Positions 1-64,000 of a stretch of 64,000 bases of DNA are shown one piece after another. Position 1 is the stretch's first letter. Every line of letters begins with the position of its first letter. Under the pieces are notes generated by a model. The model saw only the letters and a list, made by a program, of their open reading frames with translations. It had not been told where the DNA came from and searched no databases. The translations under genes were made by a program, and so were the position numbers. Source of the DNA: Myxococcota bacterium (GTDB lineage: Bacteria > Myxococcota_A > Polyangia > HGW-17); assembly GCA_018821305.1 (NCBI GenBank), contig JAHJMN010000189.1, positions 55,115 through 119,114 of the forward strand. The letters are read 5' to 3'.

Positions 1-33
1 CGAAAAAGAAAAAGCAGTCCATCTTCCCAAAGT

Positions 34-1809
34 ATGGTTCAAACCCCTTCCTTGCCGCAGACTTTTGAAAAGCAGGATATAATTTTCTCAGAGTTTCCTG
101 AAGAAATGAGAAAAAAAGCATTATCAAAACGTCAGAAAGAGGAAGATATAACAGGGTTTTTTCTGCGTTTCCTGAATTTTGTTCTGACCAAACCTGATTC
201 CGGATCTCTTGGATTAATGTCTCTAGCACATATTAAAGTTGAACCGAGACCTTATCAGATTGAAAGTGCCATAAATATTATTGAAAACATGGGTGGAAGT
301 GGTATTCTCGCGGATGAGGTCGGGCTTGGCAAAACTATTGAAGCGGGAATTGTTATTAAGGAAATGGTTCTTCGACGCACTGCAATGAAGATCCTCATTC
401 TGGTTCCAGCATCATTGCTGAGTCAGTGGAAACTGGAACTGGCAGACAAGTTTGGACTTGAAACATGGACTGATGATGATATGGACAAACTTGAATCAGA
501 CTTCTCCGAAGGAATATTTCTTCTGTCCCTTCATCGGGCAAAAAGCAAAAAAATTCAGGGTCTTTTTAAAGCAATAATATGGGATCTTCTCGTTGTTGAT
601 GAAGCACACAGTTTAAAAAATCATTTAACCCAGGCTCATCGCTTTGTTTATTCTCTTCGTCGTAAATATACTATTTTGCTTACTGCAACTCCTATCCAGA
701 ACGATATGCGGGAACTTTACAACCTTATAAATATTGTAAAACCTGGATATTTCAAAAGTATACGATATTTCAGAAGAAAGTTTATGGCTGACCGATATCT
801 TCCTCGAAATCCCGATGAATTGCGAAGACTCTGTAGTCGCGTAATGGTCAGGCACCGTCGTACAGACACATTGATTAAATTACCTCCTAGAAGAGTTAAT
901 ACAACAGTAATAGATATTTCTCCTCTGGAAATGGAGTTTTACAACCTCACAATGGAACTGGCGCGGAAAGCAGCTTCAGAAGCATCGGAACGCAACGACA
1001 ATCTAATGCTTCTGCTCTCTATTCTTCTCAAAGAGTCTACTTCTTCCCCTCAGGCCCTTTTGTCTACTCTCGAAAGCGCTATTCTGCCCAAAGTCATAAG
1101 AGACCGTGAATTTCATCTTTTAAGACAGCTTATTGATACCGGGAAACATCTTGATTATACAACAAAAATGTTGAAACTTATTGATATTATCAATAAAGAA
1201 GACAGTCCTATTATTATTTATACCGAATATGTTAAAACCATGGAGGTTATTGAAAGATTACTCAAACGCAACGATTTAGTTGTGAGTACCTACTCTGGAA
1301 AGCTCCGACAAAACGAAAAAGATGATGTTCTTGGTTTTTTCAGAACAAAGGGTGGGATCCTCCTTTCAACAGAAGTAGGCGGGCAAGGACTGAATCTTCA
1401 GCATTGTCACCGAATGATCAACTTTGATCTTCCATGGAATCCCATGCGTCTAGAGCAGCGAATTGGTCGAATCCATCGTTTCGGTCAACAGCAGGAAGTT
1501 GAAATCACGACAATGGCTGGTCGTGGAACTTTTGAAGAATACCTTGTGAATATACTGGTTTCAAAAATAAAGCTATTCCAAATGGTTATCGGGGAAATCG
1601 ATTCAATTCTCGCATATCTGAAAGATCCATTACCCATTGAAAGGAAAATTGGCCGTATTATTCTTGAGAGTTCCGACTCCACTTCACTTCAAAAACGACT
1701 TGATAAACTGGCCACTGAAATCCTTGAAGCCAAAGCCATTTTTGAAAAAGATCAGGCTCTTAATACAGAGTTTCTGGATCTTCCTGCAGGAATGAATGAT
1801 GTCTCCTAA
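34..1809 (+). CDS. SNF2-family (Swi2/Snf2, RapA-like) helicase; may extend 5' past the window edge
   Basis: Helicase motif I ILADEVGLGKT, motif II VVDEAHSLKN (DEAH), helicase-C motif QRIGRIHRFGQ. Frame 1 is open from nucleotide 1, so the true start may lie upstream of the window. Confidence 0.8.
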   Translation: MVQTPSLPQTFEKQDIIFSEFPEEMRKKALSKRQKEEDITGFFLRFLNFVLTKPDSGSLGLMSLAHIKVEPRPYQIESAINIIENMGGSGILADEVGLGKTIEAGIVIKEMVLRRTAMKILILVPASLLSQWKLELADKFGLETWTDDDMDKLESDFSEGIFLLSLHRAKSKKIQGLFKAIIWDLLVVDEAHSLKNHLTQAHRFVYSLRRKYTILLTATPIQNDMRELYNLINIVKPGYFKSIRYFRRKFMADRYLPRNPDELRRLCSRVMVRHRRTDTLIKLPPRRVNTTVIDISPLEMEFYNLTMELARKAASEASERNDNLMLLLSILLKESTSSPQALLSTLESAILPKVIRDREFHLLRQLIDTGKHLDYTTKMLKLIDIINKEDSPIIIYTEYVKTMEVIERLLKRNDLVVSTYSGKLRQNEKDDVLGFFRTKGGILLSTEVGGQGLNLQHCHRMINFDLPWNPMRLEQRIGRIHRFGQQQEVEITTMAGRGTFEEYLVNILVSKIKLFQMVIGEIDSILAYLKDPLPIERKIGRIILESSDSTSLQKRLDKLATEILEAKAIFEKDQALNTEFLDLPAGMNDVS

Positions 1810-2533
1810 TTTTTCCGAAGATTCTGACATAAAAATTAAGTTTCAAAATCATGTTTTCAATCGATATGGGATCGCCATTGATGGTGATACTGCAAAAATC
1901 CCAGATAAAGAAAAAGAGTTGTTTATTGACGGCTCTGAGGTAACTGTCAGCCCTGACATGTCCCGAGGTTTCTTCTGGCAACGATTATCAAATCTAATTG
2001 GTGAAAGAGAAAGCTCCTGGTTCAGGATGTCCACCGATGCCCTCACCGCCGGGATTCTGTTTCCAGACCTGAATCCGAATGTACCTATTATATTGCTCTG
2101 TTTGAGGATACAGTATGAGGCTCACCACATCATTGAGGAAACTATTACCGTAGCTGCGGATGACTCACGCTGCATCACAATTGATGAAGCAATGATGATT
2201 CAAAAGCTAGATTTATTTAATACTGCCAAGATCTACATTACAGAAAGTGTTCTAAATCAAAGAGTTAAACTTGTTAACTCCGCTGTAAAAGAGTTTCTGG
2301 CTCCATCTACCGATTCAATACGAAAAACGATGTTTTCCACTTTTAATCAAGAGATTGACCGAATTGAAGAGTATTATTCTCAACTTGGGGTAAAAACTCA
2401 AAGTGATGAAGAGTTCCAAAGACTTTTGCATGAAAAATCAATTTTGATTGAAGAAACAAAACGAAAACTTCATCCTTCTTCGCTCAAGACAATCGTCATT
2501 ACCCAGTTCGGGGCATCAATAATCACTCAATAA
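1796..2533 (+). CDS. hypothetical protein, translationally coupled to the SNF2 helicase (14-nt overlap)
   Basis: 245-aa ORF whose ATG lies inside the 3' end of the helicase gene. No recognisable motifs. Confidence 0.5.
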   Translation: MMSPNFSEDSDIKIKFQNHVFNRYGIAIDGDTAKIPDKEKELFIDGSEVTVSPDMSRGFFWQRLSNLIGERESSWFRMSTDALTAGILFPDLNPNVPIILLCLRIQYEAHHIIEETITVAADDSRCITIDEAMMIQKLDLFNTAKIYITESVLNQRVKLVNSAVKEFLAPSTDSIRKTMFSTFNQEIDRIEEYYSQLGVKTQSDEEFQRLLHEKSILIEETKRKLHPSSLKTIVITQFGASIITQ

Positions 2534-2753
2534 TCAAAAGTATAAAATAGTCTGTTTCTTTTTCTCTTTATTCTGCAATATCCATCAACCTGATGAAGAA
2601 ATCTCTATTGCTCTCACCACTTTTTCTTCCAAAAAAAATCTGCCCGCAGTTGCGCGGTTTTCTCCCCAAAAAGGATATTTTGAAAATTAATAAATCTGGA
2701 GTATAACTGTTTTCAATTGAGTACAAGTTAGTTCTTTTTCGAATGGAGTTTAT

Positions 2754-4937
2754 ATGAAAAATAAATTTTTTTGGGCGACCAGTATTATCTTTATTGCAGC
2801 ATGTTCATTTGATACTTCAGGTCTCGACAATAACAATTCAAGTTGTGGAGACAACGTCATAAATGGTTCAGAAGAATGTGAAGGTAACGACCTTGATGGT
2901 GAAGATTGTATAAGTCTTGGCTTTTATGGAGGATCTCTAAGCTGTTCATCTGATTGCACTTTCAATACTTCTTTATGCACTGGCACTTGCGGTGACAGTA
3001 TAATAAATGGTTCAGAAGAGTGTGACGGGGTGGATATCGCTAATCATACCTGTGCAGACGAAGGGTTCAATGCAGGAATTGTTACCTGTAACACAGACTG
3101 TACTTTTGACATTTCCGATTGCCATGGAGAAGCAGTTTGCGGAGATGGAATTCTTCAATCTGGAGAAGAATGCGATGAAGTTGATTTTGGCGATTCAACC
3201 TGTTTAACTCTTGGTTTTTATGGTGGCGTTTTAGGTTGTAACAATGACTGCACTCTCAACATATCTGATTGTCAGGCCAATGGTTATTGCGGAGATTCAA
3301 CGGTTCAGACACAAAGAGAGGATTGTGACGGCACATCGCTTTCTAACACTACATGCATTTCCCTTGGTTTTTACGGTGGCAACCTACTTTGTTCTGATGA
3401 GTGCAGTTTTAATACTACTGATTGTGAAGCCCAGGGTATGTGCGGAGATGGTATTATTCAAGACGGGCATGGTGAAATCTGTGATCTTGAGAATTTCGGT
3501 TCTCACACATGCGCTGACTACAATTATTACGAAGGAACACCTTTATGTGTAGGTTGCACTGAGGTTAACACATCTCCCTGTATTGGAAGATGCGGTGATA
3601 ATATAGTACAAACGAACTACGGAGAAGTCTGTGATGTTCTTAATTTAAACAATCGCTACTGTCGCAATGAAGGATTCTTTAACGGAACTCTTTCTTGTGA
3701 ATCTAACTGCAGTTCTTATATTTCATCAAGTTGTTTACCTTTAACCGAACTGAATTTATTACAGGAAAACTGGGGCCGCGATATTATTATGGATGATGCT
3801 GGTAATATTTTTATTACCGGGAGAAAAAGAAATCTCGCAAATTCCAACTGGGATGGCTATGTCACAAAATATGATATTTCCGGAAATCCAGTTTTTTCAA
3901 ATCTAATTGCCTCTTCCAGCGATGAAATGGGGTATTCCGTTAAAAAAGATTCCCTGGGGAATATTTATGTTATGGGATATTCGGAAGGTTCGATCCAGAC
4001 CACAGGTACAAAACCCGGGGGAAGTGATATTTTTCTCGCAAAATATGATTCCGCTGGAAACCAGTTGTGGATCCGACTGTATGGAACAGCGGGCTATGAT
4101 ACTGGTCGACACATGGCCCTTGACTCCGCAGGCAATGTAATCCTCATTGGCTATACATCGGTAGCAAACTCCACTGGTACTGATTCTAACAATGATGTTA
4201 TTATTATAAAAACAGATTCTTCAGGGACGGAGTTGTGGAAAGACACTTTTGGTGTAGCAAACGTTGATGACTTGGGCCTTGGTGTAACTGTTGACCATTT
4301 TGATAATATCTATATAGCTGGCATAACCTATGGAAATCTTGAAGGACAAACAAAAACGGGTTCATACGCTGGATTTGTCACTAAATTTCTTTCAACGGGA
4401 GCAAAGCAGTGGACGAGAATTCTCGAGTTTTCATCAATTACAGGAATTGATTATGCCTCTTTCATTTACTCCATAGATTTCAATAGAGTAAGCGGGGAAA
4501 TCGTTGTTGGCGGTTATACTGTTTATGATTACGGCACCACGAATGAACGAAATTATGTAATTCAAACATTGACAACAGCGGGAACTCTGAATAATCCAAT
4601 AATACATGAAATAAACAACTCAAACGAGATATTTGTAGAAGTACATGCAGCAGACGATGGAAACATATATGCCACAGGCTCCATGTCCAATGAGCTTTCC
4701 GGAGCAGATTATGATGGTCTCAAGGATGTGCTGATAGTGAAATTTGATTCGGCCCTGAATCATTTATGGACACGCTCATTCGGTGGTTCCGGAGAAGATG
4801 AAGGATTTGCAGTTTCAACTGCCGGTGGACTCAATGCCGGCTCTGTTTGCGTGACCGGGTATTCCGGAAGCAGCAACGGTGATTTTTCGGGATATACAAC
4901 TAGAAATGCATTCGTTGCATGCATTTCTGAAGACTAA
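2754..4937 (+). CDS. secreted lipoprotein: six Myxococcus-type cysteine-rich repeats followed by SBBP beta-propeller repeats
   Basis: Signal peptide with lipobox (IAAC). Six units of about 48 aa with the pattern CGD...EECD...C..LGFYGG.L.C...C.F...C. C-terminal repeats such as GNIYVMGYSEG...GGSDIFLAKYDSAGNQLW are typical of the SBBP beta-propeller repeat. Confidence 0.75.
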   Translation: MKNKFFWATSIIFIAACSFDTSGLDNNNSSCGDNVINGSEECEGNDLDGEDCISLGFYGGSLSCSSDCTFNTSLCTGTCGDSIINGSEECDGVDIANHTCADEGFNAGIVTCNTDCTFDISDCHGEAVCGDGILQSGEECDEVDFGDSTCLTLGFYGGVLGCNNDCTLNISDCQANGYCGDSTVQTQREDCDGTSLSNTTCISLGFYGGNLLCSDECSFNTTDCEAQGMCGDGIIQDGHGEICDLENFGSHTCADYNYYEGTPLCVGCTEVNTSPCIGRCGDNIVQTNYGEVCDVLNLNNRYCRNEGFFNGTLSCESNCSSYISSSCLPLTELNLLQENWGRDIIMDDAGNIFITGRKRNLANSNWDGYVTKYDISGNPVFSNLIASSSDEMGYSVKKDSLGNIYVMGYSEGSIQTTGTKPGGSDIFLAKYDSAGNQLWIRLYGTAGYDTGRHMALDSAGNVILIGYTSVANSTGTDSNNDVIIIKTDSSGTELWKDTFGVANVDDLGLGVTVDHFDNIYIAGITYGNLEGQTKTGSYAGFVTKFLSTGAKQWTRILEFSSITGIDYASFIYSIDFNRVSGEIVVGGYTVYDYGTTNERNYVIQTLTTAGTLNNPIIHEINNSNEIFVEVHAADDGNIYATGSMSNELSGADYDGLKDVLIVKFDSALNHLWTRSFGGSGEDEGFAVSTAGGLNAGSVCVTGYSGSSNGDFSGYTTRNAFVACISED
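2844..3735 (+). repeat. in-frame tandem array of six cysteine-rich repeat units of about 150 nt inside the lipoprotein gene
   Basis: Periodic recurrence of tgcggagat/tgtggagac ... gaagaatg(t/c)ga ... ggtttttatggtgg at roughly 150-nt spacing. Confidence 0.7.
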
Positions 4938-4968
4938 AGTATATTTTTTTAACAACAACCTATTTCAC

Positions 4969-5778
4969 TCAGCGGGAATGCTCAAGAAACTCATTTATTT
5001 CAATAACTAATTCGTCCGTTACGTAAACTTTGTTTCGATATTTTAAAAACTTTGGAACCGAAACATGACCCTGACTTGGAACGAGGGGAAAACCAAGAAT
5101 TTCTGTCCAGTCTTCGATTAAGGGTAGAAAACCCATTGGCCCTGAAGTAACGTCCCCATGATGATTTTCGATAGATACAGAAATTTCCGGGGGTATATGC
5201 CACTTTTCAAATAATTGGGCCGCAGCTCTGCAGTGGCTTGTCTTAAACATTTTAAGTTCGCTACGGTTCCCGTCTTTCGAATCGCCAAAGCGAGCAAGTA
5301 CATTTGGATACAACCTTTTAAACTTAAGAATTAAAAGGAAAATCCCAATATCATGAAGCAAGCCCATGGTAAATGCTTCATCTGATTCGCAACCACTCTC
5401 TGAAGCCAGTTTTTTACACAACCATGCAGAGACGAGACTGTGTTTCCAGAACATATCAGCATCTAAGGGCGGTTTTAAAATATCGCTTGTCGTTATCACA
5501 TTCATTGTAGCTGACAGTATTAAATGACCTATTAAACGCTGTCCAAGGAGAATTACTGCCTGTTTCAATGAAGTTACGGGTTTACCAATCCCATAAAAAG
5601 GGCTGTTAGCCAATTTCAGTACTCTTGCCGCTAAAATACTATCCTGACTCAGCAACTCACCAAGTTCCGCAGCAGTCGCGTTGCCCCCAGTTATAGCAGC
5701 CCTCAGTTTTGTACATGCGTCGACACTGCCGGGAAGTTGCTTTATTTCTTCTGTAAAATCAATTGTTTCTTCAGTCAT
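4969..5778 (-). CDS. HDOD-domain signalling protein
   Basis: AAELGELLSQDSILAARVLKLANSPFYG...LKQAVILLG matches the HDOD signature. Last gene of a tightly packed minus-strand unit. Confidence 0.75.
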   Translation of the reverse strand: MTEETIDFTEEIKQLPGSVDACTKLRAAITGGNATAAELGELLSQDSILAARVLKLANSPFYGIGKPVTSLKQAVILLGQRLIGHLILSATMNVITTSDILKPPLDADMFWKHSLVSAWLCKKLASESGCESDEAFTMGLLHDIGIFLLILKFKRLYPNVLARFGDSKDGNRSELKMFKTSHCRAAAQLFEKWHIPPEISVSIENHHGDVTSGPMGFLPLIEDWTEILGFPLVPSQGHVSVPKFLKYRNKVYVTDELVIEINEFLEHSR

Positions 5779-6435
5779 TTATTTTCCACTTGTAAAAACA
5801 TCCTGACGAAGAACACGCATTCTTATGGAAGTTCCGGAATCATCAGGTTCTGATGCGGATTCATCCTGCCAGGCAATAAAATAAAGATCTCCTACTTTTA
5901 CTACTGTCGGCATTTTCTGATGATTCAGGTAGGTAGTATTGACAGAAATTTCGTCGCTCATGGGATTAGCGCCATAATCAAAACGACGCCCCCTTATCCC
6001 GGCACCGTTTCCATCCACAGCACGTCCCGTTCCGTAAGGGATACACAAACCTTCATGACACCAGGTATCGCCTGAACATTGTTCATCCCCCGTGCAGTTT
6101 CCCTGAGTATCTATGCATGTATTATCAAGGCAGAGCTGCTGCTCTGTGCAACATTCGTCTCCACACGGAGTAGTATCTGGATCACACTGAACAGAACCGT
6201 CAGCATCCGCCGCATCAAATACATCACCATCGGATGCGTCAGTAATATCAGTAATATCCGCATCAATTATATCGGAGCCAGCATCTGTTATTTCTCGTAC
6301 GCAAATATGGTTTACGCACTTCAGGCCATCAGCACAAGCCAGGCGAATCCCACATTCATCTCCTTCACCTGAGCCATGATATTCCGTTCCAATAGTGCAT
6401 GATGTAAATATTATAAGAATTACCAGATATTTCAT
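5779..6435 (-). CDS. secreted cysteine-rich, acidic lipoprotein (unknown function)
   Basis: Signal peptide MKYLVILIIFTSCTIG (lipobox). Many Cys and D-rich stretches (DADITDITDASDGD). Start overlaps the dapA stop, and its stop abuts the HDOD start. Confidence 0.55.
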   Translation of the reverse strand: MKYLVILIIFTSCTIGTEYHGSGEGDECGIRLACADGLKCVNHICVREITDAGSDIIDADITDITDASDGDVFDAADADGSVQCDPDTTPCGDECCTEQQLCLDNTCIDTQGNCTGDEQCSGDTWCHEGLCIPYGTGRAVDGNGAGIRGRRFDYGANPMSDEISVNTTYLNHQKMPTVVKVGDLYFIAWQDESASEPDDSGTSIRMRVLRQDVFTSGK

Positions 6436-7304
6436 ATAATTCCTACCTTTTCAAGTTCATTTTCCAGTATCCGAGCCGATTCATTGGAGAGCTCTGATAG
6501 TGGAAGTCTCACTTCATGACTTTTTATGAGCCCCATTTTCATAAGCGCATACTTTACAGGCGCAGGACTTGTTTCAATGAAGAGCAGGTCACATAATCTT
6601 AAATATTTATAATAAATATCAAGGCTTTCACTTGAATTCGATGACCAACAATCAAACATTTTATGGAATTCTTTCGGAACCAGGTTAGCAACAACACTGA
6701 TAGCCCCCTGCCCTCCAATTGCAAGGAGAGGAAGATTTATTTTATCATCGCCACTTAAAAGGGGAAAACCCGGGCATAATTTTAAAATATCTGCTGCCTG
6801 ACCAACATTACCTGATGCTTCCTTGATTGCAATTATATTTTTGTGCTCATAAAGCCTTGAAACAACTGAGGGACTCATATTGATACCAGTTCGACCTGGA
6901 ACATTATATAAAATCACTGGAATTGGGGATGAATCGGCAACTTTTGTAAAATGACGAGCAAGCCCTTCAGGGCCTGGTTTGTTATAATATGGGGTAACAA
7001 CGAGAGCAGTCTGGGCCCCATACTCAGCGGCAAGTCGGGTTCTTACAATGGTTTTTTCCGTATCATTCATTCCAGTTCCGACAATAAGTGGAATCCTGCC
7101 CCCAATTTTATCAGCAGCATTCTTTACAACCGTACAAAACTCATCATCAGAAAGAGTTGCTGCTTCCCCGGTGGTTCCGCAGACAACAATTCCATCTGTT
7201 TCGTTTTCCAGATGATAATTAATTAATTTCAAAAAAGAATCATTATCAAGTTTTCCTTGCAAAAACGGGGTTACAACAGCGACAATAGAGCCTTTTATAA
7301 GCAT
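6432..7304 (-). CDS. dapA: 4-hydroxy-tetrahydrodipicolinate synthase
   Basis: N-terminus MLIKGSIVAVVTPF, GTTGE motif and overall DapA/NAL-family conservation; 290 aa. Confidence 0.9.
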   Translation of the reverse strand: MLIKGSIVAVVTPFLQGKLDNDSFLKLINYHLENETDGIVVCGTTGEAATLSDDEFCTVVKNAADKIGGRIPLIVGTGMNDTEKTIVRTRLAAEYGAQTALVVTPYYNKPGPEGLARHFTKVADSSPIPVILYNVPGRTGINMSPSVVSRLYEHKNIIAIKEASGNVGQAADILKLCPGFPLLSGDDKINLPLLAIGGQGAISVVANLVPKEFHKMFDCWSSNSSESLDIYYKYLRLCDLLFIETSPAPVKYALMKMGLIKSHEVRLPLSELSNESARILENELEKVGII

Positions 7305-7377
7305 TCAAACACCTCGGAAGTAATCGGTTATTTCTTTTCAAATATAACTCCGCAAAGGACATCGGAGAATATCTGCA

Positions 7378-7470
7378 TAGTTCGTGTCCGGAAATCGTCA
7401 AAGACGACAACTGTTTTCACCGAAAACAGTGAAAGTCCTGAGAGAAAAACTGTATTCAGGACAGTAACTG
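7378..7470 (+). mobile_element. MITE-like intergenic repeat, short copy with terminal inverted repeats plus internal module cgtcaaagacgacaa.tgttttca.cgaaaacagtga.agtcctgag
   Basis: tagttcgtgtccggaaat ... caggacagtaactg; the internal module recurs at 41.1 kb and 44.4 kb. Confidence 0.65.
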
Positions 7471-7650
7471 CATAATAATGAATATGTTCCATTTTGCTTT
7501 TTTTTTCAACAAACTCTTGTACCAATTTCGAAAATGATTCTTTACAGGTGAGGTTAATTTGGCGACTTAAAGATTTCAGCTTGAATTTATATCTGAAATA
7601 CTTTTTACTTTAAAACTAATAGGAGACACAAAGCGCCTCCTGAGGAATAC

Positions 7651-8406
7651 ATGAATCTGAACTCATTCAAATGGCTCGGTTATTTTTTCCTTCTCTCCGG
7701 AATGGGGATTGTAACCCTCTCCATGGGCTGGATTGCTGGATTTCACGGTCTCGGTACCCTCATGACTGTCTCATTAATTCCTCTTCTTCTGGCTGTTCTT
7801 ATTTCGTTTTTTGTCATCAATATTCAGGAGAACGATCTTAAAAAAAGAGACCTGGAACGGAATCTGAACATGAGAACAATACAATTACAGGAAGCAAATC
7901 AGATAATCCGAAGGATTTCTACTAAAGATAGACTGACAGGGCTGTACAATCGCCGGGGACTGAGAGAATTATTGAAACGTGAAATACTTCGATGTGAACG
8001 TCTCAAGACATCCCTTGTTGTTCTGGCAATTACATTTGATGAAGGACGCGATAAAGATAATATAAAAAGATACTCAATGATGAGCGTTCTTGGTAAAAAA
8101 TTGTCAAACTACATTCGCTCTACTGATGTTTTTGCGAGGGTAAGCGAAGATACACTGGCAATTCTTCTTCTGGATACTGGAGTAGATGGTACAAAAATCT
8201 TTCTCGACAGACTTTATGAACAGTTGAACCAGAGCAGTTTCCGATTTCCCGTTTTCAGAGCAGGGTTGGCAATTTTTCCAACACACAGCCCTAATCCTGA
8301 TGATTTAATTAACATGGCTATGCATACGGCGAAACAAACGAACCCAGGCGATATGGGAATTTCTGACGGATTTATACCCGACAATGTACACTCCGGGATT
8401 GACTGA
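7651..8406 (+). CDS. membrane-anchored degenerate GGDEF-domain protein (GGDEF replaced by SEDT; I-site RxxD retained)
   Basis: Two N-terminal TM helices. DRLTGLYNRRGL matches the GGDEF-domain start. The position of RYGGEEF reads RVSEDTLAILL. RSTD sits five residues upstream, matching the I-site RxxD. Confidence 0.65.
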   Translation: MNLNSFKWLGYFFLLSGMGIVTLSMGWIAGFHGLGTLMTVSLIPLLLAVLISFFVINIQENDLKKRDLERNLNMRTIQLQEANQIIRRISTKDRLTGLYNRRGLRELLKREILRCERLKTSLVVLAITFDEGRDKDNIKRYSMMSVLGKKLSNYIRSTDVFARVSEDTLAILLLDTGVDGTKIFLDRLYEQLNQSSFRFPVFRAGLAIFPTHSPNPDDLINMAMHTAKQTNPGDMGISDGFIPDNVHSGID

Positions 8407-8407
8407 T

Positions 8408-8549
8408 TAGTTCGTGTCCTGTAATTCGCTTCGCGAAGGATTTTATTAAAAATCCTAACAGGCCACTATTAATATTTTCAACATCTTGTGGTTACTATCC
8501 AGGAAAAAAAATCGACGAAAAATCTTTGTATTACAGGACATTAACTAAT
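8408..8549 (+). mobile_element. MITE-like intergenic repeat (module A copy)
   Basis: tagttcgtgtcctgtaattcgcttcgcgaaggattttattaaaaatcctaacaggccacta ... gtattacaggacattaactaat. The terminal inverted repeat is GTCCTGTAAT / ATTACAGGAC. Confidence 0.7.
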
Positions 8550-8659
8550 TATTCCTCTGTTTTTTATCAGTTTTTTCTTTTCTTTTTAATATTTTGCTTT
8601 ATGAAGTAACTGTTTTGTTTGTTTGTTTTAAATTTATTTATTTTACCATAGGAGGCCAT

Positions 8660-10435
8660 ATGAGGATTTTCATTTTATCAACCACTTTTCTACTACTCTG
8701 GTCTACAAACGCCAGCGCTGCTCAGGAACTGCCTAATTACAGATCTTTTTATAATACTCTTCAGAAAAAAGTTGCGGATATAAAGAGAGAGTCTGTTTAC
8801 AACACAACAAAAAAACCAGAGAAAAAAGCCAAACGAAATTTGTTTCGTATGAAAGTAGGATCGAAAAGCATCGATTATTCAAAACTTGATGCAGTAGTCC
8901 TGCCAATAGATCCTCTGAAATTTGACTGCTCACACACAAATATATCCCGGGGTATGCCAACAGATCCGAGATTTCGCAAGGGTTCAATCAAATCTGCCCT
9001 CAGTTGGGCAAAGGATTATCTTTTCTCATCTAAACCATCAAGATCCGGCCCCGTCGAAGCTTGCAACAAAGGCATGTGGAACCTCATGAAAGCCAGATGC
9101 ATGGACAGCCGCGATCCTGAAATCGCACAACTCTATGTTAAAGGACGAACACACTGTCGTCGTGTTTTCAGGCGATGGTGGGTTGAAGAAACCTATAAAG
9201 CTGAAGGAAAAGAAATCCCACTGTGGGCCGTAGACCCCTCATCTTTGACGGAGCAAATTGCATCGAAAATCAGGTGGGGCGAGAATTACCTTAAAACTCC
9301 ATCAAAGTGGTACAGTTACATGATTGAATATTTGGATATTCTCTCAATCGATCCCAAAAATCGTTTTGCAAAAAAAGGTTTCGATATCATGTACTCCAGC
9401 TACTTTGGAGTGTCCCAGGACGAAGCTCGTAAGGCCAGAAAATCAGGAATCCTTGGTGGACCTCTTTCTACCCTCCCAAAGTCTGATTTGTATAAAAAAG
9501 CAATTAATGAACTCCTCGGAAAGCATCATACAGTTTCTGGTAATATCCCAACACTTGGGCTGACTTACAGAGATGTTAATTATCTTCTCACGATGGTTTA
9601 TCTACCTGCTATTCGGCGTAATCAATCTCAGTTCGCTTCACTCAAATGCTCAATTAATCTCAGAAAAGGCATGAAGGATTTTCGTGAAAAAGCTGTTACC
9701 GAAGAAATGAAACTGGAAAAATCCAGATATTGTTACCCATCAAGTCTCACGGTAGCAGGATCTGATGTAATGCGATACCCGACCATAAGACTGAAACTTA
9801 TTGAGATTCTTTCAAAACAAACAGATACACCTGCCGATGTCTATGCCGAAGCAGCTAAAACTGTGGCCAGACAAATCGGAGCTAAAAAATCCAGAGTCTG
9901 CTGGCTCCATGAAAATCCATATCCGGAGTCAATTAATCCATCTGCTGGAAATAAAGCAAATTGCTCAAGTTTTGGTCATTCTGGATACCACAATGTTCGA
10001 CCCGGTTTTTATAACTATGTATATGAACCAGTCAAACTGAACACTTTAACCTTCCTTCAGGTTAAGCTTGCAAGAAAACTTATTAAAGATATTCCTGCTG
10101 CATCAGGCCTTGACGGCAAACTTGCAAGAGTTGAAAAGAGAGCAAAAAAAGAAAAATGTCTCGCATGGGATATCACCATAGCATGGGATTACTTTGGGCG
10201 TGGAAAATGGGGAAAACCATACCGCTATTCAAACGGTGGACCTAAAGAAGTAAGCTGTGGTTCATTCGCAAGAAGTGGATTATTTTCTACAATTTTCAAG
10301 ACATGGAACAACTTTTTTGACACTGTTTTTGGCGGCCGTTTTACTGGAGGCGAACGAATTATTCGTCGTCGCTACAGTGGAGTTATACTCCGGAAAACTC
10401 GGGAAGGCCGACTTTTTGTAAAGCGTAAAATCTGA
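8660..10435 (+). CDS. secreted hypothetical protein, K/R-rich
   Basis: ATG at 8660 has AGGAGG six nt upstream. Signal peptide MRIFILSTTFLLLWSTNASAAQE. The ORF-track start at 8594 is a TTG and probably spurious. Confidence 0.55.
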   Translation: MRIFILSTTFLLLWSTNASAAQELPNYRSFYNTLQKKVADIKRESVYNTTKKPEKKAKRNLFRMKVGSKSIDYSKLDAVVLPIDPLKFDCSHTNISRGMPTDPRFRKGSIKSALSWAKDYLFSSKPSRSGPVEACNKGMWNLMKARCMDSRDPEIAQLYVKGRTHCRRVFRRWWVEETYKAEGKEIPLWAVDPSSLTEQIASKIRWGENYLKTPSKWYSYMIEYLDILSIDPKNRFAKKGFDIMYSSYFGVSQDEARKARKSGILGGPLSTLPKSDLYKKAINELLGKHHTVSGNIPTLGLTYRDVNYLLTMVYLPAIRRNQSQFASLKCSINLRKGMKDFREKAVTEEMKLEKSRYCYPSSLTVAGSDVMRYPTIRLKLIEILSKQTDTPADVYAEAAKTVARQIGAKKSRVCWLHENPYPESINPSAGNKANCSSFGHSGYHNVRPGFYNYVYEPVKLNTLTFLQVKLARKLIKDIPAASGLDGKLARVEKRAKKEKCLAWDITIAWDYFGRGKWGKPYRYSNGGPKEVSCGSFARSGLFSTIFKTWNNFFDTVFGGRFTGGERIIRRRYSGVILRKTREGRLFVKRKI

Positions 10436-10563
10436 TTTCCCCACCTATCCTTTGATTCCTGCTTCTTTTTACAAACTATTAATAAAATTATTAGTGAATA
10501 AAAAATTACCGGTGTTATATTGGCACCAATTCACTTCTTGCAGCTTTCTGGAGTTCTCAAGCG

Positions 10564-13500
10564 ATGATTTCCGATAATTTTCAGTCTTCGCCACTTTTCA
10601 ATCAAATAGTTGATAATATTCTTGAAAATGTTGACATTAAACTTAGCTCCGGGGATCTGGCTGATCTTCGCACTGTTCTCGTGGGAGCAAGGAATCAACT
10701 TATTTCCATTGAAAGAGAACTCGCTAATCTGAGTATAAAAACTGAAGAGATAAAGCGAGCAAATAAAAATTTTCTCAAATTGTATAATAGTGCTCCAGTT
10801 GGTTACCTGAGCATAGATATTGAAGGAAAAATTATTTCAATTAATATAACTGGAGCATCTCTTCTGGGCAAGCTTCAGATAAATCTTATTGGAGATAACT
10901 TTTTCACTTTCTTATCTAAAGACGAACATGAGCTTCTTTCGGAAAAGATCAGAAATACCGCTATCACCGGGGAATCATTTAAGCATGATCTGACAATTAA
11001 CCGACCTAACGGTTCAATGATGCATGCAGCTCTCGAAGGCGAAGTTGCCTCTTCTCATGACGGTTTTTTCAATATTGTTATCAGTGATATTACCATCCGT
11101 AAAATTTCCGAAATGGCCCTCAGGCGTTCGGAAGGATGGTTTCGAGCAACAATTGACGCCGTAAGTGAAATACTTGTAGTTGTCGATCCTTCTCTTAGAA
11201 TTCTGCTTTGTAATGAAGCATTTAGAAGGCAAATGGCCAGGATTAAAAAGTTTTCTGAACCTGTGGGTGAAAACATTATTGATTTTTGTCCATTTTTGGG
11301 TGAACGAGAGCGCAATGAATTCCAATGGATTTTCGAAACGGGCAAAGCAGTCAACTCGCGTATTGATTTCAAATCGGACTCCTTTGATTTGTTTCTTGAA
11401 ACTCGGCTTATTCCTATTTTCGATAATCAGGGAAAAGTAGTTCAGACCCTTGGCGTAATGACAAACATCACTGATAAAGTGATTGCCACAAATGCCAGTG
11501 AAGAAAAAGAAGTCTACCTTAAGGGCATTATTGAAAATGCTAACGACATAATCTTTTCTTTCAATCTCGACGGTTCAATTACATATATTTCCCCGGCGTT
11601 TTCTCGAATTCTAGGTAGAAATACCAGAGATATTCTAGGGAAAAATCTTTCTTCAAACCTTCATGCAGACGACATTGCCGAGTGGGAAAAAGCTACCAGA
11701 GTACTTCTTACGGACCATGAACCAATACGGAACCTTAAAATCCGTTTTAAAAACAAAAGCAATGAATGGTGGTGGTTTCTTGTAAGTATGTCTATTGTTG
11801 AAAACAAAGATGGCAACATCATCTATGGAGTCGGTGTTGCGACGGATATTAACGCACTCATTAAATATCAGGAAGCACTGGAAGAATCACGTCTTAGTTA
11901 TAAAGAATTATGGGAAAGTCAGGGAGAAGGTGCCGCTTTTCTGGATCCCAATGAAGTATTTATTCATGTTAACCCCTTTGGAGAAAAGATTTTCGGTCTT
12001 GACAGAGGTGTTCTCAAAGGTCGTAGTCTTCTTGAATTTGTTGATAATCAGGACCTGATTACGCTCCGTAATGAAACAAAGAAAAGGAAAAAGGGAGAGT
12101 CCAGTAACTACGAGCTCAAAATTAAACTGCCGGATGAAACAAATCGCATTATTTCAATTACTGCAGCGCCTAAATTTGATGACGTGGATGGAACGTACCT
12201 CGGAACTTTTGCTATTTTCCGTGATATCACTTCCAAAAAGGAACTCGAAAACAACCTCAGGAACAGTGAAGAAAGACATCGACAATTATTTGAAAATAAT
12301 GCTGCGGTGCAACTGATTATAAGCGCAATGGATGGAAGCATTATTGATGCAAATCCCGCAGCAAGTAAGTTTTATGGACATTCCAGAGAAAAATTGCGAT
12401 GCATGAACATGACTGATTTGAATGGTCTGACAACGGATCATGTCAAAGAATTTATTCGTCAGAGATTAGAAGAAGAAAAGTATATATTTCATCTTAAACA
12501 TAAACTGGCAAGCGGCGAACTACGAGATGTTGAGGTTAAAACCAGCCCCGTAAAGATAAACGACGACCTTTTAATTCACTCTTTTATTACTGACATAACC
12601 CAGCAGCGTTTGAGCGGGGAAAAATCAGCACATCTCGAAAGAATGCTCATCCATTCTCAGCGAATGGAAGTTTTCGGTAATATAGCCAAAAGCTTAACCA
12701 CAGAATTTTCTACAATTTTATCCGAGATTGGAGAAAAAACTACATTTCTGCGGAAAGGTGGCCAACTTCCGCCGGAATCTGCGGAAATAGATTCTCTTAT
12801 TGAAAAGGGACAAAAGCTTATAAACCATATTCTTATGTTTGGCTCTAATCTCCCCTTTGAGCTACAAAAGTGGGATCTTATCCCATTTATCGAAAGAATG
12901 CAGCCCATCATCGGTATGATTCTTGGTGCAAACTATGAGCTTTCCTTTCAACTCAAGGGTGGTGGAAGTGTCTTTCTTGACCCAATTCTTATGGAGCAGG
13001 TCATTGTCAACATAATTACAAACAGTCGTGATTCAATGCCGAGAGGTGGCTCTGTTACCGTATCAACTGATACTGCAACTTTTGCTGAACCCAGCCACGC
13101 TCTGGGTCTCTCTTCCGGTCGGTACTCAGTTATAACAATTCATGATCAGGGAGTGGGCGTAGAAAAAGAAATGGAAAAACACATTTTTGAACCATTTCTT
13201 ACCACCAGGCGTATCAAGTCCTCTACCACAGGCTTGTCCCTGATTACCGTGCATGGAATTATGAAACAACATTTGGGTGCCATTGAATTAGTTAATGAAT
13301 TTGGCGTTGGGACCATGGTCAGACTATATATGCCACTGATTGATGGTGTTGAAGTAACAACCTGTGATGATAGAATCCTGAATAAAACTGTACTTATTGT
13401 AGACGATGAAGAGGGGATAAGAGCCGTAACCCGGAAAATTCTTGAAATGGAAGGATTAAGAGTAATCGAATCACCGTCAGGAGAAGACGCACTTAAGTTT

Positions 13501-13746
13501 ATTGAAATACATCATCCAGAGATTGATCTTGCAATAATTGATATGATATTACCTGGAATGACTGGCAATATATTCAGCCAGTCACTTGCAGAATTATACC
13601 CTTCAACTCTAATGTTATTTATTTCCGGTTACCCGGAAAGCCTTGTTGCAAGGCTTGGAATTGATGAAAGCAAAGTAAACTTTCTATCCAAACCATTCAG
13701 TGTAAAACAATTCCGGGATAAAGTTCGCAGCATTCTCTGCATGTAA
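10564..13746 (+). CDS. multi-PAS hybrid histidine-kinase-like protein with C-terminal receiver; canonical phospho-acceptor His absent
   Basis: At least four PAS-like blocks. The dimerisation/H-box region reads SQRMEVFGNIAKSLTTEFSTIL where related kinases have KMEAvGrLAGGvAHDFNNLL. HATPase N box NIITNSRDSMPRGG and G1 DQGVGV are present; the G2 box is degenerate (TTGLSL). The REC domain has DDEEG, the acceptor Asp in IIDMILPGMTG, and S and K in the expected places. Confidence 0.75.
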   Translation: MISDNFQSSPLFNQIVDNILENVDIKLSSGDLADLRTVLVGARNQLISIERELANLSIKTEEIKRANKNFLKLYNSAPVGYLSIDIEGKIISINITGASLLGKLQINLIGDNFFTFLSKDEHELLSEKIRNTAITGESFKHDLTINRPNGSMMHAALEGEVASSHDGFFNIVISDITIRKISEMALRRSEGWFRATIDAVSEILVVVDPSLRILLCNEAFRRQMARIKKFSEPVGENIIDFCPFLGERERNEFQWIFETGKAVNSRIDFKSDSFDLFLETRLIPIFDNQGKVVQTLGVMTNITDKVIATNASEEKEVYLKGIIENANDIIFSFNLDGSITYISPAFSRILGRNTRDILGKNLSSNLHADDIAEWEKATRVLLTDHEPIRNLKIRFKNKSNEWWWFLVSMSIVENKDGNIIYGVGVATDINALIKYQEALEESRLSYKELWESQGEGAAFLDPNEVFIHVNPFGEKIFGLDRGVLKGRSLLEFVDNQDLITLRNETKKRKKGESSNYELKIKLPDETNRIISITAAPKFDDVDGTYLGTFAIFRDITSKKELENNLRNSEERHRQLFENNAAVQLIISAMDGSIIDANPAASKFYGHSREKLRCMNMTDLNGLTTDHVKEFIRQRLEEEKYIFHLKHKLASGELRDVEVKTSPVKINDDLLIHSFITDITQQRLSGEKSAHLERMLIHSQRMEVFGNIAKSLTTEFSTILSEIGEKTTFLRKGGQLPPESAEIDSLIEKGQKLINHILMFGSNLPFELQKWDLIPFIERMQPIIGMILGANYELSFQLKGGGSVFLDPILMEQVIVNIITNSRDSMPRGGSVTVSTDTATFAEPSHALGLSSGRYSVITIHDQGVGVEKEMEKHIFEPFLTTRRIKSSTTGLSLITVHGIMKQHLGAIELVNEFGVGTMVRLYMPLIDGVEVTTCDDRILNKTVLIVDDEEGIRAVTRKILEMEGLRVIESPSGEDALKFIEIHHPEIDLAIIDMILPGMTGNIFSQSLAELYPSTLMLFISGYPESLVARLGIDESKVNFLSKPFSVKQFRDKVRSILCM

Positions 13747-13759
13747 AATAGCTTTTTAT

Positions 13760-14908
13760 TCAGGTGCCCCTGAGGGAAATAACTTCATCATATATAGATT
13801 CCAGTTTTTCATTAACTTTAATTATATCATAATGTTCAAGCATTCGCTCTCGAGCGTTTTTCCCCAATTCTTCTCGTAATACTCTGTTAGAAAGAATGCG
13901 AAAAAGACCATCGGCCATCCCTGCTACATCTCTCTCAGGATAAAGAAAACCAGTCTTTCCATCTGCAACAATATCCGGTAGACCCCCATGCCAGTGTGCC
14001 AGGACCGGAACACCACATGCCTGCGCTTCTTTTGCGACTATCAAACCAGATTCCCTGTCCATATTTGGAGCGACCAGAGAAGGTGTTATAACTACCGTAG
14101 CCTGTTTCATTGCCTTCATTACTTCGTCATGAGGAAGAGCTCCCGGCATTTCAACTAAATTTGAAACTCCATATTTTTCTGCAATTTCTATTAGTTCCCC
14201 CCGAAGAGGGCCATCTCCAATAATAAGCATTTTCGCTGCAACACCGCGGTGAACAGCATGTGCAAATGCTCTTATTCCAAAAGCAAATCCCTTTTTTGCT
14301 ACAAATCGGCCAACCATGACAACCAGATTATCCCCTGGACTGACTGCTGGTGGTGAAAAACGAGAAATATCTATACCCAGTTTGTGTACTTTAATTTTAT
14401 TTTCAGGACAACCGGCTTCAATTGCCAGCTCTTTAAGTTCCGAAGACGCCGCCAGAAATAGTGTGGCATGGTTGAAAATTTCATTTTTCCGCATTGTATA
14501 ATAAAAAAATTCAGGATTCTTCTGATCAGGTCCAACTAAAATCGTCACATCTCTACCATGAAGTGAGACAACAAGAGGAATTTTAAACTTTTTAGCATAA
14601 GGTAAAGCATACAGTGTATTATGACCGAAGTGAGCATGAATAAGTTTAAAATCTCTTTGGGCAAAAACATTGTAAAAAGGTTTATATAAACCAGTAAGAC
14701 CATAAATTAAACTTGCAGGACTTAAAGAACCCATTAAATTCTGATCCGTTGAAAACACTTCATGCCCAGGATAAACATCTCGATTCAGATACTTCCTGGC
14801 AAATACAGTGCCGCGATATTTTTTATGAAAACGAAGTTCATCGTGAATGAACGTCTCGGATAAATGTAGAAAATTATTTCTAAAAAGAGCAAATTCAAGT
14901 ACTGACAT
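13760..14908 (-). CDS. glycosyltransferase family 4 (GT-B fold)
   Basis: EAQACGVPVLAHWHGGLPDIV matches the E-A-x-A-x-G-x-P-V motif of the GT1/GT4 C-terminal domain; about 380 aa. Confidence 0.8.
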   Translation of the reverse strand: MSVLEFALFRNNFLHLSETFIHDELRFHKKYRGTVFARKYLNRDVYPGHEVFSTDQNLMGSLSPASLIYGLTGLYKPFYNVFAQRDFKLIHAHFGHNTLYALPYAKKFKIPLVVSLHGRDVTILVGPDQKNPEFFYYTMRKNEIFNHATLFLAASSELKELAIEAGCPENKIKVHKLGIDISRFSPPAVSPGDNLVVMVGRFVAKKGFAFGIRAFAHAVHRGVAAKMLIIGDGPLRGELIEIAEKYGVSNLVEMPGALPHDEVMKAMKQATVVITPSLVAPNMDRESGLIVAKEAQACGVPVLAHWHGGLPDIVADGKTGFLYPERDVAGMADGLFRILSNRVLREELGKNARERMLEHYDIIKVNEKLESIYDEVISLRGT

Positions 14909-16385
14909 TGGTGGTTCCTTTCTTGAATTTTAAATCTTTATTAAGTGAGAAGTAAAAAATTGCATAAATTGCCATGAGGCCACCCCCGGTAATTAATCTT
15001 GCAACAAGAGTTGAACGGGTAAATAACGGGAAAAATGGCCATAAGAAAATCAATAATCCAAGTATAATCCAGAAAGATAGTATTTTCAGAGATAAAACCA
15101 TTCCTATGAGCTTTCTCGCCTCAATAATCTGCATTATGGAGACTATAGTCCCGGAAATTGCCGTTGCAACTGCAGCCCCCATGAGGCCCCAATGAGGTAT
15201 TAAAATTAAATTAAATATGAAATTAAGCACCCCTACGGTAATGGAATTGAATAGATTCCAGCGGGAAAACCCAGCCATAATTATCGCATTTCCCGTAAGA
15301 CCTGTTGCTATAGAAAGGAAGGGATTTATCAGGAGGATAATCATGAAGTCTGGATTCTGATTAAAAGAAGAATCAAAAAGCATTACAAGATCCTGTCGGT
15401 AGAATGCGACCACAAACAGGGCTGGAATTCCAAGGGATATTGCCCATCCTGTAATTTTTTCAAATATATTATTAAGCTCAGATATTCTACCTTCATGATA
15501 GTGCCTGGCAATGACCGGACTGTAGATTCCTGAAAAAATAAGCTTTACTTGACGTACATTCCGTACGATTTGAGCACCAATGCTATAGAACGCTATCATG
15601 CCTGGTTTAACTCCAAAACCAGCAAGCATAAGTACATCCATGGAAGAAATCAGGCGATTAAGTGCCATGTTCAAGTTCTGAGCAATGGCGAAAGTAAAAA
15701 GATCCGGGGTAGGTTTGTACACGAATTTAAAAGACATAAACTTACGGATATCTACCAGCCTGTTAAGCATAAAAATAGAGACAACCCCGGTGATGACCCA
15801 GCCGAGTAAAAAAGATAGCCCGGTGCCCACAGTACCCAAATCACACAAACGAAAAAGAACTGCCAGTACCAAAGTCGCGATGGGAAATACTCCACCTATT
15901 GTGATGACTTCTACACCCATTTTCAGGTGTGCTTTTGGAATAGCTACCGCAAGACGTGAAACGGCTTCCAGAGGTAAGATAAATGCCATTATCTGCAGCA
16001 TAGGGACTAGCTCGGGATAATCTTTGTAATAAAATTTATTTAGAACAGGGGCTCCGAATACCAGAAGAAGGGCAAGGACAGTGCTTAGTAGCAGTGTTGA
16101 AAGAATAATCTTTCTCATGTACGAATTGAATACATCCGAGTTATTCTCATCGTGAATATGCCTTGATGCGAACATCACTGTAGCATCAATAAAACCGCTT
16201 ATAGCAAGACCTCCCAGTATTTCCACAAGATTGTATGCAATAAAGAAAATTCCTATCGAAACTTTACCATACATTCTTGTGAGAACCAGAAAAAGAACAG
16301 GTCCCCCAATTATTTTTGTAAGCATTCCAATGAAATTTACAAAAGCTCCTTTTTTTATCTTTCTGGTAATATCAGCTTCAGTCAT
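14895..16385 (-). CDS. polysaccharide/oligosaccharide flippase (Wzx-like, MOP superfamily)
   Basis: 496 aa, about 12 to 14 predicted TM helices, N-terminus KKGAFVNFIGMLTKIIGG typical of Wzx. Overlaps the GT4 gene by 14 nt. Confidence 0.75.
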   Translation of the reverse strand: MTEADITRKIKKGAFVNFIGMLTKIIGGPVLFLVLTRMYGKVSIGIFFIAYNLVEILGGLAISGFIDATVMFASRHIHDENNSDVFNSYMRKIILSTLLLSTVLALLLVFGAPVLNKFYYKDYPELVPMLQIMAFILPLEAVSRLAVAIPKAHLKMGVEVITIGGVFPIATLVLAVLFRLCDLGTVGTGLSFLLGWVITGVVSIFMLNRLVDIRKFMSFKFVYKPTPDLFTFAIAQNLNMALNRLISSMDVLMLAGFGVKPGMIAFYSIGAQIVRNVRQVKLIFSGIYSPVIARHYHEGRISELNNIFEKITGWAISLGIPALFVVAFYRQDLVMLFDSSFNQNPDFMIILLINPFLSIATGLTGNAIIMAGFSRWNLFNSITVGVLNFIFNLILIPHWGLMGAAVATAISGTIVSIMQIIEARKLIGMVLSLKILSFWIILGLLIFLWPFFPLFTRSTLVARLITGGGLMAIYAIFYFSLNKDLKFKKGTTNVST

Positions 16386-16428
16386 ATTGGCTTTTTATCA
16401 CATGTGAGAAACAGCAGAAACAGAATTT

Positions 16429-18708
16429 TCAGGGGACAGCGTAAATGCGAACGGACCAGGGCGGGAGAGAAACATTTACCTGTCCTGATGAAACAGATAA
16501 AGTGTCCGTCTCGTAAAGAACATCTGCAAGTGTAGTTCCATCAGAAATGCCCCAGGATGACTTCATTTCTATCTGGGTATTACAGCCATCATTTCCACCT
16601 AAAACAACAAGCAAACGTTCGTTTCCAAGTTTTTTAAGGTATGCCAGACAAGACGCAGATCCATGACCTGCATCATAACTTCCAGTCCTGAGAGCTTTGT
16701 AAGTATTTCTTGCATGATTAAGTCTTGAAACGAGATCCTTGAGATTTCTCTGAGCATCACTCAAATTAGTATCCGAAAAATCCATCATCCTGCGATTATC
16801 CGGATCCTTAACACCAGCAAGTCCGAATTCATCACCGTAATAAATAACAGGAAGTCCACGCACTGTCAGAAGAAAACCGAAAGCAACACCCATACGTTGA
16901 TATACAGTAGCATCACCAGTTTGAGGTACAAGTGCCTCATTAAATGCCTGACATCCGTCTCCATTTGCCTGTCCTGCGGCTACCGAGGAAAATCTCTCGA
17001 CATCATGGTTGCCGAGGAAAGTCCCCATAAGTGTACCAGTGGAAATTGAACCTTCCAACGCCCAATCAAGATCAGTAATGTTCTGACGATTAATATGATT
17101 CTCATATATAAATGTATTCAGATCAAGCAGATTGCTTACAGCACCTATTAAAGCAGTACGTATAGCTCCATACATTGGAAAATCAAACTGTCCCTGTAAT
17201 TCTGAAGAGCTTATTTTCTCATTTATTATACCGTAATCGTACAGGAAGTTTTCACCAACCATATAAAATGGCGCAGTAATGGAGGATGCTTTTTGGTCTA
17301 GTTCTCGCCTGAGAAGTCTCAAATAGTTTGAATTTATATGCTTTGTTGCATCTACCCGAAATCCGTCCAGATCGAATGTATCCACCCACCACATGGCATC
17401 ATCAATTAACTGACGAAGCAGAAGATGGTTTTTGTGATTGTAGTCAGGAAGATATTCTGTGAACCAGCAAGTGAGCGCATATTCATTCCACCCGAGGTGA
17501 CCGCACTTGTTTTTCCAGAACTCATCAGTATTAATGCTTCCTGGATAATTAAACCAGAATTGATTTCCGTAATATTGTTCATGCAGCGGATGATCTATAA
17601 ATATGTGATTGGCTGCCCAGTCAACCAGCACCCGGATTCCTCTGGCATGAGCCTCATAGACAAGTTCCTGAAGATCCTCAATAGTACCGAAATGATTCTC
17701 AACATCACGTGCTGCCTGAGGCCAGTAAGCATGATATCCAGAGAACGACTGACCACAATCACCCGGTAATGCGTAATCGGGATTGTCCATTGGCGTTGAA
17801 AGCCACAAAGCAGTAATGCCTAAATCTTCAAAGAAGCCATCTTTGAGTTTTTGAGTTATGCCCTTCCAGTCACCTCCACGCCAGTTAACCTGTTCCGGAA
17901 GTCCGGAGATAGGAGCATCATTTGAAACATCGCCATTATAAAATCTATCGACAAAAATGGAGTACATTATCATGTCTTCCCAGACTTTTCCTTCAGGCTC
18001 CATCCAGAAAGATAAATTTCTTGAATATGTTGTTCCATTTTCTGAATTTACGTTTATTTCAACTTTATATTTTCCAAGTACCAGATTTGATGCGGTTACT
18101 GTCCCAATTCCTGTTTGTGGGTTAAAATTAAGTGAAGAATTGACTTCAACCCCATCTTTTCTTAGTATTGCCTCGACGTTTTCAATATTTGAACCATCTC
18201 CTCCGCGATAGATCTGAAATGTCATGGATGCAGATTTTTCATCCCAGTTCACAGTTGTGTTTAACTCCCTGGTTGTAGCAGAACTACAATCAGGAAGAGT
18301 CATCAGTGAGTTTTCATTGATTTGAGTCTTATCCCAGATAGTATACGGATTTGATGAATCCAAATGCCAATTTGTAGAATCCGAAACTAATTTATATTCG
18401 TATTCTCCAGCGGGGAGGATTATTAAGCCAGGCCTGGATTCATGGGGATTACTCGTAACTGAAATAGTCCAGGTATAACCATCCCTAAGTAAAAGCCAGT
18501 CATCATCAATTTGCCACTCATTAAAGTTTCCTGCAAGATGGACACTGCCTTCACTTCCGGCATTATAAACAATATTAAAAGTACAATCAGTTCTAACAGG
18601 AATGCTGCTTGAATTATTTGTATTATTACTATTGTTTCCGGTATTAGTTGATGACTCATCACAACCGAGTGAAAATAGTGACACACATAAAATAAGTAAA
18701 AATTTCAT
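16429..18708 (-). CDS. GH13 alpha-amylase-family glycoside hydrolase, lipoprotein with N-terminal accessory domains
   Basis: Lipobox LFSLGCDE. GH13 region II GFRVDATKHI, region IV FLGNHD, region I-like VLVDWAANH. Confidence 0.85.
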   Translation of the reverse strand: MKFLLILCVSLFSLGCDESSTNTGNNSNNTNNSSSIPVRTDCTFNIVYNAGSEGSVHLAGNFNEWQIDDDWLLLRDGYTWTISVTSNPHESRPGLIILPAGEYEYKLVSDSTNWHLDSSNPYTIWDKTQINENSLMTLPDCSSATTRELNTTVNWDEKSASMTFQIYRGGDGSNIENVEAILRKDGVEVNSSLNFNPQTGIGTVTASNLVLGKYKVEINVNSENGTTYSRNLSFWMEPEGKVWEDMIMYSIFVDRFYNGDVSNDAPISGLPEQVNWRGGDWKGITQKLKDGFFEDLGITALWLSTPMDNPDYALPGDCGQSFSGYHAYWPQAARDVENHFGTIEDLQELVYEAHARGIRVLVDWAANHIFIDHPLHEQYYGNQFWFNYPGSINTDEFWKNKCGHLGWNEYALTCWFTEYLPDYNHKNHLLLRQLIDDAMWWVDTFDLDGFRVDATKHINSNYLRLLRRELDQKASSITAPFYMVGENFLYDYGIINEKISSSELQGQFDFPMYGAIRTALIGAVSNLLDLNTFIYENHINRQNITDLDWALEGSISTGTLMGTFLGNHDVERFSSVAAGQANGDGCQAFNEALVPQTGDATVYQRMGVAFGFLLTVRGLPVIYYGDEFGLAGVKDPDNRRMMDFSDTNLSDAQRNLKDLVSRLNHARNTYKALRTGSYDAGHGSASCLAYLKKLGNERLLVVLGGNDGCNTQIEMKSSWGISDGTTLADVLYETDTLSVSSGQVNVSLPPWSVRIYAVP

Positions 18709-18770
18709 AATTTACCACCTGCCTGTCCTGCGGGACATTGGTAAAATATATAGCATATATCAGCCTTTTT

Positions 18771-19517
18771 CTATTCTTTTTGATTACTTTTTTCTTTTTT
18801 AATTGATTTTATTAAGGATGGGTCATCAAGATCCTCAAAGTTTTCTGGTATTTCTATTTTTTTTCCAGGCTCTTTAGATTCTTGAACAACTTCATCGGAC
18901 TCGATTGGATTTTCTTCTATTATATCTATGTCTTCAGAAGCATCTTCTGAGTCCGTCTCTGATATTAAATTATTAAAAAGACAAGGAACATTTATTTCTT
19001 CAAGAATTTCTATAGATTCAAAATCATCATTCTGAACAGGAGTTTCATTCTCCAGATCAACTACTAGTTCGCGGAACTCAGGGATTGGTTTTATCCAATT
19101 AGCCCACAAGGTACGGACAACATCGTTGGCGCCTGCAATAAAAATTTTTGTTTTGGGTGGAAATATATCGACTATTGCATCCCGAGTCTGTTTTTCATTA
19201 TATGAACTGGTAGCAATAAAAAGTGCTCCGGATTCAGGATCGCTACAAAATGGTACAAAATGGTAATTTAAACAGACATTCAAACCATATTGATTCACAA
19301 GGATTCTGGGAATCGGTTTTTCTTCAAGGAGTACACAGGGCATATCCCATTGATATGCGAGACACTCTACGAGTTGAAACTCTGTAATCAACCCTTCAGA
19401 AATTAGAATCCGACCCAATTTTCCACCGAAATATTCCTGTTTCCACAAACAGAAAGCTAATTGCTCGTGGGTTATCAACTCTTTTATGATAAGTATCTGT
19501 CCTAATTTCATACGCAT
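18771..19517 (-). CDS. standalone MshEN (T2SS-E N-terminal-like) domain protein, putative c-di-GMP receptor, with an acidic C-terminal tail
   Basis: Two tandem copies of the MshEN motif RLGxxLLxxGLLxxxxLxxxLxxQ: KLGQILIIKELITHEQLAFCLWKQ and KLGRILISEGLITEFQLVECLAYQ. The second matches perfectly. Confidence 0.65.
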   Translation of the reverse strand: MRMKLGQILIIKELITHEQLAFCLWKQEYFGGKLGRILISEGLITEFQLVECLAYQWDMPCVLLEEKPIPRILVNQYGLNVCLNYHFVPFCSDPESGALFIATSSYNEKQTRDAIVDIFPPKTKIFIAGANDVVRTLWANWIKPIPEFRELVVDLENETPVQNDDFESIEILEEINVPCLFNNLISETDSEDASEDIDIIEENPIESDEVVQESKEPGKKIEIPENFEDLDDPSLIKSIKKEKSNQKE

Positions 19518-19815
19518 CCTTATCAGATATTTTTATTAATATCAGGACCAAAAACAGTTATTGCTAACAAGTTTCCCTTATAAAAGCACCGAATGATCAA
19601 ATATTCAATTACTGATATACCACTCTATTAAGAATTAATCAATATTCACAATTGAATAGTTAGTTCTAGTATTTCACATATTGGAAGGATAATTCGAATA
19701 ACCCTGAGCAGGAATGGTTTGAGGATATTCTATATATTTTCAGGAAAGGATTATTTTTGTTATAATGTAATATTCGAAGTAAGTCTATGAATGGTTCTCA
19801 AAAAGAATTGCTGTG

Positions 19816-20706
19816 TTATTCACTTCGGGGAGCATACTGCTTGAAGAAGAATGAAGCACCAAAGTGGAAGAACATGGTGTTTTCCCACATTTGATCTTTG
19901 CCATCTACTTTAATATATTCAAATGTCGCATCTCCACTTAAATCGGTGAATGTCCTGTAGTTGCGGTCACCATTTGCATCAAAACCAGCCTGATTTCTCT
20001 TAATATACATCCAGCGGAATTCGACATTAACTGCAATCCAACGATTCAGGTATACACGCAGACCAAACCCTGCCTGAGGACCAATTCTCCATCCACCATT
20101 TTCTTCTTCGATATCCATATGAAGTTTGTGCTGGTTTGAAGGATCATCAGGTCTTGTATTATCCGTAGATGGATTTGTGTATTTTTTCAGACTTCCAGCT
20201 TCGAGATTCACAAAAGCAACCCCTGCATAGAAGTAAAGATCGAAGTTGAAAAACAACGTCGAGAAAAGACCCATTTTTCCAAAGGCCGGTGTATATGCTA
20301 TATGCGGCCCAATAACCATTCGAAGGGTATCAAGAGCGTCTTCCATAGCTTTTTTAGATGGAGTCGGGTTGATATAGGTATTTGCTTCGAGTTGATCCGG
20401 AAGTGTACTTTTAATTTCGTCCGTAAGACCAGTACTCATTGCAAATGGGGAATAATGGGCACTGAATCCAAATGAAAAATACTCATTTAAATGATATTCA
20501 ACTTTAGCACCAATAAGAAAACTGTGTTTGTAGTCCTGAAGGAAACTTACGCCCAGAGAAGGTGTTACTTCAAGCCTCTCATTGAGATAAAGAATGCGTT
20601 TTCTTACGGCGGGTTCATCCTTGAGTGGATCAGTTCTATCAGCAGCATTGGCTGTAGTTACCGTTAGAATATTGAAAAGGAGGAGAAAACCGATAATGCG
20701 CTTCAT
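19816..20706 (-). CDS. outer-membrane beta-barrel protein (Myxococcales-type OMP family), paralog 1
   Basis: Signal peptide, alternating hydrophobic beta-strand pattern, Gly/aromatic-rich; homologous along its length to the adjacent gene. Confidence 0.55.
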   Translation of the reverse strand: MKRIIGFLLLFNILTVTTANAADRTDPLKDEPAVRKRILYLNERLEVTPSLGVSFLQDYKHSFLIGAKVEYHLNEYFSFGFSAHYSPFAMSTGLTDEIKSTLPDQLEANTYINPTPSKKAMEDALDTLRMVIGPHIAYTPAFGKMGLFSTLFFNFDLYFYAGVAFVNLEAGSLKKYTNPSTDNTRPDDPSNQHKLHMDIEEENGGWRIGPQAGFGLRVYLNRWIAVNVEFRWMYIKRNQAGFDANGDRNYRTFTDLSGDATFEYIKVDGKDQMWENTMFFHFGASFFFKQYAPRSE

Positions 20707-20723
20707 ACTTGTGCTCCTTCCTA

Positions 20724-21767
20724 TTATTTAAACGTGGTGTATTCAAAGTCAGTCGGGAAGAATACAGACAGACCAACCTGAAAGACTATGTTGTTAATAA
20801 AACGACCGGAAGCAGCTTTTTCTGCCTCTGATGCACTGGCTTCAATACGATCAGAACTTTCAAATCTGTCCTGCATCATGTAGTTACGCATGGACAACCA
20901 TACTGTAAGCCATTTACTTATAAATACCCGGAAACCAACACCTACCTGAATGGTAATGTTAGTATTGGTCCATGATTCATGACCCGCGTTACGAGGGATA
21001 ATCTCCGTCTGAGTTGCCCCCAAACCACCACTCAGGAATATACCCCATTGGAGTATCTTCTTGTTATGAATGGCCATTTTACCGTATGCCGCTTCATAGT
21101 TAGCATTCAAGGTTGCAGTCCACAGGTAAGCATTCAGCGTAGGAAGTGTACGCTGCTGAAGACCTGTGAGATATGCGCGATCAGTCTGCTGTTTAAGGTA
21201 AGCATGGCCACCCAAACTGAAACTGAGTGCATCGGAAATATAGTAGGCTGCCTCACCACCCAAAAGGATGTGCCTAATGAGGTTATCGTTGATGGTAACA
21301 CCCACATAGGGAATGAGCTCAACACGGTTCTGTTTGAGAATCAACTTTCGTGGAACAACTTTGATATCGTTCCAGTATGATCTCTCATCAGAATCTCCAC
21401 TTGATGATTTCATTGGGCCAGATTTAACTGATTTGGGATCAACAGGACCTGTTTTCGGTGCTGTTTTGGGCTTTTCGTCGAGCCCACTGAGATCGTCATC
21501 AAGCCCGTCCCCACCCTTTGCCGGAGTATCCACCTTTCCGGTGGTCGGTGGTGCATCATCTTCAATCTTGATGTCATCACCTTCCTTCTTTTTCGAGGTA
21601 CCTTTTGAGTCATCCTCGATTTGGATGTCATCTTCCGCTACTTTTTTAGTATCTTTTTTTGTTTCCTTTTTATCTACCTTCTTTTTGGCCTGAGAACTAA
21701 CGTTCTGCGGAAGTAAAGCCAGTACAAAGATAGTCAGGAATGTAGTCAGCCAAGTCTTCATATGCAA
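20724..21767 (-). CDS. outer-membrane beta-barrel protein, paralog 2, with a K/D/E-rich low-complexity N-terminal extension
   Basis: Signal peptide. Extension contains DDIQIEDD and DDIKIEDD. The barrel portion aligns with paralog 1 (WTNTNITIQVGVGFRVF against WRIGPQAGFGLRVY). Confidence 0.55.
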   Translation of the reverse strand: MHMKTWLTTFLTIFVLALLPQNVSSQAKKKVDKKETKKDTKKVAEDDIQIEDDSKGTSKKKEGDDIKIEDDAPPTTGKVDTPAKGGDGLDDDLSGLDEKPKTAPKTGPVDPKSVKSGPMKSSSGDSDERSYWNDIKVVPRKLILKQNRVELIPYVGVTINDNLIRHILLGGEAAYYISDALSFSLGGHAYLKQQTDRAYLTGLQQRTLPTLNAYLWTATLNANYEAAYGKMAIHNKKILQWGIFLSGGLGATQTEIIPRNAGHESWTNTNITIQVGVGFRVFISKWLTVWLSMRNYMMQDRFESSDRIEASASEAEKAASGRFINNIVFQVGLSVFFPTDFEYTTFK

Positions 21768-21963
21768 ACCTCACTTAAGATTCTGCGCCGTCCGGTCGCT
21801 AACATGGCTAGAAAAATTAAATAGAACTCAGAATTTTTCAGCTGGCACAATATCACGCCATTGTCTGGTTATCAACTTAATTTTCCGCCATAGACAATAA
21901 AAACTAACAAAACCATTATTAAACTTAGTTGTAAATATTAAAAAATACAATCAATACATGATG

Positions 21964-23619
21964 TTATGATTTTAAGTATTTTTCTGCAGACTCAATTATC
22001 TTCATAGGTAGCCCAAGTATACCTGCAATTAAAATCGCATCATTTTTCTTTACTTCATCACCACTAAAAATTGTATAGTCCATCAAATTATTTAATATAT
22101 TCAATGTCAATTCAGCGTTTTTTATCTTATGCAAATTATTTTTAAGGCTTCCTGCACTAAGAGACAAAACGCCTGGATGTTTTCCTGCTTCATGAATATG
22201 CCCTGCGAAAATTGCAAAGTTGTGATCTCCTACTTTTATATAGTCAAATAAAGCTTTAGTAAGGGCTAGAGCTGATTCAACATCTGTACTTCTAGCAAAT
22301 TCATCAAAAAGTAGAAAATAGTCACTCCCATCAAGAGATGTAATGAGATCTCTTATTTCCCGCCCAAATGACGAAAGGCCCTTTTCGGGAGAGTCGGAAA
22401 CGGATCCTAACCAACGGATAGATTTAAAGAGTCTTGAACTGAAACTTGTGCATGGCAATCCAGCTCCCATTTGAAATAATGCTTGAAAAAAGCCGGCTGT
22501 CCTTAAAAATGAACTTTTTCCACCCATATTGGGCCCTGTAAGGTTAACCAACTGCGATGTAATTAAAACTGTCACTGGAGTATAGGTGCCACCACAGTGT
22601 TCCACCTGTTTTTTTATCCAGGGATGAACTCCACCCTTCAAGACAAATGAATTTTTGTCTTCAATAATCGGAATGCAGCAATTGTATTCTTTATTAAAAA
22701 TTGCCAGTGCATTACACATATCCAATTTTCCTAAAAGCTCTAAATCTGACTTATAAATATCTCTAAGAACCAACCAGATTTCCCTGGATATCTTTCCAAA
22801 TAGTTTCTTTTCCAAAAGAAAAGTTTGTTTTTTGATTTTATTAAGTTTTTCTAATACCTGGTCAATTTTCGGTGTTGACCCAAGCCTGTATTTCCAGCTG
22901 TCCTGGCTGTTCTCAAGCAGATTAAAATAACCACTTTTCAAAATAATTTCATTGAATCCAGGGTTATCTTTTCCAACCACCAGGTCCATTCTGAGAGATG
23001 ATTGCTTAATCCCGAGGAATTGGGCGGCTTCTTTTCGGTGTTCCTGTTCTAAAAAAGAAAGCTGATTACTCAAATCATATCGATTTTTGCGTAAATCCTG
23101 TGGCAAACCAATCCCACAATTAAAGCAATCATCAGATATATATGGACCAATTATATCCAGAGCCCGGTCCCAGTTATCTGAAAAACCCCAATATGGATCA
23201 CCATTGCTTTCCAGTAATATATTTTTAATAAGACCAATAGCGTGAGCTATCTTAAATATTACTGTCAACTCAATGTCAGTCCAACTCTCATAACTTTCTT
23301 CAAAAACTGAAATATCACGCACAGATTTTAAGGCTCTGAGAATTATGTTCCCATTTAGCTCTTTGTGAATAATTTCTGACCAGGATTTTAATCGGAAAAA
23401 GTGCTCCTCAAGCTCTTTTTCCATTCCTGTAATGAAAAACGAAGGTTTTTGAAGCCAGATACGTCCAGGTTCCGAATTAACACAAAGGGAATCAAGGAAC
23501 TGCTTGAAAAAAATTGTTTTACTGGTTACAGAATCCAGAAATTCGTTTTTCTTGTTAAAATCAGTCAAAACCTGAAAACTCCACAGTCCAAACCATCCAG
23601 TTACTGTCCTGAAATACAA
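21964..23619 (-). CDS. MutS2-family ATPase (MutS domain V, no mismatch-binding domain); 5' end lies inside a MITE copy and the start codon is uncertain
   Basis: Walker A LTGPNMGGKSSFLRTAG, Walker B-like FLLFDEFARSTD. The track's N-terminus MYFRTVTGW translates a MITE terminal inverted repeat. The true start may be the TTG/ATG downstream (VLTDFNKK... or M at about 23424). Confidence 0.65.
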   Translation of the reverse strand: MYFRTVTGWFGLWSFQVLTDFNKKNEFLDSVTSKTIFFKQFLDSLCVNSEPGRIWLQKPSFFITGMEKELEEHFFRLKSWSEIIHKELNGNIILRALKSVRDISVFEESYESWTDIELTVIFKIAHAIGLIKNILLESNGDPYWGFSDNWDRALDIIGPYISDDCFNCGIGLPQDLRKNRYDLSNQLSFLEQEHRKEAAQFLGIKQSSLRMDLVVGKDNPGFNEIILKSGYFNLLENSQDSWKYRLGSTPKIDQVLEKLNKIKKQTFLLEKKLFGKISREIWLVLRDIYKSDLELLGKLDMCNALAIFNKEYNCCIPIIEDKNSFVLKGGVHPWIKKQVEHCGGTYTPVTVLITSQLVNLTGPNMGGKSSFLRTAGFFQALFQMGAGLPCTSFSSRLFKSIRWLGSVSDSPEKGLSSFGREIRDLITSLDGSDYFLLFDEFARSTDVESALALTKALFDYIKVGDHNFAIFAGHIHEAGKHPGVLSLSAGSLKNNLHKIKNAELTLNILNNLMDYTIFSGDEVKKNDAILIAGILGLPMKIIESAEKYLKS

Positions 23620-23665
23620 AAAATCAAATTTTTAACCGATTTTTTTCTCAGGACACGAACTATCC
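23599..23665. mobile_element. MITE-like intergenic repeat, minimal copy (terminal inverted repeats plus about 30-nt core)
   Basis: agttactgtcctgaaatac aaaaaatcaaatttttaaccgatttttttc tcaggacacgaactat. Confidence 0.65.
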
Positions 23666-23826
23666 AGTTTTATCCAAAATTGATTTAATTTCACACTATT
23701 TTAAAAATTTAAAATCAATCACATGAAAATAAAAGCATTACAATTGTAGGACATGACTGAAATATTCAAAAGATTTTTTTTCTTAAGAAATAATGTTATA
23801 ACCGTTCAGCGAAAGGCAGGATTCGA

Positions 23827-24540
23827 ATGGAAAAAGCACTAATTCTTGCAGCGGGAATGGGCTCAAGGCTTGCTAAAGCTCACGATAGACCTAAACCTCT
23901 TGTAGATATCAATGGACAAGCTTCGATTATAAGACTATTGAAACAGTTCGAAAAATATGGGATACGGGAAACTGCAGTAACTCTTGGTTTCCGAGGCAAT
24001 GAAGTCCGATCATTTATAGAATCTAACTATAACGGTTCAATAAAGATTTATTGGTTTGAAAACCATCGATATCAGGAACCAAACGGTGTAAGTGTTCTCA
24101 GTGCTTCAGAATTTGTAACTGAGCGAGTCATGCTTTCCATGGCGGATCATGTTTTCAGCGACTCAGCGGTAAACGTAATTTCCTCTATCGATAGCAAGGG
24201 GAGTACTTCATACCTGATGGTTGACTATGATCTTGACTCAATATTTGATATGGATGACGCTACAAAAGTATTGACGGATCCTGAAGGTCGAATAGTTGAT
24301 ATCGGCAAGGAAATTCCTGATTTCAATTGCATTGACACAGGTCTTTTTTGCATTTCTCCAGAACTGGTTGAAGCGCTGGCTCGTTTAGCATCTCCAACTC
24401 TGAGCCAGGGAGTAAGGGAATTAACAATTTCTGGTCAAATGCTCACGACACCAATCGGAAATGGCTGGTGGCAGGATGTTGATACCCCTGAAACTCTGAA
24501 GCACGCACTTGAAATAATATCCAAAAGAGGTAATGAATGA
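23827..24540 (+). CDS. sugar-phosphate nucleotidyltransferase (NTP_transferase fold, LicC/GlmU-N-like)
   Basis: N-terminal MEKALILAAGMGSRL is the G-x-G-t-R-L nucleotide-binding signature; 237 aa. Confidence 0.7.
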   Translation: MEKALILAAGMGSRLAKAHDRPKPLVDINGQASIIRLLKQFEKYGIRETAVTLGFRGNEVRSFIESNYNGSIKIYWFENHRYQEPNGVSVLSASEFVTERVMLSMADHVFSDSAVNVISSIDSKGSTSYLMVDYDLDSIFDMDDATKVLTDPEGRIVDIGKEIPDFNCIDTGLFCISPELVEALARLASPTLSQGVRELTISGQMLTTPIGNGWWQDVDTPETLKHALEIISKRGNE

Positions 24541-25115
24541 TAAAAGCGGCCATCTGGTTGTGTCTGATGTTCGGAAGCAACCGTTCCATTGAGGTTACTT
24601 CAGGATTTGGAGGAATTGTTTGGGAAAACGTTCAGGATCATCCAATTAAATCCGATATTATGACTAACATTACTGTAAAAAGGATTTTTTCTGACGGATG
24701 GTTTTACGGCACTGGAATTACTTTTAACTCCTATTCCGGAGATGGTTATTATTTTTATGGCGCCGGAGCAATTATTCTGGATTTTATGATTTATCGTAAA
24801 ATCAATATGGAGGATTTGAAGATAGTAATGGGTTTCGGAGGTGCCGCAACAATGCTTTATTCCAGGCGTCTTATTCCTGGAGGAGAAAGTATTCCTGAAG
24901 GAGTATATTCCTATTGGAATGCCGGATTAAGTGGTGCTGTCAGTCTTGGCATTTTCAAACCTGTTACCAGTGCTCTTGAGTTTGGTATAAAAATGAATTT
25001 TTATGCCGGTGGATACCTGAATCGGTGTTGGGAAAACGGGGAAGAAGACTGCCGGAAAAGAGATCAAACTCTTCAACAATGGTTTGTAGGAGTTGTTTTA
25101 CGATTCAGTTATTAA
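24537..25115 (+). CDS. hypothetical protein, possibly a small outer-membrane beta-barrel
   Basis: 4-nt overlap with the upstream gene. Gly/Tyr/Phe-rich, amphipathic strands, C-terminus ...VVLRFSY with an aromatic last residue. Confidence 0.35.
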   Translation: MIKAAIWLCLMFGSNRSIEVTSGFGGIVWENVQDHPIKSDIMTNITVKRIFSDGWFYGTGITFNSYSGDGYYFYGAGAIILDFMIYRKINMEDLKIVMGFGGAATMLYSRRLIPGGESIPEGVYSYWNAGLSGAVSLGIFKPVTSALEFGIKMNFYAGGYLNRCWENGEEDCRKRDQTLQQWFVGVVLRFSY

Positions 25116-25126
25116 ATAGTTACTGT

Positions 25127-25172
25127 CCTGAAATACCGAAAATCAAATTTTTCGCCGATTTTTAGCTCAGGA
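25127..25172. repeat. MITE-like repeat fragment (module C) immediately upstream of the 25181 gene
   Basis: tagttactgtcctgaaataccgaaaatcaaatttttcgccgatttttagctcaggag. The final AGGAG acts as the ribosome-binding site for the ATG at 25181. Confidence 0.55.
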
Positions 25173-25180
25173 GAACAAAA

Positions 25181-25945
25181 ATGCTTTCTCTTTTCATGAT
25201 TGTTTTGTTTTTGCAATCCCAGGAAGCCAGAATACTCTTTCCTTCAAGGGTTGTAGATTTTGAAAAATTAGTAAACGATGGGAATTTTAAACCAATTGAG
25301 GACTGTCCCAAAGCTGGGGGATTTGTTGCTGGATGGGAAATGTCTCTGAAATGTTCCAATGTTTCAGGAATCAAAGAAGTTTTTGTTTCCGGAGAACCCG
25401 TATCTGATAAACACACACTGATTCCGTGGGAAGTCGAACCGGAGCATTTTGCCACAATTATAAGATCCGTGTTCTCACCGGAAACTTGTAAACAGGGAAT
25501 CCATATTATGACCAGTCGAAGACTTCATAAATATTCAATTTTATTAAGCAAAGCCATCAATCAATCCGGACTGAAAGCGACGTCTGAAACTATGGAAACT
25601 GAAGTAGTTGCACTTAAATCAATAGCACTGCTTTATCGTAAAAGAAAACAAGCATACTCCGCAATCTTACCATTGAACGACCCCGGGGTCATAACGCCAC
25701 TTGTGCTCAGAGAGCTTCTTCAACTGCAGTTCCGGCGAGGAATACCACTAATCGTAAGATCGAGGCATGAAGTATTTACCGGGGGATTATTTGCTGTGGA
25801 ACCCATAATGACGCTTGACTTTATAAAAAATCCTAATCCACAAACTCTATCTTATAAAAAGTATTTCAACCCAAAAACTGCTTTTTCTCTGGGATTGGGT
25901 GGCAAAGTTTTTGAAAAAAATAATTTTATGGCAATGACGAGGTAA
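25181..25945 (+). CDS. secreted hypothetical protein, likely co-transcribed with the downstream sensor kinase
   Basis: Signal peptide MLSLFMIVLFLQSQEA. 2-nt gap to the next gene. Confidence 0.4.
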   Translation: MLSLFMIVLFLQSQEARILFPSRVVDFEKLVNDGNFKPIEDCPKAGGFVAGWEMSLKCSNVSGIKEVFVSGEPVSDKHTLIPWEVEPEHFATIIRSVFSPETCKQGIHIMTSRRLHKYSILLSKAINQSGLKATSETMETEVVALKSIALLYRKRKQAYSAILPLNDPGVITPLVLRELLQLQFRRGIPLIVRSRHEVFTGGLFAVEPIMTLDFIKNPNPQTLSYKKYFNPKTAFSLGLGGKVFEKNNFMAMTR

Positions 25946-25947
25946 CA

Positions 25948-27978
25948 ATGAACAATATCAACCAGGATGTTACCAGATTCAAACCCCACTTTTCGAGAAG
26001 AGTGTTCCTTATGATGGCTCTTACAAGTTTTGCAAGTGCACTTCTTACGGGGGGAATCGGCTCTTTCTTAAGCTTCAGAACAATAAAAAAAGCACGGATT
26101 AACCGTGGACAGGAAATGGTTTCCTATCTTGCAAATTCCAGTGAAACTGCGGCAATCAGCCAGGATGATACTTTCCTTGAAGGTGTCTTTGATAGAATCA
26201 GCAATTCAAAAATCTATGCTGGCGCAGGAGTTTATGACAATAGTGGAAAATTACTTTTCTCCAGAGTACCGTCAGGAGAATCAGCAATGCCTTCAGAATT
26301 AACTCTTCAGGCAAAACATAAAAATAACACGGTTCATACTTATTCTGAGTCAGGCAACACCCTCACTTTACTGGCGCCAGTGTTTGTTACTCGTTATAAT
26401 AATTCTCAAATTACTCATGGCTCTGTTGATAAAATTGATCGAAAAGCGATACTTTCGGGATATGCCGTTTTTAAAATAACACATTCCCTCGAGCAGAATG
26501 AGAGAACAGAAGTTGTTGTTACTGGCGGAATTTTATTTATTTCTGTTTTTGTTATTGGACTTTTTTTCAGTTGGGGAAGTGCCGCTGCTCTTTCAAATCC
26601 AATCCGAAGGATCATAAAAGGTGTAAATCTCCTTAATCAAGGAGATCTTCACAACCGTATTGCAGTAGTTTCCCGGGATGAAATGGGGCAGATAAGCGAT
26701 CTTATAAATATTTTGGCTGCAAATCTCGCCCAGCGCATGGAAGAACTTGAAAAATGGGGTCGACTTCTTGAAGAAAAAGTTCAACAGCGAACGAAAGAAG
26801 TTAAACTTACAAAAGAATTTTTGCATGACCTTATCGCACCAATTTCCGGTAGTTCAAATTCATGGGACAGTCTAATGGAAATCCTGAGGATTGGAACTGG
26901 CGCTGATGGAGTTTCACTATATTTTCTGAGAGATAAACGTTTTGATTTAATTGCAAAATCTGGGCAAACATCTCCTCCTGACCTAGATATTAAAGAGAGA
27001 AAAACTGTAAGTAAAGACAACTTGACAATCACTTTCCTTCCAATGATGTCACCAACTGGAATCACAGGACAGATTGTACTTACAAAATCCGAAGGAAGTA
27101 TAAGTGTTGATTTTGCGGATCAAGTTCTTCCTGCATTAACAATAACTTCTTCAAATATAATGACGTTTGAACAACTCACCTCTGTGAGAGCTGCCCTTGA
27201 AGAAAGAACCAGAATTCTGGAAGTTCAGAGAGAAGAACTTATCCGGCAAAAAGAGCAGATTGAAGCAGCGGCAAAACTCAAAAGTGAATTTCTGGCAAAT
27301 GTTTCACATGAACTTAGAATCCCTCTGAACGCAATAATTGGCTACAGTGAAATGCTTGTAGCCGGATACTATGGTAATATTTCCAATGAACAAAAAGATA
27401 CTCTATCTGCAATTGAAGAAAGTGGACGGAATCTTCTCAACCTTATCAACACTATTCTTGATCACTCAAGAATGGAAGCAGGAAAATTACCTTTATATGT
27501 TGAAATGATTGATGATTTGCGAAAGCTCTTAAAGGACGTAGTTGGCAGAAATCAAAGTCTGACTAGAGAAAAGGATTATCGAGTCGAACTTGAAATACCT
27601 GATACTCCAGTCCCATGTATGACAGATGGAGGAAAAATCCAGCAGATCGTCACAAATCTTGTTTCTAACGCTGTAAAGTTCACTCAGGAGGGAAGTGTAA
27701 AAGTTGCTCTTGTTACAAGTCATAACAATATTGTTATTTCAGTAACAGACACCGGTATCGGTATTCCGGAAGAATTTCATGATCATATTTTTGAAGAATT
27801 CCGTCAGATTGACGGGTCTTCCACCAGATCTGCTGGCGGTACAGGGCTGGGACTTTCTGTCAGTCGCAAAATGGCACATCTTATTAAAGGTGAAATCACC
27901 GTAAAATCAACGCCCGGAAAGGGCTCCGTTTTTTCAATAACATTCCCTAGAAAAATTGAAAAATCTGAAGACCAGTAA
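25948..27978 (+). CDS. sensor histidine kinase (periplasmic sensor, HAMP, GAF-like, HisKA, HATPase_c)
   Basis: Two TM helices flanking a periplasmic domain of about 150 aa. HAMP domain. Canonical H-box SHELRIPLNAIIGYSEML. N box NLVSNAVKFT, G1 DTGIGI, G2 GGTGLGLSV. Confidence 0.85.
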   Translation: MNNINQDVTRFKPHFSRRVFLMMALTSFASALLTGGIGSFLSFRTIKKARINRGQEMVSYLANSSETAAISQDDTFLEGVFDRISNSKIYAGAGVYDNSGKLLFSRVPSGESAMPSELTLQAKHKNNTVHTYSESGNTLTLLAPVFVTRYNNSQITHGSVDKIDRKAILSGYAVFKITHSLEQNERTEVVVTGGILFISVFVIGLFFSWGSAAALSNPIRRIIKGVNLLNQGDLHNRIAVVSRDEMGQISDLINILAANLAQRMEELEKWGRLLEEKVQQRTKEVKLTKEFLHDLIAPISGSSNSWDSLMEILRIGTGADGVSLYFLRDKRFDLIAKSGQTSPPDLDIKERKTVSKDNLTITFLPMMSPTGITGQIVLTKSEGSISVDFADQVLPALTITSSNIMTFEQLTSVRAALEERTRILEVQREELIRQKEQIEAAAKLKSEFLANVSHELRIPLNAIIGYSEMLVAGYYGNISNEQKDTLSAIEESGRNLLNLINTILDHSRMEAGKLPLYVEMIDDLRKLLKDVVGRNQSLTREKDYRVELEIPDTPVPCMTDGGKIQQIVTNLVSNAVKFTQEGSVKVALVTSHNNIVISVTDTGIGIPEEFHDHIFEEFRQIDGSSTRSAGGTGLGLSVSRKMAHLIKGEITVKSTPGKGSVFSITFPRKIEKSEDQ

Positions 27979-28110
27979 TTTTTGCTTAAAACTCTCAAAT
28001 TAGTGTTGTAGTATCACAGTTCAATACTATGTGAATGCAGCAGTGGCCTTGCTTTTTTAATAGATGACCGCTGCCGCGTGAACCGGTCCCGGGAAAGGCA
28101 ACTTAAATTT

Positions 28111-31100
28111 ATGGTAAGTGCAAAAAACTCAGATACCGTACTTGAACTTCTAAATCTGTGCGAAATTATGTACATGGATTGGGAAAATCTCAATCTTCAG
28201 GAAAAAACTATTCTGGCCTTCCTTTTCTGGCATATTACCGGGGATCTTTCTCTTCTAGTCAGAATTTCAGGAGAAACAGATTCAAGGGAATTTCAAGTAC
28301 TTAGCTTAGTAAGAAATGACGAGATTGAGAAACTGAAAACGCTTTATAACGAGCTTTCCTTCCGGTTTGATAAGTTGACTCTTCACGAAACTCGTTTATG
28401 GTCGGAAATATGGCTTTATATTATGAACCAGCCGGAAAAAGCTGAAACTCTAATTGATGCTACCAGTTTTGTCTCAGATCTTAATCGCGAGCTTTGTCTT
28501 TCAAAATTTCTTTCGGGAAAACATGCAGAAGCCCTTCCACTGTTTGAGTCCGGCGGCCTTCCGGAATCAAGATTTTATTCCGCCCTCATACATGGAGACA
28601 TTCATGAGGACTGGCTTGAAGCAAGAAAGCAACTATCAAAAACTGATGCTCTCGAAACTCTCATGAAAAGTGAGTATTCAGCCCGTGCAAACCAGCATAT
28701 TGAGCTTTTTTACGCTGCTGAAATGACTGTATTCGGCAATATAGGAGAAGCGGATTTCAAAGACGCTGTCCTGTTTCAGTATGCCTCAACGGGTGTGGAC
28801 GATCTCTCAATAGAACAATTAGTATCCCTCACGGAACGCACCGGATGGGCTATGCCTCTGGCTCTCCTCACAGCTATTAACGTAGCCGCAAATAAAAACG
28901 AAGATGTGGTACTTGTAAGGCTGTACCATCGAGTATTTCAAGCAGCACAAACTACAGAACTGCGCGGAGCTGCCGCACTAAGAGCTGCTCTTATCTCCGA
29001 ATTCAGATTGAAAAGGTATCGTGAAGCGGAAGAGTTTTACAGATTAGCCATTGATAATAACTCCCGACCGTCCATTTCTCGTCATGGCCTCATGAGAATG
29101 CTTCTACACCGGAAAGCTTACAGTGAACTTGTTGATTTGGCTTTCAGTTGTGACGATGAAATGATTCGAAACGCCGGTATGCTGTCGGCGGAATTAAGAC
29201 TTCACGATTTTGATAAAGCCTGGCAATTACTTCAGGTTCAGGATATTTTCTCCCGTATTCGCTTATCGGTCTACCTGAAGAAATGGGACGAACTACATAC
29301 AATTTATAAAACTACGAACCCATACATACCACAATCTGTCACAAAGTTGATAATTGCCCTTTATCATGCCCACAAGGAAAACTGGAGAGAAGCTGAAGGG
29401 AGCCTGTTTCCCCTGGAATCCGTCAGCGAATTAGTGACTAATCTTGTTATGATGTACTGGAATCGCTCCCGTGACCTCATTGAAAAAGCTATCAATTGTG
29501 GGGAAAACGCCTGCGCAAAACTTCAGAGTCAAGTTGCTAAACGAGCTGTATATTTAATTATGGCTAAATGGACCGAAACTTCACTTCCTTCAATTTCTTC
29601 GCAACTTATGGGAAAATATCTGGAAAATGGTGGGGTGATTTCCGCCAAGACAGACAGAGAACTTCTTGATCTTCTTTTAAACCATCCGGATCCGGATCCA
29701 GCCTGGTTTGCCGATATTGAGCACAGTATTGATGATTTCATTCTCGAATTTGATGCGGCGAAAGAATGGGATAAACTTGCTTCCCTTATAGAGCTTAAAG
29801 TTCGAATGGTCACAAGCCCACAAAAAAAGGTTGAACTCTACCTCAGACTAGCCCATCTTTTCGAAGAAGCAATTGAAAACATTGATAAAGCTTCAAAGTA
29901 TTATACCGAAGTACTTAATCTGAGCTCAAATAACAAGGTAGCACTTGAAGCTTTAAGTCGAATTAATGAAACTAATGAAAGCTGGGACGAATACCTTCAA
30001 GTTCTCAGACTTTCCATGGAAGCAAACGATGACCCACTGATAAAAGCAGGTCTATATTTCAAATACGGCTCAGTATTGGAAACTCAATTTGGAAAAGATG
30101 AGGAAGCCCTCAGGTACTACAAACTGGCCATTGATTCCTGCCCTACTTCGTTACCCGCCCTTCATGGGATGAGAGATATCTATGTTCAGAGAGAAAACTG
30201 GAAGGGCGTGCTGAATACTTTAAAAATGGAAGCCAGTATATGGGATGATCCAAAAGAGAAAGCCGGTATTTACACGCAGATGGGCGAAATACTGCATGAA
30301 AAACTCGATCGTCGCGATCAGGCTGAAAGATATTTTGAAGCTGCCCTGGCTCTTCGTCCCGACAGCCCCGGTGCTCTGAGAGCATTATTCTCTATATATT
30401 TCAAGGATGAAAATTGGGAAAAAGCCGGCGAGATTGCAGCAGGGCTTGGACCAAAAGCCCTTACGGAGGGTACCTCTGAAGAAAGAGCTGTCCTTAATTT
30501 CCAGCGTGGTCTTGCTTTTCTTAAAGTTGGAGAGCAGCATGAAGCTGCAAATAGTTTCATAATGGCAATTCAACTTGATAAATCTAATCTGGCCCCTCTC
30601 CATGCAATTCTTGGGTTAACTACTGATTACGGAAATGAAGTTGAAATTTCAGTTTTTCTCGACGAAATGGAAGCCGTTTATAAAGATAGTGACAATCCCA
30701 TTGCTATAAGTATGATATCTGTTGCAAAAGCCAAATTTGCACGACAGGAAGGGAATAACCTTGATGCCCTTGAGTTTTTCAGAACGGCTACATCAAAATC
30801 ACCAGACATGATTGAAGCTGTTGAGGGCGAAACCGAGTTACTCCTTTACATGGGAGAAGAGGACAAAGCCTTTGAGAGATGGAAATCTTTTTCCGACTCA
30901 TTCATGTCAAAAACAAAACCATCGGACATGCTTCGTATGGTTGATTTCTATTCTGAAAATCTTGACAGAGGCCGGGATGCAATGGCAGCCCTCCGAAAAC
31001 TCCTCCAGAGCCACCCCAATGATTCAGAATGCCTGTACGAACTTGCTTCAGAGCTTTATGCTTCCGGTCAATTGAAAGAAGCTCTCGTAACAATGGATCG

Positions 31101-32451
31101 ACTCCTTACTTTGAGCCAGCGTGAAAAAACAAGCATCCGAATGAAATATACGTCCATGGCCATTTTACTTAAACACAGTGCTGGAGAAACAAAGAAAGTT
31201 GATGAACTTCTAAGTCAAATCAATTTTGATGAACTAAAGCCTGAAGATTGCTTTAATATTCTTTATGTTTACGCAATGAGGGGAGAAATTGCTCGAGCTG
31301 TCACAATCGTTAAGAAAGTTAAAACATCCTCCGAAAAAGAGTCAATCCTGATGAATCTTCATATGGCAATTCTCGCTATTCTTGCAGGAAACACCAATGG
31401 AGCGATTGAGGAACTCGAAGGTATTGTAAATAAAAGCACCACCTCGCGAATGATTCTTGCCGATTTGGGGATGCTAGCAAATGACCGCAATCTTGTGATG
31501 AAATATCTCGAACTATTGGTTGATGACTGTTGGGATAACCCGCAATATCTTGAAAATCTGGCACAGATGATTCCAGGACGTTCCAATCGTGGCCGCCGAC
31601 TGGCTCAGGTCAGATCAATTTTCGATCCCGGCTCTGTCTCGGATGTAACATCAATTCCCTGGCTCAAAGCAGGACTAATGTCTTCCGATGAATTTAAAAG
31701 AAAAATTGGAATCAAAGATCCAACAGGGCATGAAACACAGATGTGGTTCGCCATCCGAACGGGAATTGAAACTGTATTCCGACCAGTGGATCCTGCCTTA
31801 ACTGAAGCCCGACCAGCAAAAGGCGTGGAACTTCACGGTTGGGAAGAAGTTGAAGCCACTTTAGGTACAAAGGGAAAACTGTGGGTTGCAGATCTTACAA
31901 CAAGATCATGCCTCATCCTGAATGACAATCAGGAAATATCCATTGTAGTCAAACCAGAAATCTTTAATTTTCCCCTGTCAACTATCCGATATATATTTGC
32001 AAGGGCCCTGGAAGCTGCTCGAAGCGGGTTCTCAATGTTTTTCCAGACAACTGCAGCACAGAGAACGGATATCAGGATTCTTATGTATGGCCTTGGCCTG
32101 CCTCCGGAGGAGAGAGATGAGACGGTCAAACGCTTCCTCGAAACCCTGCCAAGGCAGGAACAAAGGGCGGTTGAGCGTGTTTCATCAAGCAGTGTTGATA
32201 TTTTCCAGACCCTTGACCTGGAAAAATGGATGAATCATGTTGAAACAGCTCTCGACCGAACTGGTTTGCTTGTTTGCGGGGATATCACCGCAGCATTTCA
32301 GGGCAATGCATGGCTTGCATCTAGACATAGTGTAGTTTCTGACAATAATTTAGCTAATTTTGCCGTGGCACCCAGAGCCGGGTCTCTGGTTAAAGAATTT
32401 ATTTCCCCAAAGTGGGACACTTATCTTGAACTTGAGCCTTCATCAAACTGA
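28111..32451 (+). CDS. very large TPR-repeat protein (about 1450 aa), function unknown
   Basis: Many TPR-like helical repeats (for example ...YYKLAIDSCPTSLPALHGMRDIYVQRENWKGV...). The track start at 28078 is a GTG; the first in-frame ATG is at 28111. Confidence 0.65.
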   Translation: MVSAKNSDTVLELLNLCEIMYMDWENLNLQEKTILAFLFWHITGDLSLLVRISGETDSREFQVLSLVRNDEIEKLKTLYNELSFRFDKLTLHETRLWSEIWLYIMNQPEKAETLIDATSFVSDLNRELCLSKFLSGKHAEALPLFESGGLPESRFYSALIHGDIHEDWLEARKQLSKTDALETLMKSEYSARANQHIELFYAAEMTVFGNIGEADFKDAVLFQYASTGVDDLSIEQLVSLTERTGWAMPLALLTAINVAANKNEDVVLVRLYHRVFQAAQTTELRGAAALRAALISEFRLKRYREAEEFYRLAIDNNSRPSISRHGLMRMLLHRKAYSELVDLAFSCDDEMIRNAGMLSAELRLHDFDKAWQLLQVQDIFSRIRLSVYLKKWDELHTIYKTTNPYIPQSVTKLIIALYHAHKENWREAEGSLFPLESVSELVTNLVMMYWNRSRDLIEKAINCGENACAKLQSQVAKRAVYLIMAKWTETSLPSISSQLMGKYLENGGVISAKTDRELLDLLLNHPDPDPAWFADIEHSIDDFILEFDAAKEWDKLASLIELKVRMVTSPQKKVELYLRLAHLFEEAIENIDKASKYYTEVLNLSSNNKVALEALSRINETNESWDEYLQVLRLSMEANDDPLIKAGLYFKYGSVLETQFGKDEEALRYYKLAIDSCPTSLPALHGMRDIYVQRENWKGVLNTLKMEASIWDDPKEKAGIYTQMGEILHEKLDRRDQAERYFEAALALRPDSPGALRALFSIYFKDENWEKAGEIAAGLGPKALTEGTSEERAVLNFQRGLAFLKVGEQHEAANSFIMAIQLDKSNLAPLHAILGLTTDYGNEVEISVFLDEMEAVYKDSDNPIAISMISVAKAKFARQEGNNLDALEFFRTATSKSPDMIEAVEGETELLLYMGEEDKAFERWKSFSDSFMSKTKPSDMLRMVDFYSENLDRGRDAMAALRKLLQSHPNDSECLYELASELYASGQLKEALVTMDRLLTLSQREKTSIRMKYTSMAILLKHSAGETKKVDELLSQINFDELKPEDCFNILYVYAMRGEIARAVTIVKKVKTSSEKESILMNLHMAILAILAGNTNGAIEELEGIVNKSTTSRMILADLGMLANDRNLVMKYLELLVDDCWDNPQYLENLAQMIPGRSNRGRRLAQVRSIFDPGSVSDVTSIPWLKAGLMSSDEFKRKIGIKDPTGHETQMWFAIRTGIETVFRPVDPALTEARPAKGVELHGWEEVEATLGTKGKLWVADLTTRSCLILNDNQEISIVVKPEIFNFPLSTIRYIFARALEAARSGFSMFFQTTAAQRTDIRILMYGLGLPPEERDETVKRFLETLPRQEQRAVERVSSSSVDIFQTLDLEKWMNHVETALDRTGLLVCGDITAAFQGNAWLASRHSVVSDNNLANFAVAPRAGSLVKEFISPKWDTYLELEPSSN

Positions 32452-32764
32452 TGTAGCAAATTACAGGACACAAATCAGGTAGTACTTATATTTTTTCAAC
32501 ATGCGGATATTGCAGATATCTAAAATATTTAAGTTTTTATTTTATCAGGCTTATTTTTTTTTAGCATAGTGATCTGAATTTTTTAACAATTGAGTATTTG
32601 ACACATTGGGTGAAACCAGTGTATATATTTGATGTGATTTCTAAAATGCGCATATTTTATAATTGCGTCTCCCCAATAGGGGTTATATTAATAAAATCAA
32701 CAGAATCACAGTTCCAGAGAATTCTCGGACAGGGTTCTGGAGTGAATCTTTTTTAAAGGATATC

Positions 32765-33658
32765 ATGGACCAGAAATTCAACTATACGCTCAAAATCAAA
32801 GACAAAATCACGTATGTCACCATTATCGGTATTATTGATGAAGACAATAATCTCGAAGAAATTGCTGACAGAACTGGAAGCGGCACTGTTTTGCTTAATC
32901 TTTCCCATGTGGAAAGAATCAATTCCTGCGGCGTAAGAGACTGGGTAAACTGGCTTGGGAAGATTGAGTCAAAAGGAGCTCGAGTTGTGTTGCTCGAATG
33001 CTCACCTGCTATTGTTGCACAAATCAATCTGGTAAGTAATTTTACGTCCAAGAGTGTAATTCAGAGCTTTTTCGCTCCGTATTATTGCCAGAGTTGCGAC
33101 AAAGAGAAAGTTCTCCTCATTGAATCAAGCACCATGAAGAACATCAGAGAGCCAAAAGCTCCAATTTCCCGCTGCGATGAATGTGATGCAGTTATGGAAT
33201 TCGATGATATGGAGGAAAGTTATTTTGCTTTCCTTCAGACTGCAAATCTGGGCCCTCTTCCAGATGGTCTTCCTGAAGGATGGGAAGAGCTTATTAACGT
33301 TGAAAGTACTCTGACCAGTGATAAAAAAGTTAAAACCAGAGAACGAACTTTGAAAAGCAAGGCAAGCCAGCCTTCCCTTATGTCTTCACTTCCTGGTTCA
33401 CTCCCAGGTTCATCCTTACCATCCCTGCCCAGCTCTTCTCTTCCATCACTTCCCGGAACGAGAGACTCGAAAAGTGGTACATTCAGTTCCCTTCCGTCTT
33501 TTCCATCCGGAGAAAACGCTCCGGGTAAATCCGGTTCATCTGGCGATTCTAAAATTCAAGGAAGTAATAAGCAGCAGACAATGATGCTTGCGGTTGTAAC
33601 CGGTCTGTTTATTATAGTTATTTTAATTTTAATAATAGTCCTTATCAAAATCATGTAA
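32765..33658 (+). CDS. STAS-like domain protein with a Cys4 zinc ribbon, P/S-rich linker and C-terminal TM anchor
   Basis: LNLSHVERINSCGVRDWVNWLGKIESKGARVVLLECSPAIVAQINLV resembles anti-sigma-antagonist/STAS. CQSCDKE...CDECDA. SLPGSLPGSSLPSLPSSSLPSLPG. C-terminal LAVVTGLFIIVILILIIVLIKIM. ATG at 32765 has AAAGGA upstream; the track start at 32663 is a TTG. Confidence 0.5.
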   Translation: MDQKFNYTLKIKDKITYVTIIGIIDEDNNLEEIADRTGSGTVLLNLSHVERINSCGVRDWVNWLGKIESKGARVVLLECSPAIVAQINLVSNFTSKSVIQSFFAPYYCQSCDKEKVLLIESSTMKNIREPKAPISRCDECDAVMEFDDMEESYFAFLQTANLGPLPDGLPEGWEELINVESTLTSDKKVKTRERTLKSKASQPSLMSSLPGSLPGSSLPSLPSSSLPSLPGTRDSKSGTFSSLPSFPSGENAPGKSGSSGDSKIQGSNKQQTMMLAVVTGLFIIVILILIIVLIKIM

Positions 33659-33782
33659 TTTAATATAAGCCCTCAGCTTGAATTTCGATCAAAAATCCAT
33701 ACACTGATCAGAGAGTTTGAAACTCCGGAATACCCAAGTGCTTTTCCGGAAGAACGTGCACATCTAACCCCGCCGGTGCCAT

Positions 33783-35189
33783 ATGTTAAAAAACATTGTT
33801 TTCTTTTTATTCCTAGCAGGACTCTCTTTCGAAGCAATGGCTACATCCTGTCGCATTCCTGAAGGCTCTGATCCATCCAACCATCCTGAATGTCATCAGA
33901 TTTTTATACATCCTCTTGATACAGGAAGTTGTATTCCATATAATTTGATGACCAATACAGAAAGCCCCGTTATTTTCCTTAATTTTGAGGGTGCAGTGAT
34001 CAAAAGAGCATCCTTCGATAATCCTGAAACTGACGAATCATGGATTCCAGACTATGAAACTGTTGATATACCGCCGTTTGATCATACACCCTTTATTCGT
34101 GATAATATTGACACCAGGGAAGCAGTAATTGAAGCTGTTGTTAATATGGTAAGGCATTATTTTGCTCCGTTTGACATAATAATTACAAGAAAAAGACCCC
34201 CATCTGGTTCAAAATATACGATGATGATGATTGGTGGAAGTGGCTCACTGATTACGGCTAACCCTGGAGCAATGGTAGGAGTCAGCCCCTTTGACTGTGG
34301 AAACCGCTCCAAGTCTGATATTGCATATACTTTCAGCGACGATTTGTCCAATATACATGATATTGTTACCACAATTACACATGAATCCGGTCATAATCTG
34401 GGGCTGGCTCATGTTGATAATGTTTCCGCTGTAATGAATCCATATGTCACAAGTGATCCCTATTGGGGAAATGGTGTGGTACCCGACGGAAGTGCCTGCG
34501 ATGGTGGTTCTACACAGGATAGTTTTGAAGTGCTCGGAGAGAATCTTGGCCTGACACCAGATAGAGAAGCTCCCTGGGTAGATTTTGTCATGCCATCGGG
34601 TGGTTCAAAAGTTCCTTCAACGGTTGGAGTCCTGGCCATCACCGGAGATGAGCATGGTCTCGGTCGTTATGTCGAACTTTTTGTTGACGGAGAATCAAAA
34701 GGTGAGAAAACCTATCCTTATTTTTCCTGGAGAATTAATAATTTAACTGAAGGTTCGCATACACTTCAGGCTGTTGTTAAAGATGAAGGTGGAAATTCCA
34801 GTTCTACCACCATTAAAGTTACTGTTGATGGGGCATGTACGGATCAGGACTTTTGTGACGATGGGAAAAGAGGCATCGGAGAAAACTGCTCAAGTGAGAA
34901 ATCATGCAATCTTTCCACCTGTGTTGAAAACGGCGATGGAAGTTGGTGTTCAATCCATTGTACACCTGAAACAGCAGGCTGTGCACCTGGCATGGTCTGT
35001 CTTCCTGAAGAGGGCGGTAATGATTACTACTGTGGCTATGGGTCAGGAGAGCTTTCAATAAAGAGCACATCAAAAGATCATCTTATCGGATGCTCATCAT
35101 ACCCTGGAAAACAAAGCAGTAGCATTCTTTTTCTCGTAACTCTCCTGAGCACATTTATGTTCGGTTTTCGACGACGATACACAAAATAG
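33783..35189 (+). CDS. secreted metzincin-type zinc metalloprotease with a C-terminal MYXO-CTERM-like sorting signal
   Basis: Signal peptide. HESGHNLGLAH is HExxHxxGxxH, followed by a Met-turn SAVMNPY. Cys-rich C-terminal region. The tail reads GCSSYPG...SSILFLVTLLSTFMFGFRRRYTK: a Cys motif, a TM helix and an Arg-rich end. Confidence 0.7.
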   Translation: MLKNIVFFLFLAGLSFEAMATSCRIPEGSDPSNHPECHQIFIHPLDTGSCIPYNLMTNTESPVIFLNFEGAVIKRASFDNPETDESWIPDYETVDIPPFDHTPFIRDNIDTREAVIEAVVNMVRHYFAPFDIIITRKRPPSGSKYTMMMIGGSGSLITANPGAMVGVSPFDCGNRSKSDIAYTFSDDLSNIHDIVTTITHESGHNLGLAHVDNVSAVMNPYVTSDPYWGNGVVPDGSACDGGSTQDSFEVLGENLGLTPDREAPWVDFVMPSGGSKVPSTVGVLAITGDEHGLGRYVELFVDGESKGEKTYPYFSWRINNLTEGSHTLQAVVKDEGGNSSSTTIKVTVDGACTDQDFCDDGKRGIGENCSSEKSCNLSTCVENGDGSWCSIHCTPETAGCAPGMVCLPEEGGNDYYCGYGSGELSIKSTSKDHLIGCSSYPGKQSSSILFLVTLLSTFMFGFRRRYTK

Positions 35190-35243
35190 ATTTTTTTCAA
35201 ATATATTCAGGCAACTATAAAAGTCCCAGATTCTGAGGTCAAA

Positions 35244-37364
35244 ATGAAGATAATCTCAATAAGTATTCTTTTGTTAATTATGGTGGCTGGATGTTCTAAA
35301 AAGTGCCCATCTTTAGAAAAAAACGAGGAAAAACAGGGACCTCAAATTAAGAAAGACACTAAATTTCATGGCGAAAAAATAAAGCCAAGGCAGGACACAA
35401 AAAAGTTGCCACATGCGCTTTCTGAAAAAATCATTAAAACACTTATATCAAAACATGGAAGCCGGGAGACTTTGAGAATTAGAAAAGGTGTAATTCAGGC
35501 ATCCAGCCTCTGGAATCCGGCTGTTGACGGTGACTCAAAAATCTTTGAAGAATTCTGCGATAAAAACTTTATTCCTGACGGTCCTGTCCGTGAAGAACTG
35601 TTCACTCGCATGAGTCGTAACCTTGAGATTGTTTACGGAAATTCCAATAGAATACGGATTGATCTTAAAGCTCCGGTGGATGTTGAAATTGGTAAGATTC
35701 TCCCTGTTGACCGGCTTTTTGCAGCATGGAATATGGCATCCCATTTTATTGAAGATATGTATTCAAGTAAAATTGCATTTATCACAGTCCTTAATTTTCC
35801 AAACTATACCCTTGAGGAAAAAAAGTCCTCCGGAACTAACTGGACACGCCTTGAATGGGCATATGCCAGACTTGGTGATGTTTTTACTTCCCGAGTCCCC
35901 TCCAGCGTTAAACAGGGAATTGAAACCGCATTTACCCAGGCAGATACATATATTTCCTCTTATAATATTTTTATGAACAATGTAATTGATGAGAAATTTG
36001 AAAGCCTATTTCCGGTGGGAATGAAACTCATTACACACTGGAACCTCAGAGATGAACTAAAGTCAAGATATGCTGACAAAACAAACGGTTTTAAAGCTCA
36101 AAAGCAGATTTTTGCCGTTATGAAGCGAATTATAGATCAGACTATTCCCGTGGATGTTATCAATAAAAATAACGCCAAATGGGACCCTGTAAATAATAAG
36201 CTTTTCCATGACAAGAAAGAAGTAAAATTCACAACTGAACCTGATACAAGATATGAATATCTTTTAAAAAATTTTATAGCCGTTAAAACTGAAGATCAAT
36301 ACTCCCCCGGGTATCCTACTTATATAAAAAGAGTTTTCGACAGGGATCTTGAGTATACGGAAACTGAAATTGAAGGACTTTTCGTAAAACTGGTTTCATC
36401 TCCTCTTGCAAAAGAGGTAGGAAAACTCATTGAAAAACGCCTCGGAAGAAAACTTGAGCCCTTCGATATCTGGTATGATGGATTTAAAACAAGATCCTCA
36501 ATTCCTGATAAAGAATTAACAGCAGAAACCAGGAAAAAGTATCTATCTGCAGCGGCATTTCATGCAGATATGCCCAGAATCCTTACTCATCTTGGCTTTA
36601 CTCCGGAAAAAGCAACTTTTATTCAATCACGCATTACAGTTGACCCAAGTCGCGGAGCAGGACATGCCTGGGGTTCGGAAATGAGAACAGATAAAAGCCA
36701 TCTCCGGACTAGAATTGGCCCCGAAGGAATGGATTATAAGGGTTACAATATTGCGATCCACGAACTTGGGCACAATGTTGAACAGACAATTACTCTGCAC
36801 GATGTTGATTATTATTTGATGAAAGGTGTTCCAAATACTGCTTTTACAGAGGCGTGGGCATTTATCTTCCAGCGTCGAGATCTTGAACTTCTTGGTAAAA
36901 AAGAAACAGATCCTCTTCGCCAACATCTTGCTGTGCTGGATAATTTCTGGTCTTCTTATGAAATAATGGGAGTAAGTCTTGTGGATATGAAAGTGTGGCG
37001 ATGGCTGTACGCTAATCCCAACGCTGACAAGACAAAGTTAAAAAATGCGGTGATTTCTATTGCAAAAGAAGTATGGAATCTTTACTTTGCACCGGTATTT
37101 GGTGTAAAGGATCAAACAATTTTAGCAATTTATAGTCATATGATTGATTATCCACTTTATTTACCGGCCTACCCAATTGGGCATCTGGCCGAATTTCAAA
37201 TTGAACAGCATATTCACGGAAAAAATATCGGGACAGAAATGACCAGAATCTGCTCTCAGGGACGCCTGGTGCCGGACCTCTGGATGAAAGGGGCAGTAAA
37301 CAATGCTCTGAGTGTTGATCCAACTCTGAAAGCCACAACTGAAGCTCTTAAAAATGTTAAATAG
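35244..37364 (+). CDS. putative gluzincin zinc metallopeptidase, lipoprotein
   Basis: Lipobox LIMVAGCSKK. HELGH (HExxH) with a downstream Glu in TEAWAF; 706 aa. Confidence 0.5.
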   Translation: MKIISISILLLIMVAGCSKKCPSLEKNEEKQGPQIKKDTKFHGEKIKPRQDTKKLPHALSEKIIKTLISKHGSRETLRIRKGVIQASSLWNPAVDGDSKIFEEFCDKNFIPDGPVREELFTRMSRNLEIVYGNSNRIRIDLKAPVDVEIGKILPVDRLFAAWNMASHFIEDMYSSKIAFITVLNFPNYTLEEKKSSGTNWTRLEWAYARLGDVFTSRVPSSVKQGIETAFTQADTYISSYNIFMNNVIDEKFESLFPVGMKLITHWNLRDELKSRYADKTNGFKAQKQIFAVMKRIIDQTIPVDVINKNNAKWDPVNNKLFHDKKEVKFTTEPDTRYEYLLKNFIAVKTEDQYSPGYPTYIKRVFDRDLEYTETEIEGLFVKLVSSPLAKEVGKLIEKRLGRKLEPFDIWYDGFKTRSSIPDKELTAETRKKYLSAAAFHADMPRILTHLGFTPEKATFIQSRITVDPSRGAGHAWGSEMRTDKSHLRTRIGPEGMDYKGYNIAIHELGHNVEQTITLHDVDYYLMKGVPNTAFTEAWAFIFQRRDLELLGKKETDPLRQHLAVLDNFWSSYEIMGVSLVDMKVWRWLYANPNADKTKLKNAVISIAKEVWNLYFAPVFGVKDQTILAIYSHMIDYPLYLPAYPIGHLAEFQIEQHIHGKNIGTEMTRICSQGRLVPDLWMKGAVNNALSVDPTLKATTEALKNVK

Positions 37365-37433
37365 TTAATGTCCTGTAATTCGACATTTTCAAGTTAATGA
37401 CGAATTTGTACACAGGACATTAAGAATGAAGGC
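37362..37433. mobile_element. MITE-like intergenic repeat, minimal copy
   Basis: tagttaatgtcctgtaattcgacattttcaagttaatgacgaatttgtacacaggacattaagaatgaagg. A further terminal-repeat-like fragment (ctattaatgtcctggaaat) spans the start codon of the next gene. Confidence 0.6.
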
Positions 37434-37593
37434 CTTGAAATTATTGTAGTGTGTCCTGTTCCCTGATTCCCTTCAAAAAAACAACAGGAGCTTGCAAGAA
37501 GGAGCTGGCGATCAATGTTGTCCGAAAGGACAAACGGTATTTTTGAGTTATCTCTATTTTAATGTAACAGTTGAGGTCCGAAAGGAACTATTA

Positions 37594-38547
37594 ATGTCCT
37601 GGAAATTTTCACTTATCCTTCTGTTTGCAGTTTTTATCGTTGCCTGTGATCGTGGAGAAAATAAAACCGGGGAAAGTGTTTTCCCTGCAACAAATTCTGC
37701 TTCATCAACACCTACTGTTAACCATAATATTTCAACTTCGCAAACCGAAAAATCCAAACCAGCATCAATTCCTTATTCTCCTTTAAAGCCAATAAGGGAA
37801 GTTATTCAAGAAGATCAGCCAGAACCACGGAATTTCGGATGGTGGAAAAAACGCCATCGAAAGATTTCCGACGTCGTGAAAAATTGTAAAACAAATGCCA
37901 TTTTATTTGCCGGAGACAGTATAACAGAAGACTGGGAAATCAATGGGGCAAAAGCAATCGAAAAACATTTGAGTCAGTGGAATATTATAAACACCGGTAT
38001 AGGTGGGGATCGAACAAGGCATCTTTATTACAGACTTAATTCTTATGATTTTTCCAAATGTAGAGTACAGGCTACAATCCTGATGATTGGAACCAATGAC
38101 ACCCACGATCTTAAATCACCAACTCTAATCGCTCAGGGAATTCGAAATATCATATCATTGCTCCTTAAGAAATTCCCGGATGCCCCTATACTTTTATATG
38201 GGATTTTTCCAAGAGGATACGCGGAAAATCGCTACAGGGAAAATAACAATAAAGTAAATGAAATCATATCGAAGTACCATGATAAAAAAATCATTTTTTA
38301 TTACAACATCAACAGAAACTTCCTGAATTCCAGAAATCAAATCACACGCAAAGTAATGTATGATTATCTACATTTGACCCCTGGAAGTTATGCAATCTGG
38401 GCTGCTCATATTTCCCGCAATCTTAAAATCATTCTTGGAAAAAAATCAGCGGACTATATAAAAATTACCCCCTGGTCACACCGTTTTATGCTTTTAGCCC
38501 AACCAACTGCGGCAAGTCAGCGCATTGATTTTATTTCAGGGATCTGA
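37594..38547 (+). CDS. SGNH/GDSL-family hydrolase (esterase/lipase), lipoprotein
   Basis: Signal peptide MSWKFSLILLFAVFIVACD. Block I GDSITEDW, block III GTNDT, block V DYLHLT. ATG at 37594 is preceded by AAAGGAA. Confidence 0.7.
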   Translation: MSWKFSLILLFAVFIVACDRGENKTGESVFPATNSASSTPTVNHNISTSQTEKSKPASIPYSPLKPIREVIQEDQPEPRNFGWWKKRHRKISDVVKNCKTNAILFAGDSITEDWEINGAKAIEKHLSQWNIINTGIGGDRTRHLYYRLNSYDFSKCRVQATILMIGTNDTHDLKSPTLIAQGIRNIISLLLKKFPDAPILLYGIFPRGYAENRYRENNNKVNEIISKYHDKKIIFYYNINRNFLNSRNQITRKVMYDYLHLTPGSYAIWAAHISRNLKIILGKKSADYIKITPWSHRFMLLAQPTAASQRIDFISGI

Positions 38548-39444
38548 TTCTCCATCCGCCGGTTCAATATGAACCAGTATATCCCAGTATCCTTCTCCCA
38601 TTTTTTCTTTCACAGCTATCTCAACATTTTCAGAAACATCATGACCTGATCGAACAGTCATCTGCCCATCAACAAGTATGTGAAGGTCAAGGTAGTTTAA
38701 ACTTCCTGATTTTCTACTTCGAACAGCATGATAGCCTTTGATTTCAGGTATACTCTGTAAAATTTCATCCAGTTTTAACTTCTGTTCTGAAGAAATCCCG
38801 GTGTCCGTAAGTTCATTACATGATTGAAAAATAATTTTCCAGGCTGCCGTTAGAATGAAAACGCAGACTAGTATTGCTCCAATGAGGTCAAGGTATCCAA
38901 AGCCTGGAAAAACAATGGCAGCACTAATTGCAATAGCTGCAGGAATAGAAGAGAACCCATCACTGCGATGATGCCAGGCATTAGCAATAACAGCAGATGA
39001 TTTTATTCGAGTTCCTTCATGAAGAGTCCATCTATAAAGTAATTCTTTAGTAATTATAGAAATTACAGCAGCAAAGAGAGGGAAAAATCCCGGTGTAGTA
39101 TTTTTCCCTGAGTGGATTTTCTGGATTGAGTCAAAAAAAATGCCGATCCCTGCTGCACCCAGGGCAAGTCCGATAAATATTGATATTATATGCTCAATTT
39201 TCTGATGACCATAAGGATGTGAATCATCTGGTGGCTGAGTCCACCAGCGCACTCCAATAAGCAATGCTATATCAGTAATACAATCAGACAAGGAATGAGT
39301 TGCGTCGGCTATCATGGTATGAGAATGACCCAGAATTCCTGCTGTATACTTAAGCGTACTCAAGATAATATTTACAAACAGAGCAATAATGGCTGTTTTC
39401 TTAACAGTTTTTTTTATTTCATCATGTTCAGATTCGGGAACCAA
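38536..39444 (-). CDS. cation diffusion facilitator (CDF) family metal efflux transporter
   Basis: Six TM helices plus a C-terminal cytoplasmic domain. HSHTMIADATHSLSDCITDIALLIG matches the CDF signature around TM2. Confidence 0.85.
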   Translation of the reverse strand: MVPESEHDEIKKTVKKTAIIALFVNIILSTLKYTAGILGHSHTMIADATHSLSDCITDIALLIGVRWWTQPPDDSHPYGHQKIEHIISIFIGLALGAAGIGIFFDSIQKIHSGKNTTPGFFPLFAAVISIITKELLYRWTLHEGTRIKSSAVIANAWHHRSDGFSSIPAAIAISAAIVFPGFGYLDLIGAILVCVFILTAAWKIIFQSCNELTDTGISSEQKLKLDEILQSIPEIKGYHAVRSRKSGSLNYLDLHILVDGQMTVRSGHDVSENVEIAVKEKMGEGYWDILVHIEPADGESDP

Positions 39445-39535
39445 ATTACGCCATCACTTTCAGAATGCCAGAACCACAGATGCAAAATTTGCAGCTTTTT
39501 TATAATTATATTAGATTCCGGGTGGTTGCAATGCA

Positions 39536-40549
39536 ATGAAATATTCCATTTTTTTTCTACTATTTCCACTGTTAACGTCCTGTATGAATCTGCCGGAAAC
39601 CAGTTTCCTTGAATTCTGCTATTTTCATCCAGCTTCTACTGGAACTGATCCTTACTATATTCCCGATGATCTTGATATTCCATATATTAAAATCATTGCT
39701 CCTTTTGATAATGATTTCATTGATGAAAATTACCCTTTTCTTGTTGGAGCATGGAATATTCATCGACTCGAATTTTATGACAATGACTCTCTTGTAAAAT
39801 CAATAATAGTATCCGATACATATAATGAGTATACCCTTATTCTCGATTCCAGGATAGAGACACACTATCTAGAATTTCGTGGGTTTGACGAACATAACGA
39901 TCTGATTGCGTCTTCCTCTATTAAGATAAATGTCATGCCAGGAATAGACCTCAGTCGAGGAATGATAGTTGGCGACATGTGGATCTCCTACTACTACATT
40001 GGTGAGGAAGCAAGGTTCCGTGGTGAAAAAGATATTTTCATTACGGATATGCAATGTATACCACTGGCAGAAGTGAATTGGGATTTCCTCGCAGAACTAT
40101 GCATGGAGGGTAGTGGGCGATTAAACGATGGGAGCATCCTGAACTATGGTTCCCGTTGCAAGTGTGGTTTTCCTTGTCCCTGGGGAGGAAATATCTGCTA
40201 CGTGGAACTTGATAAGGTAAAGTATCCGTGGGGTGCTGGAAGCCGCAAGAAAAGCCTTGTGCCCCTGCGAACGCTGGCTGTTGACAACAATGTCATTCCT
40301 CATGGAACAATTGTCTATATTGAAGAATGGGACGGTGTAGCCATTCCCGATATCGGCGGAATCGGGAATTTTATCCACGATGGCTGTTTCCGGGCTGATG
40401 ACATCGGAGGATGGATAAAAAATGATCATTTTGATTTTTTCAGTGGTACAAAAGAAATGTGGCTTTATTTTGAAAAAATAATCCCTACAAAGAAAAGAAT
40501 GACTGTGAGGATTGATGCGGGACGCTGTTCCTATTTGAAAAACGATTAG
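39536..40549 (+). CDS. lipoprotein with C-terminal 3D (MltA-like) domain
   Basis: Lipobox LLTSCMNL. C-terminus LPLRTLAVDNNVIPHGTIVYIEEWDG...FRADDIGGWIKNDHFDFFSG matches the three-Asp 3D-domain pattern. Confidence 0.6.
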   Translation: MKYSIFFLLFPLLTSCMNLPETSFLEFCYFHPASTGTDPYYIPDDLDIPYIKIIAPFDNDFIDENYPFLVGAWNIHRLEFYDNDSLVKSIIVSDTYNEYTLILDSRIETHYLEFRGFDEHNDLIASSSIKINVMPGIDLSRGMIVGDMWISYYYIGEEARFRGEKDIFITDMQCIPLAEVNWDFLAELCMEGSGRLNDGSILNYGSRCKCGFPCPWGGNICYVELDKVKYPWGAGSRKKSLVPLRTLAVDNNVIPHGTIVYIEEWDGVAIPDIGGIGNFIHDGCFRADDIGGWIKNDHFDFFSGTKEMWLYFEKIIPTKKRMTVRIDAGRCSYLKND

Positions 40550-40587
40550 ATTTAATGTAAAACGGATCGTATATCTGTGGAGTTATC

Positions 40588-41019
40588 ATGATAAAAATAT
40601 TAACTGGTTTTATTTTCACTATAATTTTTGCAGTAGGATGTAACCCTGAACCTCCTGTACGTTATAAACGTTATGTCGCTGCAAGAGCGGTTGAGGATTT
40701 GAGTTGCACTAAAGAAGGCACCACCTATGTCCAACTGGAAAAAACTAAATATGCAGCGCGAGGGTGCGGTGCCTACGCTATATATCGCGTAAAATGCAAT
40801 GAAATCGGAGTATGTAAGGCACTTATGATACAGGTGCCCAGGGCTGACAACGGTGAAATTGTGGATTCTACAGTTAAGAAGCCTGTATCAAAACCAAAGC
40901 GCAAGGCTGTTGTCACGCCGGATCCGGAACCGGATCCGGAACCCTCTAAACCCAAACCTTCACCAATGAAGGAAGAGAAAATTATCGATGAACCAGATCT
41001 GACTCCTGAAAAAGATTGA
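40588..41019 (+). CDS. small lipoprotein with PDPEP/KPKP-rich C-terminus
   Basis: Lipobox IIFAVGCNPE. Tandem ccggatccggaacc DNA repeat encodes PDPEPDPEP. Confidence 0.45.
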   Translation: MIKILTGFIFTIIFAVGCNPEPPVRYKRYVAARAVEDLSCTKEGTTYVQLEKTKYAARGCGAYAIYRVKCNEIGVCKALMIQVPRADNGEIVDSTVKKPVSKPKRKAVVTPDPEPDPEPSKPKPSPMKEEKIIDEPDLTPEKD

Positions 41020-41071
41020 TCTGCTGATTTTTTTAAACTGAAGTTAATCATTCGGGCTGCACAATAAATTT

Positions 41072-41356
41072 CTTCGTGAAGCGAATTAGTTACTGTCCTG
41101 AAATACCGTTTTTCAAATTTTTTGCCGATTTTTTGCTCAGGACTCTCACTGTTTTCGATGAAAACAATTGTCGTCTTTGACGATTTCCTTCGGAAATCCG
41201 TTTTAGACAGTAACCGCAAGGTGCTTACGCTTCCGCGCTTCGCTGCGCGAGAGCGCTATAGTTGAATTTATTACTAGTGGCCTGTTAGGATTTTTAATAA
41301 AATCCTTCGCGAAGCGAATTACAGGACACGAACGAATTACAGGATACAAACTATTT
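41072..41356 (-). mobile_element. MITE-like intergenic repeat, longest copy (modules A, B, D, C); reverse complement of the 44.3 kb copy with an extra insert of about 50 nt
   Basis: The reverse complement reads ttcgtgtcctgtaattcgcttcgcgaaggattttattaaaaatcctaacaggccact ... ccttgcggttactgtctaaaacggatttccgaaggaaatcgtcaaagacgacaattgttttcatcgaaaacagtgagagtcctgagcaaaaaatcggcaaaaaatttgaaaaacggtatttcaggacagtaactaat. Confidence 0.75.
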
Positions 41357-41377
41357 GCCCAGTCTTAAAGAGGATTT

Positions 41378-42142
41378 ATGATAGCACCAAATATTCCCGC
41401 TCTGGAAACGTTCTACTGTAAGTATCTTCTGCGCCCATGGATCCGTCACAATAAAGGCGAAGTATCATTAACTGGCGTTGACGATATTCCCAGGGGCACA
41501 CCTTGTCTATTCGTACTCAAGAAATATGATCGCAGGATTCTACTGAATTTTCTACACATTCTTTACCGTAATGAAAATATACGTTATTCAATTCCAGTAT
41601 CCAGTTCCGATGATGAAAAACCACTCTTTCCATTCAACTTTTTTCACAGTTTATCAATGCCATCGCCGGGCCGGTTTATTTCCGATTATTTTCTGACTCT
41701 TAACGGTCGTCTTCCAACACAGTTTGAAATTGACTCACTGAGATCCGTCATTTCCCATGAAAACAAACTACTTAATCAGTTTGAAGAGGGACTTAAAGCC
41801 TCATGGAAAGCAGATTTCCTTCCCACCGTAAAAACCTTTTATAATCAAGTCAGAAACTACACTCTGGAAAAAAACTTCAATCTGGTGTTATTTTTAAACG
41901 ACGACCGGTTCTATACATCAGATATTCAGGATACGTCCATCTGTGCCGGGGCTATCATTAGTTCCGGTTATCCGGCATGTTCAATAAATGTTAATGAAAT
42001 TAAAAACATTTCCGGCAGTTTCAATACTGTTTTTTCCGTTTCATCAGTGTGGGATACTTTTGACCCACCCCTTTCTCTTATTCCTTCACAGGAACAAACA
42101 CAGGAACTAATTTTGAGTCTCTTTCCGGATTATTATCAATGA
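41378..42142 (+). CDS. hypothetical protein
   Basis: 254-aa ORF with consistent coding frame, overlapping the next gene by 4 nt. No motifs recognised. Confidence 0.4.
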   Translation: MIAPNIPALETFYCKYLLRPWIRHNKGEVSLTGVDDIPRGTPCLFVLKKYDRRILLNFLHILYRNENIRYSIPVSSSDDEKPLFPFNFFHSLSMPSPGRFISDYFLTLNGRLPTQFEIDSLRSVISHENKLLNQFEEGLKASWKADFLPTVKTFYNQVRNYTLEKNFNLVLFLNDDRFYTSDIQDTSICAGAIISSGYPACSINVNEIKNISGSFNTVFSVSSVWDTFDPPLSLIPSQEQTQELILSLFPDYYQ

Positions 42143-43134
42143 AACTATATATCTTACTTTTTCTTGCTTTTTTTTTGTCCTGCAGCAATCCACAAAATGC
42201 AAAAGCGCCCGGGGAAACAAAGATATCAGAGCATCAATCCCAGACTGAAAATAAATTAACACCTGACAATACTTCCTCCCGCATCATAACTGTTGTTGAA
42301 AAGTCAGGTTCTACTGTTTCATCCGTATCAAACCAACCCGACAGCCAGACTGCGAAAAAAATGTATCCATGGAAGAGATCTGCGTCGGGCTACGTTTCTG
42401 TCAATAGTAGAATTCCAGATCCCGCTGGTTTTAAACGAATCAAAGCCATGAAAAACTCTTACGCATACTGGCTCAGATATCTTCCTGTAAGAAAAGCTGG
42501 CACAAAAGTCTATGATTACTCCGGAGATGAATTGTCTGATTCCACTGCAGCCGCATGGGCTGTTATAGATTTGGACATCGGCAACAGGGATCTTCAGCAA
42601 TGTATGGACACAATAATCCGGCTCCGGGCTGAGTATCTTTGGCAAAGAAATTTAAAAGGCTCCATTTCTTTCCCATATCATGGAAGTACCTATTTTAAAT
42701 GGACTCAATGGGCAGCGGGTCTCAGGCCATCTCTCAACCGGGGAAAAGTAACCATGATCCCAAAAGCAAAAGAGCTTCATTCCCGGCAGAATTTTCGGAA
42801 ATATCTGACCTTCATGTTTGCAATGACTGGAACTGTTTCTAATACAAGAGAGCCAAGTGTAAAATATTCAGACGCAAAACCTGGAGATTTTTTCCTTCAT
42901 CCAGCTCCTTCCGCTAGAGTTCTTGGACATGCTGTAATTATTCTTGATATTGCACAAAATACAGCCGGTGAAAAGCGTTTCTTACTTGGACAGGGCTTTA
43001 CGCCAGCTCAGGACATGCACGTACTGAAGTACAATTCAAAAACTGCGTGGTATCCTCTGAAGTCCTCAGACGATATTAAAACACCTCTATGGAAACCTTT
43101 TTCCTGGGCTGATCTGAAACGATTCAGATACTGA
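42139..43134 (+). CDS. hypothetical lipoprotein
   Basis: Lipobox LAFFLSCSNP; 331 aa; no recognisable motifs. Confidence 0.45.
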   Translation: MKLYILLFLAFFLSCSNPQNAKAPGETKISEHQSQTENKLTPDNTSSRIITVVEKSGSTVSSVSNQPDSQTAKKMYPWKRSASGYVSVNSRIPDPAGFKRIKAMKNSYAYWLRYLPVRKAGTKVYDYSGDELSDSTAAAWAVIDLDIGNRDLQQCMDTIIRLRAEYLWQRNLKGSISFPYHGSTYFKWTQWAAGLRPSLNRGKVTMIPKAKELHSRQNFRKYLTFMFAMTGTVSNTREPSVKYSDAKPGDFFLHPAPSARVLGHAVIILDIAQNTAGEKRFLLGQGFTPAQDMHVLKYNSKTAWYPLKSSDDIKTPLWKPFSWADLKRFRY

Positions 43135-43147
43135 AAGGAACAAAACC

Positions 43148-44035
43148 ATGCCCTCATCAATTCCAACGTCTCTTTATCCCGCAATGGTTGCCGGTATTAT
43201 TGGTTGTATCCTGCTTCTACCCCAGTTTTTCAGATTATTTTTTGTTCAGCCTATCAACATCCCCATATTTTCGAGTGTTATTCAGAAACTGATTATTGCG
43301 GGTAATATTGAGCGGGCTATTAAACTCTGCAGTGCCGCCCCCACGGCTTTAATTGCTCGTGGTACAAAAGGAGTCCTTCAGGGCGTTATGCGTGGAGAAA
43401 AAGATCCCGAATCAATCAGAAGGAATTTTGTTGATCAATTTTCCCCCTTAACTCTTGATGGCGAATTAAACAGGTATCGCACTTTAAGCGCATTGGGCTT
43501 TGCTATCGCCATCGGAGGCGGCGCTTATACAACGCTGGCATTGAATGTCCCTCCTGGAAAACATCTTATCCCTGTTGGTGTTGCCGTTTTCCTTGATTTT
43601 ATAATTATTTTTCGGACTATGAAAATGAAAACACAAATTCAAGGATATCTAATTTTTATGTCCCATGTTTTTGCGGGAGAAAACCAGAGTTCTATCGCTA
43701 AAGTAAATGAAAAAATTAAAAACCACGCTTGTCCTGCTTGTGGAAAAGAAAACCCCGAGCATTACCGATTCTGCCTTGGCTGCGGTGGAGATCTTAATCA
43801 AGGTAGGCTAACAGAAGGTGCAACCACTGACGAACAATCTGAGGAGATTGGAAATTTTGTTACCGAAAAATCAAATACTGCTTCCTCAAAAAAAGTTGTC
43901 TGCAAGAATTGCGGTTCTGAATTGAAAGTAGCAGCTTCAGTTCTTGAAGAAATAAATTCAGAGTTTGACATTTTCTCCCGTATTGACTCCTCCTGCCCCA
44001 AGTGTGGCTCCTCATTCTTTGAACTCCATGGGTAA
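43148..44035 (+). CDS. membrane protein with C-terminal double zinc-ribbon
   Basis: N-terminal TM helices. CPACGKENPEHYRFCLGCGGDL and CKNCGSELK...CPKCGSSFF. Confidence 0.5.
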   Translation: MPSSIPTSLYPAMVAGIIGCILLLPQFFRLFFVQPINIPIFSSVIQKLIIAGNIERAIKLCSAAPTALIARGTKGVLQGVMRGEKDPESIRRNFVDQFSPLTLDGELNRYRTLSALGFAIAIGGGAYTTLALNVPPGKHLIPVGVAVFLDFIIIFRTMKMKTQIQGYLIFMSHVFAGENQSSIAKVNEKIKNHACPACGKENPEHYRFCLGCGGDLNQGRLTEGATTDEQSEEIGNFVTEKSNTASSKKVVCKNCGSELKVAASVLEEINSEFDIFSRIDSSCPKCGSSFFELHG

Positions 44036-44074
44036 ATTTGGTTCATGTGCTTAGTAATAAGATTGTGAGTTATT

Positions 44075-44282
44075 TTAAAGAAATGCTTCAGGAATGAGCC
44101 CCCTGTTTTCCTGTTCCTGCTACTGATTTCCTGTTTATCTGAAATTTTTTAACAGGTACTCAGGCAGTCAGATAAACAGGGGCAGGGTCAGATCATAAAC
44201 ATCTAATATCAATGTAAAATTACAAAAACTAGAAGTAAATATTCACTTTTTAGATTTTGATCCTTTTACTCATGAAGCGGTT
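44075..44282 (+). repeat. Repeat B, copy 1: direct repeat of about 230 nt with internal 13-bp inverted repeat
   Basis: ttattttaaagaaatgcttcaggaatgagccc...cctgttttcctgttcctgctactgatttcctgtttatctga-N30-tcagataaacagg...; about 75-80% identical to the 45.2 kb copy. Confidence 0.6.
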
Positions 44283-44497
44283 TAGATCGTGTCCTGTAAT
44301 TCGCTTCGCTAAGGATTTTATCAAAAATCCTAACAGGCCACTACTAGTAAATTCAACACCTTGCGGTTACTGTCTAAAACGGATTTCCGAAGGAAATCGT
44401 CAAAGACGACAATTGTTTTCATCGAAAACAGTGAGAGTCATGAGCAAAAAATCGGTAAAAAATTTGATTTCTTTTATTTCAGTACAGTAACTATTTG
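44283..44497 (+). mobile_element. MITE-like intergenic repeat (modules A, B, D, C), plus-orientation counterpart of the 41.1 kb copy
   Basis: tcgtgtcctgtaattcgcttcgctaaggattttatcaaaaatcctaacaggccactactagtaaattcaacaccttgcggttactgtctaaaacggatttccgaaggaaatcgtcaaagacgacaattgttttcatcgaaaacagtgagagtcatgagcaaaaaatcggtaaaaaatttgatttcttttatttcagtacagtaactatttg. Confidence 0.75.
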
Positions 44498-44571
44498 AAA
44501 GCAGTAAATGACTTGCCAGTTTATGGTAAATATTCTAATCTTTTTCCAGCGAAAAGAACCGGGAGACACAA

Positions 44572-45192
44572 ATGAAAACTTATACAATGGATACGGCTTC
44601 TCAGGACCTTATTGAAGTAGGCTCATATCACCTTGCCATGCTTAAGTCCGAAGAAGCGACTTTAGTTCTTGCAGAAGACTTTCAATATATTCAGGATAAT
44701 CTACGAAAAACCAGAGATGCCCTTTCGGAAAAACATGAAAAAACACTCACATGTTTAGCCCTGAAAAACCGAAATGATCACATACTGGACAAAGAAGTGA
44801 TGACTTTCGAAAAAGCCCTTCTGGAATCTCTTGGAAAAGATCGGAAAAATCCCATTTATAAAAAGATATTTCCTTCCGGTCGTTTTAAAGTCACTAAGCT
44901 TCCGATAAACAAAGTAATGGAAGCCGTTATTATTCTTGAGAAATCTATTGAGAGTGCTGAAATAGATGACAGCCTTAAATCTTTTGGTGAATCACTGAAA
45001 ATTCGTCGTCAATCTCTTCATGAAAGCCTGAATTCATACCGTGCTGCTCTCCGAAGTGAAGGCGAAAGCCGAGTTGAACTCCAACTTGCTAAAGAAGAAT
45101 GGTTGAGACTTTATGCAATATGTCAAAACCTCGTAAGAAATGTCTATTCTAATGATCCCGACATGTACGCATGTTTCTTTCCGGATTTTTAA
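44572..45192 (+). CDS. hypothetical protein, flanked by Repeat B direct repeats
   Basis: 206-aa ORF; predicted helical, charged; no motifs recognised. Confidence 0.4.
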   Translation: MKTYTMDTASQDLIEVGSYHLAMLKSEEATLVLAEDFQYIQDNLRKTRDALSEKHEKTLTCLALKNRNDHILDKEVMTFEKALLESLGKDRKNPIYKKIFPSGRFKVTKLPINKVMEAVIILEKSIESAEIDDSLKSFGESLKIRRQSLHESLNSYRAALRSEGESRVELQLAKEEWLRLYAICQNLVRNVYSNDPDMYACFFPDF

Positions 45193-45239
45193 AATTTTAA
45201 ATTGAGCAATCAGGGGGACCGACACGATAGTAACTTAAT

Positions 45240-45480
45240 TTAAAGAAAAGCTTCAAGAGAAAGCCCATCGCATTCCGCTGCGCGAAATTGCCTACCTGAT
45301 TTTCCTGTTGTTGCTACTGATTTCCTGAATACCTGATTTTTTTAACAGGGAATCAGGAAGTCAGGTAAACAGGGTCAGGAACAGCGGATAACCATTCAAT
45401 ATCAAATAATAATTAAAAAGAACGTAATTTTTAATTCAATTTCCCAATTTCGATCCTCGTACTCAGGAAGCGGTCTGGAT
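45240..45480 (+). repeat. Repeat B, copy 2
   Basis: ttaatttaaagaaaagcttcaagagaaagccc...ctgattttcctgttgttgctactgatttcctgaatacctga...tcaggtaaacagggtcagg... Confidence 0.6.
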
Positions 45481-45492
45481 GGGAAAACTGGT

Positions 45493-45687
45493 CTATTTGT
45501 CTTTGATCATTGTCGGATTGGTACTTGATTTAATAAGGTCTTCAATTTCAGTCCGTCGCTCACCATATCTTTGCTTAACCATTTCATCAATTACATCCTG
45601 CATAGTTCTTTTTTCTACTATACTTATAAGCTTCAATCTTTTGTGTGTTGAAAGAGATATCTTAAGAGTTGTGGTTTCTTCAGACAT
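45493..45687 (-). CDS. small ribbon-helix-helix (CopG/Arc/MetJ-like) DNA-binding protein; no toxin partner evident
   Basis: 64 aa. TTTLKISLSTHKRLKLISIVEKRTMQDVIDEMVKQ shows a beta-strand then helix-helix pattern typical of RHH regulators and antitoxins. Confidence 0.4.
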   Translation of the reverse strand: MSEETTTLKISLSTHKRLKLISIVEKRTMQDVIDEMVKQRYGERRTEIEDLIKSSTNPTMIKDK

Positions 45688-45865
45688 AATAAAATCCTTT
45701 TTTCCAAACCGGCTTAAAACAATATAAAAAGCACGTTTATCTATACCGGTACTGGGTCATATTGCAATCCGCTATTCGGATTTGCTTTCATGGCCTGTAT
45801 GAAGAAAGATTACCCAGCCTCTTCGTGAAAATCAACAATAATGAATCGAAGAAAATCAAAACGGC

Positions 45866-46795
45866 TCAGCGGCCGCGTAAAATTGCACTGAAAAACTCAC
45901 GAAAATTGTAAAGGTGGAAATCTTTTGCCCTGATTGGAATAAAAACAAGGAGAAAAAGATGCATTGCTGTTATGAGAATTGCCTGCCAGCCGTTATCCGA
46001 AAATGGCCTCCCGGGCAATACTGCCGCGACAATTATCTGTGCGATAGTGAACGCTTCTGTAGCAAGAATGAAAATGTAACCGATTCGAATATATCTTATT
46101 AAAAATAAACCACCCAAAACAAGTAAAAACACCGCCGCTGCAGAATTGGGAAGTCCTGAACTCTGAGTCCGGCCAAAATGATAAACGGTAGCTGAGGAAA
46201 AAAACAGCATCAGTGCCTCAAAAAAGAAAACACCGGCGCTGACTCCAGGGCCAATCCAGGTGGGAGCTAATCTTTGGGTTTCCTGACGAAAACTTTCGAC
46301 ACTCACGTTTGCAGTAATTGATTCTATAAGATTTTTAATTGTTTTGCGTATACTTTCGAGGCCTGGATATTTGGAAAAAAAGTAAAATCTCGCCCCTTCA
46401 ACAACTACGGAATCTGAGATGCCAAAATGGATGTGCGTCTCTGACTCGGGAGACAGGATCTTCCACGGAGCCGCTGGTTTTTCCTCTTTTTCATATTTCC
46501 CCAGTTTAAAATAATCAGTTAGAAAAACCCTGAATGCTTCGGGATCCATATCGTCACCGGTCACAAACATAGTTATAAGTTTCTCAGGTTCCATCTCACT
46601 GTTCCCTGAGGACTTTCCATTTATAATGTCAACCCGACGGACTTTCCCAGAGGCTTTACGAATAGAAGCGACTTCCCATTCCACCGGTAAAATAATATTA
46701 CACAATGCCTGGAGATGGCTAGGGGCCATGGGATCAACTCTGAGTTTTTCCATTATCTCCGTTTTATCGAATTTTTCGTCCATCTTAACCTCCAA
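45866..46795 (-). CDS. hypothetical membrane protein
   Basis: 309 aa, soluble N-terminal half and three or four C-terminal TM helices. Overlaps the upstream TPR gene by 11 nt. Confidence 0.45.
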   Translation of the reverse strand: MEVKMDEKFDKTEIMEKLRVDPMAPSHLQALCNIILPVEWEVASIRKASGKVRRVDIINGKSSGNSEMEPEKLITMFVTGDDMDPEAFRVFLTDYFKLGKYEKEEKPAAPWKILSPESETHIHFGISDSVVVEGARFYFFSKYPGLESIRKTIKNLIESITANVSVESFRQETQRLAPTWIGPGVSAGVFFFEALMLFFSSATVYHFGRTQSSGLPNSAAAVFLLVLGGLFLIRYIRIGYIFILATEAFTIAQIIVAAVLPGRPFSDNGWQAILITAMHLFLLVFIPIRAKDFHLYNFREFFSAILRGR

Positions 46796-47909
46796 GGGCT
46801 TTTTTCAGAGCTTTTTCATACCGTGGATCTTTGCCTTTGTATTTCAGTTTTTTAGCTTTATTAAGATCGTCCATGGCTTTCTTATACTGCTTTAGATAAA
46901 AATGTGTCATGCTTCTGGAAAACCAGGCCTTGGCATAATTTTCATTTAATTCTATTGCCTTACTTAGATCAATGAGGGCTTCATTATATTTTTTTAATAA
47001 GTTGCGAGTAATACCCCGCATATAATAACTTGTGGCGGAATTATATTTATTTTTGATACATACGGAAAAGTCCTGCTCAGCTTTTTCAAATTCTTTCTTA
47101 TCAAAAAATATGATACCTCTATTAAAATATGCTTTTATATATTCAGGACTTCGCTTTATTGCATCATCTAAAAGTTCGAGAGCTTCATCAACCTTTCGGG
47201 TTTTCGCGAGCAGTCTTGCAAGATTTGTTTTTGCCTTTACCATTCCAGGATCAATTTTTACAGCAGCCTGATAATCACTGATTGCTTTTTTAAACTTTTT
47301 CATCTTTTCATATAAAAAGCCACGATTATTCAAAGCCTCCTCATAGTTAGGCTTTATTTTTAATGCTTTAGTGTATGAAGCTTCTGCATCTTTTAATTTG
47401 TTCATTTTTTCAAATATAAAACCTTGATAATTCAAAACTTTAATGTTTTTTGAATCTTTTTCCAGCAGCAATCTGGAATCATCAAGAGCCTTGGCGTATT
47501 CCCCAGATTTTTCATAACACAGCATTCGGTTGTACAAAGCCCGCTCGTAATTTGGTTTAAGTTCTAGAGCTTTTGAATAATCGGTAGCGGCTTTCGAATA
47601 ATTCTTACTTTTCTGAAAAACAAGCCCACGATTATAATAATGGGAAGCGTTTTTCGGGTCCTTTTCAATCTTTTTATCAAGCTCCTCCCGGGCTCCTTCA
47701 AGATTGCCGGTATTTATCATCATTCGGACATTACCGGTATTTACTACTTTTTTATCGGTCCCGGTTTGGGGACCATCACTGTCTCTCACTTCTTTCTTTT
47801 CTGCGGGATCGCTTCCATTTTTAGTTGTAGATCCAGGAACAGTCTCAGGTTTTCCCTTACTGCACCCTATAGTGATAATTACGGTGATAATTAAAACTCC
47901 AAATCTCAT
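46785..47909 (-). CDS. TPR-repeat lipoprotein
   Basis: Lipobox IITIGCSKG. About eight canonical TPR units (W/Y-x-x-G...A...Y..AL...P periodicity, for example YYNRGLVFQKSKNYSKAATDYSKALELKPNY). Confidence 0.7.
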   Translation of the reverse strand: MRFGVLIITVIITIGCSKGKPETVPGSTTKNGSDPAEKKEVRDSDGPQTGTDKKVVNTGNVRMMINTGNLEGAREELDKKIEKDPKNASHYYNRGLVFQKSKNYSKAATDYSKALELKPNYERALYNRMLCYEKSGEYAKALDDSRLLLEKDSKNIKVLNYQGFIFEKMNKLKDAEASYTKALKIKPNYEEALNNRGFLYEKMKKFKKAISDYQAAVKIDPGMVKAKTNLARLLAKTRKVDEALELLDDAIKRSPEYIKAYFNRGIIFFDKKEFEKAEQDFSVCIKNKYNSATSYYMRGITRNLLKKYNEALIDLSKAIELNENYAKAWFSRSMTHFYLKQYKKAMDDLNKAKKLKYKGKDPRYEKALKKALGG

Positions 47910-47916
47910 AGTAACC

Positions 47917-48936
47917 TCATGAAAATATCCACCTCAAGTCGACTTCGTCACTGATTGAAATAAGTGCGTTTGCCTTAATTAAGTGGGTAATTATTTTTTT
48001 CCCATCAACAAAAGTACCGTTAGTACTTGCAAGATCAATACACCATAACCCCATTTCATCATGGAGTAAGAGAGCATGAACCCGACTGACATTATTTGTA
48101 AAAGGGAGCTTATGAAGACCAAGTTCACAACGTTCATATCTCCCTATCAGTATTCCACTTGAAAGAACTTTAACACTTAGAGGAATTGAAACATCCACAA
48201 CTCCGGATCGCACTACTAAAAAACCTAAGGCTCTGGGATCCGAAAGATCTATCCTCGTCACATAGGAGGGACCCGTAATCCTTGTTACTCTTGAAACTTC
48301 ACTATGGCTTTCAGTTACCAACTTAAGTCTTTGATTTACTTTTATTTCCGTAGGTTTTCCTTTTTCGTCCATTTCCGTAAAATCTAGGATCCGGTTTTCC
48401 GGCATGGAGTTCCATACTTTTCCGGCATTTTCACCCCATGAAGATCCAGGCTCGATGTAAAACATCATAAACGTATAACGCCCCGCCTGGAAAAAAAGAA
48501 TATTATCGCTCGTCAAACCTCGAACAGTCTTTCCTGTTTCATCATCAAATGCCGTGGGAGTGTTAAGATCAAGTACTTTTACAAAGGGAGAACCCTCTTT
48601 TGTAATACAAACTCGGACAAGAAGGTGGCGCAAACTTAAAAATGGATCTTCTAAAAGACACATCGGACAATTTTCATGTCTTCCAATCACTGCATCATTG
48701 ATTGACTTTGAAATTGTGGGGATGACGAGATATTCCGGTTTAAAACTGATGTTTGTTCCAGCAAATATCAAAAAGGATGGTTTTTCAACAGAGTTTACTT
48801 TTTCCCTCATAAATTCAAAGTGTTTTGTAAAGAAATCAGAGTAGGAAATGCGAGTTCGATTGTAATTGCCCGCAACAACAAACATGGTGCGTTCGTTTAC
48901 TTTTTCACTACTATCATGGGTGTTGTCTCCAGACAA
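47917..48936 (-). CDS. FHA-domain protein
   Basis: C-terminal GRYERCELGLHKLPFTNNVSRVHALLLHDEMGLWCIDLASTNGTFVDGKKI carries the FHA signature G-R...SR.HA...L.D..StNGTfvnG. Confidence 0.7.
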   Translation of the reverse strand: MSGDNTHDSSEKVNERTMFVVAGNYNRTRISYSDFFTKHFEFMREKVNSVEKPSFLIFAGTNISFKPEYLVIPTISKSINDAVIGRHENCPMCLLEDPFLSLRHLLVRVCITKEGSPFVKVLDLNTPTAFDDETGKTVRGLTSDNILFFQAGRYTFMMFYIEPGSSWGENAGKVWNSMPENRILDFTEMDEKGKPTEIKVNQRLKLVTESHSEVSRVTRITGPSYVTRIDLSDPRALGFLVVRSGVVDVSIPLSVKVLSSGILIGRYERCELGLHKLPFTNNVSRVHALLLHDEMGLWCIDLASTNGTFVDGKKIITHLIKANALISISDEVDLRWIFS

Positions 48937-49008
48937 AAAGTACCTCCATTTTGTAAACGAATACTACACCCTCTGGATATGTGTTTGCAATAGAAAGCAG
49001 CGATAAAA

Positions 49009-50409
49009 TTATTTTTTATACTCTGGATTATTGAGGACTCCGGCGAAAATTATATGACCAGTGAGTGTGTCGCGAATGAAGAATACAAATGGCCTATCGG
49101 CGGTAAAGTGAAAAATTTCTTCCTTGATCGGCATTCCGCCCGCTTTCATCATAATAACTGCTGTTGCGGCGGCGGCTTCTGTGCCCTTTTCATCAACATC
49201 AACCCTGGCCTTGTGAATCACGTCCTGGATCTTCAGATCTTCAAAGGCCATTTTTTTGAACTTTGCCATATCAGAAAATGAAACAGGCATCCCGAGTTTT
49301 ATGAGAACTTTTTTAAGAGAAAATCCTTTTTCAAAACTGAATTTAGGAATAGTCACCGAAGTCTTTCTCGATTTCAATCCTGAAATTGCTTTGTTTAATT
49401 TCTCTCCGTCCATTTTTTGAATAAATTTCAATGGTTCAGACCCCTTTTCCGGGAGAGCAATAACCATGGATAATCTTCTACCGGAATATTCCATCTCAAG
49501 AAAATCACCATCTTTTAAAGAGCCTGATTTGAAATAAGCCGTCTGAGTCATGTACCTGACTTTTGTTTTACCGTCAGGCCCATTAAATTTGCCATCCCAG
49601 GAATTAGTCTTTTTGAATTGACTGAGCCAGTCAGCTTTCATATAAATTGCGTTTACAAGTAAAAGTCTTGTATCTTCGGTAATGTGTTCTTTTTTAACTA
49701 AGTCTTTAATGAGTCTGGATGTTTTATCCTCAACCCATTTATTTATGACTCCAACGGCTTTGCCAGGATCTTTGAAATCAAGTCTCTGTATACTGCTTGA
49801 GAAATAAGTGGCATTGAGTTTCAGAAACGGTTCTCTTAACTTGAAAGAATCACTAACAAAAATACGATTTGCTGCCGTAAGTTTGAACTTTCCTTTTACA
49901 TCAGAATAATCATACATATGATTTACAGCAGCAGAATTCTTTTCGTAATCAGCATCAAAACCCAAAACCTTTTCGAATTCCTTTTTCTCACTACCGCTGG
50001 ACCCATTGTAAGTCATGGCCATGGCCGAGAGAATTGAAGCGGGTGAAAAAAACAAGTTAGTTTTCTTATCTTCAAGCAATTTCAAAACATTAAAGGTGAA
50101 ATTTCTGTTTCCTTTTATCGTAGTGTTCAGAGCATCTTTATCTACTTTGACCTTCACACCTGGCGCTACAACCTCTAAAGGCTTTTCTGTAACAGGTTTC
50201 TCAGGCTTTACAGTCTTTTTCTCAACCACAGTTTTTTTGATTTCTTTTTTCTCCACAGAAGTTTTTTCATTTCCATCTTTTTTCAATGTTTTCTCTTCTC
50301 CCGCCGGTGATTTTGATGGTTTTGAACACGCGAAAACCCCAAATATTATCGCAATTGACAAAAATGTTCTTCCCTTCGACATAGCAACCTCCTTTTTTTC
50401 AAAATTCAA
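49009..50409 (-). CDS. serpin (serine protease inhibitor), secreted lipoprotein with K/E-rich N-terminal extension
   Basis: LVNAIYMKADWLSQF. Inhibitory-type hinge GTEAAAATAVIMM. C-terminal FHFTADRPFVFFIRDTLTGHIIFAGVLNNP. Possible alternative start at MSKGRT (50382) giving signal FLSIAIIFGVFAC. Confidence 0.85.
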   Translation of the reverse strand: MNFEKKEVAMSKGRTFLSIAIIFGVFACSKPSKSPAGEEKTLKKDGNEKTSVEKKEIKKTVVEKKTVKPEKPVTEKPLEVVAPGVKVKVDKDALNTTIKGNRNFTFNVLKLLEDKKTNLFFSPASILSAMAMTYNGSSGSEKKEFEKVLGFDADYEKNSAAVNHMYDYSDVKGKFKLTAANRIFVSDSFKLREPFLKLNATYFSSSIQRLDFKDPGKAVGVINKWVEDKTSRLIKDLVKKEHITEDTRLLLVNAIYMKADWLSQFKKTNSWDGKFNGPDGKTKVRYMTQTAYFKSGSLKDGDFLEMEYSGRRLSMVIALPEKGSEPLKFIQKMDGEKLNKAISGLKSRKTSVTIPKFSFEKGFSLKKVLIKLGMPVSFSDMAKFKKMAFEDLKIQDVIHKARVDVDEKGTEAAAATAVIMMKAGGMPIKEEIFHFTADRPFVFFIRDTLTGHIIFAGVLNNPEYKK

Positions 50410-50521
50410 CAGGCATTATTACGCATTGCAATCAGGAAAACTACCCCTCTTTTTTTATTTTTTTATCTTCGTTTCAAATTTGTAGAGAGCTTGAAAAATC
50501 GTAATTCAGGACTGAGACTTT

Positions 50522-51220
50522 TTATTTTTTCAGATAAGATTTATAAACTTTTTGAATTTCCAAAGAAAATCGATTTTCCAACACTTTTCGATTATTCCTT
50601 TTCAGTTTTTCTTCTGTACTATCAATCGAATACAGTGTGTGGGTATCAGAACTTGCCTTTTCAGAAAAATCCATTGATGCATACATGAACCCATTTCTCA
50701 CATCAAACATCCACACGCGGAGTCTACTTTTAACCGTAACATCAAACATGGGTAAAAATAGAGGTGTAACAGGAATAATCGAAGCGGCAACCCAACCATT
50801 TGGCGAAGTTGACCACTCGTGAGTAAGCATTGTTATAAAAACTATATCCGAATGGGCCCGTGCAGCAATAAGACGCAACCTTTTTATATCGATAGGTTTA
50901 GACTCCTCATATCTGTGGGGATGCCTTCGATTATCAACCATTCCAGTGGCCAGCAGTGCAGGAATTTTATATATCTTTCCAGCAAAGGGGTAGGAGGAAA
51001 TAAGTTTTGAAATATCTCCACGCTCCGGACCTGCATTAAATACGGAAATATTTGAAACCGCATTCAGTTGAGGAGAAGCTTCATAAGCTTTTCGGATGTC
51101 ATCATCTGTAATCTGCCTTGAATCATGAGGATCAATTCTAGCGGGAGTATAAACGTCCATTCCTGAGCATGAAGTAACTAAAAATAAAAATAAAATAAGA
51201 ACTTTCATGGCAACCTCCAA
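50522..51220 (-). CDS. hypothetical lipoprotein
   Basis: Lipobox LFLVTSCSGMD; 232 aa; no motifs recognised. Confidence 0.45.
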   Translation of the reverse strand: MEVAMKVLILFLFLVTSCSGMDVYTPARIDPHDSRQITDDDIRKAYEASPQLNAVSNISVFNAGPERGDISKLISSYPFAGKIYKIPALLATGMVDNRRHPHRYEESKPIDIKRLRLIAARAHSDIVFITMLTHEWSTSPNGWVAASIIPVTPLFLPMFDVTVKSRLRVWMFDVRNGFMYASMDFSEKASSDTHTLYSIDSTEEKLKRNNRKVLENRFSLEIQKVYKSYLKK

Positions 51221-51245
51221 TAATTCGTTATCCTGACAAAGTTAA

Positions 51246-51396
51246 TAGTTCGTGTCCGGAAATTCGCTTCGCGAAGAATTTTATTAAAAATTCTATCCGG
51301 CCACTACCAGTAAATTCAACACCTTGCGGTTACTGTCCTGAGCAAAAAATCGGCGAAAAATTTGATTTTGGTTATTTCAGGACAGTAACTAAATAG
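51246..51396 (+). mobile_element. MITE-like intergenic repeat (modules A, B, C), first of three abutting copies
   Basis: tagttcgtgtccggaaattcgcttcgcgaagaattttattaaaaattctatccggccactaccagtaaattcaacaccttgcggttactgtcctgagcaaaaaatcggcgaaaaatttgattttggttatttcaggacagtaactaaat. Confidence 0.75.
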
Positions 51397-51575
51397 TTCG
51401 TGTCCTGAAATTCAATTTTGGTCAAAATTGAGCATGTTTACGAAAACATGCTATTCAGAACACTATAATAATTTCAAGGTCTTCATTCTTAATGTCCTGT
51501 GCCTTAATTCGGCATAAACTTGAAAAGATCGTATTTCAGGACATTAACTAAATAGTTCGTGTCCTGCAAAGAACC
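51397..51575 (+). mobile_element. MITE-like repeats, second copy (module E: ttcattcttaatgtcctgtg...atcgtatttcaggacattaacta) plus a third truncated terminal repeat
   Basis: agttcgtgtcctgaaattcaa...cttcattcttaatgtcctgtgccttaattcggcataaacttgaaaagatcgtatttcaggacattaactaaatagttcgtgtcctgcaaag. Confidence 0.65.
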
Positions 51576-51628
51576 AAAACGGTCAACAAAGAATAATGTT
51601 CAAAACTAATTTACTTGATTGAAGAAAT

Positions 51629-52036
51629 TTATAAGTCTTGCGGAAAATGCGGATTTACCGAACCGCAACTGAGACACCTTTTTTTATGCATACACAGTAA
51701 CTCATTACACTCCGAACAAGTCCAATGTTGTGCTTCCTTGTCCAAAAAGGCAGCAATTCCGTTTAATTTAATAAAATTCATATTTTCAAAATTGTTCACA
51801 CCATACCGATTAGTATACCGTTTATTAAGATCTTTCAGGCGCCGGCATGGAAAGTCCCTGCAATCATTACAGAAGTAAATATCTCTTCGTTTATCGCAAC
51901 GCACTATTTTGCAAGTTCTGCAATAAAGGAGTGAGCTTTCGTCAAGTCTGTCAATAAAACTGCATCCGGGGCATGTGTTTTTTTTGCGCTGATGACCGCT
52001 ACACAAACTGCAGTTAATACCACATGGAGATATCAT
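51629..52036 (-). CDS. Cys-rich DUF3795-like protein (putative metal-binding)
   Basis: CGINCSLCSGHQRKKNTCPGCSF...CRTCKIVRCDKRRDIYFCNDCRDFPC...CSECNELLCMHKKRCLSCG. The track ORF extends to 52129, overlapping the upstream gene; the internal Met at 52036 avoids the overlap. Confidence 0.5.
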   Translation of the reverse strand: MISPCGINCSLCSGHQRKKNTCPGCSFIDRLDESSLLYCRTCKIVRCDKRRDIYFCNDCRDFPCRRLKDLNKRYTNRYGVNNFENMNFIKLNGIAAFLDKEAQHWTCSECNELLCMHKKRCLSCGSVNPHFPQDL

Positions 52037-52070
52037 TTCTTTAACAATCACAAAATTTGACCTATTTTCT

Positions 52071-52730
52071 TTATGACGCCTTGGCTTTTGGCCATGGGCC
52101 TCTTTCTGTAGCTGGAGATCCATAAACAATTACCCGGGAAGAAACATTTTTTAATACCAGTGATCCGGCTCCGATCATTGATTCCTCCCCAATCTCTTTT
52201 TCCTGAATGATAATTGATCCTGCTCCAAAAAATGAAAGTTGACCTATTTTTACCCCACCACAAACGGTTGCACCAGGGGCTATGTGCACGAAATTACCGA
52301 TGCTACAGTCATGATCTACCGATGCATTAGTATTGATTATAACTCCGTCGCCCACAGAACTTCCGGGACCAATTACTGCTCCAGCACAGATGCAGCAACC
52401 GTTTCCAAGTCGCGCAGAGGGTGAAACCACCGCAGATGGGTGAATCACCGTCATTATAGGAATATTATTAGCCCGGAAAAGCTCGAAAAGTATTTTCCTT
52501 ACCTGCCCATTTCCCACGGCAATTACAGCAGCATCAAAGGGGTAAGGCTTTTTTACTAAAAGTGCTTCAGACCCGAAAAGTGGGCGTCCAAGTACCATCT
52601 TTGATTCATGATTTTCCTCCCGATCCATAAAACCTGCAACGGGTATATTCCTGATCGCAAGAATTTCATGAACTACACGGGCATGCCCGCCTGTGCCATA
52701 TATTACAACACTTGGATTATCCTTAGACAT
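52071..52730 (-). CDS. sugar N-acetyltransferase, NeuD/PglD family (left-handed beta-helix)
   Basis: N-terminal VVIYGTGGHARVVHEIL Rossmann-like start, then hexapeptide repeats (IGNGCCICAGAVIGPGSSVGDGVIINTNASV). Confidence 0.75.
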   Translation of the reverse strand: MSKDNPSVVIYGTGGHARVVHEILAIRNIPVAGFMDREENHESKMVLGRPLFGSEALLVKKPYPFDAAVIAVGNGQVRKILFELFRANNIPIMTVIHPSAVVSPSARLGNGCCICAGAVIGPGSSVGDGVIINTNASVDHDCSIGNFVHIAPGATVCGGVKIGQLSFFGAGSIIIQEKEIGEESMIGAGSLVLKNVSSRVIVYGSPATERGPWPKAKAS

Positions 52731-52750
52731 TATTGACTCCGCGGATTCAG

Positions 52751-52812
52751 TAGTTTGTGTCCTGTGTTAAGATTTGACTTAAACTTCAAAGAGGGTTTAC
52801 AGGACATCAAAA
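52751..52812. repeat. MITE-like minimal repeat
   Basis: tagtttgtgtcctgtgttaagatttgacttaaacttcaaagagggtttacaggacatcaaaaac. Confidence 0.55.
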
Positions 52813-52849
52813 ACTTAGACTACATGAAATTTGAAAACTCACAAGAGCG

Positions 52850-54346
52850 TCATTTGCGTGGGGCAGGCTTCATAATTTTGGGTTTAATTGTGGACTTCAT
52901 TGGAGGCGGCATCTGCTCGATGATCTTTTTTCTAAAAGTGAGTTCAATATCAACATTAGAATCCACTTCAAAATTCTGTGATTGGTTATCATACCCTTCC
53001 CTGTACGCACGAATCAGAACTGCAGTACCCTTGGGAGCACGAATTATAAAGGGAGCTTTCTTTCTTGTTTCAACCTGTTTTCCATTAAAAAATACATCAA
53101 CTTCCACATCGGGACTTCTGGATATAATTGATATTTCTCTCTTTCCATCATCAACTTTCTTTTTGACTTTTTCAACCTCGTACTTAACATCAGTTTCCTG
53201 TGGAATTTCCTGTGGTTGAGAATTGGATTTTGATGCATTGAGATGAGAAACAACTTTTTTCCAGATAAACCAGCCGGCGGTAGCCCCAGCCCCTAAAATT
53301 AGCAGTAGACCCAAAATAAGCCATACTCCGCTGTGATCCGAAGGTTTAGTATAAACTCCACTCTCCTGATTGACATTATAACCCTGCCGGATTTTACGGA
53401 GATCATCATCAAGGTTTTCTTCTTTTCCTATATTGACAATTTCTGCAATCAGATCAGGGCTTACTAAAGCGGCTGCTTCTTTAAGTTCTTCAAAAAAATC
53501 CGTGACCGAATTCTGACGTTTCAGCGGATCTTTCTCAAGGGTGCGATTAATTACTTCACACACTTTTTTCGGTAAGCCTCGTGTAACCTTTTCCAGTTTG
53601 AGGGGAGGCTCGCTCACCTGCTTGAATAAAAGCTCTCGAGGATTTTTTGCATTTATAGGAAATTTGTCGCTTAGCATCTTGAAAATCATGACACCAAGCG
53701 CGTAGATATCGCTGGCGGGGCCAATTTCCTCGACACTACCCGAAGCCTGTTCAGGACTCATATAAAGCGGAGTTCCCATAACCATTCCTCGGGAGGTCGT
53801 ATATTTACTTTTGACATTCCCGCCTAACAGTTTTGCAATACCAAAATCAAGTATCTTGACGTCCAGTTTTCCGTCCTGCTCATCTACAAATATATTGTCC
53901 GGCTTCAAATCCCGATGGATTATGCTGTGATCATGCGCTGACTGCAGTCCGCTTGTGATTCCCTTCATGATTTTGAGAGTCTCTCTCAAACTCATGGGAG
54001 CACGTTTTTTTATCAGTTCTGCGAGTTCAACGCCTTTTAAAAGTTCCATCGTGAAGTAAGCACGACCATCCTCAAGTTCCCCAAAATCATATATCTGTAT
54101 AATATTAGGATGATTAATCAGATTGACCGCACGAGCTTCAGCATTGAAACGCTTGACCATTTCCTCGTCCTGAGAAAGGGAAGGATCAAGAACTTTAATC
54201 GCCACTTCTCGTTCAATACTTGGATGTTTTCCAAGATAAACATCACCGAAAGCGCCGGATCCTATGAGCGAATGGACCCGGTAATTGCCAATAAATTGAC
54301 CAATAAGTTCATCCTGTTCGTCTGAATGTTTTGAATCAGTAGTCAT
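52850..54346 (-). CDS. Hanks-type Ser/Thr protein kinase with TM helix and extracytoplasmic C-terminal domain
   Basis: GSGAFGDVYLGKH (G-loop), AIK (catalytic Lys), HRDLKPDNIF, DFGIAK, SPEQ. TM helix VWLILGLLLILGAGATAGWFIW. Start overlaps the stop of the upstream radical SAM gene. Confidence 0.85.
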   Translation of the reverse strand: MTTDSKHSDEQDELIGQFIGNYRVHSLIGSGAFGDVYLGKHPSIEREVAIKVLDPSLSQDEEMVKRFNAEARAVNLINHPNIIQIYDFGELEDGRAYFTMELLKGVELAELIKKRAPMSLRETLKIMKGITSGLQSAHDHSIIHRDLKPDNIFVDEQDGKLDVKILDFGIAKLLGGNVKSKYTTSRGMVMGTPLYMSPEQASGSVEEIGPASDIYALGVMIFKMLSDKFPINAKNPRELLFKQVSEPPLKLEKVTRGLPKKVCEVINRTLEKDPLKRQNSVTDFFEELKEAAALVSPDLIAEIVNIGKEENLDDDLRKIRQGYNVNQESGVYTKPSDHSGVWLILGLLLILGAGATAGWFIWKKVVSHLNASKSNSQPQEIPQETDVKYEVEKVKKKVDDGKREISIISRSPDVEVDVFFNGKQVETRKKAPFIIRAPKGTAVLIRAYREGYDNQSQNFEVDSNVDIELTFRKKIIEQMPPPMKSTIKPKIMKPAPRK

Positions 54347-56103
54347 CGGGTCCTGTGCCTCCCTGAAGGCCTGACCTTTTTACCATGATTTTTCTCAGGA
54401 ACAAGAAGATATCTCTGCTGGAGTTTTCCTTTTGGAGTTTTCTCCACGAAAACGCTCTCTCCAGTTAAAGGATTTATCCCCGTATGGAACATCACCGATG
54501 AAACCGTAAGGGGAAGAGGAATAAAATCCTGAGCCTGTTCGGAAGTCAGCCCTTCGCCCCGAAGAAAATCCACCGTTTTTTGCATCGCTGCATAATCACT
54601 TCCAGGGTGGGAAGACATTATGTAGGGAACTAGAAACTGTTCCTTCTTTTTATATTTCTTGAATAATTTTAGAAATTTTCTGAACTTCGAATTGGAGGGT
54701 TTATTCATGAGGCGAAGAACATTGTCATCCACGTGTTCCGGAGCAATTTTAAGAATACCGCTCACATGGTTTTGACATAGAATTTCCATATATTTTTCAT
54801 CTTCCATGGCCAGATCATATCTGAGGCCGCTACCTATAAAAACATGCTTTACCTTCGGAATATTCTGGACTGACTGATACAATTTCACCATGTGTGAATG
54901 ATCACAATATAGATGGGAACAGATTTCGGGGGTAAGACAACTCACTTTCCTGCATCCATTCTTTTTACCGTCTATTTTACAGTATAATCCATACATATTT
55001 GCGCTGGGACCACCAAGATCCGTCACAGTACCATGAAAATCGGCGGAATTCGCCAAATCCTTAACTTCCGAAATTATCGATGCGGAAGATCTGGATTGGA
55101 TTGTGCCACCCTGGGTAATATATATACTGCAGAAATTACATCCCCCAAAGCACCCGCGGTGCGTTTGCACACTCCATTTAACCGTTTCCAGAGCTGGAAT
55201 TTTTTCTTTGTAGGAAGGATGGGCTTTTCGAGTAAAAGGCAGACTGTAGATTTTATCAAGAGTTTCTTCAGACTGGGGCAAAGCAGGTTTGTTATGCTTC
55301 AAAAAGCGTTTGTCATGCAATTGCCAGAGGGTTTTTCCCATCCAGGGGTTCTGATTAGCATAAAATAAATTAAAAGCCTTGATAAAATCAGTTTTTGAAT
55401 TGCGGCATTCTTCAAGGGAAGGAAGTACATCCCCAGGACCAGCCTCACTTTCCATAATACAGATTCCGGCCAAATCAGAGCATTCTTTAATTATCAACCG
55501 TTTATCACCACCAAATCTGCGAGCAGCGGCGGCAATTCCGGATAACTGACTTTCGGCATTTCCATACACAAGAATATCAGCTTTAGAATCCGGAAGAACA
55601 CTTCCCCTCACTGAATCGGACCAGTAATCATAGTGCGCTATCCTGCGGCAGGTACTTTCGGTTCCCCCAATTACAACACAGATATCTTTCCACGCACTTT
55701 TAACCAGAGATGTATATGCAATTACTGCCCGATTTGGACGAAGTCCATGTTTTCCTCCGGGAGTATAAGGATCATCGTGACGTAATTTTCCTGCGGCGGT
55801 ATAGTGGTGCAGCATGCTGTCCAAATTTCCGCTGGATACAGCTGCAAAAAGTCCCGGTCTACCCAGGCTTTTTACCGATGAAGTGTTTTTCCAATCTGGT
55901 TGAGCTATTATTCCCACAGTGTAACCCAGACTTTCCAGCCATCGTCCGATCAGTGCGGCACCAAATGATGGGTGGTCAACATAAGCATCACCAGAAATAA
56001 TAATTATATCAAGATATTGCGATTCAGGATTAAAATCGGAAAGATTTCGGATATATCCTGAATGAATCAGATCTTCGGTTGTCATGGGGAGATGTTGCGG
56101 CAT
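54343..56103 (-). CDS. YgiQ-family (UPF0313) radical SAM protein
   Basis: CxxxCxxC radical-SAM cluster motif HRGCFGGCNFCSI. N-terminal B12-binding-like region. Length and architecture typical of YgiQ. Confidence 0.7.
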   Translation of the reverse strand: MPQHLPMTTEDLIHSGYIRNLSDFNPESQYLDIIIISGDAYVDHPSFGAALIGRWLESLGYTVGIIAQPDWKNTSSVKSLGRPGLFAAVSSGNLDSMLHHYTAAGKLRHDDPYTPGGKHGLRPNRAVIAYTSLVKSAWKDICVVIGGTESTCRRIAHYDYWSDSVRGSVLPDSKADILVYGNAESQLSGIAAAARRFGGDKRLIIKECSDLAGICIMESEAGPGDVLPSLEECRNSKTDFIKAFNLFYANQNPWMGKTLWQLHDKRFLKHNKPALPQSEETLDKIYSLPFTRKAHPSYKEKIPALETVKWSVQTHRGCFGGCNFCSIYITQGGTIQSRSSASIISEVKDLANSADFHGTVTDLGGPSANMYGLYCKIDGKKNGCRKVSCLTPEICSHLYCDHSHMVKLYQSVQNIPKVKHVFIGSGLRYDLAMEDEKYMEILCQNHVSGILKIAPEHVDDNVLRLMNKPSNSKFRKFLKLFKKYKKKEQFLVPYIMSSHPGSDYAAMQKTVDFLRGEGLTSEQAQDFIPLPLTVSSVMFHTGINPLTGESVFVEKTPKGKLQQRYLLVPEKNHGKKVRPSGRHRTR

Positions 56104-56111
56104 TTAAAATT

Positions 56112-57242
56112 TTAGAGCTCGCTGGTTTTAACCATACTGAGAAGAATTCCAGGACTGTGAGATCCAAGAAAAATGCTTTCCGTCAGAAAACTTCCGGAAA
56201 CAGTTTTGACTTCAAAGCCACAGGACGTGACAAGAGACTTCAGTTCCCCGAGGGACCAAGCCCTTACAAGGATCTTATGATTTCGCTGTCTTCCGTTCAT
56301 AAAAGCAGTATTTCTTTTAATCTGAACTCTGGATTCGTCATGAATAAAATAACTTTCATCCATAACCATACAGCCGTTTCCTTCCCACCATATTCTTGAC
56401 GGGAGTATGCTCACTGCAAAATCCCGATTTACAGCGTGAATAATAGCACGTCCGCCAAGTTTGAGATTGCGGTTAAGAAGTCGGATTATTTCGTTGTTTT
56501 CTGCATCGGTGAAGTATCCGAATGATCCTCCAATGCAATACAGGGCATCAAATTGAGTCTGAGAGATAAAATCTCTCATGTCTTTTTTAATAAAATTTAC
56601 TGCCGTGTTAAGTTCTTTAGCTACCTGAGATGCCTGCAGAAGGAAAGGAACCGAAGTATCAATCCCGGTAACATCACAACCTTTTGATGCCAGAGCAATA
56701 GCATGACGACCGTCTCCACAGCCAATGTCCAGCACTTTTTTCCCAGTTTCGAGAGCCAACTCTTTCATCAGAAAATCGACTTCCAGCTCCGTTATAACCC
56801 GGGAAGGGGATTTCATCGTCAGAAGATACTCGTCATCAAAAAAATTATCACTCCAACCGGATTCTTTCTTCACGGGCATCGGAGGAGGTTTTTTCTCTCC
56901 CGTTGGAATTGCCGGCGGTTTTGGAGGTGGAGGAGTTGGAGGAGGCTTTGTCTGTTTTTCATCCCCCGACTCTTCTTCAATTTCTTCAATTTCTACTTCT
57001 TCCTCATGGGTAGAAGGTTCATCTTCCTCCACATCTTCCGCATCAATTGCAATCTCTTCTGAAATCTCCCGGGGGGATGATAGCAGATCATCCATAGTTA
57101 CGGGTCTAAGCGAATAGCCCATAAACCCCGTCAGAGAATTGAAAATATGGACATCCCGGCTGTCATCGAGATCCACACCCAGTTTTGACAATTCTTCCTT
57201 ACTATAAAGGTTTTTCTCCATATGCCCGCCCTTTTGCTGCAT
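56112..57242 (-). CDS. class I SAM-dependent methyltransferase with acidic and Pro-rich N-terminal linker
   Basis: Motif I VLDIGCGDGRHAIALASKGCDVTGID. Linker EDVEEDEPSTHEEEVEIEEIEEESGDEKQTKPPPTPPPPKPPAIPTGEKKPPPMP. Confidence 0.7.
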   Translation of the reverse strand: MQQKGGHMEKNLYSKEELSKLGVDLDDSRDVHIFNSLTGFMGYSLRPVTMDDLLSSPREISEEIAIDAEDVEEDEPSTHEEEVEIEEIEEESGDEKQTKPPPTPPPPKPPAIPTGEKKPPPMPVKKESGWSDNFFDDEYLLTMKSPSRVITELEVDFLMKELALETGKKVLDIGCGDGRHAIALASKGCDVTGIDTSVPFLLQASQVAKELNTAVNFIKKDMRDFISQTQFDALYCIGGSFGYFTDAENNEIIRLLNRNLKLGGRAIIHAVNRDFAVSILPSRIWWEGNGCMVMDESYFIHDESRVQIKRNTAFMNGRQRNHKILVRAWSLGELKSLVTSCGFEVKTVSGSFLTESIFLGSHSPGILLSMVKTSEL

Positions 57243-57391
57243 AATAACAAATTAGGTTTTTAAAAACAAAATAAAAAACAGCCGGACACAAACTCTTTGT
57301 AACCTGTGAGAAAAATCAGTTCAATTTATATAGGATGACACAGCTTGTTTCCACCTTACTGCTTCCGGGAATAAAAGGATCGAAACAAGGC

Positions 57392-57455
57392 ATTCATTCT
57401 TAATGTCCTGTGTCCAAATTTGGTGTAAATTTGAAAAGATCGTATTTCATGACTG
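57392..57455. repeat. MITE-like repeat (module E copy)
   Basis: ttcattcttaatgtcctgtgtccaaatttggtgtaaatttgaaaagatcgtatttcatgactg. Confidence 0.55.
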
Positions 57456-57464
57456 AAAAATATA

Positions 57465-58340
57465 CTATCGTTCGATCTGGATCAAGTTACCTAGAGTCTG
57501 GCCCATGGAAAGAGGCATTCCCTCTTCTAGATTTTCAACTAAGTTAATCATATTCTTCTGGAAAACTACTACGACAGTGGAGCCGAGATGAAAAATTCCG
57601 AGTTCATCTCCACGGTTTCGGGCTACGGTCTCGAAATTGTCTGGATTAAAAATCTTCCAGTCCGGTCTTAAGCCATCTCTCAAGGGCAGATAACTCAAGG
57701 ACATGTTCCCGACACCCATCGCCGCTACCATCACCACCGCCATTTTTTGCCCGCTAGCTGTTTCAAGGCATGTAACTATTCGTTCGTTTATACAATAAAG
57801 ATTCGGTACATTAGCAGATGAAAACTTCCCCACGGGATAGTGCTGACCTTCAATGTGACGATAAGATTTTACTACTCCTGAAACAGGAAAATGAACTCGA
57901 TGATAATCATGAGGACTCAAGTAAACCGTAAACCAACCACCTTGAGCAAATTCCCGTGCATATAGCCTGTCGCTTAGAAGTGCCGTTAGAGAATACTCAA
58001 TTCCTTTTGCCTGAATAAGGGTCCCTTCACGTATGGCGCCGAAATTTGCGAGTCTTCCATCCGCCGGTGAAACCACCGCCGCTGGCGATTCATCTATAAT
58101 TCTGGCACCTTCCTTCAGTCGTCTTGTAAAAAGAGCGTCCAAAGTAGGATACTGGTCAATGGTCATTTCAGCTTCCGTTTTTTGCAGGGAAACTACATCA
58201 GAAAAAATCCGGTTCTGCAGTTTTGAGACAAGGGATGGAAGTCGCAACGATGACCATGTTCCAACGGCTCTGGAAAAGGTTTTCTTGGGAAATATATCAA
58301 GTGCTTTCAACTTAAGATCATCTATAAATCTTGTTTTCAT
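57465..58340 (-). CDS. psd: phosphatidylserine decarboxylase proenzyme
   Basis: GGWFTVYLSPHDYHRVHFPVSG and C-terminal self-cleavage motif FHLGSTVVV (LGST). Confidence 0.85.
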   Translation of the reverse strand: MKTRFIDDLKLKALDIFPKKTFSRAVGTWSSLRLPSLVSKLQNRIFSDVVSLQKTEAEMTIDQYPTLDALFTRRLKEGARIIDESPAAVVSPADGRLANFGAIREGTLIQAKGIEYSLTALLSDRLYAREFAQGGWFTVYLSPHDYHRVHFPVSGVVKSYRHIEGQHYPVGKFSSANVPNLYCINERIVTCLETASGQKMAVVMVAAMGVGNMSLSYLPLRDGLRPDWKIFNPDNFETVARNRGDELGIFHLGSTVVVVFQKNMINLVENLEEGMPLSMGQTLGNLIQIER

Positions 58341-58543
58341 GAGACCAGCCTTTCAGAACACGGACAAGTTACCACCGCAAAAACTCAAGTCAAGTCCTCT
58401 TGTATTTTACCCAGCGGAGGTGCGCATTTTAGTAGAATCGTTATTCTGGCCTTTTTTTGAATTTCCCTGTCGATCTTAAGATTCAGCTTGAATTGATGGA
58501 GTGATTAAACGTAAAACTGTACCTGGAGGCTAAGATTTTTTCC

Positions 58544-61069
58544 ATGAAATTGAAATTATTTTCATTTATTTTCTTCATGTCTTTGGGGATTTCCAGTGCT
58601 TTTGGAGTCTGGGAGTTTTCTGAAATGAAACCTTCTTCCGGTTCCTGGGGCAGCAAAGTCATCCTCACAGGCACTGATTTTTCTTCTGAACTTGTAAAAG
58701 TCTATTATAACTCGAAAATTATTACCCCACTTCGAATCACGAAAACATCAATAACTGTAGAAATCCCTGAAAATGCAGTTACAGGCTGGTTTGAAATTGA
58801 ACAGGAAGGTAGAAGACTAAGAGCTCCAAGGCTTTTTACAATTAAAAATGAAACCGTCCTGCGTCAAGTAAACCCACTTTCAGGACCTGCAAACGTCCAC
58901 CTGAAAGCAAATGGTTATTTTTTCACTTCTCAGACCCGGTTTTATCTTGATTACCTGCTTTTAGAATCACGTATCGCCGATGCAAAGACAGCGGTACTGC
59001 ATATTCCAGCAAATGCGAGATCAGGTCAGATTTATTACACAAGCCTCGGGAAAAAAATTCGAAGTCCATTCCGCTACACTGTTTTGCCCCTTCCTGCAGT
59101 ATCTGCAGTTAGGCCGACTCTGGGATGGATAGGTGATACTATTACTATTACCGGCAGGAATTTCTGCAAAGATGTTCGGGTAAAGTCCGGCTCAGTTTTC
59201 TGGGAAATTCTTTCCAAAACTCCGACATTACTCCGACTCAGGCTTACGGAAGGTTCAACAAACGGCCCTGTAGAAATCCACTGCTACGGAAAGATTATCA
59301 GAACCCCGACATTTACCCTTAAACCGCCTGCCGGGTCTCTTGTGAGTGCCACCCCTTCTTTCGGGCCTCCGGGAACATGGGTTACAATCAAGGGAGTTTC
59401 ATTCACACCCAAGGATCGTTTCTGGCTTGGAAGCAGTAAAATAACATCTCAAAAATATGTTGATAAAACGACTTTTAAACTGCTCATACCTGCCGGTGCA
59501 GTTACGGATATATTCCATCATGAATCCTGGGGCACTGTTAATCCAACATCCGTTATGTTTACTGTTGCCTTCGCTCCACAGTTAATGCGAATTTCTCCAC
59601 TTCGCGGCTGGTACGGTGATCGAATTACCATAAAAGGTGATCATTTCTGCAACCATCCTGAGGTCACAATTGGTACTAAATCCGCCGATGGAATTAGAAG
59701 AAGAAGCTCGACGGAAATATCATTCAGAATCCCCAATAGAGCATCATCAGGCAAAATTTCAGTTTCATGCCGCGGGATCAAGGCAATTTCTGCTTCAAAT
59801 CTGCACATTGTTCCGCCCCTTCCTCAGATTGTCGATATTGACCCGCCCAAGGGTCCTCCTGGGACAAAAATCCTCATTCGCGGTCGCCACTTCACACCGG
59901 GAATGATTTTGCTTTACGGTAGAGTTGTACTGAAGCCGGTTTTCATCAACTCAACTTTGATGGAAACTACTATCAATTCAAATAAATCAGCTTCTTTCAC
60001 CATCCTTACTCAGACAAAACAGTTTAAAACAGGAAAATCCTTCAATGTAGAATATGTTAAACCTGATATTTTTGGTTTCTATCCTCATATGGCCTGGCAC
60101 GGAAATACCGTTCATATTTCAGGTAAATCCTTTTGTGCAAAACCAACAGTCACATTAATTGGATCCTCGGGTAGTGAAAAACTCTCTGTACTTAAAGCCA
60201 CTTCCGAATCTATTTCCGTTAGACTTCCTCCTAAAGCTTTTTCCGGAAAATTTGAAGTTTCCTGTCACAACATGAAAGCTGTTTCCGCCAAATCCATTGA
60301 TATTAAAATAGCTCTTCCAGCGGTTTCCGGCATTTCTCCATCGAGCGGCCCCGCCCGAACCTGGATAACTTTAAGTGGAAGCGGATTCAAACGAAATATT
60401 CAGTGGTATCTTGGTAAGACTCTCGTGAGAGCCCGCTTTGTAAGTGATTCTGAAGTTATGCTTAACGCTCCTAATCTTCAGGAAAAATCCCCTGTTTCTT
60501 TCCGGTATGCAGGGCTCACAATCAATACCGGATTCATCTTTACCCCCAGTTATGCCATGCCTGTAATTTCGACTTTCTCCAGAGACATGGGTTGGCATGG
60601 TGATAAACTGACCTTGACAGGTTCCAATTTCTGTAGCGAAGCAAAAGTGATATTTGAAGGTGGAAAGGAAGGCCGCATTTTCAGACGTATCGGCCATTCT
60701 ACCATCGAGACTGCAGTTCCCGTCGGGGCAAAATCCGGAAATATTAAAGTAAAGTGTGGCCGCAGCATCGCAGTTTCCGGTGAATATTTTACCGTTGCAC
60801 CGCCGTATTCCAGAGTTATAAGTGTCAGTAAAAACATCGCTTGCCCCGGCGATATCATTGAAGTAACTGGCATCAATCTCACTCGACAGACCCGGATTTT
60901 CATTGGAGATACACAGGTAATATTCACACTGAAATCCGGTGTAAAAGCAACCATCCGGATTCCTGCAGGAGTGCGGAGTGGGGATCTTAAAGTCCGTTCC
61001 TTTGACCGGACTCTTAACACAGACACTTCAATTATTATCAAAAGCCGATTGTGCAAAAAAGGCCGCTGA
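58544..61069 (+). CDS. secreted protein with about nine tandem IPT/TIG (Ig-like) domains
   Basis: Signal peptide. Recurrent (I/V)T(I/L)xGxxF motifs with about 85-aa periodicity: ILTGTDF, ITITGRNFCKDVRV, VTIKGVSFTPKD, ITIKGDHFCNHPEV, ILIRGRHFTPGM, VHISGKSFCAKPTV, ITLSGSGFKRNI, LTLTGSNFCSEAKV, IEVTGINLTRQT. Confidence 0.7.
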   Translation: MKLKLFSFIFFMSLGISSAFGVWEFSEMKPSSGSWGSKVILTGTDFSSELVKVYYNSKIITPLRITKTSITVEIPENAVTGWFEIEQEGRRLRAPRLFTIKNETVLRQVNPLSGPANVHLKANGYFFTSQTRFYLDYLLLESRIADAKTAVLHIPANARSGQIYYTSLGKKIRSPFRYTVLPLPAVSAVRPTLGWIGDTITITGRNFCKDVRVKSGSVFWEILSKTPTLLRLRLTEGSTNGPVEIHCYGKIIRTPTFTLKPPAGSLVSATPSFGPPGTWVTIKGVSFTPKDRFWLGSSKITSQKYVDKTTFKLLIPAGAVTDIFHHESWGTVNPTSVMFTVAFAPQLMRISPLRGWYGDRITIKGDHFCNHPEVTIGTKSADGIRRRSSTEISFRIPNRASSGKISVSCRGIKAISASNLHIVPPLPQIVDIDPPKGPPGTKILIRGRHFTPGMILLYGRVVLKPVFINSTLMETTINSNKSASFTILTQTKQFKTGKSFNVEYVKPDIFGFYPHMAWHGNTVHISGKSFCAKPTVTLIGSSGSEKLSVLKATSESISVRLPPKAFSGKFEVSCHNMKAVSAKSIDIKIALPAVSGISPSSGPARTWITLSGSGFKRNIQWYLGKTLVRARFVSDSEVMLNAPNLQEKSPVSFRYAGLTINTGFIFTPSYAMPVISTFSRDMGWHGDKLTLTGSNFCSEAKVIFEGGKEGRIFRRIGHSTIETAVPVGAKSGNIKVKCGRSIAVSGEYFTVAPPYSRVISVSKNIACPGDIIEVTGINLTRQTRIFIGDTQVIFTLKSGVKATIRIPAGVRSGDLKVRSFDRTLNTDTSIIIKSRLCKKGR

Positions 61070-61081
61070 AAGGAGACTCAT

Positions 61082-62257
61082 ATGATTTCCATAGTTTTAG
61101 CTTCACTCATTTTCACCGCTCCCGCAAGACTGGTCTGTCCCGAAAGTCCAGCGAAATCCGTTAAAATTGATGGAATCCTTGATGAATGGGACGAAATAAA
61201 TCCCCTGACCCTGGCAAAAATAGATGCGGTAAAGGGTGGGGATCGCATTTCCAGTTCATCGGACCTCAGCGTTTCCATAAAATGCACTACTTCAAAAAAA
61301 GAAGGTATCTATTTTTATATAGAAATAACGGATTCTCGAATCATCCGCAGTAAAAATCCGGGTAAAAATGATGATCACGTAGAACTTGCCCTGGGCAGTA
61401 AAAATGGAAAAATTCTTTTTTATCCTCCCACAGATTCTTACAAAGGGGCCTTTAAAGGCTTACCTTCAAAAGGAAAAGCCAAAATTGTAAAGAAAGAAGG
61501 CGGCTGGGCCGTGGAATTCGGTGTTCCCTTCGGTTACCTTGGAGTCATTGATGGTCTTCCGGAAATGCCATTTGCTTTTGCAGCTTATGACACGGATTCA
61601 TCAGTTGCTGGAAAACCGGAAACTGTCGTTGCCCTTGATGCAAAAGAGCTTCCCAAAATGACCCGCCTGGAATTCGGAGCTGCCCGGGCCATGTACTCTG
61701 CTCTCCTTGAACGCCTCAGTTTATCCGATGCTGATGTTGTCCAGAATCATATCGGGAATTTTTCCGACGGAAAGGGTGTTGAACGAGCAATATGGATTGA
61801 TCGCTGGCTTGTGGTCATGGGCGGAGACATAGGATCCAACTTCGTCTCAACGGGCCTTGGTGTAGCAAAATCCAATGTTAAGCGTTTTCAACTGATCGAT
61901 ATTGACGGCGATGGAGTTACGGAATTTCTCACGGAACTTACATACGGGGATTCTGCAACAGAAAGGAAAGTACTGATAGTATGGAAAGCCTGGCCCAGTG
62001 GACTCAAGAAAATCTTTTCGCACCTGATCGAGTTCAAATCCGGTTCGCATTTCATAAAAAATTCCTACAAAACCGTGAAATCCGGCAAAAGGTATAAAAT
62101 TGTCGTTAAGTTTGACAGTGCTTCGAAATCAATTACAAAAGACAGCTGGAAAGGTGATGTTCCGGATTCCGATACTCTGGACTATATTTTTCCCTGGGCA
62201 AAATCCAAAACTGCAACATTCAGTTTCGCCAATGGTCGCTATTCTGTGGGAAGATAA
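61082..62257 (+). CDS. secreted hypothetical protein with CBM9/DOMON-like N-terminal domain
   Basis: Signal peptide. IDGILDEWDEINPL...DHVELALGS... resembles the I-D-G-x-L-D-E-x-x-W start of CBM9-like or DOMON folds. Weak call. Confidence 0.35.
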   Translation: MISIVLASLIFTAPARLVCPESPAKSVKIDGILDEWDEINPLTLAKIDAVKGGDRISSSSDLSVSIKCTTSKKEGIYFYIEITDSRIIRSKNPGKNDDHVELALGSKNGKILFYPPTDSYKGAFKGLPSKGKAKIVKKEGGWAVEFGVPFGYLGVIDGLPEMPFAFAAYDTDSSVAGKPETVVALDAKELPKMTRLEFGAARAMYSALLERLSLSDADVVQNHIGNFSDGKGVERAIWIDRWLVVMGGDIGSNFVSTGLGVAKSNVKRFQLIDIDGDGVTEFLTELTYGDSATERKVLIVWKAWPSGLKKIFSHLIEFKSGSHFIKNSYKTVKSGKRYKIVVKFDSASKSITKDSWKGDVPDSDTLDYIFPWAKSKTATFSFANGRYSVGR

Positions 62258-62410
62258 AAAATCCACTACGTCTATCTTAGAATTTAATATTCGTCTCAAA
62301 TTTGAATTGTGTAAGAAATGAGGGTAAAACAAGAGTCTGAAAGTGGTATACTGTTTCAAACCGGTTTAAAATCGAACTTTTAATAGTACCGGATAACGAC
62401 TGCGATATAT

Positions 62411-64000
62411 AATGATAATCTGGCTAATTACTTTTCTTCTTATTCAGGCACCGGAAAAAGCGGACCTTAAAATCGTCCGTCAGCACTCTCACTATTCTCA
62501 AGCTCTTATTTTAAAACAGATTTATGCAAAGGGTATAACTCAGAAAAAACTGAACAATCTTTACTCGAAACTTGTTCTATCACCCTACCGAGAATTCGCT
62601 CTTGCTCACATGGCGTCAAATACACCGGATGCAAAAATCAGACTTGAGCTTTTAAAAAAAGAACTTCCCATCTGTCGAAAAATTCATGATGGAAAGTACA
62701 CGGCAAAAGAAATTGCCCAATGGATTTCTGCAGATCGCTGCAGCATTGATATACGAGCAAATCTTGTGGAAATCTGCGGAAATTCCGGTTCAAAGATTAC
62801 CACTATGTACATAAACGAAATTCTGTGGAAAACCCTGCCATCCCACGTAAACAGCCTTTCATGGCTACTTCGGGCTACAGAATATGCAAAACAACTTGAT
62901 AACAATAGAAAACATCAACTTGAACGATTTCTTCTGGTTTTCCACCCGGATTCTATAAACGATAATGACTTCATACGCATGACGAAATCCATGCCATGCA
63001 ATCATCGAACGGATCTCATTGAAAACATGCTCAAACGCGGGTCCTATGCCCGACTTCCACTTCTTTTCAAAGATTGCTCATTCCCCCTTGCTCAAGCGCG
63101 CCTTGAATATCTCACTGGAAACTATGGAAAAGCCTGGGAATTCATCAAGGATCAGGGCCAATCCAGATGGAAAAATCGGATCAAAAACTTCTTTCTCCCT
63201 CCGGAAAACAGTCTTGAGAACTATTTGAAACAATACAGTATTAATAAAAAGCCTTCATCTCTTAAAAGACTTGTAAAATCAGGTCTCCTGAGCCATGAAT
63301 ATACCAGTGTAATGGGCGTGCTGGAAGCATGGAAAGGGGACGATTGCTGGCTGAACTTCATGAAGGGCTACCTTCGCTTCGCCTCGGGAAACAAAAAACA
63401 GGCTTCTAAATTCTGGAACGAATTGAAATGCAACCATCCCGCGGAAGTTGCCCGTTCAGATTACTGGAAACACAAACTAACAGGGAAAATTCCAGCATTC
63501 AGATGGACCCGTAAAGTGCCCGAAGAAGCCTATTACAGGCAACTCATTGATAATTCACGACGTAAACTGGCCCCGGCTCCCATAGAACTGTTTGTTTTAA
63601 AACCAAGGATTTCAAAGTTTTCACTTAAACGTATTTCTGAAAACACTGACCTTCCCGAGGAACTGCGCTTAGGACTTTCTCTCATGAGTACAGGACTTGA
63701 AGACCTTTCCACTCCTTGCCTTTACCGTGGAATGGTTAGTATTTCCAAACGAAACCGTCGCACTCCGGATCAACTTTTAACATGCTGGGATCTCGCGGAA
63801 GGCAATGGAGCAAAATGTAAAAAAGAAAAGTTCCTGACGGATAAAGATCACGGTATTTCTCCGGAAATTCATCGCTCAATAGCTATGAAAATGGATTGGC
63901 CTCATCTGGCTCCATTCTGGGGAGAAATGCTACCGAGACCTTACGAGAAAACCATGCGTCAAATATCAACTACCGTTGGAATTCCCGCTGGGCTGCTTTA
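62411..64000 (+). CDS. 3'-truncated ORF running off the window end; hypothetical, possibly the N-terminal superhelical part of a soluble lytic transglycosylase
   Basis: Open frame from ATG at 62411 to the window end (over 525 codons). Absent from the ORF track because it has no stop. The terminal residues PRPYEKTMRQISTTVGIPAGLL resemble the Y-x-x-x-v-x-x-x-a-x-x-x-g-v-d-p-x-L linker preceding an SLT catalytic domain. Confidence 0.4.

What the first reader, a model, noticed from the sequence alone, without database searches (positions are those of the whole stretch)
7378..57455. Undescribed family of modular MITE-like intergenic repeats with at least 11 copies in 64 kb
A repeated element is visible directly in the sequence, bounded by imperfect terminal inverted repeats of about 20 bp (left TAGTT(A/C)(C/G)TGTCCTG(A/T)AAT, right ATT(A/T)CAGGACA(G/T)TAACTA). 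It occurs at 7378-7470, 8408-8549, 23599-23665, 25127-25172, 37362-37433, 41072-41356 (reverse complement), 44283-44497, 51246-51396, 51397-51575, 52751-52812 and 57392-57455, with a fragment near 32461. Copies are built from interchangeable internal modules. Module A is aattcgcttcgcgaaggattttattaaaaatcctaacaggccact, itself a palindrome. Module B is gtaaattcaacaccttgcggttactgtc. Module D is aaacggatttccgaaggaaatcgtcaaagacgacaattgttttcatcgaaaacagtgagagtcctgag. Module C is caaaaaatcggcgaaaaatttgatttt. Module E is ttcattcttaatgtcctgtg...gaaaagatcgtatttcaggacattaacta. The 41 kb and 44 kb copies are near-identical reverse complements differing by a roughly 50-nt insertion. Three copies abut at 51.2-51.6 kb. 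All copies are intergenic, with no transposase in the window, so they are most likely non-autonomous elements. The alternatives are a REP-like system or a palindromic regulator-binding motif (GTCCTG...CAGGAC) that has been co-opted. They cause ORF-caller artefacts, with the same peptide KTVFRTVT appearing in several spurious ORFs.
Basis: seen in the sequence. Interest (0 to 1): 0.72.

Follow-up and report, generated by a model that had tools for sequence, protein, structure and literature searches.

The report
MITEs of an ISRm17-like insertion sequence
The repeats are real miniature transposons (62-249 bp) carrying the end sequences of a 1,683-bp insertion sequence found elsewhere in the same uncultured Myxococcota population; this is a new example of a well-known kind of selfish DNA, not a new kind of system.

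Summary
An 18-nt terminal motif, TAGTT(C/A)(G/C)TGTCCTG(A/T)AAT, occurs 17-20 times in the window against 0.03-0.25 expected. It bounds small hairpin-forming elements in 11 of 25 intergenic gaps, about 2.2% of the window and about 20% of its intergenic DNA.

The MITE interpretation is supported.
- All 8 complete copies have matching 2-bp flanking duplications, and only in that register.
- A 1,683-bp IS with the same 19-nt ends and a 450-aa DDE transposase is present in a sister MAG, and in a sequencing run that also holds this organism. The transposase is ISNCY/ISRm17-like and scores just below the NCBIfam cutoff.
- A relative with 83-89% nt identity has empty sites at two loci. At one of them it shows a single AT where the window has AT-MITE-AT.
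- A separate 7.6-kb contig of the sister MAG carries several further copies.

The "modular" look comes from nested insertions, internal deletions and head-to-tail insertions with a 2-bp spacer. REP/RAYT, TA-targeting MITE, regulator-site, ncRNA and local-duplication readings are rejected or unsupported.

Novelty: new member of a known kind. Interest is modest.

The parts
7378..7470 (+). 93-nt MITE. It is a deletion derivative: CG-type end, part of module D, a shortened C core and an AC-type end. The 2-bp duplication is CA/CA.
   Evidence: fold -25.1 kcal/mol, z -2.75
8408..8547 (+). 140-nt MITE of subfamily 1 (A-B-C'), with duplication AT/AT. It starts 1 nt after the stop codon of 7651-8406.
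   Evidence: fold z -6.1
23598..23662 (-). Minimal 65-nt MITE (two ends plus the C core), with duplication TC/TC.
   Evidence: fold z -5.3
25117..25178 (-). Minimal MITE that fills the whole 65-nt spacer between two co-oriented genes. Its far end is degenerate (CAGGAGAACAA). Its AGGAG lies 8 nt before the ATG at 25181. The flanks AA/AA are tentative.
   Evidence: (D3, I10); read directly from the sequence
32460..32477 (-). Solo, degenerate terminal repeat with 3 mismatches.
37362..37452 (-). Truncated subfamily-2 copy, 87% identical to the reverse complement of 51460-51550. Its first TAG is the stop codon of ORF 35244-37364.
   Evidence: (I2)
41072..41086 (-). Inner half of an older MITE fragment (start of module A), split by the nested insertion.
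41087..41335 (-). 249-nt subfamily-1 MITE (A-B-X-D-C) nested in the older fragment, with duplication AT/AT. It is absent from the orthologous site of the relative L038, which reads GGAATTACAG with a single AT.
41336..41353 (-). Outer half of the older fragment: the degenerate end TAGTTTGTATCCTGTAAT on the minus strand, of which 41336-41337 is the AT duplication. It is shared with the relative.
41223..41260 (-). 38-nt GC-rich insertion X, unique to this copy.
44283..44493 (+). 211-nt subfamily-1 MITE (A-B-D-C), with duplication TT/TT. Together with the adjacent R2 repeat it is absent from the relative's orthologous spacer (26 nt there against 476 nt here).
44375..44437 (+). Module D, a 63-nt insertion inside the MITE with its own 2-bp duplication (TC). 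The same unit is at 41143-41205 (minus strand) and partly at 7390-7432. In L037 it sits at a different site, flanked by AC.
51246..51391 (+). 146-nt subfamily-1 MITE (A-B-C) and first of three abutted copies. Flanks are AA/AA.
51394..51550 (+). 157-nt full-length subfamily-2 MITE. Flanks are AA/AA, and its left end is 19/19 identical to the IS left end.
51553..51575 (+). Truncated third copy (CG-type end only), 2 bp after the previous copy.
52751..52812 (+). Divergent 62-nt hairpin element with TGTCCTG/CAGGACA ends. The relative has unrelated sequence at this site.
57386..57455 (+). Truncated subfamily-2 copy (E segment), 85% identical to 51475-51542.
   Evidence: (D10)

Best explanation
These are miniature inverted-repeat transposable elements (MITEs), 62-249 bp long and non-coding. 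They carry the 18-19-bp terminal inverted repeats of a 1,683-bp insertion sequence that encodes a 450-aa DDE transposase of the ISNCY/ISRm17-like, IS5-related type.

The host is an uncultured bacterium that NCBI names 'Myxococcota bacterium', with about 40% GC. Full-length IS copies elsewhere in its genome supply the transposase in trans. It binds the shared ends (core TGTCCTG) and inserts the element with a 2-bp target duplication of no fixed sequence.

Insertions land in intergenic DNA. Strikingly often they land inside resident copies, or exactly at the 2-bp duplication beside one. Together with internal deletions, this produces nested composites, head-to-tail arrays with 2-bp spacers, and the 'modular' appearance.

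Shown: shared ends, duplications, empty sites, dispersal, and an IS in the same population. Inferred: trans-mobilisation by that particular transposase, self-targeting of ends, and any effect on neighbouring genes.
For: 1. The ends are hugely over-represented: 17 hits against 0.03 expected and 20 against 0.25.
2. All 8 complete copies have identical 2-bp flanks (CA, AT, TC, AT, TT, AA, AA, AG). The chance of a match is about 0.07 per copy, and shifted registers give 0-2 of 8.
3. Logan contig L031 is exactly one IS: 1,683 bp, TAGTTCGTGTCCTGAAATT...TATTTCAGGACAGTAACTA, with one 450-aa ORF. Its two terminal 19-mers are 100% identical to MITE ends in the window, and nothing internal matches.
4. 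The transposase hits Pfam DDE_Tnp_1 and DUF772 (shown for the L013 homologue). It scores 294 bits on NCBIfam NF033593 ISNCY_1. Its closest named relatives are ISRm17-family ISNCY elements at 27-31% identity. Their IS length (about 1,668 and 1,683 bp, my reading of the repeat coordinates) and their ends (TAGTGCCCGTCCATAAAC, TAGTGCCCATCCAGAAAC) resemble this one.
5. The same 90% protein cluster contains NCBI 'transposase [Myxococcota bacterium]' MBU1379810.1. That accession sits in the same series as MBU1379881/883, which are identical to window proteins. Its contig in GCA_018820545.1 shows the IS right end. Run SRR2544012 holds both the IS contig and a contig reading the same as the window over its last ~120 nt.
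6. Relative L038 (83-89% nt identity) lacks the 249-nt copy at 41087-41335. It has a single AT where the window has AT-MITE-AT. It also lacks 44029-44504.
7. A different contig of the sister MAG (L037, 7.6 kb) has 7 end matches, a complete copy with an AG/AG duplication, and a transposase remnant.
8. Each complete copy keeps one CG-type and one AC/AA-type end, like the reference IS copy L031.
9. Copies fold into terminal-stem hairpins, with z from -2.5 to -6.1.
Against: - No transposition was observed, and the link between this transposase and these MITEs rests on end identity and co-occurrence.
- The IS was not found in the window's own assembly (GCA_018819425.1), only in a sister MAG with identical housekeeping proteins.
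- The MITE interiors are unrelated to the IS interior, so they are not simple deletion derivatives.
- The three IS copies with visible flanks (L013, L033, L028) do not show matching 2-bp flanks. Two of them abut other copies.
- A whole-genome copy count was not possible.
- Module D has a 2-bp duplication but no recognisable inverted ends, which the simple model does not explain.
Confidence: 0.9

Rival explanations
1. REP/BIME-like extragenic palindromes, spread by a RAYT (Y1/HUH, IS200/IS605-related) enzyme.
For: The elements are intergenic, palindromic and often clustered in pairs or arrays.
Against: - The copies have 18-19-bp inverted termini identical to those of a DDE-transposase IS.
- They carry 2-bp target duplications at 8 of 8 copies. 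From general knowledge, REPs do not generate these.
- No Y1/HUH gene turned up in the window: Pfam on 40 ORFs. I did not see one in the gene lists of the fetched sister-MAG contigs, though I did not inspect every ORF.
- The elements are 62-249 bp, not 20-40 bp.
Confidence: 0.02
2. A MITE of the IS630/Tc1-mariner type that targets and duplicates TA. On this reading the conserved TA of TAGTT...AACTA is the duplication.
For: Every copy begins TA and ends TA.
Against: - The full-length partner encodes an ISNCY/IS5-type transposase, not an IS630-type one.
- A variable 2-bp repeat lies outside the TA in 8 of 8 copies.
- At the empty site in the relative and at the nested site, AT is what is duplicated, not the TA of the element.
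- TAGT is also the conserved tip of related ISNCY elements.
Confidence: 0.02
3. A co-opted cis-regulatory or structural element: a binding palindrome GTCCTG...CAGGAC for a host regulator, or a structured RNA, terminator or stabiliser kept by selection.
For: - The hairpins are strong.
- Some copies supply gene signals: the TAG stop of 35244-37364, and AGGAG before the ATG at 25181. In the relative, the PSD gene ends in a MITE TAG.
Against: - The elements show no orientation bias relative to the flanking genes (from the coordinates).
- Related genomes differ in presence or absence and in which insertion they carry at the same spacer.
- Rfam gives no match, even at E<=1.
- The promoter and terminator scan is not above its shuffles.
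- Individual co-option of single copies is not excluded, but it does not explain the family.
Confidence: 0.05
4. A local segmental duplication or recombination product confined to this locus, not a dispersed family.
For: Within the window the copies are concentrated at 41-52 kb.
Against: - The copies sit in 11 separate intergenic gaps across 50 kb, with unrelated flanks.
- Further copies lie on an unrelated 7.6-kb contig of the sister MAG.
- A relative carries copies at different positions.
- Short-read contigs of relatives break exactly at the repeats.
Confidence: 0.01

Closest known systems
ISRm17-like ISNCY insertion sequences (Sinorhizobium meliloti, Marinobacter; NCBIfam NF033593)
   Same: - The parent IS has one ORF for a transposase of about 450 aa with DUF772 and DDE_Tnp_1.
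- Its best family hit is NF033593.
- Its length of 1,683 bp compares with about 1,668 and 1,683 bp for the named elements (my reading coordinates).
- The terminal repeats share TAGTnCnnnTCCnnAAA.
- The Marinobacter copy also sits 2 bp from a solo end.
   Different: - Protein identity is only 27-31%.
- The score of 294 bits is below the curated 325-bit cutoff.
- Among 5.8 billion proteins, only one 90% cluster is close (75% identity to the L013 homologue used as query), and the next hit is at 33%.
- The literature I could search reports no MITE derivatives for that group.
Classical bacterial MITEs such as Neisseria Correia elements or cyanobacterial Nezha (from general knowledge, not tested here)
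   Same: They are small, non-coding, intergenic, hairpin-forming elements with terminal inverted repeats and a short target duplication. They are present in many copies, and a transposase acts on them in trans.
   Different: - The parent IS family is different.
- The duplication here is any 2 bp, whereas Correia elements duplicate TA.
- The interiors here are unrelated to the parent IS.
- Nesting and abutment are unusually frequent.
Pneumococcal BOX elements (modular boxA-boxB-boxC; from general knowledge)
   Same: The appearance is modular, with a variable number and order of internal segments between two partly complementary ends. The predicted hairpins are strong.
   Different: Here the modularity can be traced to nested insertions with 2-bp duplications and to deletions, and a cognate transposase is identified. 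As far as I recall, BOX elements have no identified transposase.
IS30-type targeting of its own inverted repeats, giving (IS30)2 dimers with a 2-bp spacer (from general knowledge)
   Same: End-to-end junctions are separated by exactly 2 bp: AA twice in the window, AT in L013, AC in L033, GC in the Marinobacter element.
   Different: The transposase family is unrelated. Self-targeting here is inferred from static sequence only.
REP/BIME elements with RAYT transposases
   Same: They are intergenic palindromic repeats that can be clustered.
   Different: REPs are 20-40 nt long, give no target duplication and use a Y1/HUH enzyme. None of these properties is seen here.

Membership tests
MITE (non-autonomous IS derivative) | Small size and no coding capacity | tested here: met
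   Copies are 62-249 bp. The only ORFs across them are spurious, up to 77 aa, with no family hits.
MITE (non-autonomous IS derivative) | Terminal inverted repeats | tested here: met
   The 18-nt ends pair in every complete copy.
MITE (non-autonomous IS derivative) | Target-site duplication | tested here: met
   A 2-bp duplication flanks 8 of 8 complete copies, and only in that register. It is confirmed by a nested site and by an orthologous empty site.
MITE (non-autonomous IS derivative) | Ends shared with an autonomous IS in the same genome | tested here: met
   The 19-nt ends are identical to the 1,683-bp IS L031. The IS is present in sister MAG GCA_018820545.1 and in a run that also holds this organism. 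It was not found in the window's own assembly.
MITE (non-autonomous IS derivative) | Multiple dispersed copies and insertion polymorphism | tested here: met
   There are 13 copies or fragments in 11 gaps and further copies on L037. The relative has empty or different sites. A whole-genome count was not possible.
MITE (non-autonomous IS derivative) | Mobilisation by the cognate transposase | not testable with these tools
   This needs a transposition assay.
ISNCY / ISRm17-like IS (the parent element) | Transposase passes the NF033593 equivalog model | tested here: not met
   NF033593 is the best hit (E 1.2e-87), but 294.4 bits is below the 325-bit cutoff. The protein is a divergent relative, not an equivalog.
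ISNCY / ISRm17-like IS (the parent element) | Similar architecture and ends | tested here: met
   The parent has a single ORF and is about 1.68 kb long. Its ends agree with the S. meliloti and Marinobacter elements at 12 of 18 positions by my count.
REP/RAYT system | 20-40-nt palindromes without target duplication, and an associated Y1/HUH transposase | tested here: not met
   The elements have duplications, their partner is a DDE transposase, and the window holds no Y1 gene.
IS630/Tc1-mariner-derived MITE | TA target duplication and an IS630-type transposase | tested here: not met
   The duplication is a variable 2 bp outside the TA. The transposase is ISNCY/IS5-type.
Any Rfam RNA family | Covariance-model match at the gathering score | tested here: not met
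   There are 0 matches at gathering scores. At E<=1 only far-sub-threshold hairpin matches appear.

The most novel reading that the evidence does not exclude
The transposase of this ISNCY-like clade uses resident ends as preferred targets. New copies insert exactly into the 2-bp duplication beside an existing copy, or into its hairpins. This builds head-to-tail arrays with invariant 2-bp spacers and nested composites.

The 63-nt module D lacks recognisable inverted ends, yet it carries its own 2-bp duplication at two different sites. On this reading it is a hitch-hiking unit moved by the same machinery. If so, this would be a documented self-targeting, array-building mode for an IS5/ISNCY-type DDE transposase.
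Probability: 0.3. Interest if true: 0.45.

Novelty: new member of a known kind. Interest (0 to 1): 0.3.

Why it matters
- **Annotation.** The family accounts for about a fifth of the intergenic DNA in this window. It breaks short-read assemblies at predictable points and creates spurious 'hypothetical proteins' in public annotation (P0128).
- **Gene boundaries.** Copies sit right at gene boundaries, and their ends can supply a stop codon or a Shine-Dalgarno-like AGGAG. They are therefore relevant to operon structure in this lineage.
- **IS biology.** The finding links a poorly characterised ISNCY subgroup (ISRm17-like) to MITE derivatives. It gives that subgroup a clear 2-bp duplication and a conserved terminal motif (TAGTnnnTGTCCTG). 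That motif also bounds IS copies in a Thermoanaerobaculia and a Hyphomicrobiales MAG, where it could be used to annotate the family.
- **Limits.** It does not open a new biological question.

Tried and rejected
- **Genome scan.** By my own estimate many hits could be chance. It nevertheless delivered the key lead (L013) and the IS copies in L002 and L028.
- **Metagenome scans.** Both scans (a module-A junction 22-mer and the right-end 19-mer) returned 0. The second pattern is present in JGI contig L033, so the collection evidently lacks that sample and the result is uninformative.
- **Extending the contig.** A look-up with the first window ORF failed, probably because the start codon was called differently.
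- **IS interior against the window.** Nothing matches beyond the 19-nt tips, so the MITEs are not internal-deletion derivatives.
- **Kinase/acetyltransferase spacer in relative L036.** The sequence there is unrelated, not a clean empty site.
- **Catalogue searches.** Rfam at gathering and at E<=1, PLSDB plasmids and INPHARED phages by blastn, and PDB for the transposase gave no matches.
- **Promoter and terminator scan.** The triple array scores no better than its shuffles.
- **Literature.** ISRm17, ISDol1 and MITEs in myxobacteria or ISNCY gave nothing relevant. The assembly accession is not in the library.
- **Alternative duplication lengths.** I considered 3-bp and 7-8-bp duplications (for example ATCCAGTT around 23598). 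They were rejected because only the 2-bp register holds across copies.
Full report
**Observation**

The motif TAGTTMSTGTCCTGWAAT occurs 17 times at <=2 mismatches, against 0.03 expected from shuffles. At <=3 mismatches it occurs 20 times against 0.25 expected. The repeat finder recovers the shared internal segments among the listed loci, and module-by-module BLAST confirms them.

After correcting boundaries there are 13 copies or fragments totalling 1,415 nt. That is 2.2% of the window and about 20% of the DNA outside ORFs of >=100 aa. They occupy 11 of 25 intergenic gaps of >=40 nt. There are no tRNAs and no Rfam hits at gathering scores. At E<=1, Rfam gives only far-sub-threshold hairpin matches.

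The window is part of contig JAHJQC010000090.1 (144.5 kb) of assembly GCA_018819425.1. NCBI names the organism 'Myxococcota bacterium', and the GC content is about 40%. Pfam on 40 ORFs finds ordinary chromosomal genes and no transposase.

**Anatomy**

Complete copies are bounded by one 'CG-type' end (TAGTTCGTGTCCTG...) and one 'AC/AA-type' end (TAGTTACTGTCCTG... on the other strand). Two full-length subfamilies exist.
- Subfamily 1 has the segments A-B-C, with or without the 63-nt unit D. Its copies are 8408-8547, 44283-44493, 41087-41335, 51246-51391 and L037 34-243.
- Subfamily 2 has a full copy at 51394-51550 and truncated copies at 37362-37452 and 57386-57455.
- A minimal 65-nt form is just the two ends plus the C core (23598-23662, 25117-25178).

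Alignment A2 shows where the 'modules' come from.
- D is an insertion with its own 2-bp duplication. It is flanked by TC between B and C in the 41-kb and 44-kb copies, and by AC inside A in L037.
- The 41-kb copy carries an extra 38-nt GC-rich insert.
- 7378-7470 is a deletion derivative.
- 41087-41335 is nested inside an older fragment.
- At 51.2-51.6 kb three copies lie head to tail, separated by AA.

Copies fold into terminal-stem hairpins with internal stem-loops, with z-scores from -2.5 to -6.1.

**Evidence for transposition**

All eight complete copies (seven in the window, one in L037) are flanked by identical dinucleotides: CA, AT, TC, AT, TT, AA, AA, AG. The chance of a match is about 0.07 per copy. 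Shifting the right flank by 1-3 nt gives 0-2 matches of 8.

The nested copy supplies an internal empty-site control. The family consensus reads CCTGTAATTCGC, while the disrupted fragment reads CCTGTA[AT]-249 nt-[AT]TCGC.

A relative provides orthologous empty sites. This is Logan run SRR32001354, contig L038, with 83-89% nt identity and the same gene order.
- Where the window has GCGA[AT]-MITE-[AT]TACAGGATAC, the relative reads GGAATTACAGTACAC, with one AT and no MITE. The older fragment is shared.
- The relative has 26 nt where the window has 476 nt (44029-44504). That stretch comprises the 211-nt MITE and an adjacent repeat of another family.

The relative also carries different insertions elsewhere. 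One MITE fuses to the 3' end of the phosphatidylserine decarboxylase (PSD) gene, and another lies in the opposite orientation upstream of the methyltransferase gene. Its short-read contigs end inside the repeats.

**The autonomous partner**

One locus, L013, had two inverted matches 1.7 kb apart. Between them lies a DDE transposase gene, broken by a 40-nt tandem duplication.

In 5.8 billion proteins its only close homologue is P0001, at 75% identity and 450 aa; the next hit is at 33%. P0001 lies on Logan contig L031, and that contig is exactly one element. It is 1,683 bp, running from TAGTTCGTGTCCTGAAATT to TATTTCAGGACAGTAACTA. BLAST of this IS against the window matches only its two terminal 19-mers, at 100% identity to several MITE ends.

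Several results place the IS in the same population as the MITEs.
- The 90% cluster of P0001 includes NCBI 'transposase [Myxococcota bacterium]' MBU1379810.1 and MBU1495652.1. The window's PSD and YgiQ proteins are identical to MBU1379883.1/MBU1379881.1 and MBU1498768.1/MBU1498766.1. From the accession series I infer that the IS sits in sister MAGs of the same population.
- Its contig in GCA_018820545.1 shows the IS right end followed by unique DNA.
- Run SRR2544012 contains both the IS contig and a contig that reads the same as the window over its last ~120 nt, which is all I compared.
- Another contig of GCA_018820545.1 (L037) was found through a spurious annotated ORF that is a translated MITE. 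It carries seven end matches, several copies, and a 33-aa remnant of the transposase C-terminus.

**Family assignment of the IS**

Pfam finds DDE_Tnp_1 and DUF772 in the L013 homologue. For P0001 the best NCBIfam model is NF033593, 'ISNCY family transposase', at 294 bits. That is below the curated cutoff of 325 bits, and IS5 and IS1182 models score far lower.

In plasmid records the closest annotated relatives are 'ISNCY-like element ISRm17 family' transposases, at 27-31% identity. Those elements have similar length (about 1,668 and 1,683 bp, my reading of the repeat coordinates). Their ends are TAGTGCCCGTCCATAAAC and TAGTGCCCATCCAGAAAC, which by my count match ours at 12 of 18 positions.

The core TAGTTnnTGTCCTG also bounds 1,716-bp IS copies in a Thermoanaerobaculia MAG contig and a Hyphomicrobiales MAG contig. 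For the Thermoanaerobaculia copy (L002) the transposase is only 28% identical to P0001. The terminal motif is therefore a clade-wide signature. The parent IS is a divergent new member of this ISNCY subgroup.

**Mechanism**

The best-supported model is trans-mobilisation. The IS transposase recognises the shared ends and inserts the small elements with a 2-bp staggered cut. This step is inferred, not shown.

End-to-end junctions are always 2 bp apart: AA twice in the window, AT in L013, AC in L033 and GC in the Marinobacter element. Nesting is also frequent. Together these suggest that resident ends or hairpins are preferred targets, as is known for IS30 (general knowledge). This too is inferred.

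The elements show no orientation bias relative to genes, and they vary between relatives. Both argue against a family-wide host function. Single copies do touch gene signals: the TAG of a MITE end is the stop codon of 35244-37364, and the copy at 25117 fills the whole spacer and places AGGAG 8 nt before the next ATG.

**Rivals**

- REP/RAYT is rejected, because the elements have duplications and a DDE-transposase partner.
- A TA-duplicating IS630-type MITE is rejected, because the duplicated bases lie outside the conserved TA and the transposase family is different.
- A regulator site or ncRNA family is unsupported.
- A local duplication is refuted by L037 and by the relative.

**Limits**

- A whole-genome copy count could not be made.
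- ISfinder could not be queried.
- IS copies with visible flanks do not show clean duplications.
- Module D is unexplained.

**Verdict**

This is a real, well-defined MITE family with an identified parent IS. It is a new member of a known kind and of modest interest.

Noticed in passing
window 44076-44282, 45245-45480, partial 57340-57385; L037 1140-1364; L033 1781-1860: A second, unrelated repeat family ('R2') is about 210-240 nt long. It has a long CCTG/CAGG-rich imperfect hairpin (fold z -3.8) and a tail ...GATCCTTTTAYTC..GAAGCGGT. It abuts MITE 44283 and an IS end in L033. Together with the MITE it is absent from the relative's orthologous spacer, so it is probably another mobile element.
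   Followed up: partly
window 44375-44437, 41143-41205, 7390-7432; L037 86-148: Module D is 63 nt (TAmAACGkATTTCC...CAGTGAGAG). It sits at two different positions inside MITEs, each time with its own 2-bp duplication (TC or AC), yet it has no recognisable inverted ends. How it moves is unexplained.
   Followed up: partly
window 41223-41260; 45265-45300; L034 about 10880-10910: A 38-nt GC-rich insertion (TATAGCGCTCTCGCGCAGCGAAGCGCGGAAGCGTAAGC) lies in one MITE copy only. A separate short GC-rich motif, CCGCTkCGCGAAATTGCCTrCCTGA, recurs in other spacers.
   Followed up: no
window 37362-37364; 25168-25183; L034 10862-10864: MITE ends supply gene signals. The TAG of the terminal repeat is the stop codon of ORF 35244-37364, and in the relative it is the stop codon of the PSD gene. 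The copy at 25117 fills the whole 65-nt spacer, and its CAGGAG end puts AGGAG 8 nt before the ATG at 25181.
   Followed up: partly
L002 2211-3926; L028 2170-3885; L039; L040: The terminal core TAGTTnnTGTCCTG bounds 1,716-bp IS copies in a Thermoanaerobaculia MAG contig (L002) and a Hyphomicrobiales MAG contig (L028). The L002 transposase is only 28% identical to this one. ISRm17-like elements of S. meliloti and Marinobacter have related ends. The Marinobacter copy lies 2 bp (GC) from a solo end.
   Followed up: partly
L033 1-112; L013 1958-1991: In L033 two full IS copies, or an IS circle or dimer junction, lie head to tail and are separated by AC. In L013 the IS right end is followed after AT by a degenerate left end. 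In L013 the transposase gene is broken by a 40-nt tandem duplication (about 494-573).
   Followed up: partly
window 2754-4937: A 727-aa ORF has tandem cysteine-rich repeats of about 150 nt (repeat finder D4 and D19). It has a sub-threshold DUF4215 match (26.4 bits against a cutoff of 27) and an SBBP beta-propeller repeat. It looks like a large secreted repeat protein.
   Followed up: no
whole window: The GC content is about 40%, in a MAG that NCBI labels Myxococcota. From general knowledge this is low for that phylum, so the lineage or the label may deserve a check.
   Followed up: no

Follow-up and report, generated by a model that had tools for sequence, protein, structure and literature searches.

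A small membrane-anchored GGDEF protein of Myxococcota with a degenerate active site and a conserved I-site, a candidate c-di-GMP receptor

The window analysed here, a stretch of 64,000 nucleotides of Myxococcota DNA, harbors a small gene for a degenerate GGDEF protein of 251 aa that is predicted to be anchored in the membrane. The protein is probably an I-site c-di-GMP receptor of the PelD, PssE and CdgI type: as judged from aligned sequences, the residues for catalysis are lost while those for binding of the product are kept. Since the catalytic half-site is destroyed, the predicted I-site could serve only as a sensor.

Degenerate GGDEF domains which act as I-site receptors are well established, with PelD, PopA, PssE and CdgI as examples. 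In Myxococcota, c-di-GMP controls development and matrix production. If binding holds true, a very small and lineage-specific I-site receptor would be added to the c-di-GMP effector repertoire of this phylum, and its architecture of hairpin, helix and dead GGDEF domain would provide a tractable model for the signalling of I-site occupancy via a helix into the membrane. No new class of proteins would be opened, and annotation pipelines already call the protein GGDEF domain-containing.

The gene and its coding sequence

The coding sequence was taken from the list of open reading frames (7651..8406 including the stop codon, forward strand). It starts with ATG, and a Shine-Dalgarno-like GAGGA can be read directly from the sequence 4 nt upstream (7642..7646, forward strand). 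The encoded protein matches the Pfam GGDEF model PF00990 with an E-value of 1.4e-12 and 48.1 bits (cutoff 23.8) as well as TIGR00254 with 43 bits (cutoff 37.4). The Pfam match is divided into two stretches due to the divergence of the domain, and no fused effector domain was detected by Pfam in the 251 amino acids. An identical protein (P0001) is present in public data under the name “GGDEF domain-containing protein [Myxococcota bacterium]”, encoded on a 144.5-kb contig.

The gene is held by purifying selection. Among orthologues, pN ranges from 0.15 to 0.32 and lies far below pS (0.47 to 0.84, with synonymous sites saturated or nearly so), and the sole unsaturated pair of orthologues gives a dN/dS of 0.23. 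A pseudogene or a relic under relaxed selection was ruled out, as intact reading frames occur in around a dozen genomes and non-synonymous sites have diverged far less than synonymous ones.

Fold of the GGDEF domain and loss of the active site

The GGDEF-fold domain extends from residue 93 to about residue 235 (7927..8355, forward strand), as delimited by Pfam, NCBIfam, sequence matches in the PDB, Foldseek and our alignment A3, and opens with D93-RLTGLYNRRGL. It is shortened by a deletion of four residues in the GHxxGD loop and by another of approximately ten residues before the last beta strands (MAFFT, A3). A structure of the monomer was modelled by AlphaFold2 with a family alignment of seven sequences. 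The model is of moderate confidence with a mean pLDDT of 73, and values of about 80-87 are reached over most of the GGDEF domain. Its order of secondary structure elements is that of the GGDEF (nucleotidyl-cyclase-like) fold. A Foldseek search against the PDB gave top matches that are all GGDEF domains, with E-values of 1e-9 to 1e-7 and a probability of 1.00, including a Geobacter GGDEF domain (6d9m), WspR (3bre), DgcR (6zxm), YfiN (7a7e) and DosC. The target-normalised TM-scores were about 0.65-0.75 against isolated GGDEF domains.

The register of the motifs was derived from alignments to characterized cyclases. A phmmer search against the PDB places RSTD of the query on RKSD, and SEDTL on GGEEF, of DgcR from Leptospira biflexa (6zxm, a complex with c-di-GMP), with a gap of four residues in the query facing the substrate loop “GHEIGDQ”. 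By hhalign, the family profile was aligned to the GGDEF domain of PleD with a probability of 96.7%; in this alignment R156 and D159 fall on R359 and D362, S165-E-D-T-L169 on G368-G-E-E-F372, R187 on R390, R114 on R313 and T128 on D327. MAFFT with PleD and two canonical cyclases returned the same columns and showed R114, R156, D159 and R163 to be invariant across the family and the enzymes. The PleD reference used in both hhalign and MAFFT (454 aa) was checked for self-consistency with published residue numbers only, of which D53, R148, R178, R313, D327, N335, D344, R359, D362, E370, R390, K442 and R446 fall on the correct letters. The alignment to DgcR comes from the PDB and agrees independently with the PleD-based register.

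SEDTL (S165-L169; 8143..8157, forward strand) is thus a degenerate A-site at the GG(D/E)EF position. Neither glycine of GGEEF remains, and its second glutamate and phenylalanine have also been exchanged. According to hhalign and MAFFT, T128 (8032..8034, forward strand) stands where PleD has D327, the catalytic metal-binding Asp. For the guanine-binding positions N335 and D344 of PleD, no Asn or Asp is aligned in the 251-aa protein, and the four-residue deletion removes part of the loop. Because of the change of GGEEF to SEDTL, the exchange of the metal-binding Asp for Thr and the loss of the guanine-binding Asn and Asp, the domain is judged to be catalytically dead and is predicted to be unable to synthesise c-di-GMP. 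The first-pass annotation, made from the sequence without alignments to known structures, had already described a GGDEF domain with a dead active site, and all three alignments agree with it on this point.

Some non-canonical motifs stay active, such as AGDEF in VCA0965 (PMC3974145), which leaves the idea that the protein is still a diguanylate cyclase with an unusual active site. With GGEEF mostly replaced, T, N, Q or K in place of the metal-binding Asp in the family, and the guanine-binding Asn and Asp gone together with four residues of their loop, we consider this scarcely credible. Residual cyclase activity or GTP sensing at the A-site was ruled out as well, since essentially all substrate- and metal-binding residues are lost.

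The I-site

RSTD (R156-D159; 8116..8127, forward strand) corresponds to the RxxD motif of the primary I-site, being aligned to RKSD of DgcR and RAID of PleD, and is separated from SEDTL by the five residues VFARV. This placement had been proposed in the first-pass annotation and was confirmed against both enzymes. The site turned out to be more complete than first noted, as two further arginines are present. The third residue of the primary I-site is R187 (8209..8211, forward strand), which is equivalent to R390 of PleD and R402 of PelD and follows in an ungapped register from SEDTL in hhalign and A3. R114 (7990..7992, forward strand) is equivalent by hhalign and MAFFT to R313 of PleD, the Arg of the secondary I-site which cross-links the neighbouring GGDEF domain. 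R156xxD159, R187 and R114 together make up a complete allosteric product site of the PleD type.

GGDEF domains can accommodate other guanine nucleotides, as seen from a PleD structure with both c-di-GMP and pppGpp (PDB 9g86), and the family-specific invariant residues might create a new pocket where the A-site has been remodelled. Instead of c-di-GMP, the ligand might be (p)ppGpp, pGpG, GTP, a hybrid cyclic dinucleotide or another guanine nucleotide. However, the retained residues are exactly the I-site set for c-di-GMP, N335 and D344, which PleD needs for GTP binding at the A-site, have no counterpart, and K442 and R446, which lie beyond the region aligned to PleD, are apparently not conserved in the orthologue alignment. 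We regard a different ligand as very unlikely.

Family, conservation and origin

The family is small and seen only in Myxococcota. A word-indexed search yielded only seven close proteins with identities of 52-100%. An exhaustive profile search of 1.84 billion representatives at 50% identity gave one full-length protein and two fragments above 120 bits, all remaining matches being generic GGDEF proteins at 103 bits or less. The scan of GTDB species genomes gave 13 matching contigs (L005-L017), of which L016 and L017 each carry one half of a gene that is divided between them. All 13 belong to MAGs of Myxococcota, under the labels Deltaproteobacteria, Polyangia, Kofleriaceae or Haliangium. The orthologue set comprises 16 sequences from about a dozen Myxococcota MAGs, and the GC content of the loci varies from 40 to 70%.

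In the alignment of these 16 sequences, R114, R156, D159 and R187 are invariant wherever covered, including all 12 full-length orthologues, and R117, R163 and the Thr of RxTD are invariant as well. The conservation of RxxD, which had been named as a check in the first-pass annotation, is thereby found across the whole range of GC content. The former A-site shows the opposite behaviour. The GGDEF position reads S/G/N-E/D-D/E-T-L/M and is never canonical, and not a single catalytic position has kept its canonical residue in the orthologues. The positions of D327, G368, G369, E370 and F372 are non-canonical and variable, with T, N, Q or K at the metal-binding D327, while that of E371 is an invariant Thr; the D344 position is Y, T, A or deleted, depending on the alignment. 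Invariant residues of the family in the former substrate pocket are D136, S142-M-M144 and T168.

The nearest relatives outside the family help to read this pattern. Among 161 generic matches, 135 have the motif G[GAS][DE]EF, and 119 of these 135 carry RxxD five residues upstream. RxxD was accordingly retained by descent from cyclases bearing an I-site, which makes its conservation within the family the informative statistic. About 28% of the columns of the domain are invariant, so the chance of finding four invariant I-site residues would be approximately 0.28^4 = 0.006 if the columns are taken as independent. As RxxD and the flanking arginines are inherited and more than a quarter of the domain is invariant anyway, the conservation of the I-site is suggestive of a receptor but not conclusive. 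The family is best seen as a lineage of cyclases in which catalysis was apparently lost and product binding kept.

The same relatives bear on another explanation. As proposed for CdgI of E. coli (PMC5635695), the protein might be a c-di-GMP-dependent decoy or inhibitor, forming heterodimers with active membrane cyclases and cross-linking them non-productively via the I-site and R114. The invariance of the trans-acting R114 fits, as does the fact that the nearest relatives are canonical cyclases bearing an I-site; the short matches P0126, P0158 and P0110 have the canonical motif. On the other hand, a cyclase gene is linked in none of the loci examined, and the strong conservation of the first transmembrane segment described below is left unaccounted for. 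The decoy is a sub-case of the receptor model and not an exclusive alternative to it, and as a mechanism of its own we consider it unlikely.

Membrane hairpin and linker helix

The membrane location stated in the first-pass annotation is supported by two hydrophobic segments in the Kyte-Doolittle profile, at residues ~8-31 and 37-58 with the loop HGLGT in between, and by helices in the AlphaFold2 model. The first transmembrane segment together with the short loop covers residues 8-36 (WLGYFFLLSGMGIVTLSMGWIAGFHGLGT; 7672..7758, forward strand). It is glycine-rich and was delimited by hydropathy, conservation per region and the modelled helix. The second segment, residues 37-58 (7759..7824, forward strand), contains the top hydropathy peak of 2.6 and is followed by a cytoplasmic linker or signalling helix of residues 59-92 leading from TM2 to the GGDEF domain (7825..7926, forward strand), which was defined by the model and PDB alignments. 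In the model, a helix of residues 3-32 precedes an unbroken helix of residues 34-91, in which TM2 runs into the linker, before the beta-alpha pattern of the GGDEF domain begins. The counterpart of the linker helix in DgcR, WspR and a phytochrome cyclase is, by alignment, the helix in front of the GGDEF domain. Invariant residues of the linker in the orthologues are R75, T76 and Q78-L-Q80. Basic residues are located on the presumed cytoplasmic side of the hairpin, with Lys7 before TM1 and KKRDLER after TM2. By the positive-inside rule, the N-terminus would be inside and the GGDEF domain cytoplasmic.

The best-conserved segment of the protein is TM1 with the loop. Among the 12 full-length orthologues, the proportion of invariant columns is 58% in TM1 and 80% in the loop, compared to 28% in the GGDEF domain. 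The consensus of the segment is GYFxLLxGMGxVTLxxGWIxGxHGxGT, with G10, G17, G19, G26, W27, G30, H32, G33 and G35 as motif residues. This degree of conservation argues against a passive anchor and suggests a specific intramembrane interface. A profile of the hairpin only (A2), searched against an index of 5.8 billion proteins for TM1 modules joined to other output domains, returned nothing at E <= 0.01 and missed even the members of the family themselves.

The hairpin itself might be the effector, so that the protein would be a minimal, self-contained membrane device controlled by c-di-GMP. For example, a glycine-zipper oligomer could open, close or remodel the membrane upon cross-linking of the cytoplasmic domains by (c-di-GMP)2, or such cross-linking could gate an unlinked transporter or secretion complex. 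This would set the protein apart from PelD and PssE as accessory subunits of polysaccharide synthases. We consider an effector hairpin quite unlikely.

A further explanation takes the protein as a nucleotide-independent adaptor, that is, a membrane-tethered module for protein interaction or scaffolding in which the I-site residues are kept for the structure or for an interface; degenerate GGDEF proteins without c-di-GMP binding provide the parallel. It would agree with the peak of conservation lying in TM1 and not in the GGDEF domain, with the lack of both an output domain and a conserved partner gene, and with the invariant D136, S142-M-M144 and T168 of the old substrate pocket, which have no known role in the binding of c-di-GMP. 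Against it stands that the four residues contacting (c-di-GMP)2 in sites of the PleD and PelD type are invariant across genomes of 40-70% GC, although the catalytic residues drifted. Moreover, degenerate GGDEF domains without a receptor role, for instance those of FimX and LapD, have commonly lost RxxD. An adaptor of this kind is rather unlikely in our assessment.

Proposed mechanism of the putative receptor

The candidate c-di-GMP receptor suggested in the first-pass annotation came through all computational tests applied, namely the register of the motif, the additional arginines, the invariant I-site and the decaying A-site. On this basis, a receptor mechanism can be outlined for what is predicted to be a small inner-membrane protein with a two-helix hairpin, a TM2 that continues straight into a linker helix of ~35 residues, and a cytoplasmic domain of the GGDEF fold. 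The linker helices would keep two protomers together as a dimer. Intercalated (c-di-GMP)2 would be bound by R156, D159 and R187 of one domain, with R114 of the other acting in trans to cross-link the pair. The resulting change in register or packing of the helices might be passed via the continuous TM2-linker helix to the glycine-rich TM1 and the loop, which in turn would contact a membrane partner or self-associate.

Comparison with known c-di-GMP receptors and cyclases

The protein is of the same kind as PssE, PelD and CdgI, from which it differs in having a minimal hairpin, no operon context and a distribution confined to a small clade of Myxococcota. PssE (Lmo0531) of Listeria monocytogenes binds c-di-GMP with about two molecules per protein and a Kd of 0.79 uM (PMC4125290). 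Like the protein studied here, it is small and combines a membrane region at the N-terminus with one degenerate GGDEF domain (DKDDA), RxxD being located exactly five residues upstream (PMC4125290), and neither protein has another output domain. In contrast, the gene for PssE closes the pssA-E exopolysaccharide operon, which makes its target evident, whereas the gene in the window has no conserved operon partner. No specific sequence kinship to PssE was detected beyond the GGDEF fold, and the transmembrane modules are unrelated as far as tested.

In Pseudomonas aeruginosa PelD, R367, D370 and R402 are needed for the binding of c-di-GMP, and the PelD orthologue of Bacillus cereus uses R363, D366 and R395; alanine variants abolish binding (PMC7112168). 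PelD is likewise an inner-membrane receptor with a degenerate GGDEF domain, RxxD and a downstream Arg, for which R156, D159 and R187 are the equivalents in the protein from the window. However, PelD has four transmembrane helices and a GAF domain in front of the GGDEF domain and is encoded in the pel operon, while the protein described here has a hairpin of two transmembrane segments and a helix. The spacing between the two arginines is 31 residues as in PleD, compared to 35 in PelD, and PelD was not among the PDB sequence matches or the Foldseek matches. An orthologue of PelD was ruled out since the GAF domain is absent, pel genes are absent nearby and there is no specific match to PelD.

CdgI (YeaI) of E. 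coli, for which no function is known, binds c-di-GMP; its A-site is degenerate and its I-site intact (PMC5635695). Like our protein, it is attached to the membrane, stands alone and combines a degenerate GGDEF domain with a preserved I-site, but it differs in a large N-terminal sensory domain which is common to DgcT and DgcX and in whose place a minimal hairpin with a loop of ~5 residues is found here. The closest sequence relatives are cyclases of the PleD, DgcR and WspR type, which share the fold, the register of the I-site residues and the preceding helix. These enzymes are active and use the I-site for product inhibition, unlike the protein from the window with its destroyed catalytic half-site.

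Genomic neighbourhood

The first-pass annotation had combined the gene with an HDOD gene, a large secreted protein and a kinase-like gene to a local c-di-GMP signalling neighbourhood, a view which the related loci do not sustain. Upstream, the nearest gene is the divergent dapA (6432-7304; Pfam DHDPS). The HDOD gene (4969-5778, reverse strand; Pfam 2.4e-44) is real, but it lies on the opposite strand two genes away and occurs near the orthologue in only one of 12 related loci, that of the closest relative (L005). The PAS kinase is located on the far side of the HDOD gene in L001/L005, which are two names for the same contig. Binding of c-di-GMP by the HDOD protein SadB was reported for P. fluorescens (PMC6543031), whereas it was not detected for SadB of P. 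aeruginosa (PMC12075610). With contradictory literature and recurrence in the closest relative only, HDOD was dropped as a marker for c-di-GMP.

The downstream gene encodes a probable secreted protein of 613 aa without a match in Pfam and without a homologue in the related loci. Its co-transcription with the GGDEF gene is unlikely: there is a gap of ~250 bp to the probable start (M23, with a signal peptide), a weak terminator-like hairpin is found at 8425-8437, and none of the related loci has the gene.

A conserved operon partner was found neither by all-against-all clustering of the ORFs of 13 loci nor by tblastn of the window neighbours nor by Pfam searches of recurrent neighbours. A divergent dapA is present in five loci (the window, L005, L006, L007 and L010), and in L011-L015, which are labelled Kofleriaceae or Haliangium, its place is taken by a divergent gene for a HEAT-repeat protein. 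In some other genomes, the orthologue is flanked downstream by a gene for an M10 peptidase or for a GDSL lipase. In the window these genes are 26-30 kb away (33783-35189 and 37492-38547), which indicates rearrangement. A gene for a PilZ-domain protein follows immediately downstream in convergent orientation in L005 and L009 and is absent from the window. The recurrent neighbours represent lineage-restricted synteny only, and none suggests a target. As no partner gene is conserved, the output of the protein cannot be read from its context.

Other c-di-GMP elements in the window

Other GGDEF, EAL, HD-GYP or PilZ domains were found in the window neither by Pfam (ORFs of at least 150 aa) nor by motif patterns (six-frame ORFs of at least 80 aa). 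The first-pass statement that the window holds no active cyclase or phosphodiesterase is correct by both methods, and it says little for 64 kb of a larger genome.

Support for c-di-GMP signalling in these organisms comes from the PilZ neighbours in L005 and L009 and from a protein of the window with an MshE-type c-di-GMP-binding motif. The latter (248 aa; 18771-19517, reverse strand) matches NF053729, the curated NCBIfam model “cyclic di-GMP-binding domain, MshE-related”, with 53.5 bits (cutoff 38) and is better evidence than the HDOD gene for such signalling in this genome. It had been missed in the first-pass annotation and is the only other strong c-di-GMP element in the window. The protein contains two tandem motifs of 24 residues with five residues in between, and its gene heads a same-strand cluster with genes for an alpha-amylase-family protein, a polytopic Wzx-like membrane protein and a GT4 glycosyltransferase.

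A candidate c-di-GMP receptor with MshE-type motifs

Within the window, a stand-alone protein of 248 aa encoded at 18771-19517 on the reverse strand passes the curated NCBIfam model NF053729, described as 'cyclic di-GMP-binding domain, MshE-related', with 53.5 bits versus a cutoff of 38; its match to the Pfam family MshEN is weak. The N-terminus carries two tandem 24-residue motifs, KLGQILIIKELITHEQLAFCLWKQ and KLGRILISEGLITEFQLVECLAYQ, with EYFGG between them. Compared with the published motif RLGxx(L/V/I)(L/V/I)xxG..., the first Arg is replaced by Lys in both copies. The protein is a candidate c-di-GMP receptor and a better-founded one than the product of the HDOD-domain gene (4969-5778, reverse strand) to which the first-pass annotation had pointed. 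That annotation did not list the 248-aa protein.

The gene stands at one end of a same-strand cluster (13760-19517, reverse strand) which further comprises an alpha-amylase-family protein (16429-18708), a Wzx-like polytopic membrane protein of 496 aa with at least ten hydrophobic segments (14895-16385), for which the Pfam search gave no match, and, at the other end, a GT4 glycosyltransferase (13760-14908) whose gene overlaps that of the membrane protein by 14 nt. The cluster looks like one of the glycan or exopolysaccharide type and may be under c-di-GMP control.

Conservation of the membrane region, and genes neighboring the orthologues

In the degenerate GGDEF protein (7651-8406, forward strand), residues 8-36 (7672-7758, forward strand) form the first transmembrane segment and a periplasmic loop. 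Here invariant columns account for 58% of the transmembrane segment and 80% of the loop, compared with 28% of the GGDEF domain. Both parts are glycine-rich, and W27 and H32 are invariant. Conservation exceeding that of the GGDEF domain is unexpected if this region is a simple membrane anchor.

On two of the contigs from related Myxococcota assemblies, the gene immediately following the GGDEF orthologue, in convergent orientation, encodes a PilZ-domain protein of approximately 280 aa (Pfam 2.6e-11; L005, 10739-11596; L009, 1365-2165; both reverse strand). The two proteins share 37% identity, and the 64-kb window lacks this PilZ-domain protein. Homologues of an M10 peptidase/Big-domain protein (33783-35189, forward strand) immediately adjoin the orthologue in L006, L007 and L009, and those of a GDSL lipase (37492-38547, forward strand) do so in L008 and L012-L016. 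Since both genes are located 26-30 kb from the GGDEF gene in the window, this indicates a rearrangement in its lineage.

The PAS-domain protein of 1060 aa (10564-13746, forward strand) had been called a pseudo-kinase, which is consistent with our results. Pfam detects several PAS domains together with HATPase_c and a receiver domain, whereas HisKA gives no hit. The sequence of the H-box region is HSQRMEVFGNIAKSLTTEFSTIL; Thr occupies the position that the phospho-accepting His has in the usual motif, AHDFNN. The orthologue on L001 (the same contig as L005) likewise lacks the His (SLTNEFSEIL).

Secreted proteins and base composition

The ORF of 613 aa at 8594-10435 (forward strand) probably starts at Met23 (8660), which gives the signal peptide MRIFILSTTFLLLWSTNASA|AQ; it matches no Pfam family, and no homologue was found across the related loci. 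Cys-rich secreted proteins with DUF4215-type and beta-propeller (SBBP) repeats are encoded at 2754-4937 (forward strand) and 5779-6435 (reverse strand). Several related loci also encode homologous proteins of the Cys-rich, FG-GAP or DUF4215 kind close to the GGDEF orthologue, and these proteins seem to represent an expanded family in the window and related genomes.

The GC content of the window, L005, L009 and L010 is 40%, unusually low for a Myxococcota genome, compared with 57-70% in the orthologue-bearing contigs of other Myxococcota assemblies. The window also encodes a full-length serpin (49009-50409, reverse strand; Pfam Serpin, 1.5e-96), near which are genes for an FHA-domain protein (47917-48936), a TPR protein (46785-47909) and a Ser/Thr kinase (52850-54346).

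Follow-up and report, generated by a model that had tools for sequence, protein, structure and literature searches.

A hybrid histidine kinase-like protein of uncultured Myxococcota with an intact receiver and no phospho-acceptor histidine

Introduction

Pseudo-histidine kinases show two-component hardware re-used for protein-protein signalling, and few of them have been studied (DivL, PsmA, RocA). DivL of Caulobacter has a tyrosine at the position of the acceptor histidine, unlike the clade described here, which has threonine or asparagine, and RetS of Pseudomonas aeruginosa retains its H-box histidine. DivL resembles our protein in its multi-PAS N-terminus and in a histidine kinase-like DHp-CA unit without acceptor histidine; this unit senses DivK~P, and the signal runs backwards to the PAS domains and controls CckA (PMC4211667; bioRxiv 10.1101/812529). 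DivL is anchored in the membrane and is not fused to a receiver, whereas the receiver of our protein is covalently attached. RetS is a hybrid histidine kinase-like protein that acts on GacS by DHp-DHp contact and not by a kinase output of its own (PMC8498467); it differs in sitting in the membrane and in having a periplasmic sensor and a pair of receivers, and no GacS-like partner was identified for our protein.

The nearest architectural precedent is PsmA, a conserved hybrid histidine pseudokinase of Streptomyces that functions via protein-protein interaction (PMC12963549). Like the protein described here it has PAS, DHp and CA domains and a C-terminal receiver, its H-box histidine is replaced variably among orthologs, and its ATP motifs are eroded; it differs in having two PAS domains and a disordered linker of ~700 residues before the receiver, in lacking the E/DxxT/N motif altogether, and in being confined to Streptomycetaceae, where it binds DivIVA (PMC12963549). 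The histidine was presumably lost independently in PsmA and in our clade, and no shared descent beyond the general histidine kinase fold is implied. Caulobacter CCNA_03265 (CC3162) is a hybrid kinase whose kinase domain is without the conserved histidine and whose receiver keeps its Asp, for which its authors propose phosphorylation of the receiver by Hpt or heterodimer formation (PMC11481889, discussion); it is mentioned there in passing, without biochemistry, and is likened to our clade by description only. The hybrid kinase without acceptor histidine is therefore an already described concept (DivL, PsmA, CCNA_03265); new here is an instance in uncultured Myxococcota.

Gene and Domain Architecture

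The window, a 64 kb stretch of DNA analysed as a whole, holds a complete gene whose reading frame bounds were confirmed exactly (Table 1). Its product is identical to MBU1219599.1 at NCBI, annotated as "PAS domain S-box protein [Myxococcota bacterium]". An N-terminal region is followed by five PAS domains, the DHp and CA domains and a C-terminal receiver (REC). The N-terminus and overall length are common to two relatives, P0001 (95% identity) and P0002 (62% identity), which with our protein form a clade of three sequences from two lineages (represented by MBU1219599.1 and MBN2725009.1); "conserved in the clade" is statistically light for that number. Each of the Pfam profiles PAS_9, PAS, PAS_4 and PAS_8 marks five stretches of the PAS region, which is 61-67% identical to P0002 and constitutes the sensory and interaction module. 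The protein is predicted to be soluble and cytoplasmic, no transmembrane segment being found along its 1060 residues (maximum KD19 1.53).

Table 1. Positions in the window of the gene, its parts and two neighbors.
Feature	Position	Strand	Basis
Complete gene, 1060-aa hybrid histidine kinase-like protein without acceptor His	10564..13746	+	ORF list; exact protein-collection match
N-terminal ~70 residues, no Pfam domain; lowest conservation, 54% identity to P0002	10564..10773	+	
Five tandem PAS domains, residues ~84-173, 198-310, 313-440, 450-559, 570-685	10774..12618	+	Pfam
Degenerate DHp helical hairpin, alpha1 682-731, alpha2 739-759	12619..12858	+	Family/5IDJ alignment, AF2 helices
Codon ACA for Thr713, which replaces the phospho-acceptor His	12700..12702	+	Alignments
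His755 on DHp alpha2, clade-specific Q to H	12826..12828	+	Family column counts, helix bounds
CA (HATPase_c) domain	12964..13353	+	Pfam 55 bits, residues 806-925
Degenerate G2 box SSTTGLSL (family GKGTGLGL): G886S, G888T, G892S	13219..13242	+	
Intact receiver: D947/D948, acceptor D993 (13540-13542), S1021, F1040, K1043	13387..13743	+	Pfam Response_reg 62.6 bits
Membrane-anchored degenerate GGDEF protein, RVSEDT for GGDEF	7651..8406	+	Pfam GGDEF E 1.4e-12, partial match
HDOD-domain protein	4969..5778	-	Pfam HDOD E 2.4e-44; synteny in L001, L003

The clade is an offshoot of a huge family, the CckA-like / PRK13557-type PAS hybrid histidine kinases, in which more than 80,000 cluster representatives were found at E<1e-30 and the clade is a single cluster. 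Its 380-aa core is 28-37% identical over the whole length to 149 representatives. An exhaustive search of 1.84e9 representatives found only the P0002 cluster close by, and a scan of genome contigs for orthologs returned only canonical kinases at 21-32% identity and no new clade member. CckA-like kinases, among them Caulobacter CckA (DHp-CA structure 5IDJ), give the best sequence and fold matches and share the PAS-DHp-CA-REC order, the F box, the adenine contact D861 and the receiver quintet; relative to them our protein replaces the acceptor histidine, G710, N716, N717, G888 and G892 and has no Pfam HisKA match. Judged by its scores against the NCBIfam CckA equivalogs NF046020 and NF046026 (222.7 and 164.9 bits), far under the cut-off of 1000, it is not a CckA ortholog.

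The AF2 model (mean pLDDT 78) has an alpha/beta CA domain and, among PDB entries, resembles CckA structures most closely: Foldseek placed 5IDJ at the top (E 1.7e-15) and matched the CckA CA domain 5IDM at TM 0.8. The model thus predicts that the histidine kinase fold is retained; its pLDDT falls below 50 in the ATP-lid segment and is low in the DHp. The features of HisKA-type class I kinases are present (a homologous DHp hairpin, a Bergerat-fold CA domain and a complete receiver), with the acceptor histidine absent.

Loss of the Phospho-Acceptor Histidine

Residues 697-719 read HSQRMEVFGNIAKSLTTEFSTIL, and the H box is SLTTEFSTIL against GIAHDFNNLL in the CckA-like family. A preliminary description of this gene had taken these strings as replacement of the acceptor histidine by threonine, and wider comparison bears it out. 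MAFFT alignments put Thr713 in the acceptor column, HMMER alignment to 5IDJ sets it opposite the histidine of GGVAHDFNNLL, and the column is histidine in 149/149 nearest cluster representatives and in 108 of the 109 other homologs that were aligned. The one that differs, P0042, combines an intact CA domain with a dissimilar DHp that aligns poorly; it was rejected as a second relative without the histidine since it is not comparable. Within the clade the position is Thr in our protein and P0001 and Asn in P0002; the loss is thus lineage-wide as far as the clade is known, as the preliminary description had proposed to check. A histidine kinase-like fold without acceptor histidine in all known orthologs (3/3), together with purifying selection (below), is what is expected of a histidine pseudokinase such as DivL, PsmA or RocA.

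The replacement is not isolated. Other H-box invariants are changed across the clade (G710S, N716S, N717T/E), and 20 clade-specific substitutions in family-conserved columns of residues 694-782 are identical in both lineages; the DHp as a whole is 67-76% identical to P0002. The domain profiles suggested for checking found HATPase_c in our protein and none of HisKA, HisKA_2, HisKA_3 or HWE, even at E<=1, while with the same tool the canonical relatives P0016 and P0051 scored 42 and 40 bits for HisKA. Another DHp class (HisKA_2, HisKA_3, HWE) was rejected on this result and on the ungapped alignment of the H-box region to the HisKA-type CckA family.

Other histidines of the hairpin were considered as acceptors. 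The preliminary description had placed the only other helix histidine 16 residues upstream; His697 is there, and His690, a variable residue that is Ser in P0002, also lies inside the predicted alpha1. An alignment with the histidine of IHSQ at the acceptor position had been named as grounds for withdrawing the claim of histidine loss. His697 instead lies upstream of the H box in a column of ordinary Q/H variation, histidine in 19/149 canonical kinases that have an intact acceptor, and was rejected as the true acceptor. His755 on alpha2 is another matter: its column is Q in 134/149 and H in 2/149 of the family, and each of the three clade members has His. Its height in the hairpin is close to that of residue 713, which is 18 residues before the end of alpha1, 755 being 16 after the start of alpha2.

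The ATP Site

Our protein keeps the N box (N816, N820), the G1 box (D861, G863, G865) and the F box. The G2 box is degenerate, as had been read from TTGLSL, which is found at residues 888-893: 149/149 relatives have glycine at 888 and 892, where our protein has T and S, and across the clade G888 becomes T, A or S and G892 becomes S. P0002 has in addition N820A, G863N, G865S and G890V, again in columns invariant in 149/149. The complete motif set (N, G1, F, G2) is therefore absent from our protein, where G2 is lost, and is more eroded in P0002. Canonical relatives score 80-87 bits for HATPase_c, the three clade members 55, 54 and 36, and no other folded domain of the clade proteins is as poorly conserved as CA. 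With N, G1 and F boxes kept, unlike in P0002, ATP binding may survive in our lineage.

These residues bear on the reading that the protein is an active kinase or phosphotransferase with a non-canonical acceptor, be it His755, His697 or, in the manner of histidine kinase-like enzymes that phosphorylate Ser/Thr, Thr713; a variant would be a Spo0B/ChpT-like histidine relay fed by receiver phosphate. The intact N, G1 and F boxes and the clade-wide His755 favor it, and we nevertheless hold it very improbable. In P0002 the Asn that coordinates Mg is gone, as are the two glycines of G1 and those of G2, and therefore ATP-dependent phosphorylation cannot be the conserved function of the clade. Thr713, which had been offered as a possible non-canonical acceptor, is unlikely to be one and was rejected as a conserved function, P0002 having Asn there; His697 falls within ordinary variation; and the orientation of His755 is not fixed by the monomer model, whose DHp has low pLDDT. 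A phosphotransferase of Spo0B/ChpT type with its histidine on alpha1 was rejected because the alpha1 site is without histidine and Pfam HPTransfase gives no match in our protein at E<=1; canonical relatives match that profile weakly.

Tyr514 and Trp523, on the CA beta-sheet face of CckA, are its c-di-GMP contacts. The 5IDJ alignment places H897 and A906 at these positions in our protein (residue 897 is Tyr in 77% of the family and His in the clade). That the CA domain binds c-di-GMP as in CckA, an idea that came from the c-di-GMP-type neighbors (below), was rejected with the loss of both equivalents.

Receiver and Selection

The preliminary description's complete receiver, with DD pocket, acceptor Asp, S/T and Lys, is recovered at residues 943-1054 (Pfam Response_reg), with the motifs VDDEE (946), IIDMILPG (991), FISGY (1019) and LSKPF (1041); D947/D948, D993, S1021 and K1043 are present in 3/3 clade members. 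Taken with the changed H and G2 boxes, the pattern goes well beyond what chance would give. The nearest solved receiver is that of Brucella CckA (6TNE, E 1e-15). The receiver Asp of PsmA is dispensable for detectable function (PMC12963549), and for that reason the intact receiver proves no phosphorylation here.

The gene is under strong purifying selection and shows no decay. Against locus L003, dN/dS is 0.040 overall at dS ~0.7: 0.030 for PAS, 0.034 for DHp, 0.058 for CA and 0.020, the lowest of all the domains, for REC, with 0.114 in the N-terminal ~70 residues. An open frame of 1059-1060 aa is preserved in independent assemblies. A decaying gene could lose catalytic residues and have the CA domain as its fastest-evolving folded part, as seen here; the dN/dS value, the intact frame in independent assemblies and the high conservation of DHp and REC nonetheless all but rule out a pseudogene, and an artefact would have had to make ACA (Thr713) out of the CAY of histidine, two codon positions apart. 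The probability that we leave to decay or to an assembly or sequencing artefact is negligible.

Constraint has left the CA domain and now weighs on the DHp helices and the receiver, unlike in canonical pairs of the family. The identity difference CA-DHp is -0.19 in the clade against +0.007 +/- 0.072 in 8,092 canonical pairs, of which 0.2% are as low, and CA-REC is -0.12 against +0.126 +/- 0.062, with none as low; the calibration pairs are non-independent and mix orthologs with paralogs.

Is the receiver all that matters? A pure phospho-sink would drain phosphate from an Hpt protein or relay, the DHp-CA without histidine being a mere dimerisation platform; alternatively the DHp-CA would be a dedicated phosphatase, acting on its own receiver or on a different one. 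The receiver holds all its catalytic residues and is the most constrained domain, and our lineage keeps the ExxT form (E714..T717) of E/DxxT/N, which is a phosphatase motif (PMC12963549). P0002, however, has Glu at +4, so that the motif (ExxE there) is not conserved across the clade, and the phosphatase role that had been suggested is unsupported as a conserved one. In a simple sink there would be no need for five PAS domains, conserved as they are, or for a DHp that carries 20 fixed clade-specific changes and exceeds that of canonical pairs in conservation. We consider a pure sink or dedicated phosphatase unlikely.

Proposed Function

We give a probability of roughly 60% to the reading that the product is a cytoplasmic histidine pseudokinase, with the receiver phosphorylated in trans and the remodelled DHp serving as an interaction surface. 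A pseudokinase with a functional receiver had been put forward in the preliminary description, and the loss of the histidine across the clade (T/T/N), the eroding ATP motifs and the receiver dN/dS all agree with it. Residue loss suggests that the clade proteins would not autophosphorylate canonically. D993 would receive its phosphate from another source: an Hpt protein, a partner kinase or a small-molecule donor. The remodelled DHp/CA surface would take a conformation set jointly by the five PAS domains and by whether the tethered receiver is phosphorylated, and would in turn act on a partner by protein-protein contact. Such a mode would be akin to the reverse signalling of DivL with a DivK-like receiver fused in cis, or to DHp interference of the RetS type; any action as a phosphate sink would be secondary.

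Two bolder versions seem to us quite improbable. The module might literally be a DivL with DivK fused on, in which the tethered receiver, once phosphorylated, would bind the remodelled DHp without histidine and drive the five PAS domains, these then switching partner kinases or the degenerate GGDEF and HDOD neighbors (pseudo-enzymes of c-di-GMP type). Or His755 might be a relocated phosphotransfer site, by which a hybrid kinase would have become an ATP-independent relay like Spo0B or ChpT, with its acceptor on the "wrong" helix.

Whichever partner the pseudokinase may have, the two sampled lineages, one with most of the ATP-binding residues and the other without, both have constrained DHp and receiver domains, and the pair is useful for comparing what a DHp without histidine and a tethered receiver do. 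The clade is also relevant to annotation. Practical impact is limited: the sequences come from MAGs of uncultured Myxococcota, three are known, and the concept is established.

Gene Neighborhood

We searched the 64 kb window for a phosphodonor and found no Hpt and no stand-alone response regulator gene; its only canonical histidine kinase, at 25948-27978, is 12 kb from the pseudokinase gene. Scanned for promoters and terminators, the interval 7300-14100 gave promoter-like sites in numbers typical of shuffled sequence and allowed no operon boundary to be placed. The degenerate GGDEF and HDOD proteins (Table 1) are possible pathway partners on which the pseudokinase might act, synteny being the only link. 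In L001 the HDOD gene is directly upstream of the pseudokinase gene on the same strand, and the gene order is reversed from one lineage to the other. The degenerate GGDEF protein is found near the pseudokinase gene in both L001 and L003 and is ~85% identical between lineages.

Loss of the acceptor histidine

The ORF is real and encodes 1060 aa, entered at NCBI as MBU1219599.1, 'PAS domain S-box protein [Myxococcota bacterium]'; every string that the preliminary description quoted from it was found in its place. Pfam identified five PAS domains, HATPase_c (residues 806-925, 55 bits) and a receiver (residues 943-1054), but gave no match to any HisKA-type domain at a cut-off as loose as E<=1. Two canonical relatives (family members with the acceptor His), scanned identically as controls, scored 40-42 bits for HisKA and 80-87 bits for HATPase_c; in the same scan neither of the query's two close relatives matched HisKA, their HATPase_c scores being 54 and 36 bits. 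The nearest NCBIfam models are the CckA/PRK13557 hybrid kinases, with the query far under every cut-off. No transmembrane segment was found in the protein, which is therefore cytoplasmic.

Those close relatives are the only two from a search of 5.8e9 clusters: P0001 (95% identical, from locus L003) and P0002 (62%; MBN2725009.1, from a MAG of 'Deltaproteobacteria bacterium'), all remaining matches being at <=34%. When the core of dimerisation hairpin (DHp), ATP-binding domain (CA) and receiver (REC) was run by HMMER exhaustively against 1.84e9 representatives, only the P0002 cluster stood out (482 bits), the next score falling to 247 bits. At the acceptor column the query and P0001 have Thr and P0002 has Asn; among the other matches, 108 of 109 have His (the exception, P0042, has a different DHp that aligns poorly), as do all 149 nearest representatives. 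T713 aligns by HMMER opposite the His of GGVAHDFNNLL in Caulobacter CckA (5IDJ). Homolog alignment, which had been proposed as the way to learn whether the loss is lineage-wide, thus finds it in all three clade members (T/T/N). The upstream His of IHSQ, His697, had been named as a residue that might instead hold the acceptor position; it does not, because its column is Q/H and is also His in 19 of the 149 kinases with the acceptor intact.

Further family-invariant residues are replaced across the clade (G710S, N716S, N717T/E, G888T/A/S, G892S and S911N), and P0002 additionally carries N820A (the Mg-binding N-box Asn), G863N and G865S (G1), and G890V. Receiver residues D947/D948, D993, S1021 and K1043 are retained in all three members. 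The aligned residues show that the clade has lost its acceptor His along with some of the ATP site and has kept the receiver chemistry; the Pfam controls and alignments together confirm the original observation of a His-less hybrid kinase with an intact receiver. The core as modelled by AF2 (pLDDT 78) still has the hairpin, CA fold and receiver, with the ATP lid at low confidence; its closest PDB structures are CckA 5IDJ and 5IDM. The clade-specific His755, predicted to lie on alpha2 about level with position 713, is a candidate alternative phospho-acceptor and a curiosity; such a site is unlikely as the conserved function, since P0002 has lost its ATP-binding residues.

Selection and shifted constraint

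Compared with L003 (87.6% nucleotide identity, dS about 0.7), dN/dS is 0.040 across the whole gene; REC has 0.020, the PAS array 0.030, DHp 0.034 and CA 0.058. Strong purifying selection acts on every domain. Identity to P0002 is 61-67% for PAS, 67% for DHp, 55% for CA and 66% for REC. We calibrated these values with 8,092 canonical family pairs of 50-72% core identity. CA minus DHp identity is +0.007 +/- 0.072 in canonical pairs and -0.19 in the His-less clade, a value as low being found in 0.2% of canonical pairs; CA minus REC is +0.126 +/- 0.062 and -0.12, respectively, with no canonical pair as low. Constraint has therefore shifted from the catalytic domain to the DHp helices and receiver. 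Twenty substitutions in the DHp region (residues 694-782) at family-conserved columns have the same residue in both lineages; the DHp surface looks to have been remodelled and then fixed, not merely decayed.

Interpretation and precedents

The pseudokinase reading of the preliminary description is supported by the loss of the His and ATP-site residues, the kept receiver and the strong purifying selection. The E/DxxT/N motif reads ExxT in the query but ExxE in P0002, which weakens the case for a pure phosphate sink or phosphatase, also suggested in that description. For the pseudokinase, beyond catalytic death at the canonical site, we infer that the protein would not autophosphorylate and that its receiver would get its phosphate in trans; the PAS inputs, together with the state of the receiver, would then govern a DHp/CA interaction surface through which the protein acts on a partner. 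This would resemble DivL, in which the HK domain senses a phosphorylated receiver and passes the signal back through the PAS domains (PMC4211667), and RetS, which breaks up the DHp dimer of GacS (PMC8498467).

Receiver-bearing hybrid kinase-like proteins without the H-box His are already known. In Streptomyces PsmA the replacing residue differs between orthologs, ATP motifs are eroded and autokinase activity is absent (PMC12963549); Caulobacter CCNA_03265 lacks the His and retains the receiver Asp, and its authors proposed Hpt phosphorylation or heterodimer formation (PMC11481889). The present clade presumably arose independently and is very small, comprising three sequences out of about 15e9 proteins; its parent family has >80,000 representatives of clusters at E<1e-30.

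Gene neighborhood

A block encoding HDOD, DUF4215, FG-GAP, DHDPS and degenerate GGDEF proteins adjoins the pseudokinase gene in both lineages. In L001 (the ortholog's locus in the other lineage) the whole segment spanning the degenerate GGDEF and HDOD genes is inverted relative to the window and L003, still adjacent to the pseudokinase gene, and the HDOD gene is directly upstream on the same strand. The degenerate GGDEF protein is about 85% identical between lineages, exceeding the conservation of the pseudokinase, and by its motif is a second conserved, putative pseudo-enzyme of this neighborhood.

Features of the window
Feature	Position	Strand	Remark
HDOD-domain protein	4969-5778	-	Conserved beside pseudokinase gene; L001 8812-9615 (+)
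Chimeric ORF, 218 aa	5779-6435	-	Between HDOD and DHDPS genes
Degenerate GGDEF-domain protein	7651-8406	+	Membrane-anchored; RVSEDT for GGDEF
Lys/Arg-rich protein, 613 aa	8594-10435	+	Directly upstream of pseudokinase gene
Pseudokinase	10564-13746	+
GT4 glycosyltransferase, 496-aa membrane protein, alpha-amylase-family enzyme	13760-18708	-	Convergent with pseudokinase gene
MshEN-domain protein, 248 aa	18771-19517	-
sCache_4-HAMP-HisKA-HATPase_c sensor kinase	25948-27978	+	Canonical; 12 kb from pseudokinase gene
1457-aa protein	28078-32451	+	Mostly TPR repeats
TPR protein	46785-47909		Adjoins eukaryote-like cluster
Eukaryote-like signalling cluster	47917-54346	-
FHA-domain protein	47917-48936	-	Eukaryote-like cluster
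Serpin, full-length	49009-50409	-	Pfam E 1.5e-96
Ser/Thr protein kinase	52850-54346	-	Eukaryote-like cluster

The sCache_4 kinase is the sole bona fide histidine kinase of the window and has no cognate response regulator gene adjacent; no Hpt or stand-alone response regulator gene was found within the 64 kb.

The chimeric ORF is the in-frame product of a deletion, about 3.36 kb of L003 (2354-5713) being missing from the window, and joins the N-terminal 137 aa of the FG-GAP protein (844 aa) to the C-terminal ~91 aa of the DUF4215 protein (491 aa). The Lys/Arg-rich protein has a hydrophobic signal-like N-terminal segment and no Pfam match; L003 has a counterpart (591 aa called) and L001 has none. 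The convergent genes may form a polysaccharide locus, in which the 496-aa protein is multi-pass and flippase-like in appearance, with no Pfam match. L003 shares the GT4 and 496-aa genes, its contig stopping short of the alpha-amylase position; the locus is absent 3' of the L001 ortholog. The MshEN fold is a c-di-GMP-binding module, making this one more c-di-GMP-type gene of the region, and a PilZ protein is encoded near the L001 ortholog as well.

Follow-up and report, generated by a model that had tools for sequence, protein, structure and literature searches.

A predicted c-di-GMP receptor of the MshEN type, probably co-transcribed with an exported alpha-amylase, in Polyangia of the Myxococcota

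In the window analyzed here (the whole 64-kb stretch of Myxococcota DNA), the minus-strand gene at 18771-19511 (KKF34_17795, "hypothetical" in the NCBI annotation) encodes a predicted c-di-GMP receptor of 246 aa that is probably co-transcribed with the gene for an exported alpha-amylase. The product, an MshEN domain followed by an acidic tail, will be called the MshEN-tail protein. The best overall explanation, to which we give slightly less than an even chance, is that it serves as a cytoplasmic c-di-GMP receptor or adaptor in a two-gene unit with the GH13 lipoprotein encoded just downstream.

The protein contains a complete MshEN/GSPII domain and is a bona fide MshEN protein devoid of an ATPase: in agreement with the preliminary description, Pfam and NCBIfam profile searches detect no ATPase domain in its 246 residues. 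In the HMM check both relevant models score above their cut-offs. NCBIfam NF053729 ("c-di-GMP_motif, MshE-related") gives 53.5 bits (cut-off 38; E 1.5e-14), with residues 4-56 covering all of its profile positions (1-53 of 53), a match far beyond chance that spans both of the tandem MshEN motifs noticed earlier; Pfam PF05157, which corresponds to the C-subdomain, gives 25 bits (gathering score 23.1). This MshEN_C/T2SSE_N1-like alpha/beta subdomain (residues ~55-139; 19095..19349, minus strand) is recognized by PF05157, AlphaFold and Foldseek alike. The PDB sequence matches are to the N-domains of PilF, PilB and MshE. AlphaFold models the isolated domain with a pLDDT of 92 and a pTM of 0.81, and Foldseek superposes this model best on the c-di-GMP-bound structures 5HTL and 8PDK (TM 0.69, ~3.8 Å over 140 columns); the non-binders fit worse (PilF GSPII-A, TM 0.56; XpsE, 0.53-0.56).

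Motif I (residues 2-25; 19437..19508, minus strand), KLGQILIIKELITHEQLAFCLWKQ, is separated by the five-residue spacer EYFGG from motif II (residues 31-54; 19350..19421, minus strand), KLGRILISEGLITEFQLVECLAYQ. The first deviates from the strict motif by a K at position 1 and an E for G at position 10 and, without Gly at the latter, does not pass the relaxed [GAS] form of Wang 2016 either; its contact positions L, G, L, L and Q are nonetheless invariant across the family. The second had been called a perfect match. By regex it does match the extended (R/K/L)LG consensus (PMC11731258) as well as the relaxed form of Wang 2016, but with K in place of R at position 1 it fails the strict RLG form; its residues G33, R34, I35, G40, L47, L51 and Q54 are family-invariant. 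The set of ten non-Arg contacts is complete (L3, G4, L18, L22, Q25, L32, G33, L47, L51 and Q54), and they are invariant although the family as a whole is only 24-41% identical, the ligand-contact Leu, Gly and Gln being its most conserved columns. The c-di-GMP contacts are intact and under purifying selection. PilF GSPII-B, in which the first motif position is K or L, binds with nanomolar affinity (PMC11731258), and NfrB, with a Q at position 10 of its motif I, binds c-di-GMP. That the MshEN-tail protein binds c-di-GMP is, in our estimation, rather probable.

The same domain could instead be non-binding, or its binding irrelevant, making it a pure protein-interaction module: a free copy of a GspE/PilB N-domain that competes for, or decoys, an ATPase docking site (on GspL, PilM or a PilZ-type partner), with the acidic tail adding further contacts. 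Degenerate non-binding MshEN domains do exist (XpsE, PilF GSPII-A), and the top single PDB sequence match is precisely to residues 10-109 of PilF, its GSPII-A. The N-domains of PilB and XpsE bind proteins, the PilB(N)-PilZ structures 7LKM and 7LKO are among the fold matches, and motif I has its two deviations at positions 1 and 10. However, the substitutions that inactivate XpsE (G11V, I19R, L29R, G40L, L54H, L58C and Q61V) are all absent, the strongest conservation falls on the contact residues themselves, NF053729 is well above its cut-off and the model lies closer to ligand-bound structures than to non-binders. We consider a purely protein-binding role quite unlikely.

The rest of the protein, residues 140-246 (18774..19094, minus strand; pLDDT ~30), is modeled as an intrinsically disordered tail. 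It is as acidic as previously stated (residues 139-246: pI 4.05, 33 D+E against 10 K+R), and a net negative charge is found in 18/18 family tails. Within it are two short hydrophobic-acidic motifs, IEILEE (18996-19013) and IDIIEE (18912-18929), where shuffled tails would be expected to have 0.09 (p=0.002); across the family, conservation of the EE in the second motif reaches at least 90%.

The open reading frame was originally given as 18771-19517, but the real start is almost certainly the second ATG, at 19511, because the relatives all open with MK[IL]G, the first ATG is missing from a relative at 88% (L001) and an AAGGA lies 5 nt upstream. An identical protein (P0001) is encoded in GCA_018819425.1. 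Just upstream of the gene there is a promoter-like element (19614..19642, minus strand), read from the sequence and with its function inferred, that comprises a -35 TTGATT (19642-19637), a 17-nt spacer and an extended -10 TGgTATATC (hexamer 19619-19614); a consensus scan missed it because the -10 ends in C. It sits in a ~125-nt promoter-proximal block that is nearly identical in L001, and the distal ~170 nt after the outer-membrane protein (OMP) gene have diverged from that relative. The equivalent 80-nt gap of GC-rich relatives contains TTGTCAT-N17-TATTCAT. These promoter calls are at the level of consensus only; with a putative element of its own, kept in a close relative, it is reasonable to say, as was first proposed, that the MshEN gene heads the unit.

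On the same strand, and at the 62-nt distance originally reported, follows the gene for a 759-aa GH13 alpha-amylase-family lipoprotein (16429..18708, minus strand; Pfam Alpha-amylase, E 1e-40). The closest PDB relatives of this protein are the alpha-amylases 4E2O/5A2A and CGTases, and its catalytic regions (DWAANH, GFRVDATKH, VGENF and FLGNHD) align with those of solved amylases. The signal peptide, the lipobox Cys and an N-rich linker are kept in all of the orthologues; the protein is an extracytoplasmic, exported lipoprotein, and a cytoplasmic receptor can therefore not gate it directly. On the other side of the MshEN gene are two paralogous genes for outer-membrane beta-barrels (20724-21767 and 19816-20706, together 19816..21767, minus strand), which score 88.6 and 73.3 bits with NCBIfam TIGR04565 (OMP_myx_plus; cut-off 60). 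At the family loci this pair, its order unchanged and its identity 57-77%, always precedes the MshEN gene.

The MshEN-tail family is small and known only from Myxococcota/Polyangia (Polyangia/Haliangiales where named), all of its members coming from MAGs or metagenomes. At each of the informative loci (12/12) a GH13 gene lies directly downstream on the same strand, with orthologues 58-68% identical and, where it could be derived, a gap of about 32-71 nt. Since the two genes lie inside a larger conserved block of nine genes of mixed function (among them a histidine kinase, an NTP-transferase, a MutS2-like gene and the OMP pair) on both strands, their adjacency may in part be inherited synteny. 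Taken to its limit, this would mean that MshEN-tail and GH13 are functionally unlinked, mere neighbors through the intact inheritance of a chromosomal block in this clade, and that the MshEN protein serves an unrelated c-di-GMP output (motility or development) like other Myxococcota MshEN paralogues. The mixed content of the block would fit such a view, as would the restriction of the known members to a single class, the different compartments of the two products (cytoplasm for the receptor, envelope for GH13) and the 17-22 MshEN proteins of Myxococcus, whose role is mostly unknown. Against it, the order has been kept in genomes ranging from 39% to 69% GC, where the MutS2-like proteins of the block are only 28-36% identical and unlinked neighbors would usually have been shuffled; the block stops exactly at GH13, everything beyond differing among the relatives; the gaps are uniformly short; and more distant genomes that carry the OMP pair lack both MshEN and GH13 together. 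An absence of any link seems to us unlikely, and we put at about even the chances that MshEN and GH13 form a conserved two-gene unit that is both co-transcribed and functionally coupled.

Two further genes follow in this genome. Beyond a gap of 43 nt (not 44, as first counted) lies the gene for a 496-aa MOP-superfamily, Wzx-like membrane protein (14895..16385, minus strand), and this is overlapped by 14 nt, confirming the overlap already noted, by a GT4 glycosyltransferase gene (13760..14908, minus strand; 382 aa). The identification of the former as a flippase is weakly supported: there is no Pfam match, and the NCBIfam models WZX_like (E 7e-4) and SpoVB (E 2e-3) are colinear but below their cut-offs, to which can be added ~13 hydrophobic segments and, by tblastn, 21-25% identity over 75-86% of the length to flippase-annotated genes. 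The GT4 assignment comes from Pfam (Glycos_transf_1, E 1e-34; Glyco_transf_4, E 5e-13); its top NCBIfam resemblances, WcaL (the best, E 2.5e-37), BshA and MshA, all fall far short of their cut-offs. All four open reading frames are thus present on the minus strand as described, and in the window's DNA no terminator-like hairpin separates the MshEN gene from the three genes downstream.

From these four genes the preliminary description drew a c-di-GMP-gated polysaccharide or glycan-processing unit. Spelled out as a unit of polysaccharide synthesis and export, it would have MshEN activate the GT4 and/or the MOP protein in trans, by a Pel- or NfrB-like logic distributed over separate proteins, with the GH13 as a periplasmic trimming hydrolase and the upstream beta-barrels as the outer-membrane exit. 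The arrangement on one strand (62 nt, 43 nt and a 14-nt overlap, free of hairpins) is compatible with this, and the curated models closest to the MshEN domain are GT-fused (PRK15489, 58 bits; NfrB, 39 bits), NfrB itself being a precedent for the activation of an EPS synthase by an MshEN domain. Taken together, a receptor, a GT4, a MOP-type membrane protein, a periplasmic hydrolase and an outer-membrane barrel also recall PelD/F/G/A/B. However, MOP and GT4 genes follow GH13 in none of the six relatives with sufficient flank (0/6 with >3 kb), which have unrelated genes there, mostly on the opposite strand (MgsA, M18 peptidase, RNase T and phosphoesterase). Nor does the 64-kb window contain a priming transferase, a polymerase (Wzy), a co-polymerase (PCP), an OPX or any Pel-specific gene, and the lack of a Pfam match for the MOP protein and the sub-cut-off NCBIfam resemblances of the GT4 point the same way. 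The polysaccharide-synthesis reading is weakly supported, and we hold it to be very unlikely; GH13 is the only conserved partner, and the MOP and GT4 genes are a lineage-specific extension of the MshEN-GH13 unit. In favor of the receptor reading, the window also carries c-di-GMP signaling genes, for a degenerate GGDEF protein (RxxD site present) and for an HDOD protein.

In the preferred reading of a receptor paired with GH13, the coupling must be indirect, because the receptor is cytoplasmic and GH13 and the OMPs are exported. A c-di-GMP monomer would sit between the paired 24-residue motifs of a four-helix bundle, in a pocket of the K/L type seen in PilF GSPII-B. Binding might re-orient the N1-like C-subdomain and so change the availability of the acidic tail, which would then engage a partner encoded outside the unit, with the outcome that envelope alpha-glucan processing would follow the c-di-GMP level. 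In the most concrete version, the free-standing GspE/PilB-type N-domain might dock on a secretion or pilus platform and modulate the export or surface display of the lipoprotein amylase; argued by analogy, this mechanism appears quite improbable. Its model is the GH13 lipoprotein PulA of Klebsiella, which leaves the cell through a type II secretion system; the ATPase of that system, PulE, has a GspE-type N-domain. Both cases pair a GH13 lipoprotein with such a domain, but here the domain is free-standing, the link is purely hypothetical and the window has no T2SS genes.

The Pel system combines the receptor PelD, the GT4 PelF, the MOP-type PelG, the hydrolase PelA and outer-membrane export by PelB/C. 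In this genome alone, a c-di-GMP receptor, a GT4, a MOP-like protein, an exported hydrolase and outer-membrane beta-barrels are found together; profile searches give no family-level match to any Pel protein, the putative receptor is MshEN rather than GAF plus degenerate GGDEF, the hydrolase is a GH13, and the conserved set leaves out the GT4 and MOP genes. With the c-di-GMP-binding domains of V. cholerae MshE (5HTL) and T. thermophilus PilF GSPII-B (8PDK), the MshEN-tail protein has in common the two-subdomain fold (TM 0.69), two 24-residue motifs, a five-residue spacer and all of the Leu/Gly/Gln contacts; its K at position 1 is as in PilF GSPII-B, and members of its family have an LLGRIL-type motif II. 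Unlike these proteins, ours has a 107-residue disordered acidic tail in place of a T2SS/T4P ATPase. The Gly that the consensus places at motif I position 10 is replaced by E (by N, K or H in relatives), and its N-terminus shows nothing like the basic patch of V. cholerae MshE. E. coli NfrB, a GT2 glycosyltransferase fused to MshEN, is a c-di-GMP-activated EPS synthase and hence a precedent for MshEN control of glycan production. Its motif I, PLGQILLENQVIT, likewise lacks Gly at position 10, and the curated models that best match the present domain include NfrB-type ones from NCBIfam. In NfrB, however, the receptor acts in cis with a processive GT2, whereas here it is a separate protein and the only nearby glycosyltransferase is a GT4 that is not a conserved neighbor.

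Of published direct links from c-di-GMP to a GH13 alpha-glucan enzyme, we found only Streptomyces GlgX, a debranching enzyme bound and activated directly by c-di-GMP (PMC9530166). GlgX resides in the cytoplasm and acts as its own receptor; here the GH13 enzyme is exported as a lipoprotein, and the putative receptor is a separate protein. The earlier claim that such a system was undescribed for stand-alone MshEN proteins holds only in part: our literature search found no paper tying MshEN to an amylase, but non-ATPase MshEN architectures have already been catalogued (PA3740, FrgA, cce_1044, EpsG and NfrB). One of these, P. aeruginosa PA3740, consists of MshEN plus a diverged T2SSE_N1, is involved in swarming and is listed by Wang et al. 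among the proteins with an experiment-based c-di-GMP-binding status. Like ours, it lacks an ATPase, is essentially free-standing and keeps its motif intact; going by its catalogue description, it differs in belonging to another phylum and in having no acidic tail recorded, and outside the domain no specific relationship in sequence is seen. The MshEN-tail protein is thus a modest variation on a known type of receptor.

Seven consecutive genes, all on the minus strand, fill positions 13760-23619 of the window: a MutS2-like gene (21964-23619), a pair of genes for outer-membrane beta-barrels of the TIGR04565 type (20724-21767 and 19816-20706), the MshEN gene (ORF 18771-19517), a GH13 gene (16429-18708), the gene of a multi-pass membrane protein of MOP/Wzx-like type (14895-16385) and a GT4 gene (13760-14908). 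The tight spacing that the preliminary description gave for the last four is essentially as stated, with 62 nt between the MshEN and GH13 genes, 43 nt between GH13 and MOP, and a 14-nt overlap between MOP and GT4. The MshEN gene most likely starts at its second ATG (19511), which would give a protein of 246 aa: all of its relatives begin with MK[IL]G in the family alignment, the first ATG is missing in the locus of an 88%-identical relative (L001), and an AAGGA lies 5 nt upstream of the second ATG.

The product of this gene, which we call the MshEN-tail protein, has the tandem-motif MshEN domain, i.e. two 24-residue copies of (R/K/L)LGxx[LVI][LVI]xxG[LVI][LVI]xxxxLxxxLxxQ separated by a 5-residue spacer (here EYFGG). 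The NCBIfam profile of the 53-residue MshE-type c-di-GMP motif (NF053729) is matched over its whole length, positions 1-53 of 53, by residues 4-56 (53.5 bits vs a cut-off of 38), and the subdomain after the motifs matches PF05157 with 25 bits (gathering score 23.1). Sequence matches in the PDB are the N-domains of PilF, PilB and MshE. A full-length AlphaFold model was set aside, its mean pLDDT being only 51 owing to the tail and its fold-search TM scores uninformative; the model of the domain alone (pLDDT 92, pTM 0.81) has the expected four-helix bundle followed by an alpha/beta T2SSE_N1 subdomain, in the order H-H-H-H, then H-H-E-E-H-E-H. It superposes on the c-di-GMP-bound MshEN of V. cholerae (5HTL) and on PilF GSPII-B (8PDK) with a TM score of 0.69 at about 3.8 Å over 140 columns (Foldseek E 1.7e-9 to 5HTL), better than on the non-binding PilF GSPII-A or XpsE. 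As had been noticed earlier, there is no ATPase domain: PF00437, the C-terminal T2SSE domain of the GspE/PilB/MshE assembly ATPases, is not matched, the PilB model TIGR02538 is matched in its first 134 positions only (33 bits vs a cut-off of 676), and a disordered tail of 107 residues stands at the C-terminus instead. The MshEN-tail protein is thus an MshEN protein without an ATPase.

Does such a domain bind c-di-GMP? The second motif, KLGRILISEGLITEFQLVECLAYQ, had been called a perfect match to the signature; this holds for the extended (R/K/L)LG consensus, to which it conforms exactly, and not for the strict RLG form, since its first position is K rather than R. The first motif, KLGQILIIKELITHEQLAFCLWKQ, also begins with K, so that neither motif fits the strict form, and at position 10 it has E in place of the consensus Gly; this is its sole deviation from the extended consensus, and with it the motif falls outside the relaxed [GAS] pattern of Wang et al. 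These deviations do not appear disqualifying, by analogy with two known binders and given that the substitutions that inactivate XpsE are all absent. PilF GSPII-B, whose two motifs start with K and L, uses no arginines for binding and has a KD of 6 nM (PMC11731258); E. coli NfrB, which has Q at position 10 of its motif I (Wang 2016 supplement), also binds c-di-GMP (PMC8669469). Moreover, the Gly, Leu and Gln positions that contact the ligand are precisely the invariant columns of a family alignment whose overall identity is only 24-41%. From this conservation of contact residues, together with the precedents for K or L at position 1 and for a non-Gly position 10, we consider it rather probable that the MshEN-tail protein binds c-di-GMP; receptor domains of this class bind the monomeric nucleotide with nM to low-µM affinity. 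A less likely alternative is a non-binding interaction module.

Residues 130-246 are predicted to be disordered (pLDDT about 30 in the full-length model). Throughout the family the tails are net acidic (-12 to -78) and do not align except at short hydrophobic-acidic motifs. The tail of the window's protein carries two of these, IEILEE and IDIIEE, against 0.09 copies expected by shuffling. A strict regular expression for such motifs was significant in the low-GC members only, and we therefore restrict the claim to a single ΦΦEE motif (two hydrophobic residues, then Glu-Glu), the EE in IDIIEE reaching at least 90% conservation among the aligned members. Disordered regions that carry short linear interaction motifs typically look like this. 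In one relative of 490 aa (P0006) the tail has about ten tandem acidic repeats, (E/S)DIEDLIEEE(M/I/V/L)S, for example SDIEDLIEEE, which look like an amplified version of the ΦΦEE motif of the window's protein. The family is small: an exhaustive HMMER scan gave about 2000 MshEN-type matches, of which only about ten 50%-identity clusters share the architecture of an MshEN domain at residue 1 followed by a tail (246-490 aa in total). Word-index homologue searches, which found only about a dozen family clusters, added a few more. All members are MAG or metagenome sequences that bear the labels Myxococcota, Polyangia, Kofleriaceae or Haliangium.

The gene directly downstream encodes a real enzyme of the alpha-amylase family. 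It matches PF00128 (E 1e-40), and in an alignment with 4E2O the four conserved regions of the (beta/alpha)8 catalytic domain, with the Asp nucleophile, the Glu acid/base and the His-Asp, are in register as DWAANH, GFRVDATKH, VGENF and FLGNHD; among solved structures it is closest to the Geobacillus and Anoxybacillus alpha-amylases and CGTases. Its N-terminus, MKFLLILCVSLFSLGC-DESS, has the signal peptide, lipobox and invariant Cys of a bacterial lipoprotein. Each of the 12 GH13 orthologues has a signal peptide and keeps the lipobox Cys, with D/E next to it and then an N-rich linker. The enzyme works outside the cytoplasm.

To see how far this arrangement extends, we compared the window's proteins by tblastn with 61 fetched loci. 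A block that reads histidine kinase <- two unknown genes <- NTP-transferase / MutS2-like -> OMP -> OMP -> MshEN-tail -> GH13 recurs in genomes of 39% to 69% GC. In all 12 informative loci (L001, L004-L007, L010-L013 and L041-L043, some of them near-duplicates; L008 and L009 end too early to show a GH13 gene and were left out) the gene that comes directly 3' of the MshEN gene, and shares its strand, is that of the GH13 lipoprotein; the OMP pair lies 5' of the MshEN gene, and the MshEN-to-GH13 gap, where derivable, is about 32-71 nt. Neither the flippase-like gene nor the GT4 gene was found by tblastn in these relatives' loci, and where more than 3 kb is available past GH13 (six loci) the genes that follow, as identified with Pfam, are unrelated and mostly on the opposite strand (MgsA, M18 peptidase, RNase T, phosphoesterase); this rules out the flippase and GT4 as conserved partners of the MshEN gene. 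Nor is the OMP pair the origin of the unit, for in more distant genomes (L037, L039) the pair is kept and both MshEN and GH13 are missing. With GH13 present in every informative locus, MOP and GT4 in none, and distant OMP-pair loci devoid of both MshEN and GH13, gene order indicates that the conserved unit is MshEN-tail plus GH13, sited after the OMP pair, and that the MOP-GT4 pair was inserted in the window's lineage only. A less likely explanation of the MshEN-GH13 neighbourhood is inherited synteny alone.

As for the surrounding genes, the rest of the nine-gene block in the window (21964-27978) comprises the MutS2-like protein, which has a MutS_V ATPase domain only, and a divergent unit of an NTP-transferase, two unknown proteins and an sCache-HAMP histidine kinase. 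The OMP pair (19816-21767, minus strand) consists of paralogous "OMP_myx_plus" beta-barrels whose identity across Polyangia-type genomes is 57-77%. In the first of them the N-terminal region is a long stretch of low complexity rich in Lys, Asp and Glu. This pair is more widely conserved than the MshEN-GH13 pair; in L039 the gene that follows it (11259-11708) encodes a 149-aa protein made largely of GMGYGR (GYGR-type) repeats, which is not MshEN. The pair might resemble the GltA/GltB (gliding-motility) or NfsA/NfsB barrel pairs.

The two lineage-specific genes bear on the earlier proposal of a c-di-GMP-gated unit for glycan synthesis and export. The GT4 assignment is clear from the GT-B domain pair (Glycos_transf_1, PF00534, E 1e-34; Glyco_transf_4, PF13439, E 5e-13). 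The 496-aa membrane protein is more difficult to place: no Pfam match of any kind is obtained even at E<=1, NCBIfam WZX_like gives 18.7 bits vs a cut-off of 300, and the WZX_like and SpoVB matches are colinear and sub-threshold. A crude hydropathy scan finds about 13 hydrophobic segments (flippases have 12-14 TM helices), and in tblastn 75-86% of the protein's length aligns, at 21-25% identity, with annotated flippase genes (E down to 4e-15); it is probably a divergent member of the MOP family. No priming phosphoglycosyl transferase, Wzy polymerase, PCP or OPX was found among all ORFs of 150 aa or more in the 64-kb window. Further sugar-related genes are limited to those of an NTP-transferase and a PglD-like acetyltransferase, both far away. 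The window thus does not hold a Wzx/Wzy-dependent polysaccharide locus, although such genes may lie elsewhere in the genome; membership of the Pel group was considered as well, and there were no Pel-family matches. A synthesis/export unit is a possible reading for the window's genome alone, where the gene inventory resembles a split Pel- or NfrB-like system; it is weakened by the absence of the other pathway genes from the window and by the failure of GT4 and MOP to be conserved with MshEN.

Several features would be compatible with transcription of the MshEN and GH13 genes together. In the 298-nt region 5' of the MshEN gene the distal 170 nt have diverged from L001 and the proximal 125 nt are almost identical to it; the latter block holds TTGATT-17 nt-TGgTATATC (19642-19614, minus strand). 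GC-rich relatives have TTGTCAT-N17-TATTCAT in 80-nt gaps. A consensus scan found no terminators in the gaps of the four-gene run, and the 62-nt and 43-nt gaps fold no better than shuffled sequences (z -0.96 and +0.73). A promoter before the MshEN gene, with read-through into GH13 and, in the window, into MOP and GT4, is plausible. Within the L001-conserved block there is also a 17-nt direct repeat (19591-19648), GAATGATCAAATATTCA / GAATTAATCAATATTCA on the plus strand at a spacing of 41 nt, one copy of which overlaps the -35-like hexamer and the other of which follows the -10 closely on its downstream side. The repeat may serve as a binding site for a regulator or may have arisen by chance, the DNA being AT-rich. 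That the 298-nt leader contains a known RNA, such as a c-di-GMP riboswitch, was considered and dropped, as an E-value search of 13000-24000 gave no Rfam match.

Elsewhere in the window, a 251-aa membrane protein (7651-8406, plus strand) has a GGDEF domain (Pfam E 1.4e-12) with a degenerate active site, RVSEDTL replacing GGEEF, and an RxxD I-site, RSTD, exactly 5 residues upstream; this is the sequence pattern of a degenerate-GGDEF c-di-GMP receptor. An HDOD protein is encoded nearby (4969-5778). Convergent with the GT4 gene is that of a 1060-aa hybrid histidine kinase (10564-13746, plus strand) with about five PAS domains, a "diguanylate cyclase-like sensor" domain and a receiver; L004 has a related kinase, farther from GH13. 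Finally, at 46785-50409 (minus strand) a bacterial serpin (Pfam E 1.5e-96) adjoins an FHA-domain protein and a TPR protein.

Taken together, the best-supported reading is that the MshEN-tail protein would be a c-di-GMP receptor or adaptor co-transcribed with an exported alpha-amylase lipoprotein. With a cytoplasmic receptor and an enzyme that is exported, any coupling must be indirect. MshEN_C corresponds to the N1 subdomain by which secretion and pilus ATPases dock; a free copy of it might, depending on c-di-GMP, bind to a secretion platform and modulate export of the co-encoded GH13 lipoprotein. A parallel would be the GH13 lipoprotein PulA with its type II system. More boldly, the MshEN-tail protein could be a c-di-GMP-dependent gatekeeper of envelope alpha-glucan handling, a conjecture that we regard as a long shot. 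Either docking by the GspE/PilB-type N1 subdomain and the acidic tail would license export or surface display of the co-transcribed GH13 protein, or the lineage-specific GT4 and MOP transporter would join to give a split, Pel-like, MshEN-controlled alpha-glucan secretion system; with either version, an ATPase-less MshEN protein of Myxococcota would for the first time have a defined output.

MshEN belongs to the small number of c-di-GMP receptor domains that are widespread, and almost all that is known of its function comes from fusions with the ATPases of pili or secretion systems, or with the NfrB synthase. ATPase-less copies are numerous in Myxococcota and have no known output. The MshEN-tail family offers a clean and testable case: a minimal receptor whose disordered tail is conserved is kept in a two-gene unit beside an exported amylase, in genomes that have diverged deeply, and some of these belong to relatives of Haliangium ochraceum, which can be cultured. 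Should the coupling be real, it would tie c-di-GMP to extracellular alpha-glucan degradation or secretion and show how a stand-alone MshEN domain passes on its signal; if not, the protein merely adds to the uncharacterised MshEN paralogues. There are 17-22 MshEN proteins in Myxococcus, most of them uncharacterised, and the catalogued ATPase-less examples are PA3740, FrgA, cce_1044 and EpsG. A literature search for a link between MshEN and amylases returned spurious matches only, and an MshEN domain with a conserved acidic disordered tail in fixed pairing with a GH13 lipoprotein appears to be undescribed in the literature searched. NfrB is an established case of MshEN-controlled glycan synthesis (PMC8669469), and Streptomyces GlgX connects c-di-GMP directly with a GH13 enzyme.
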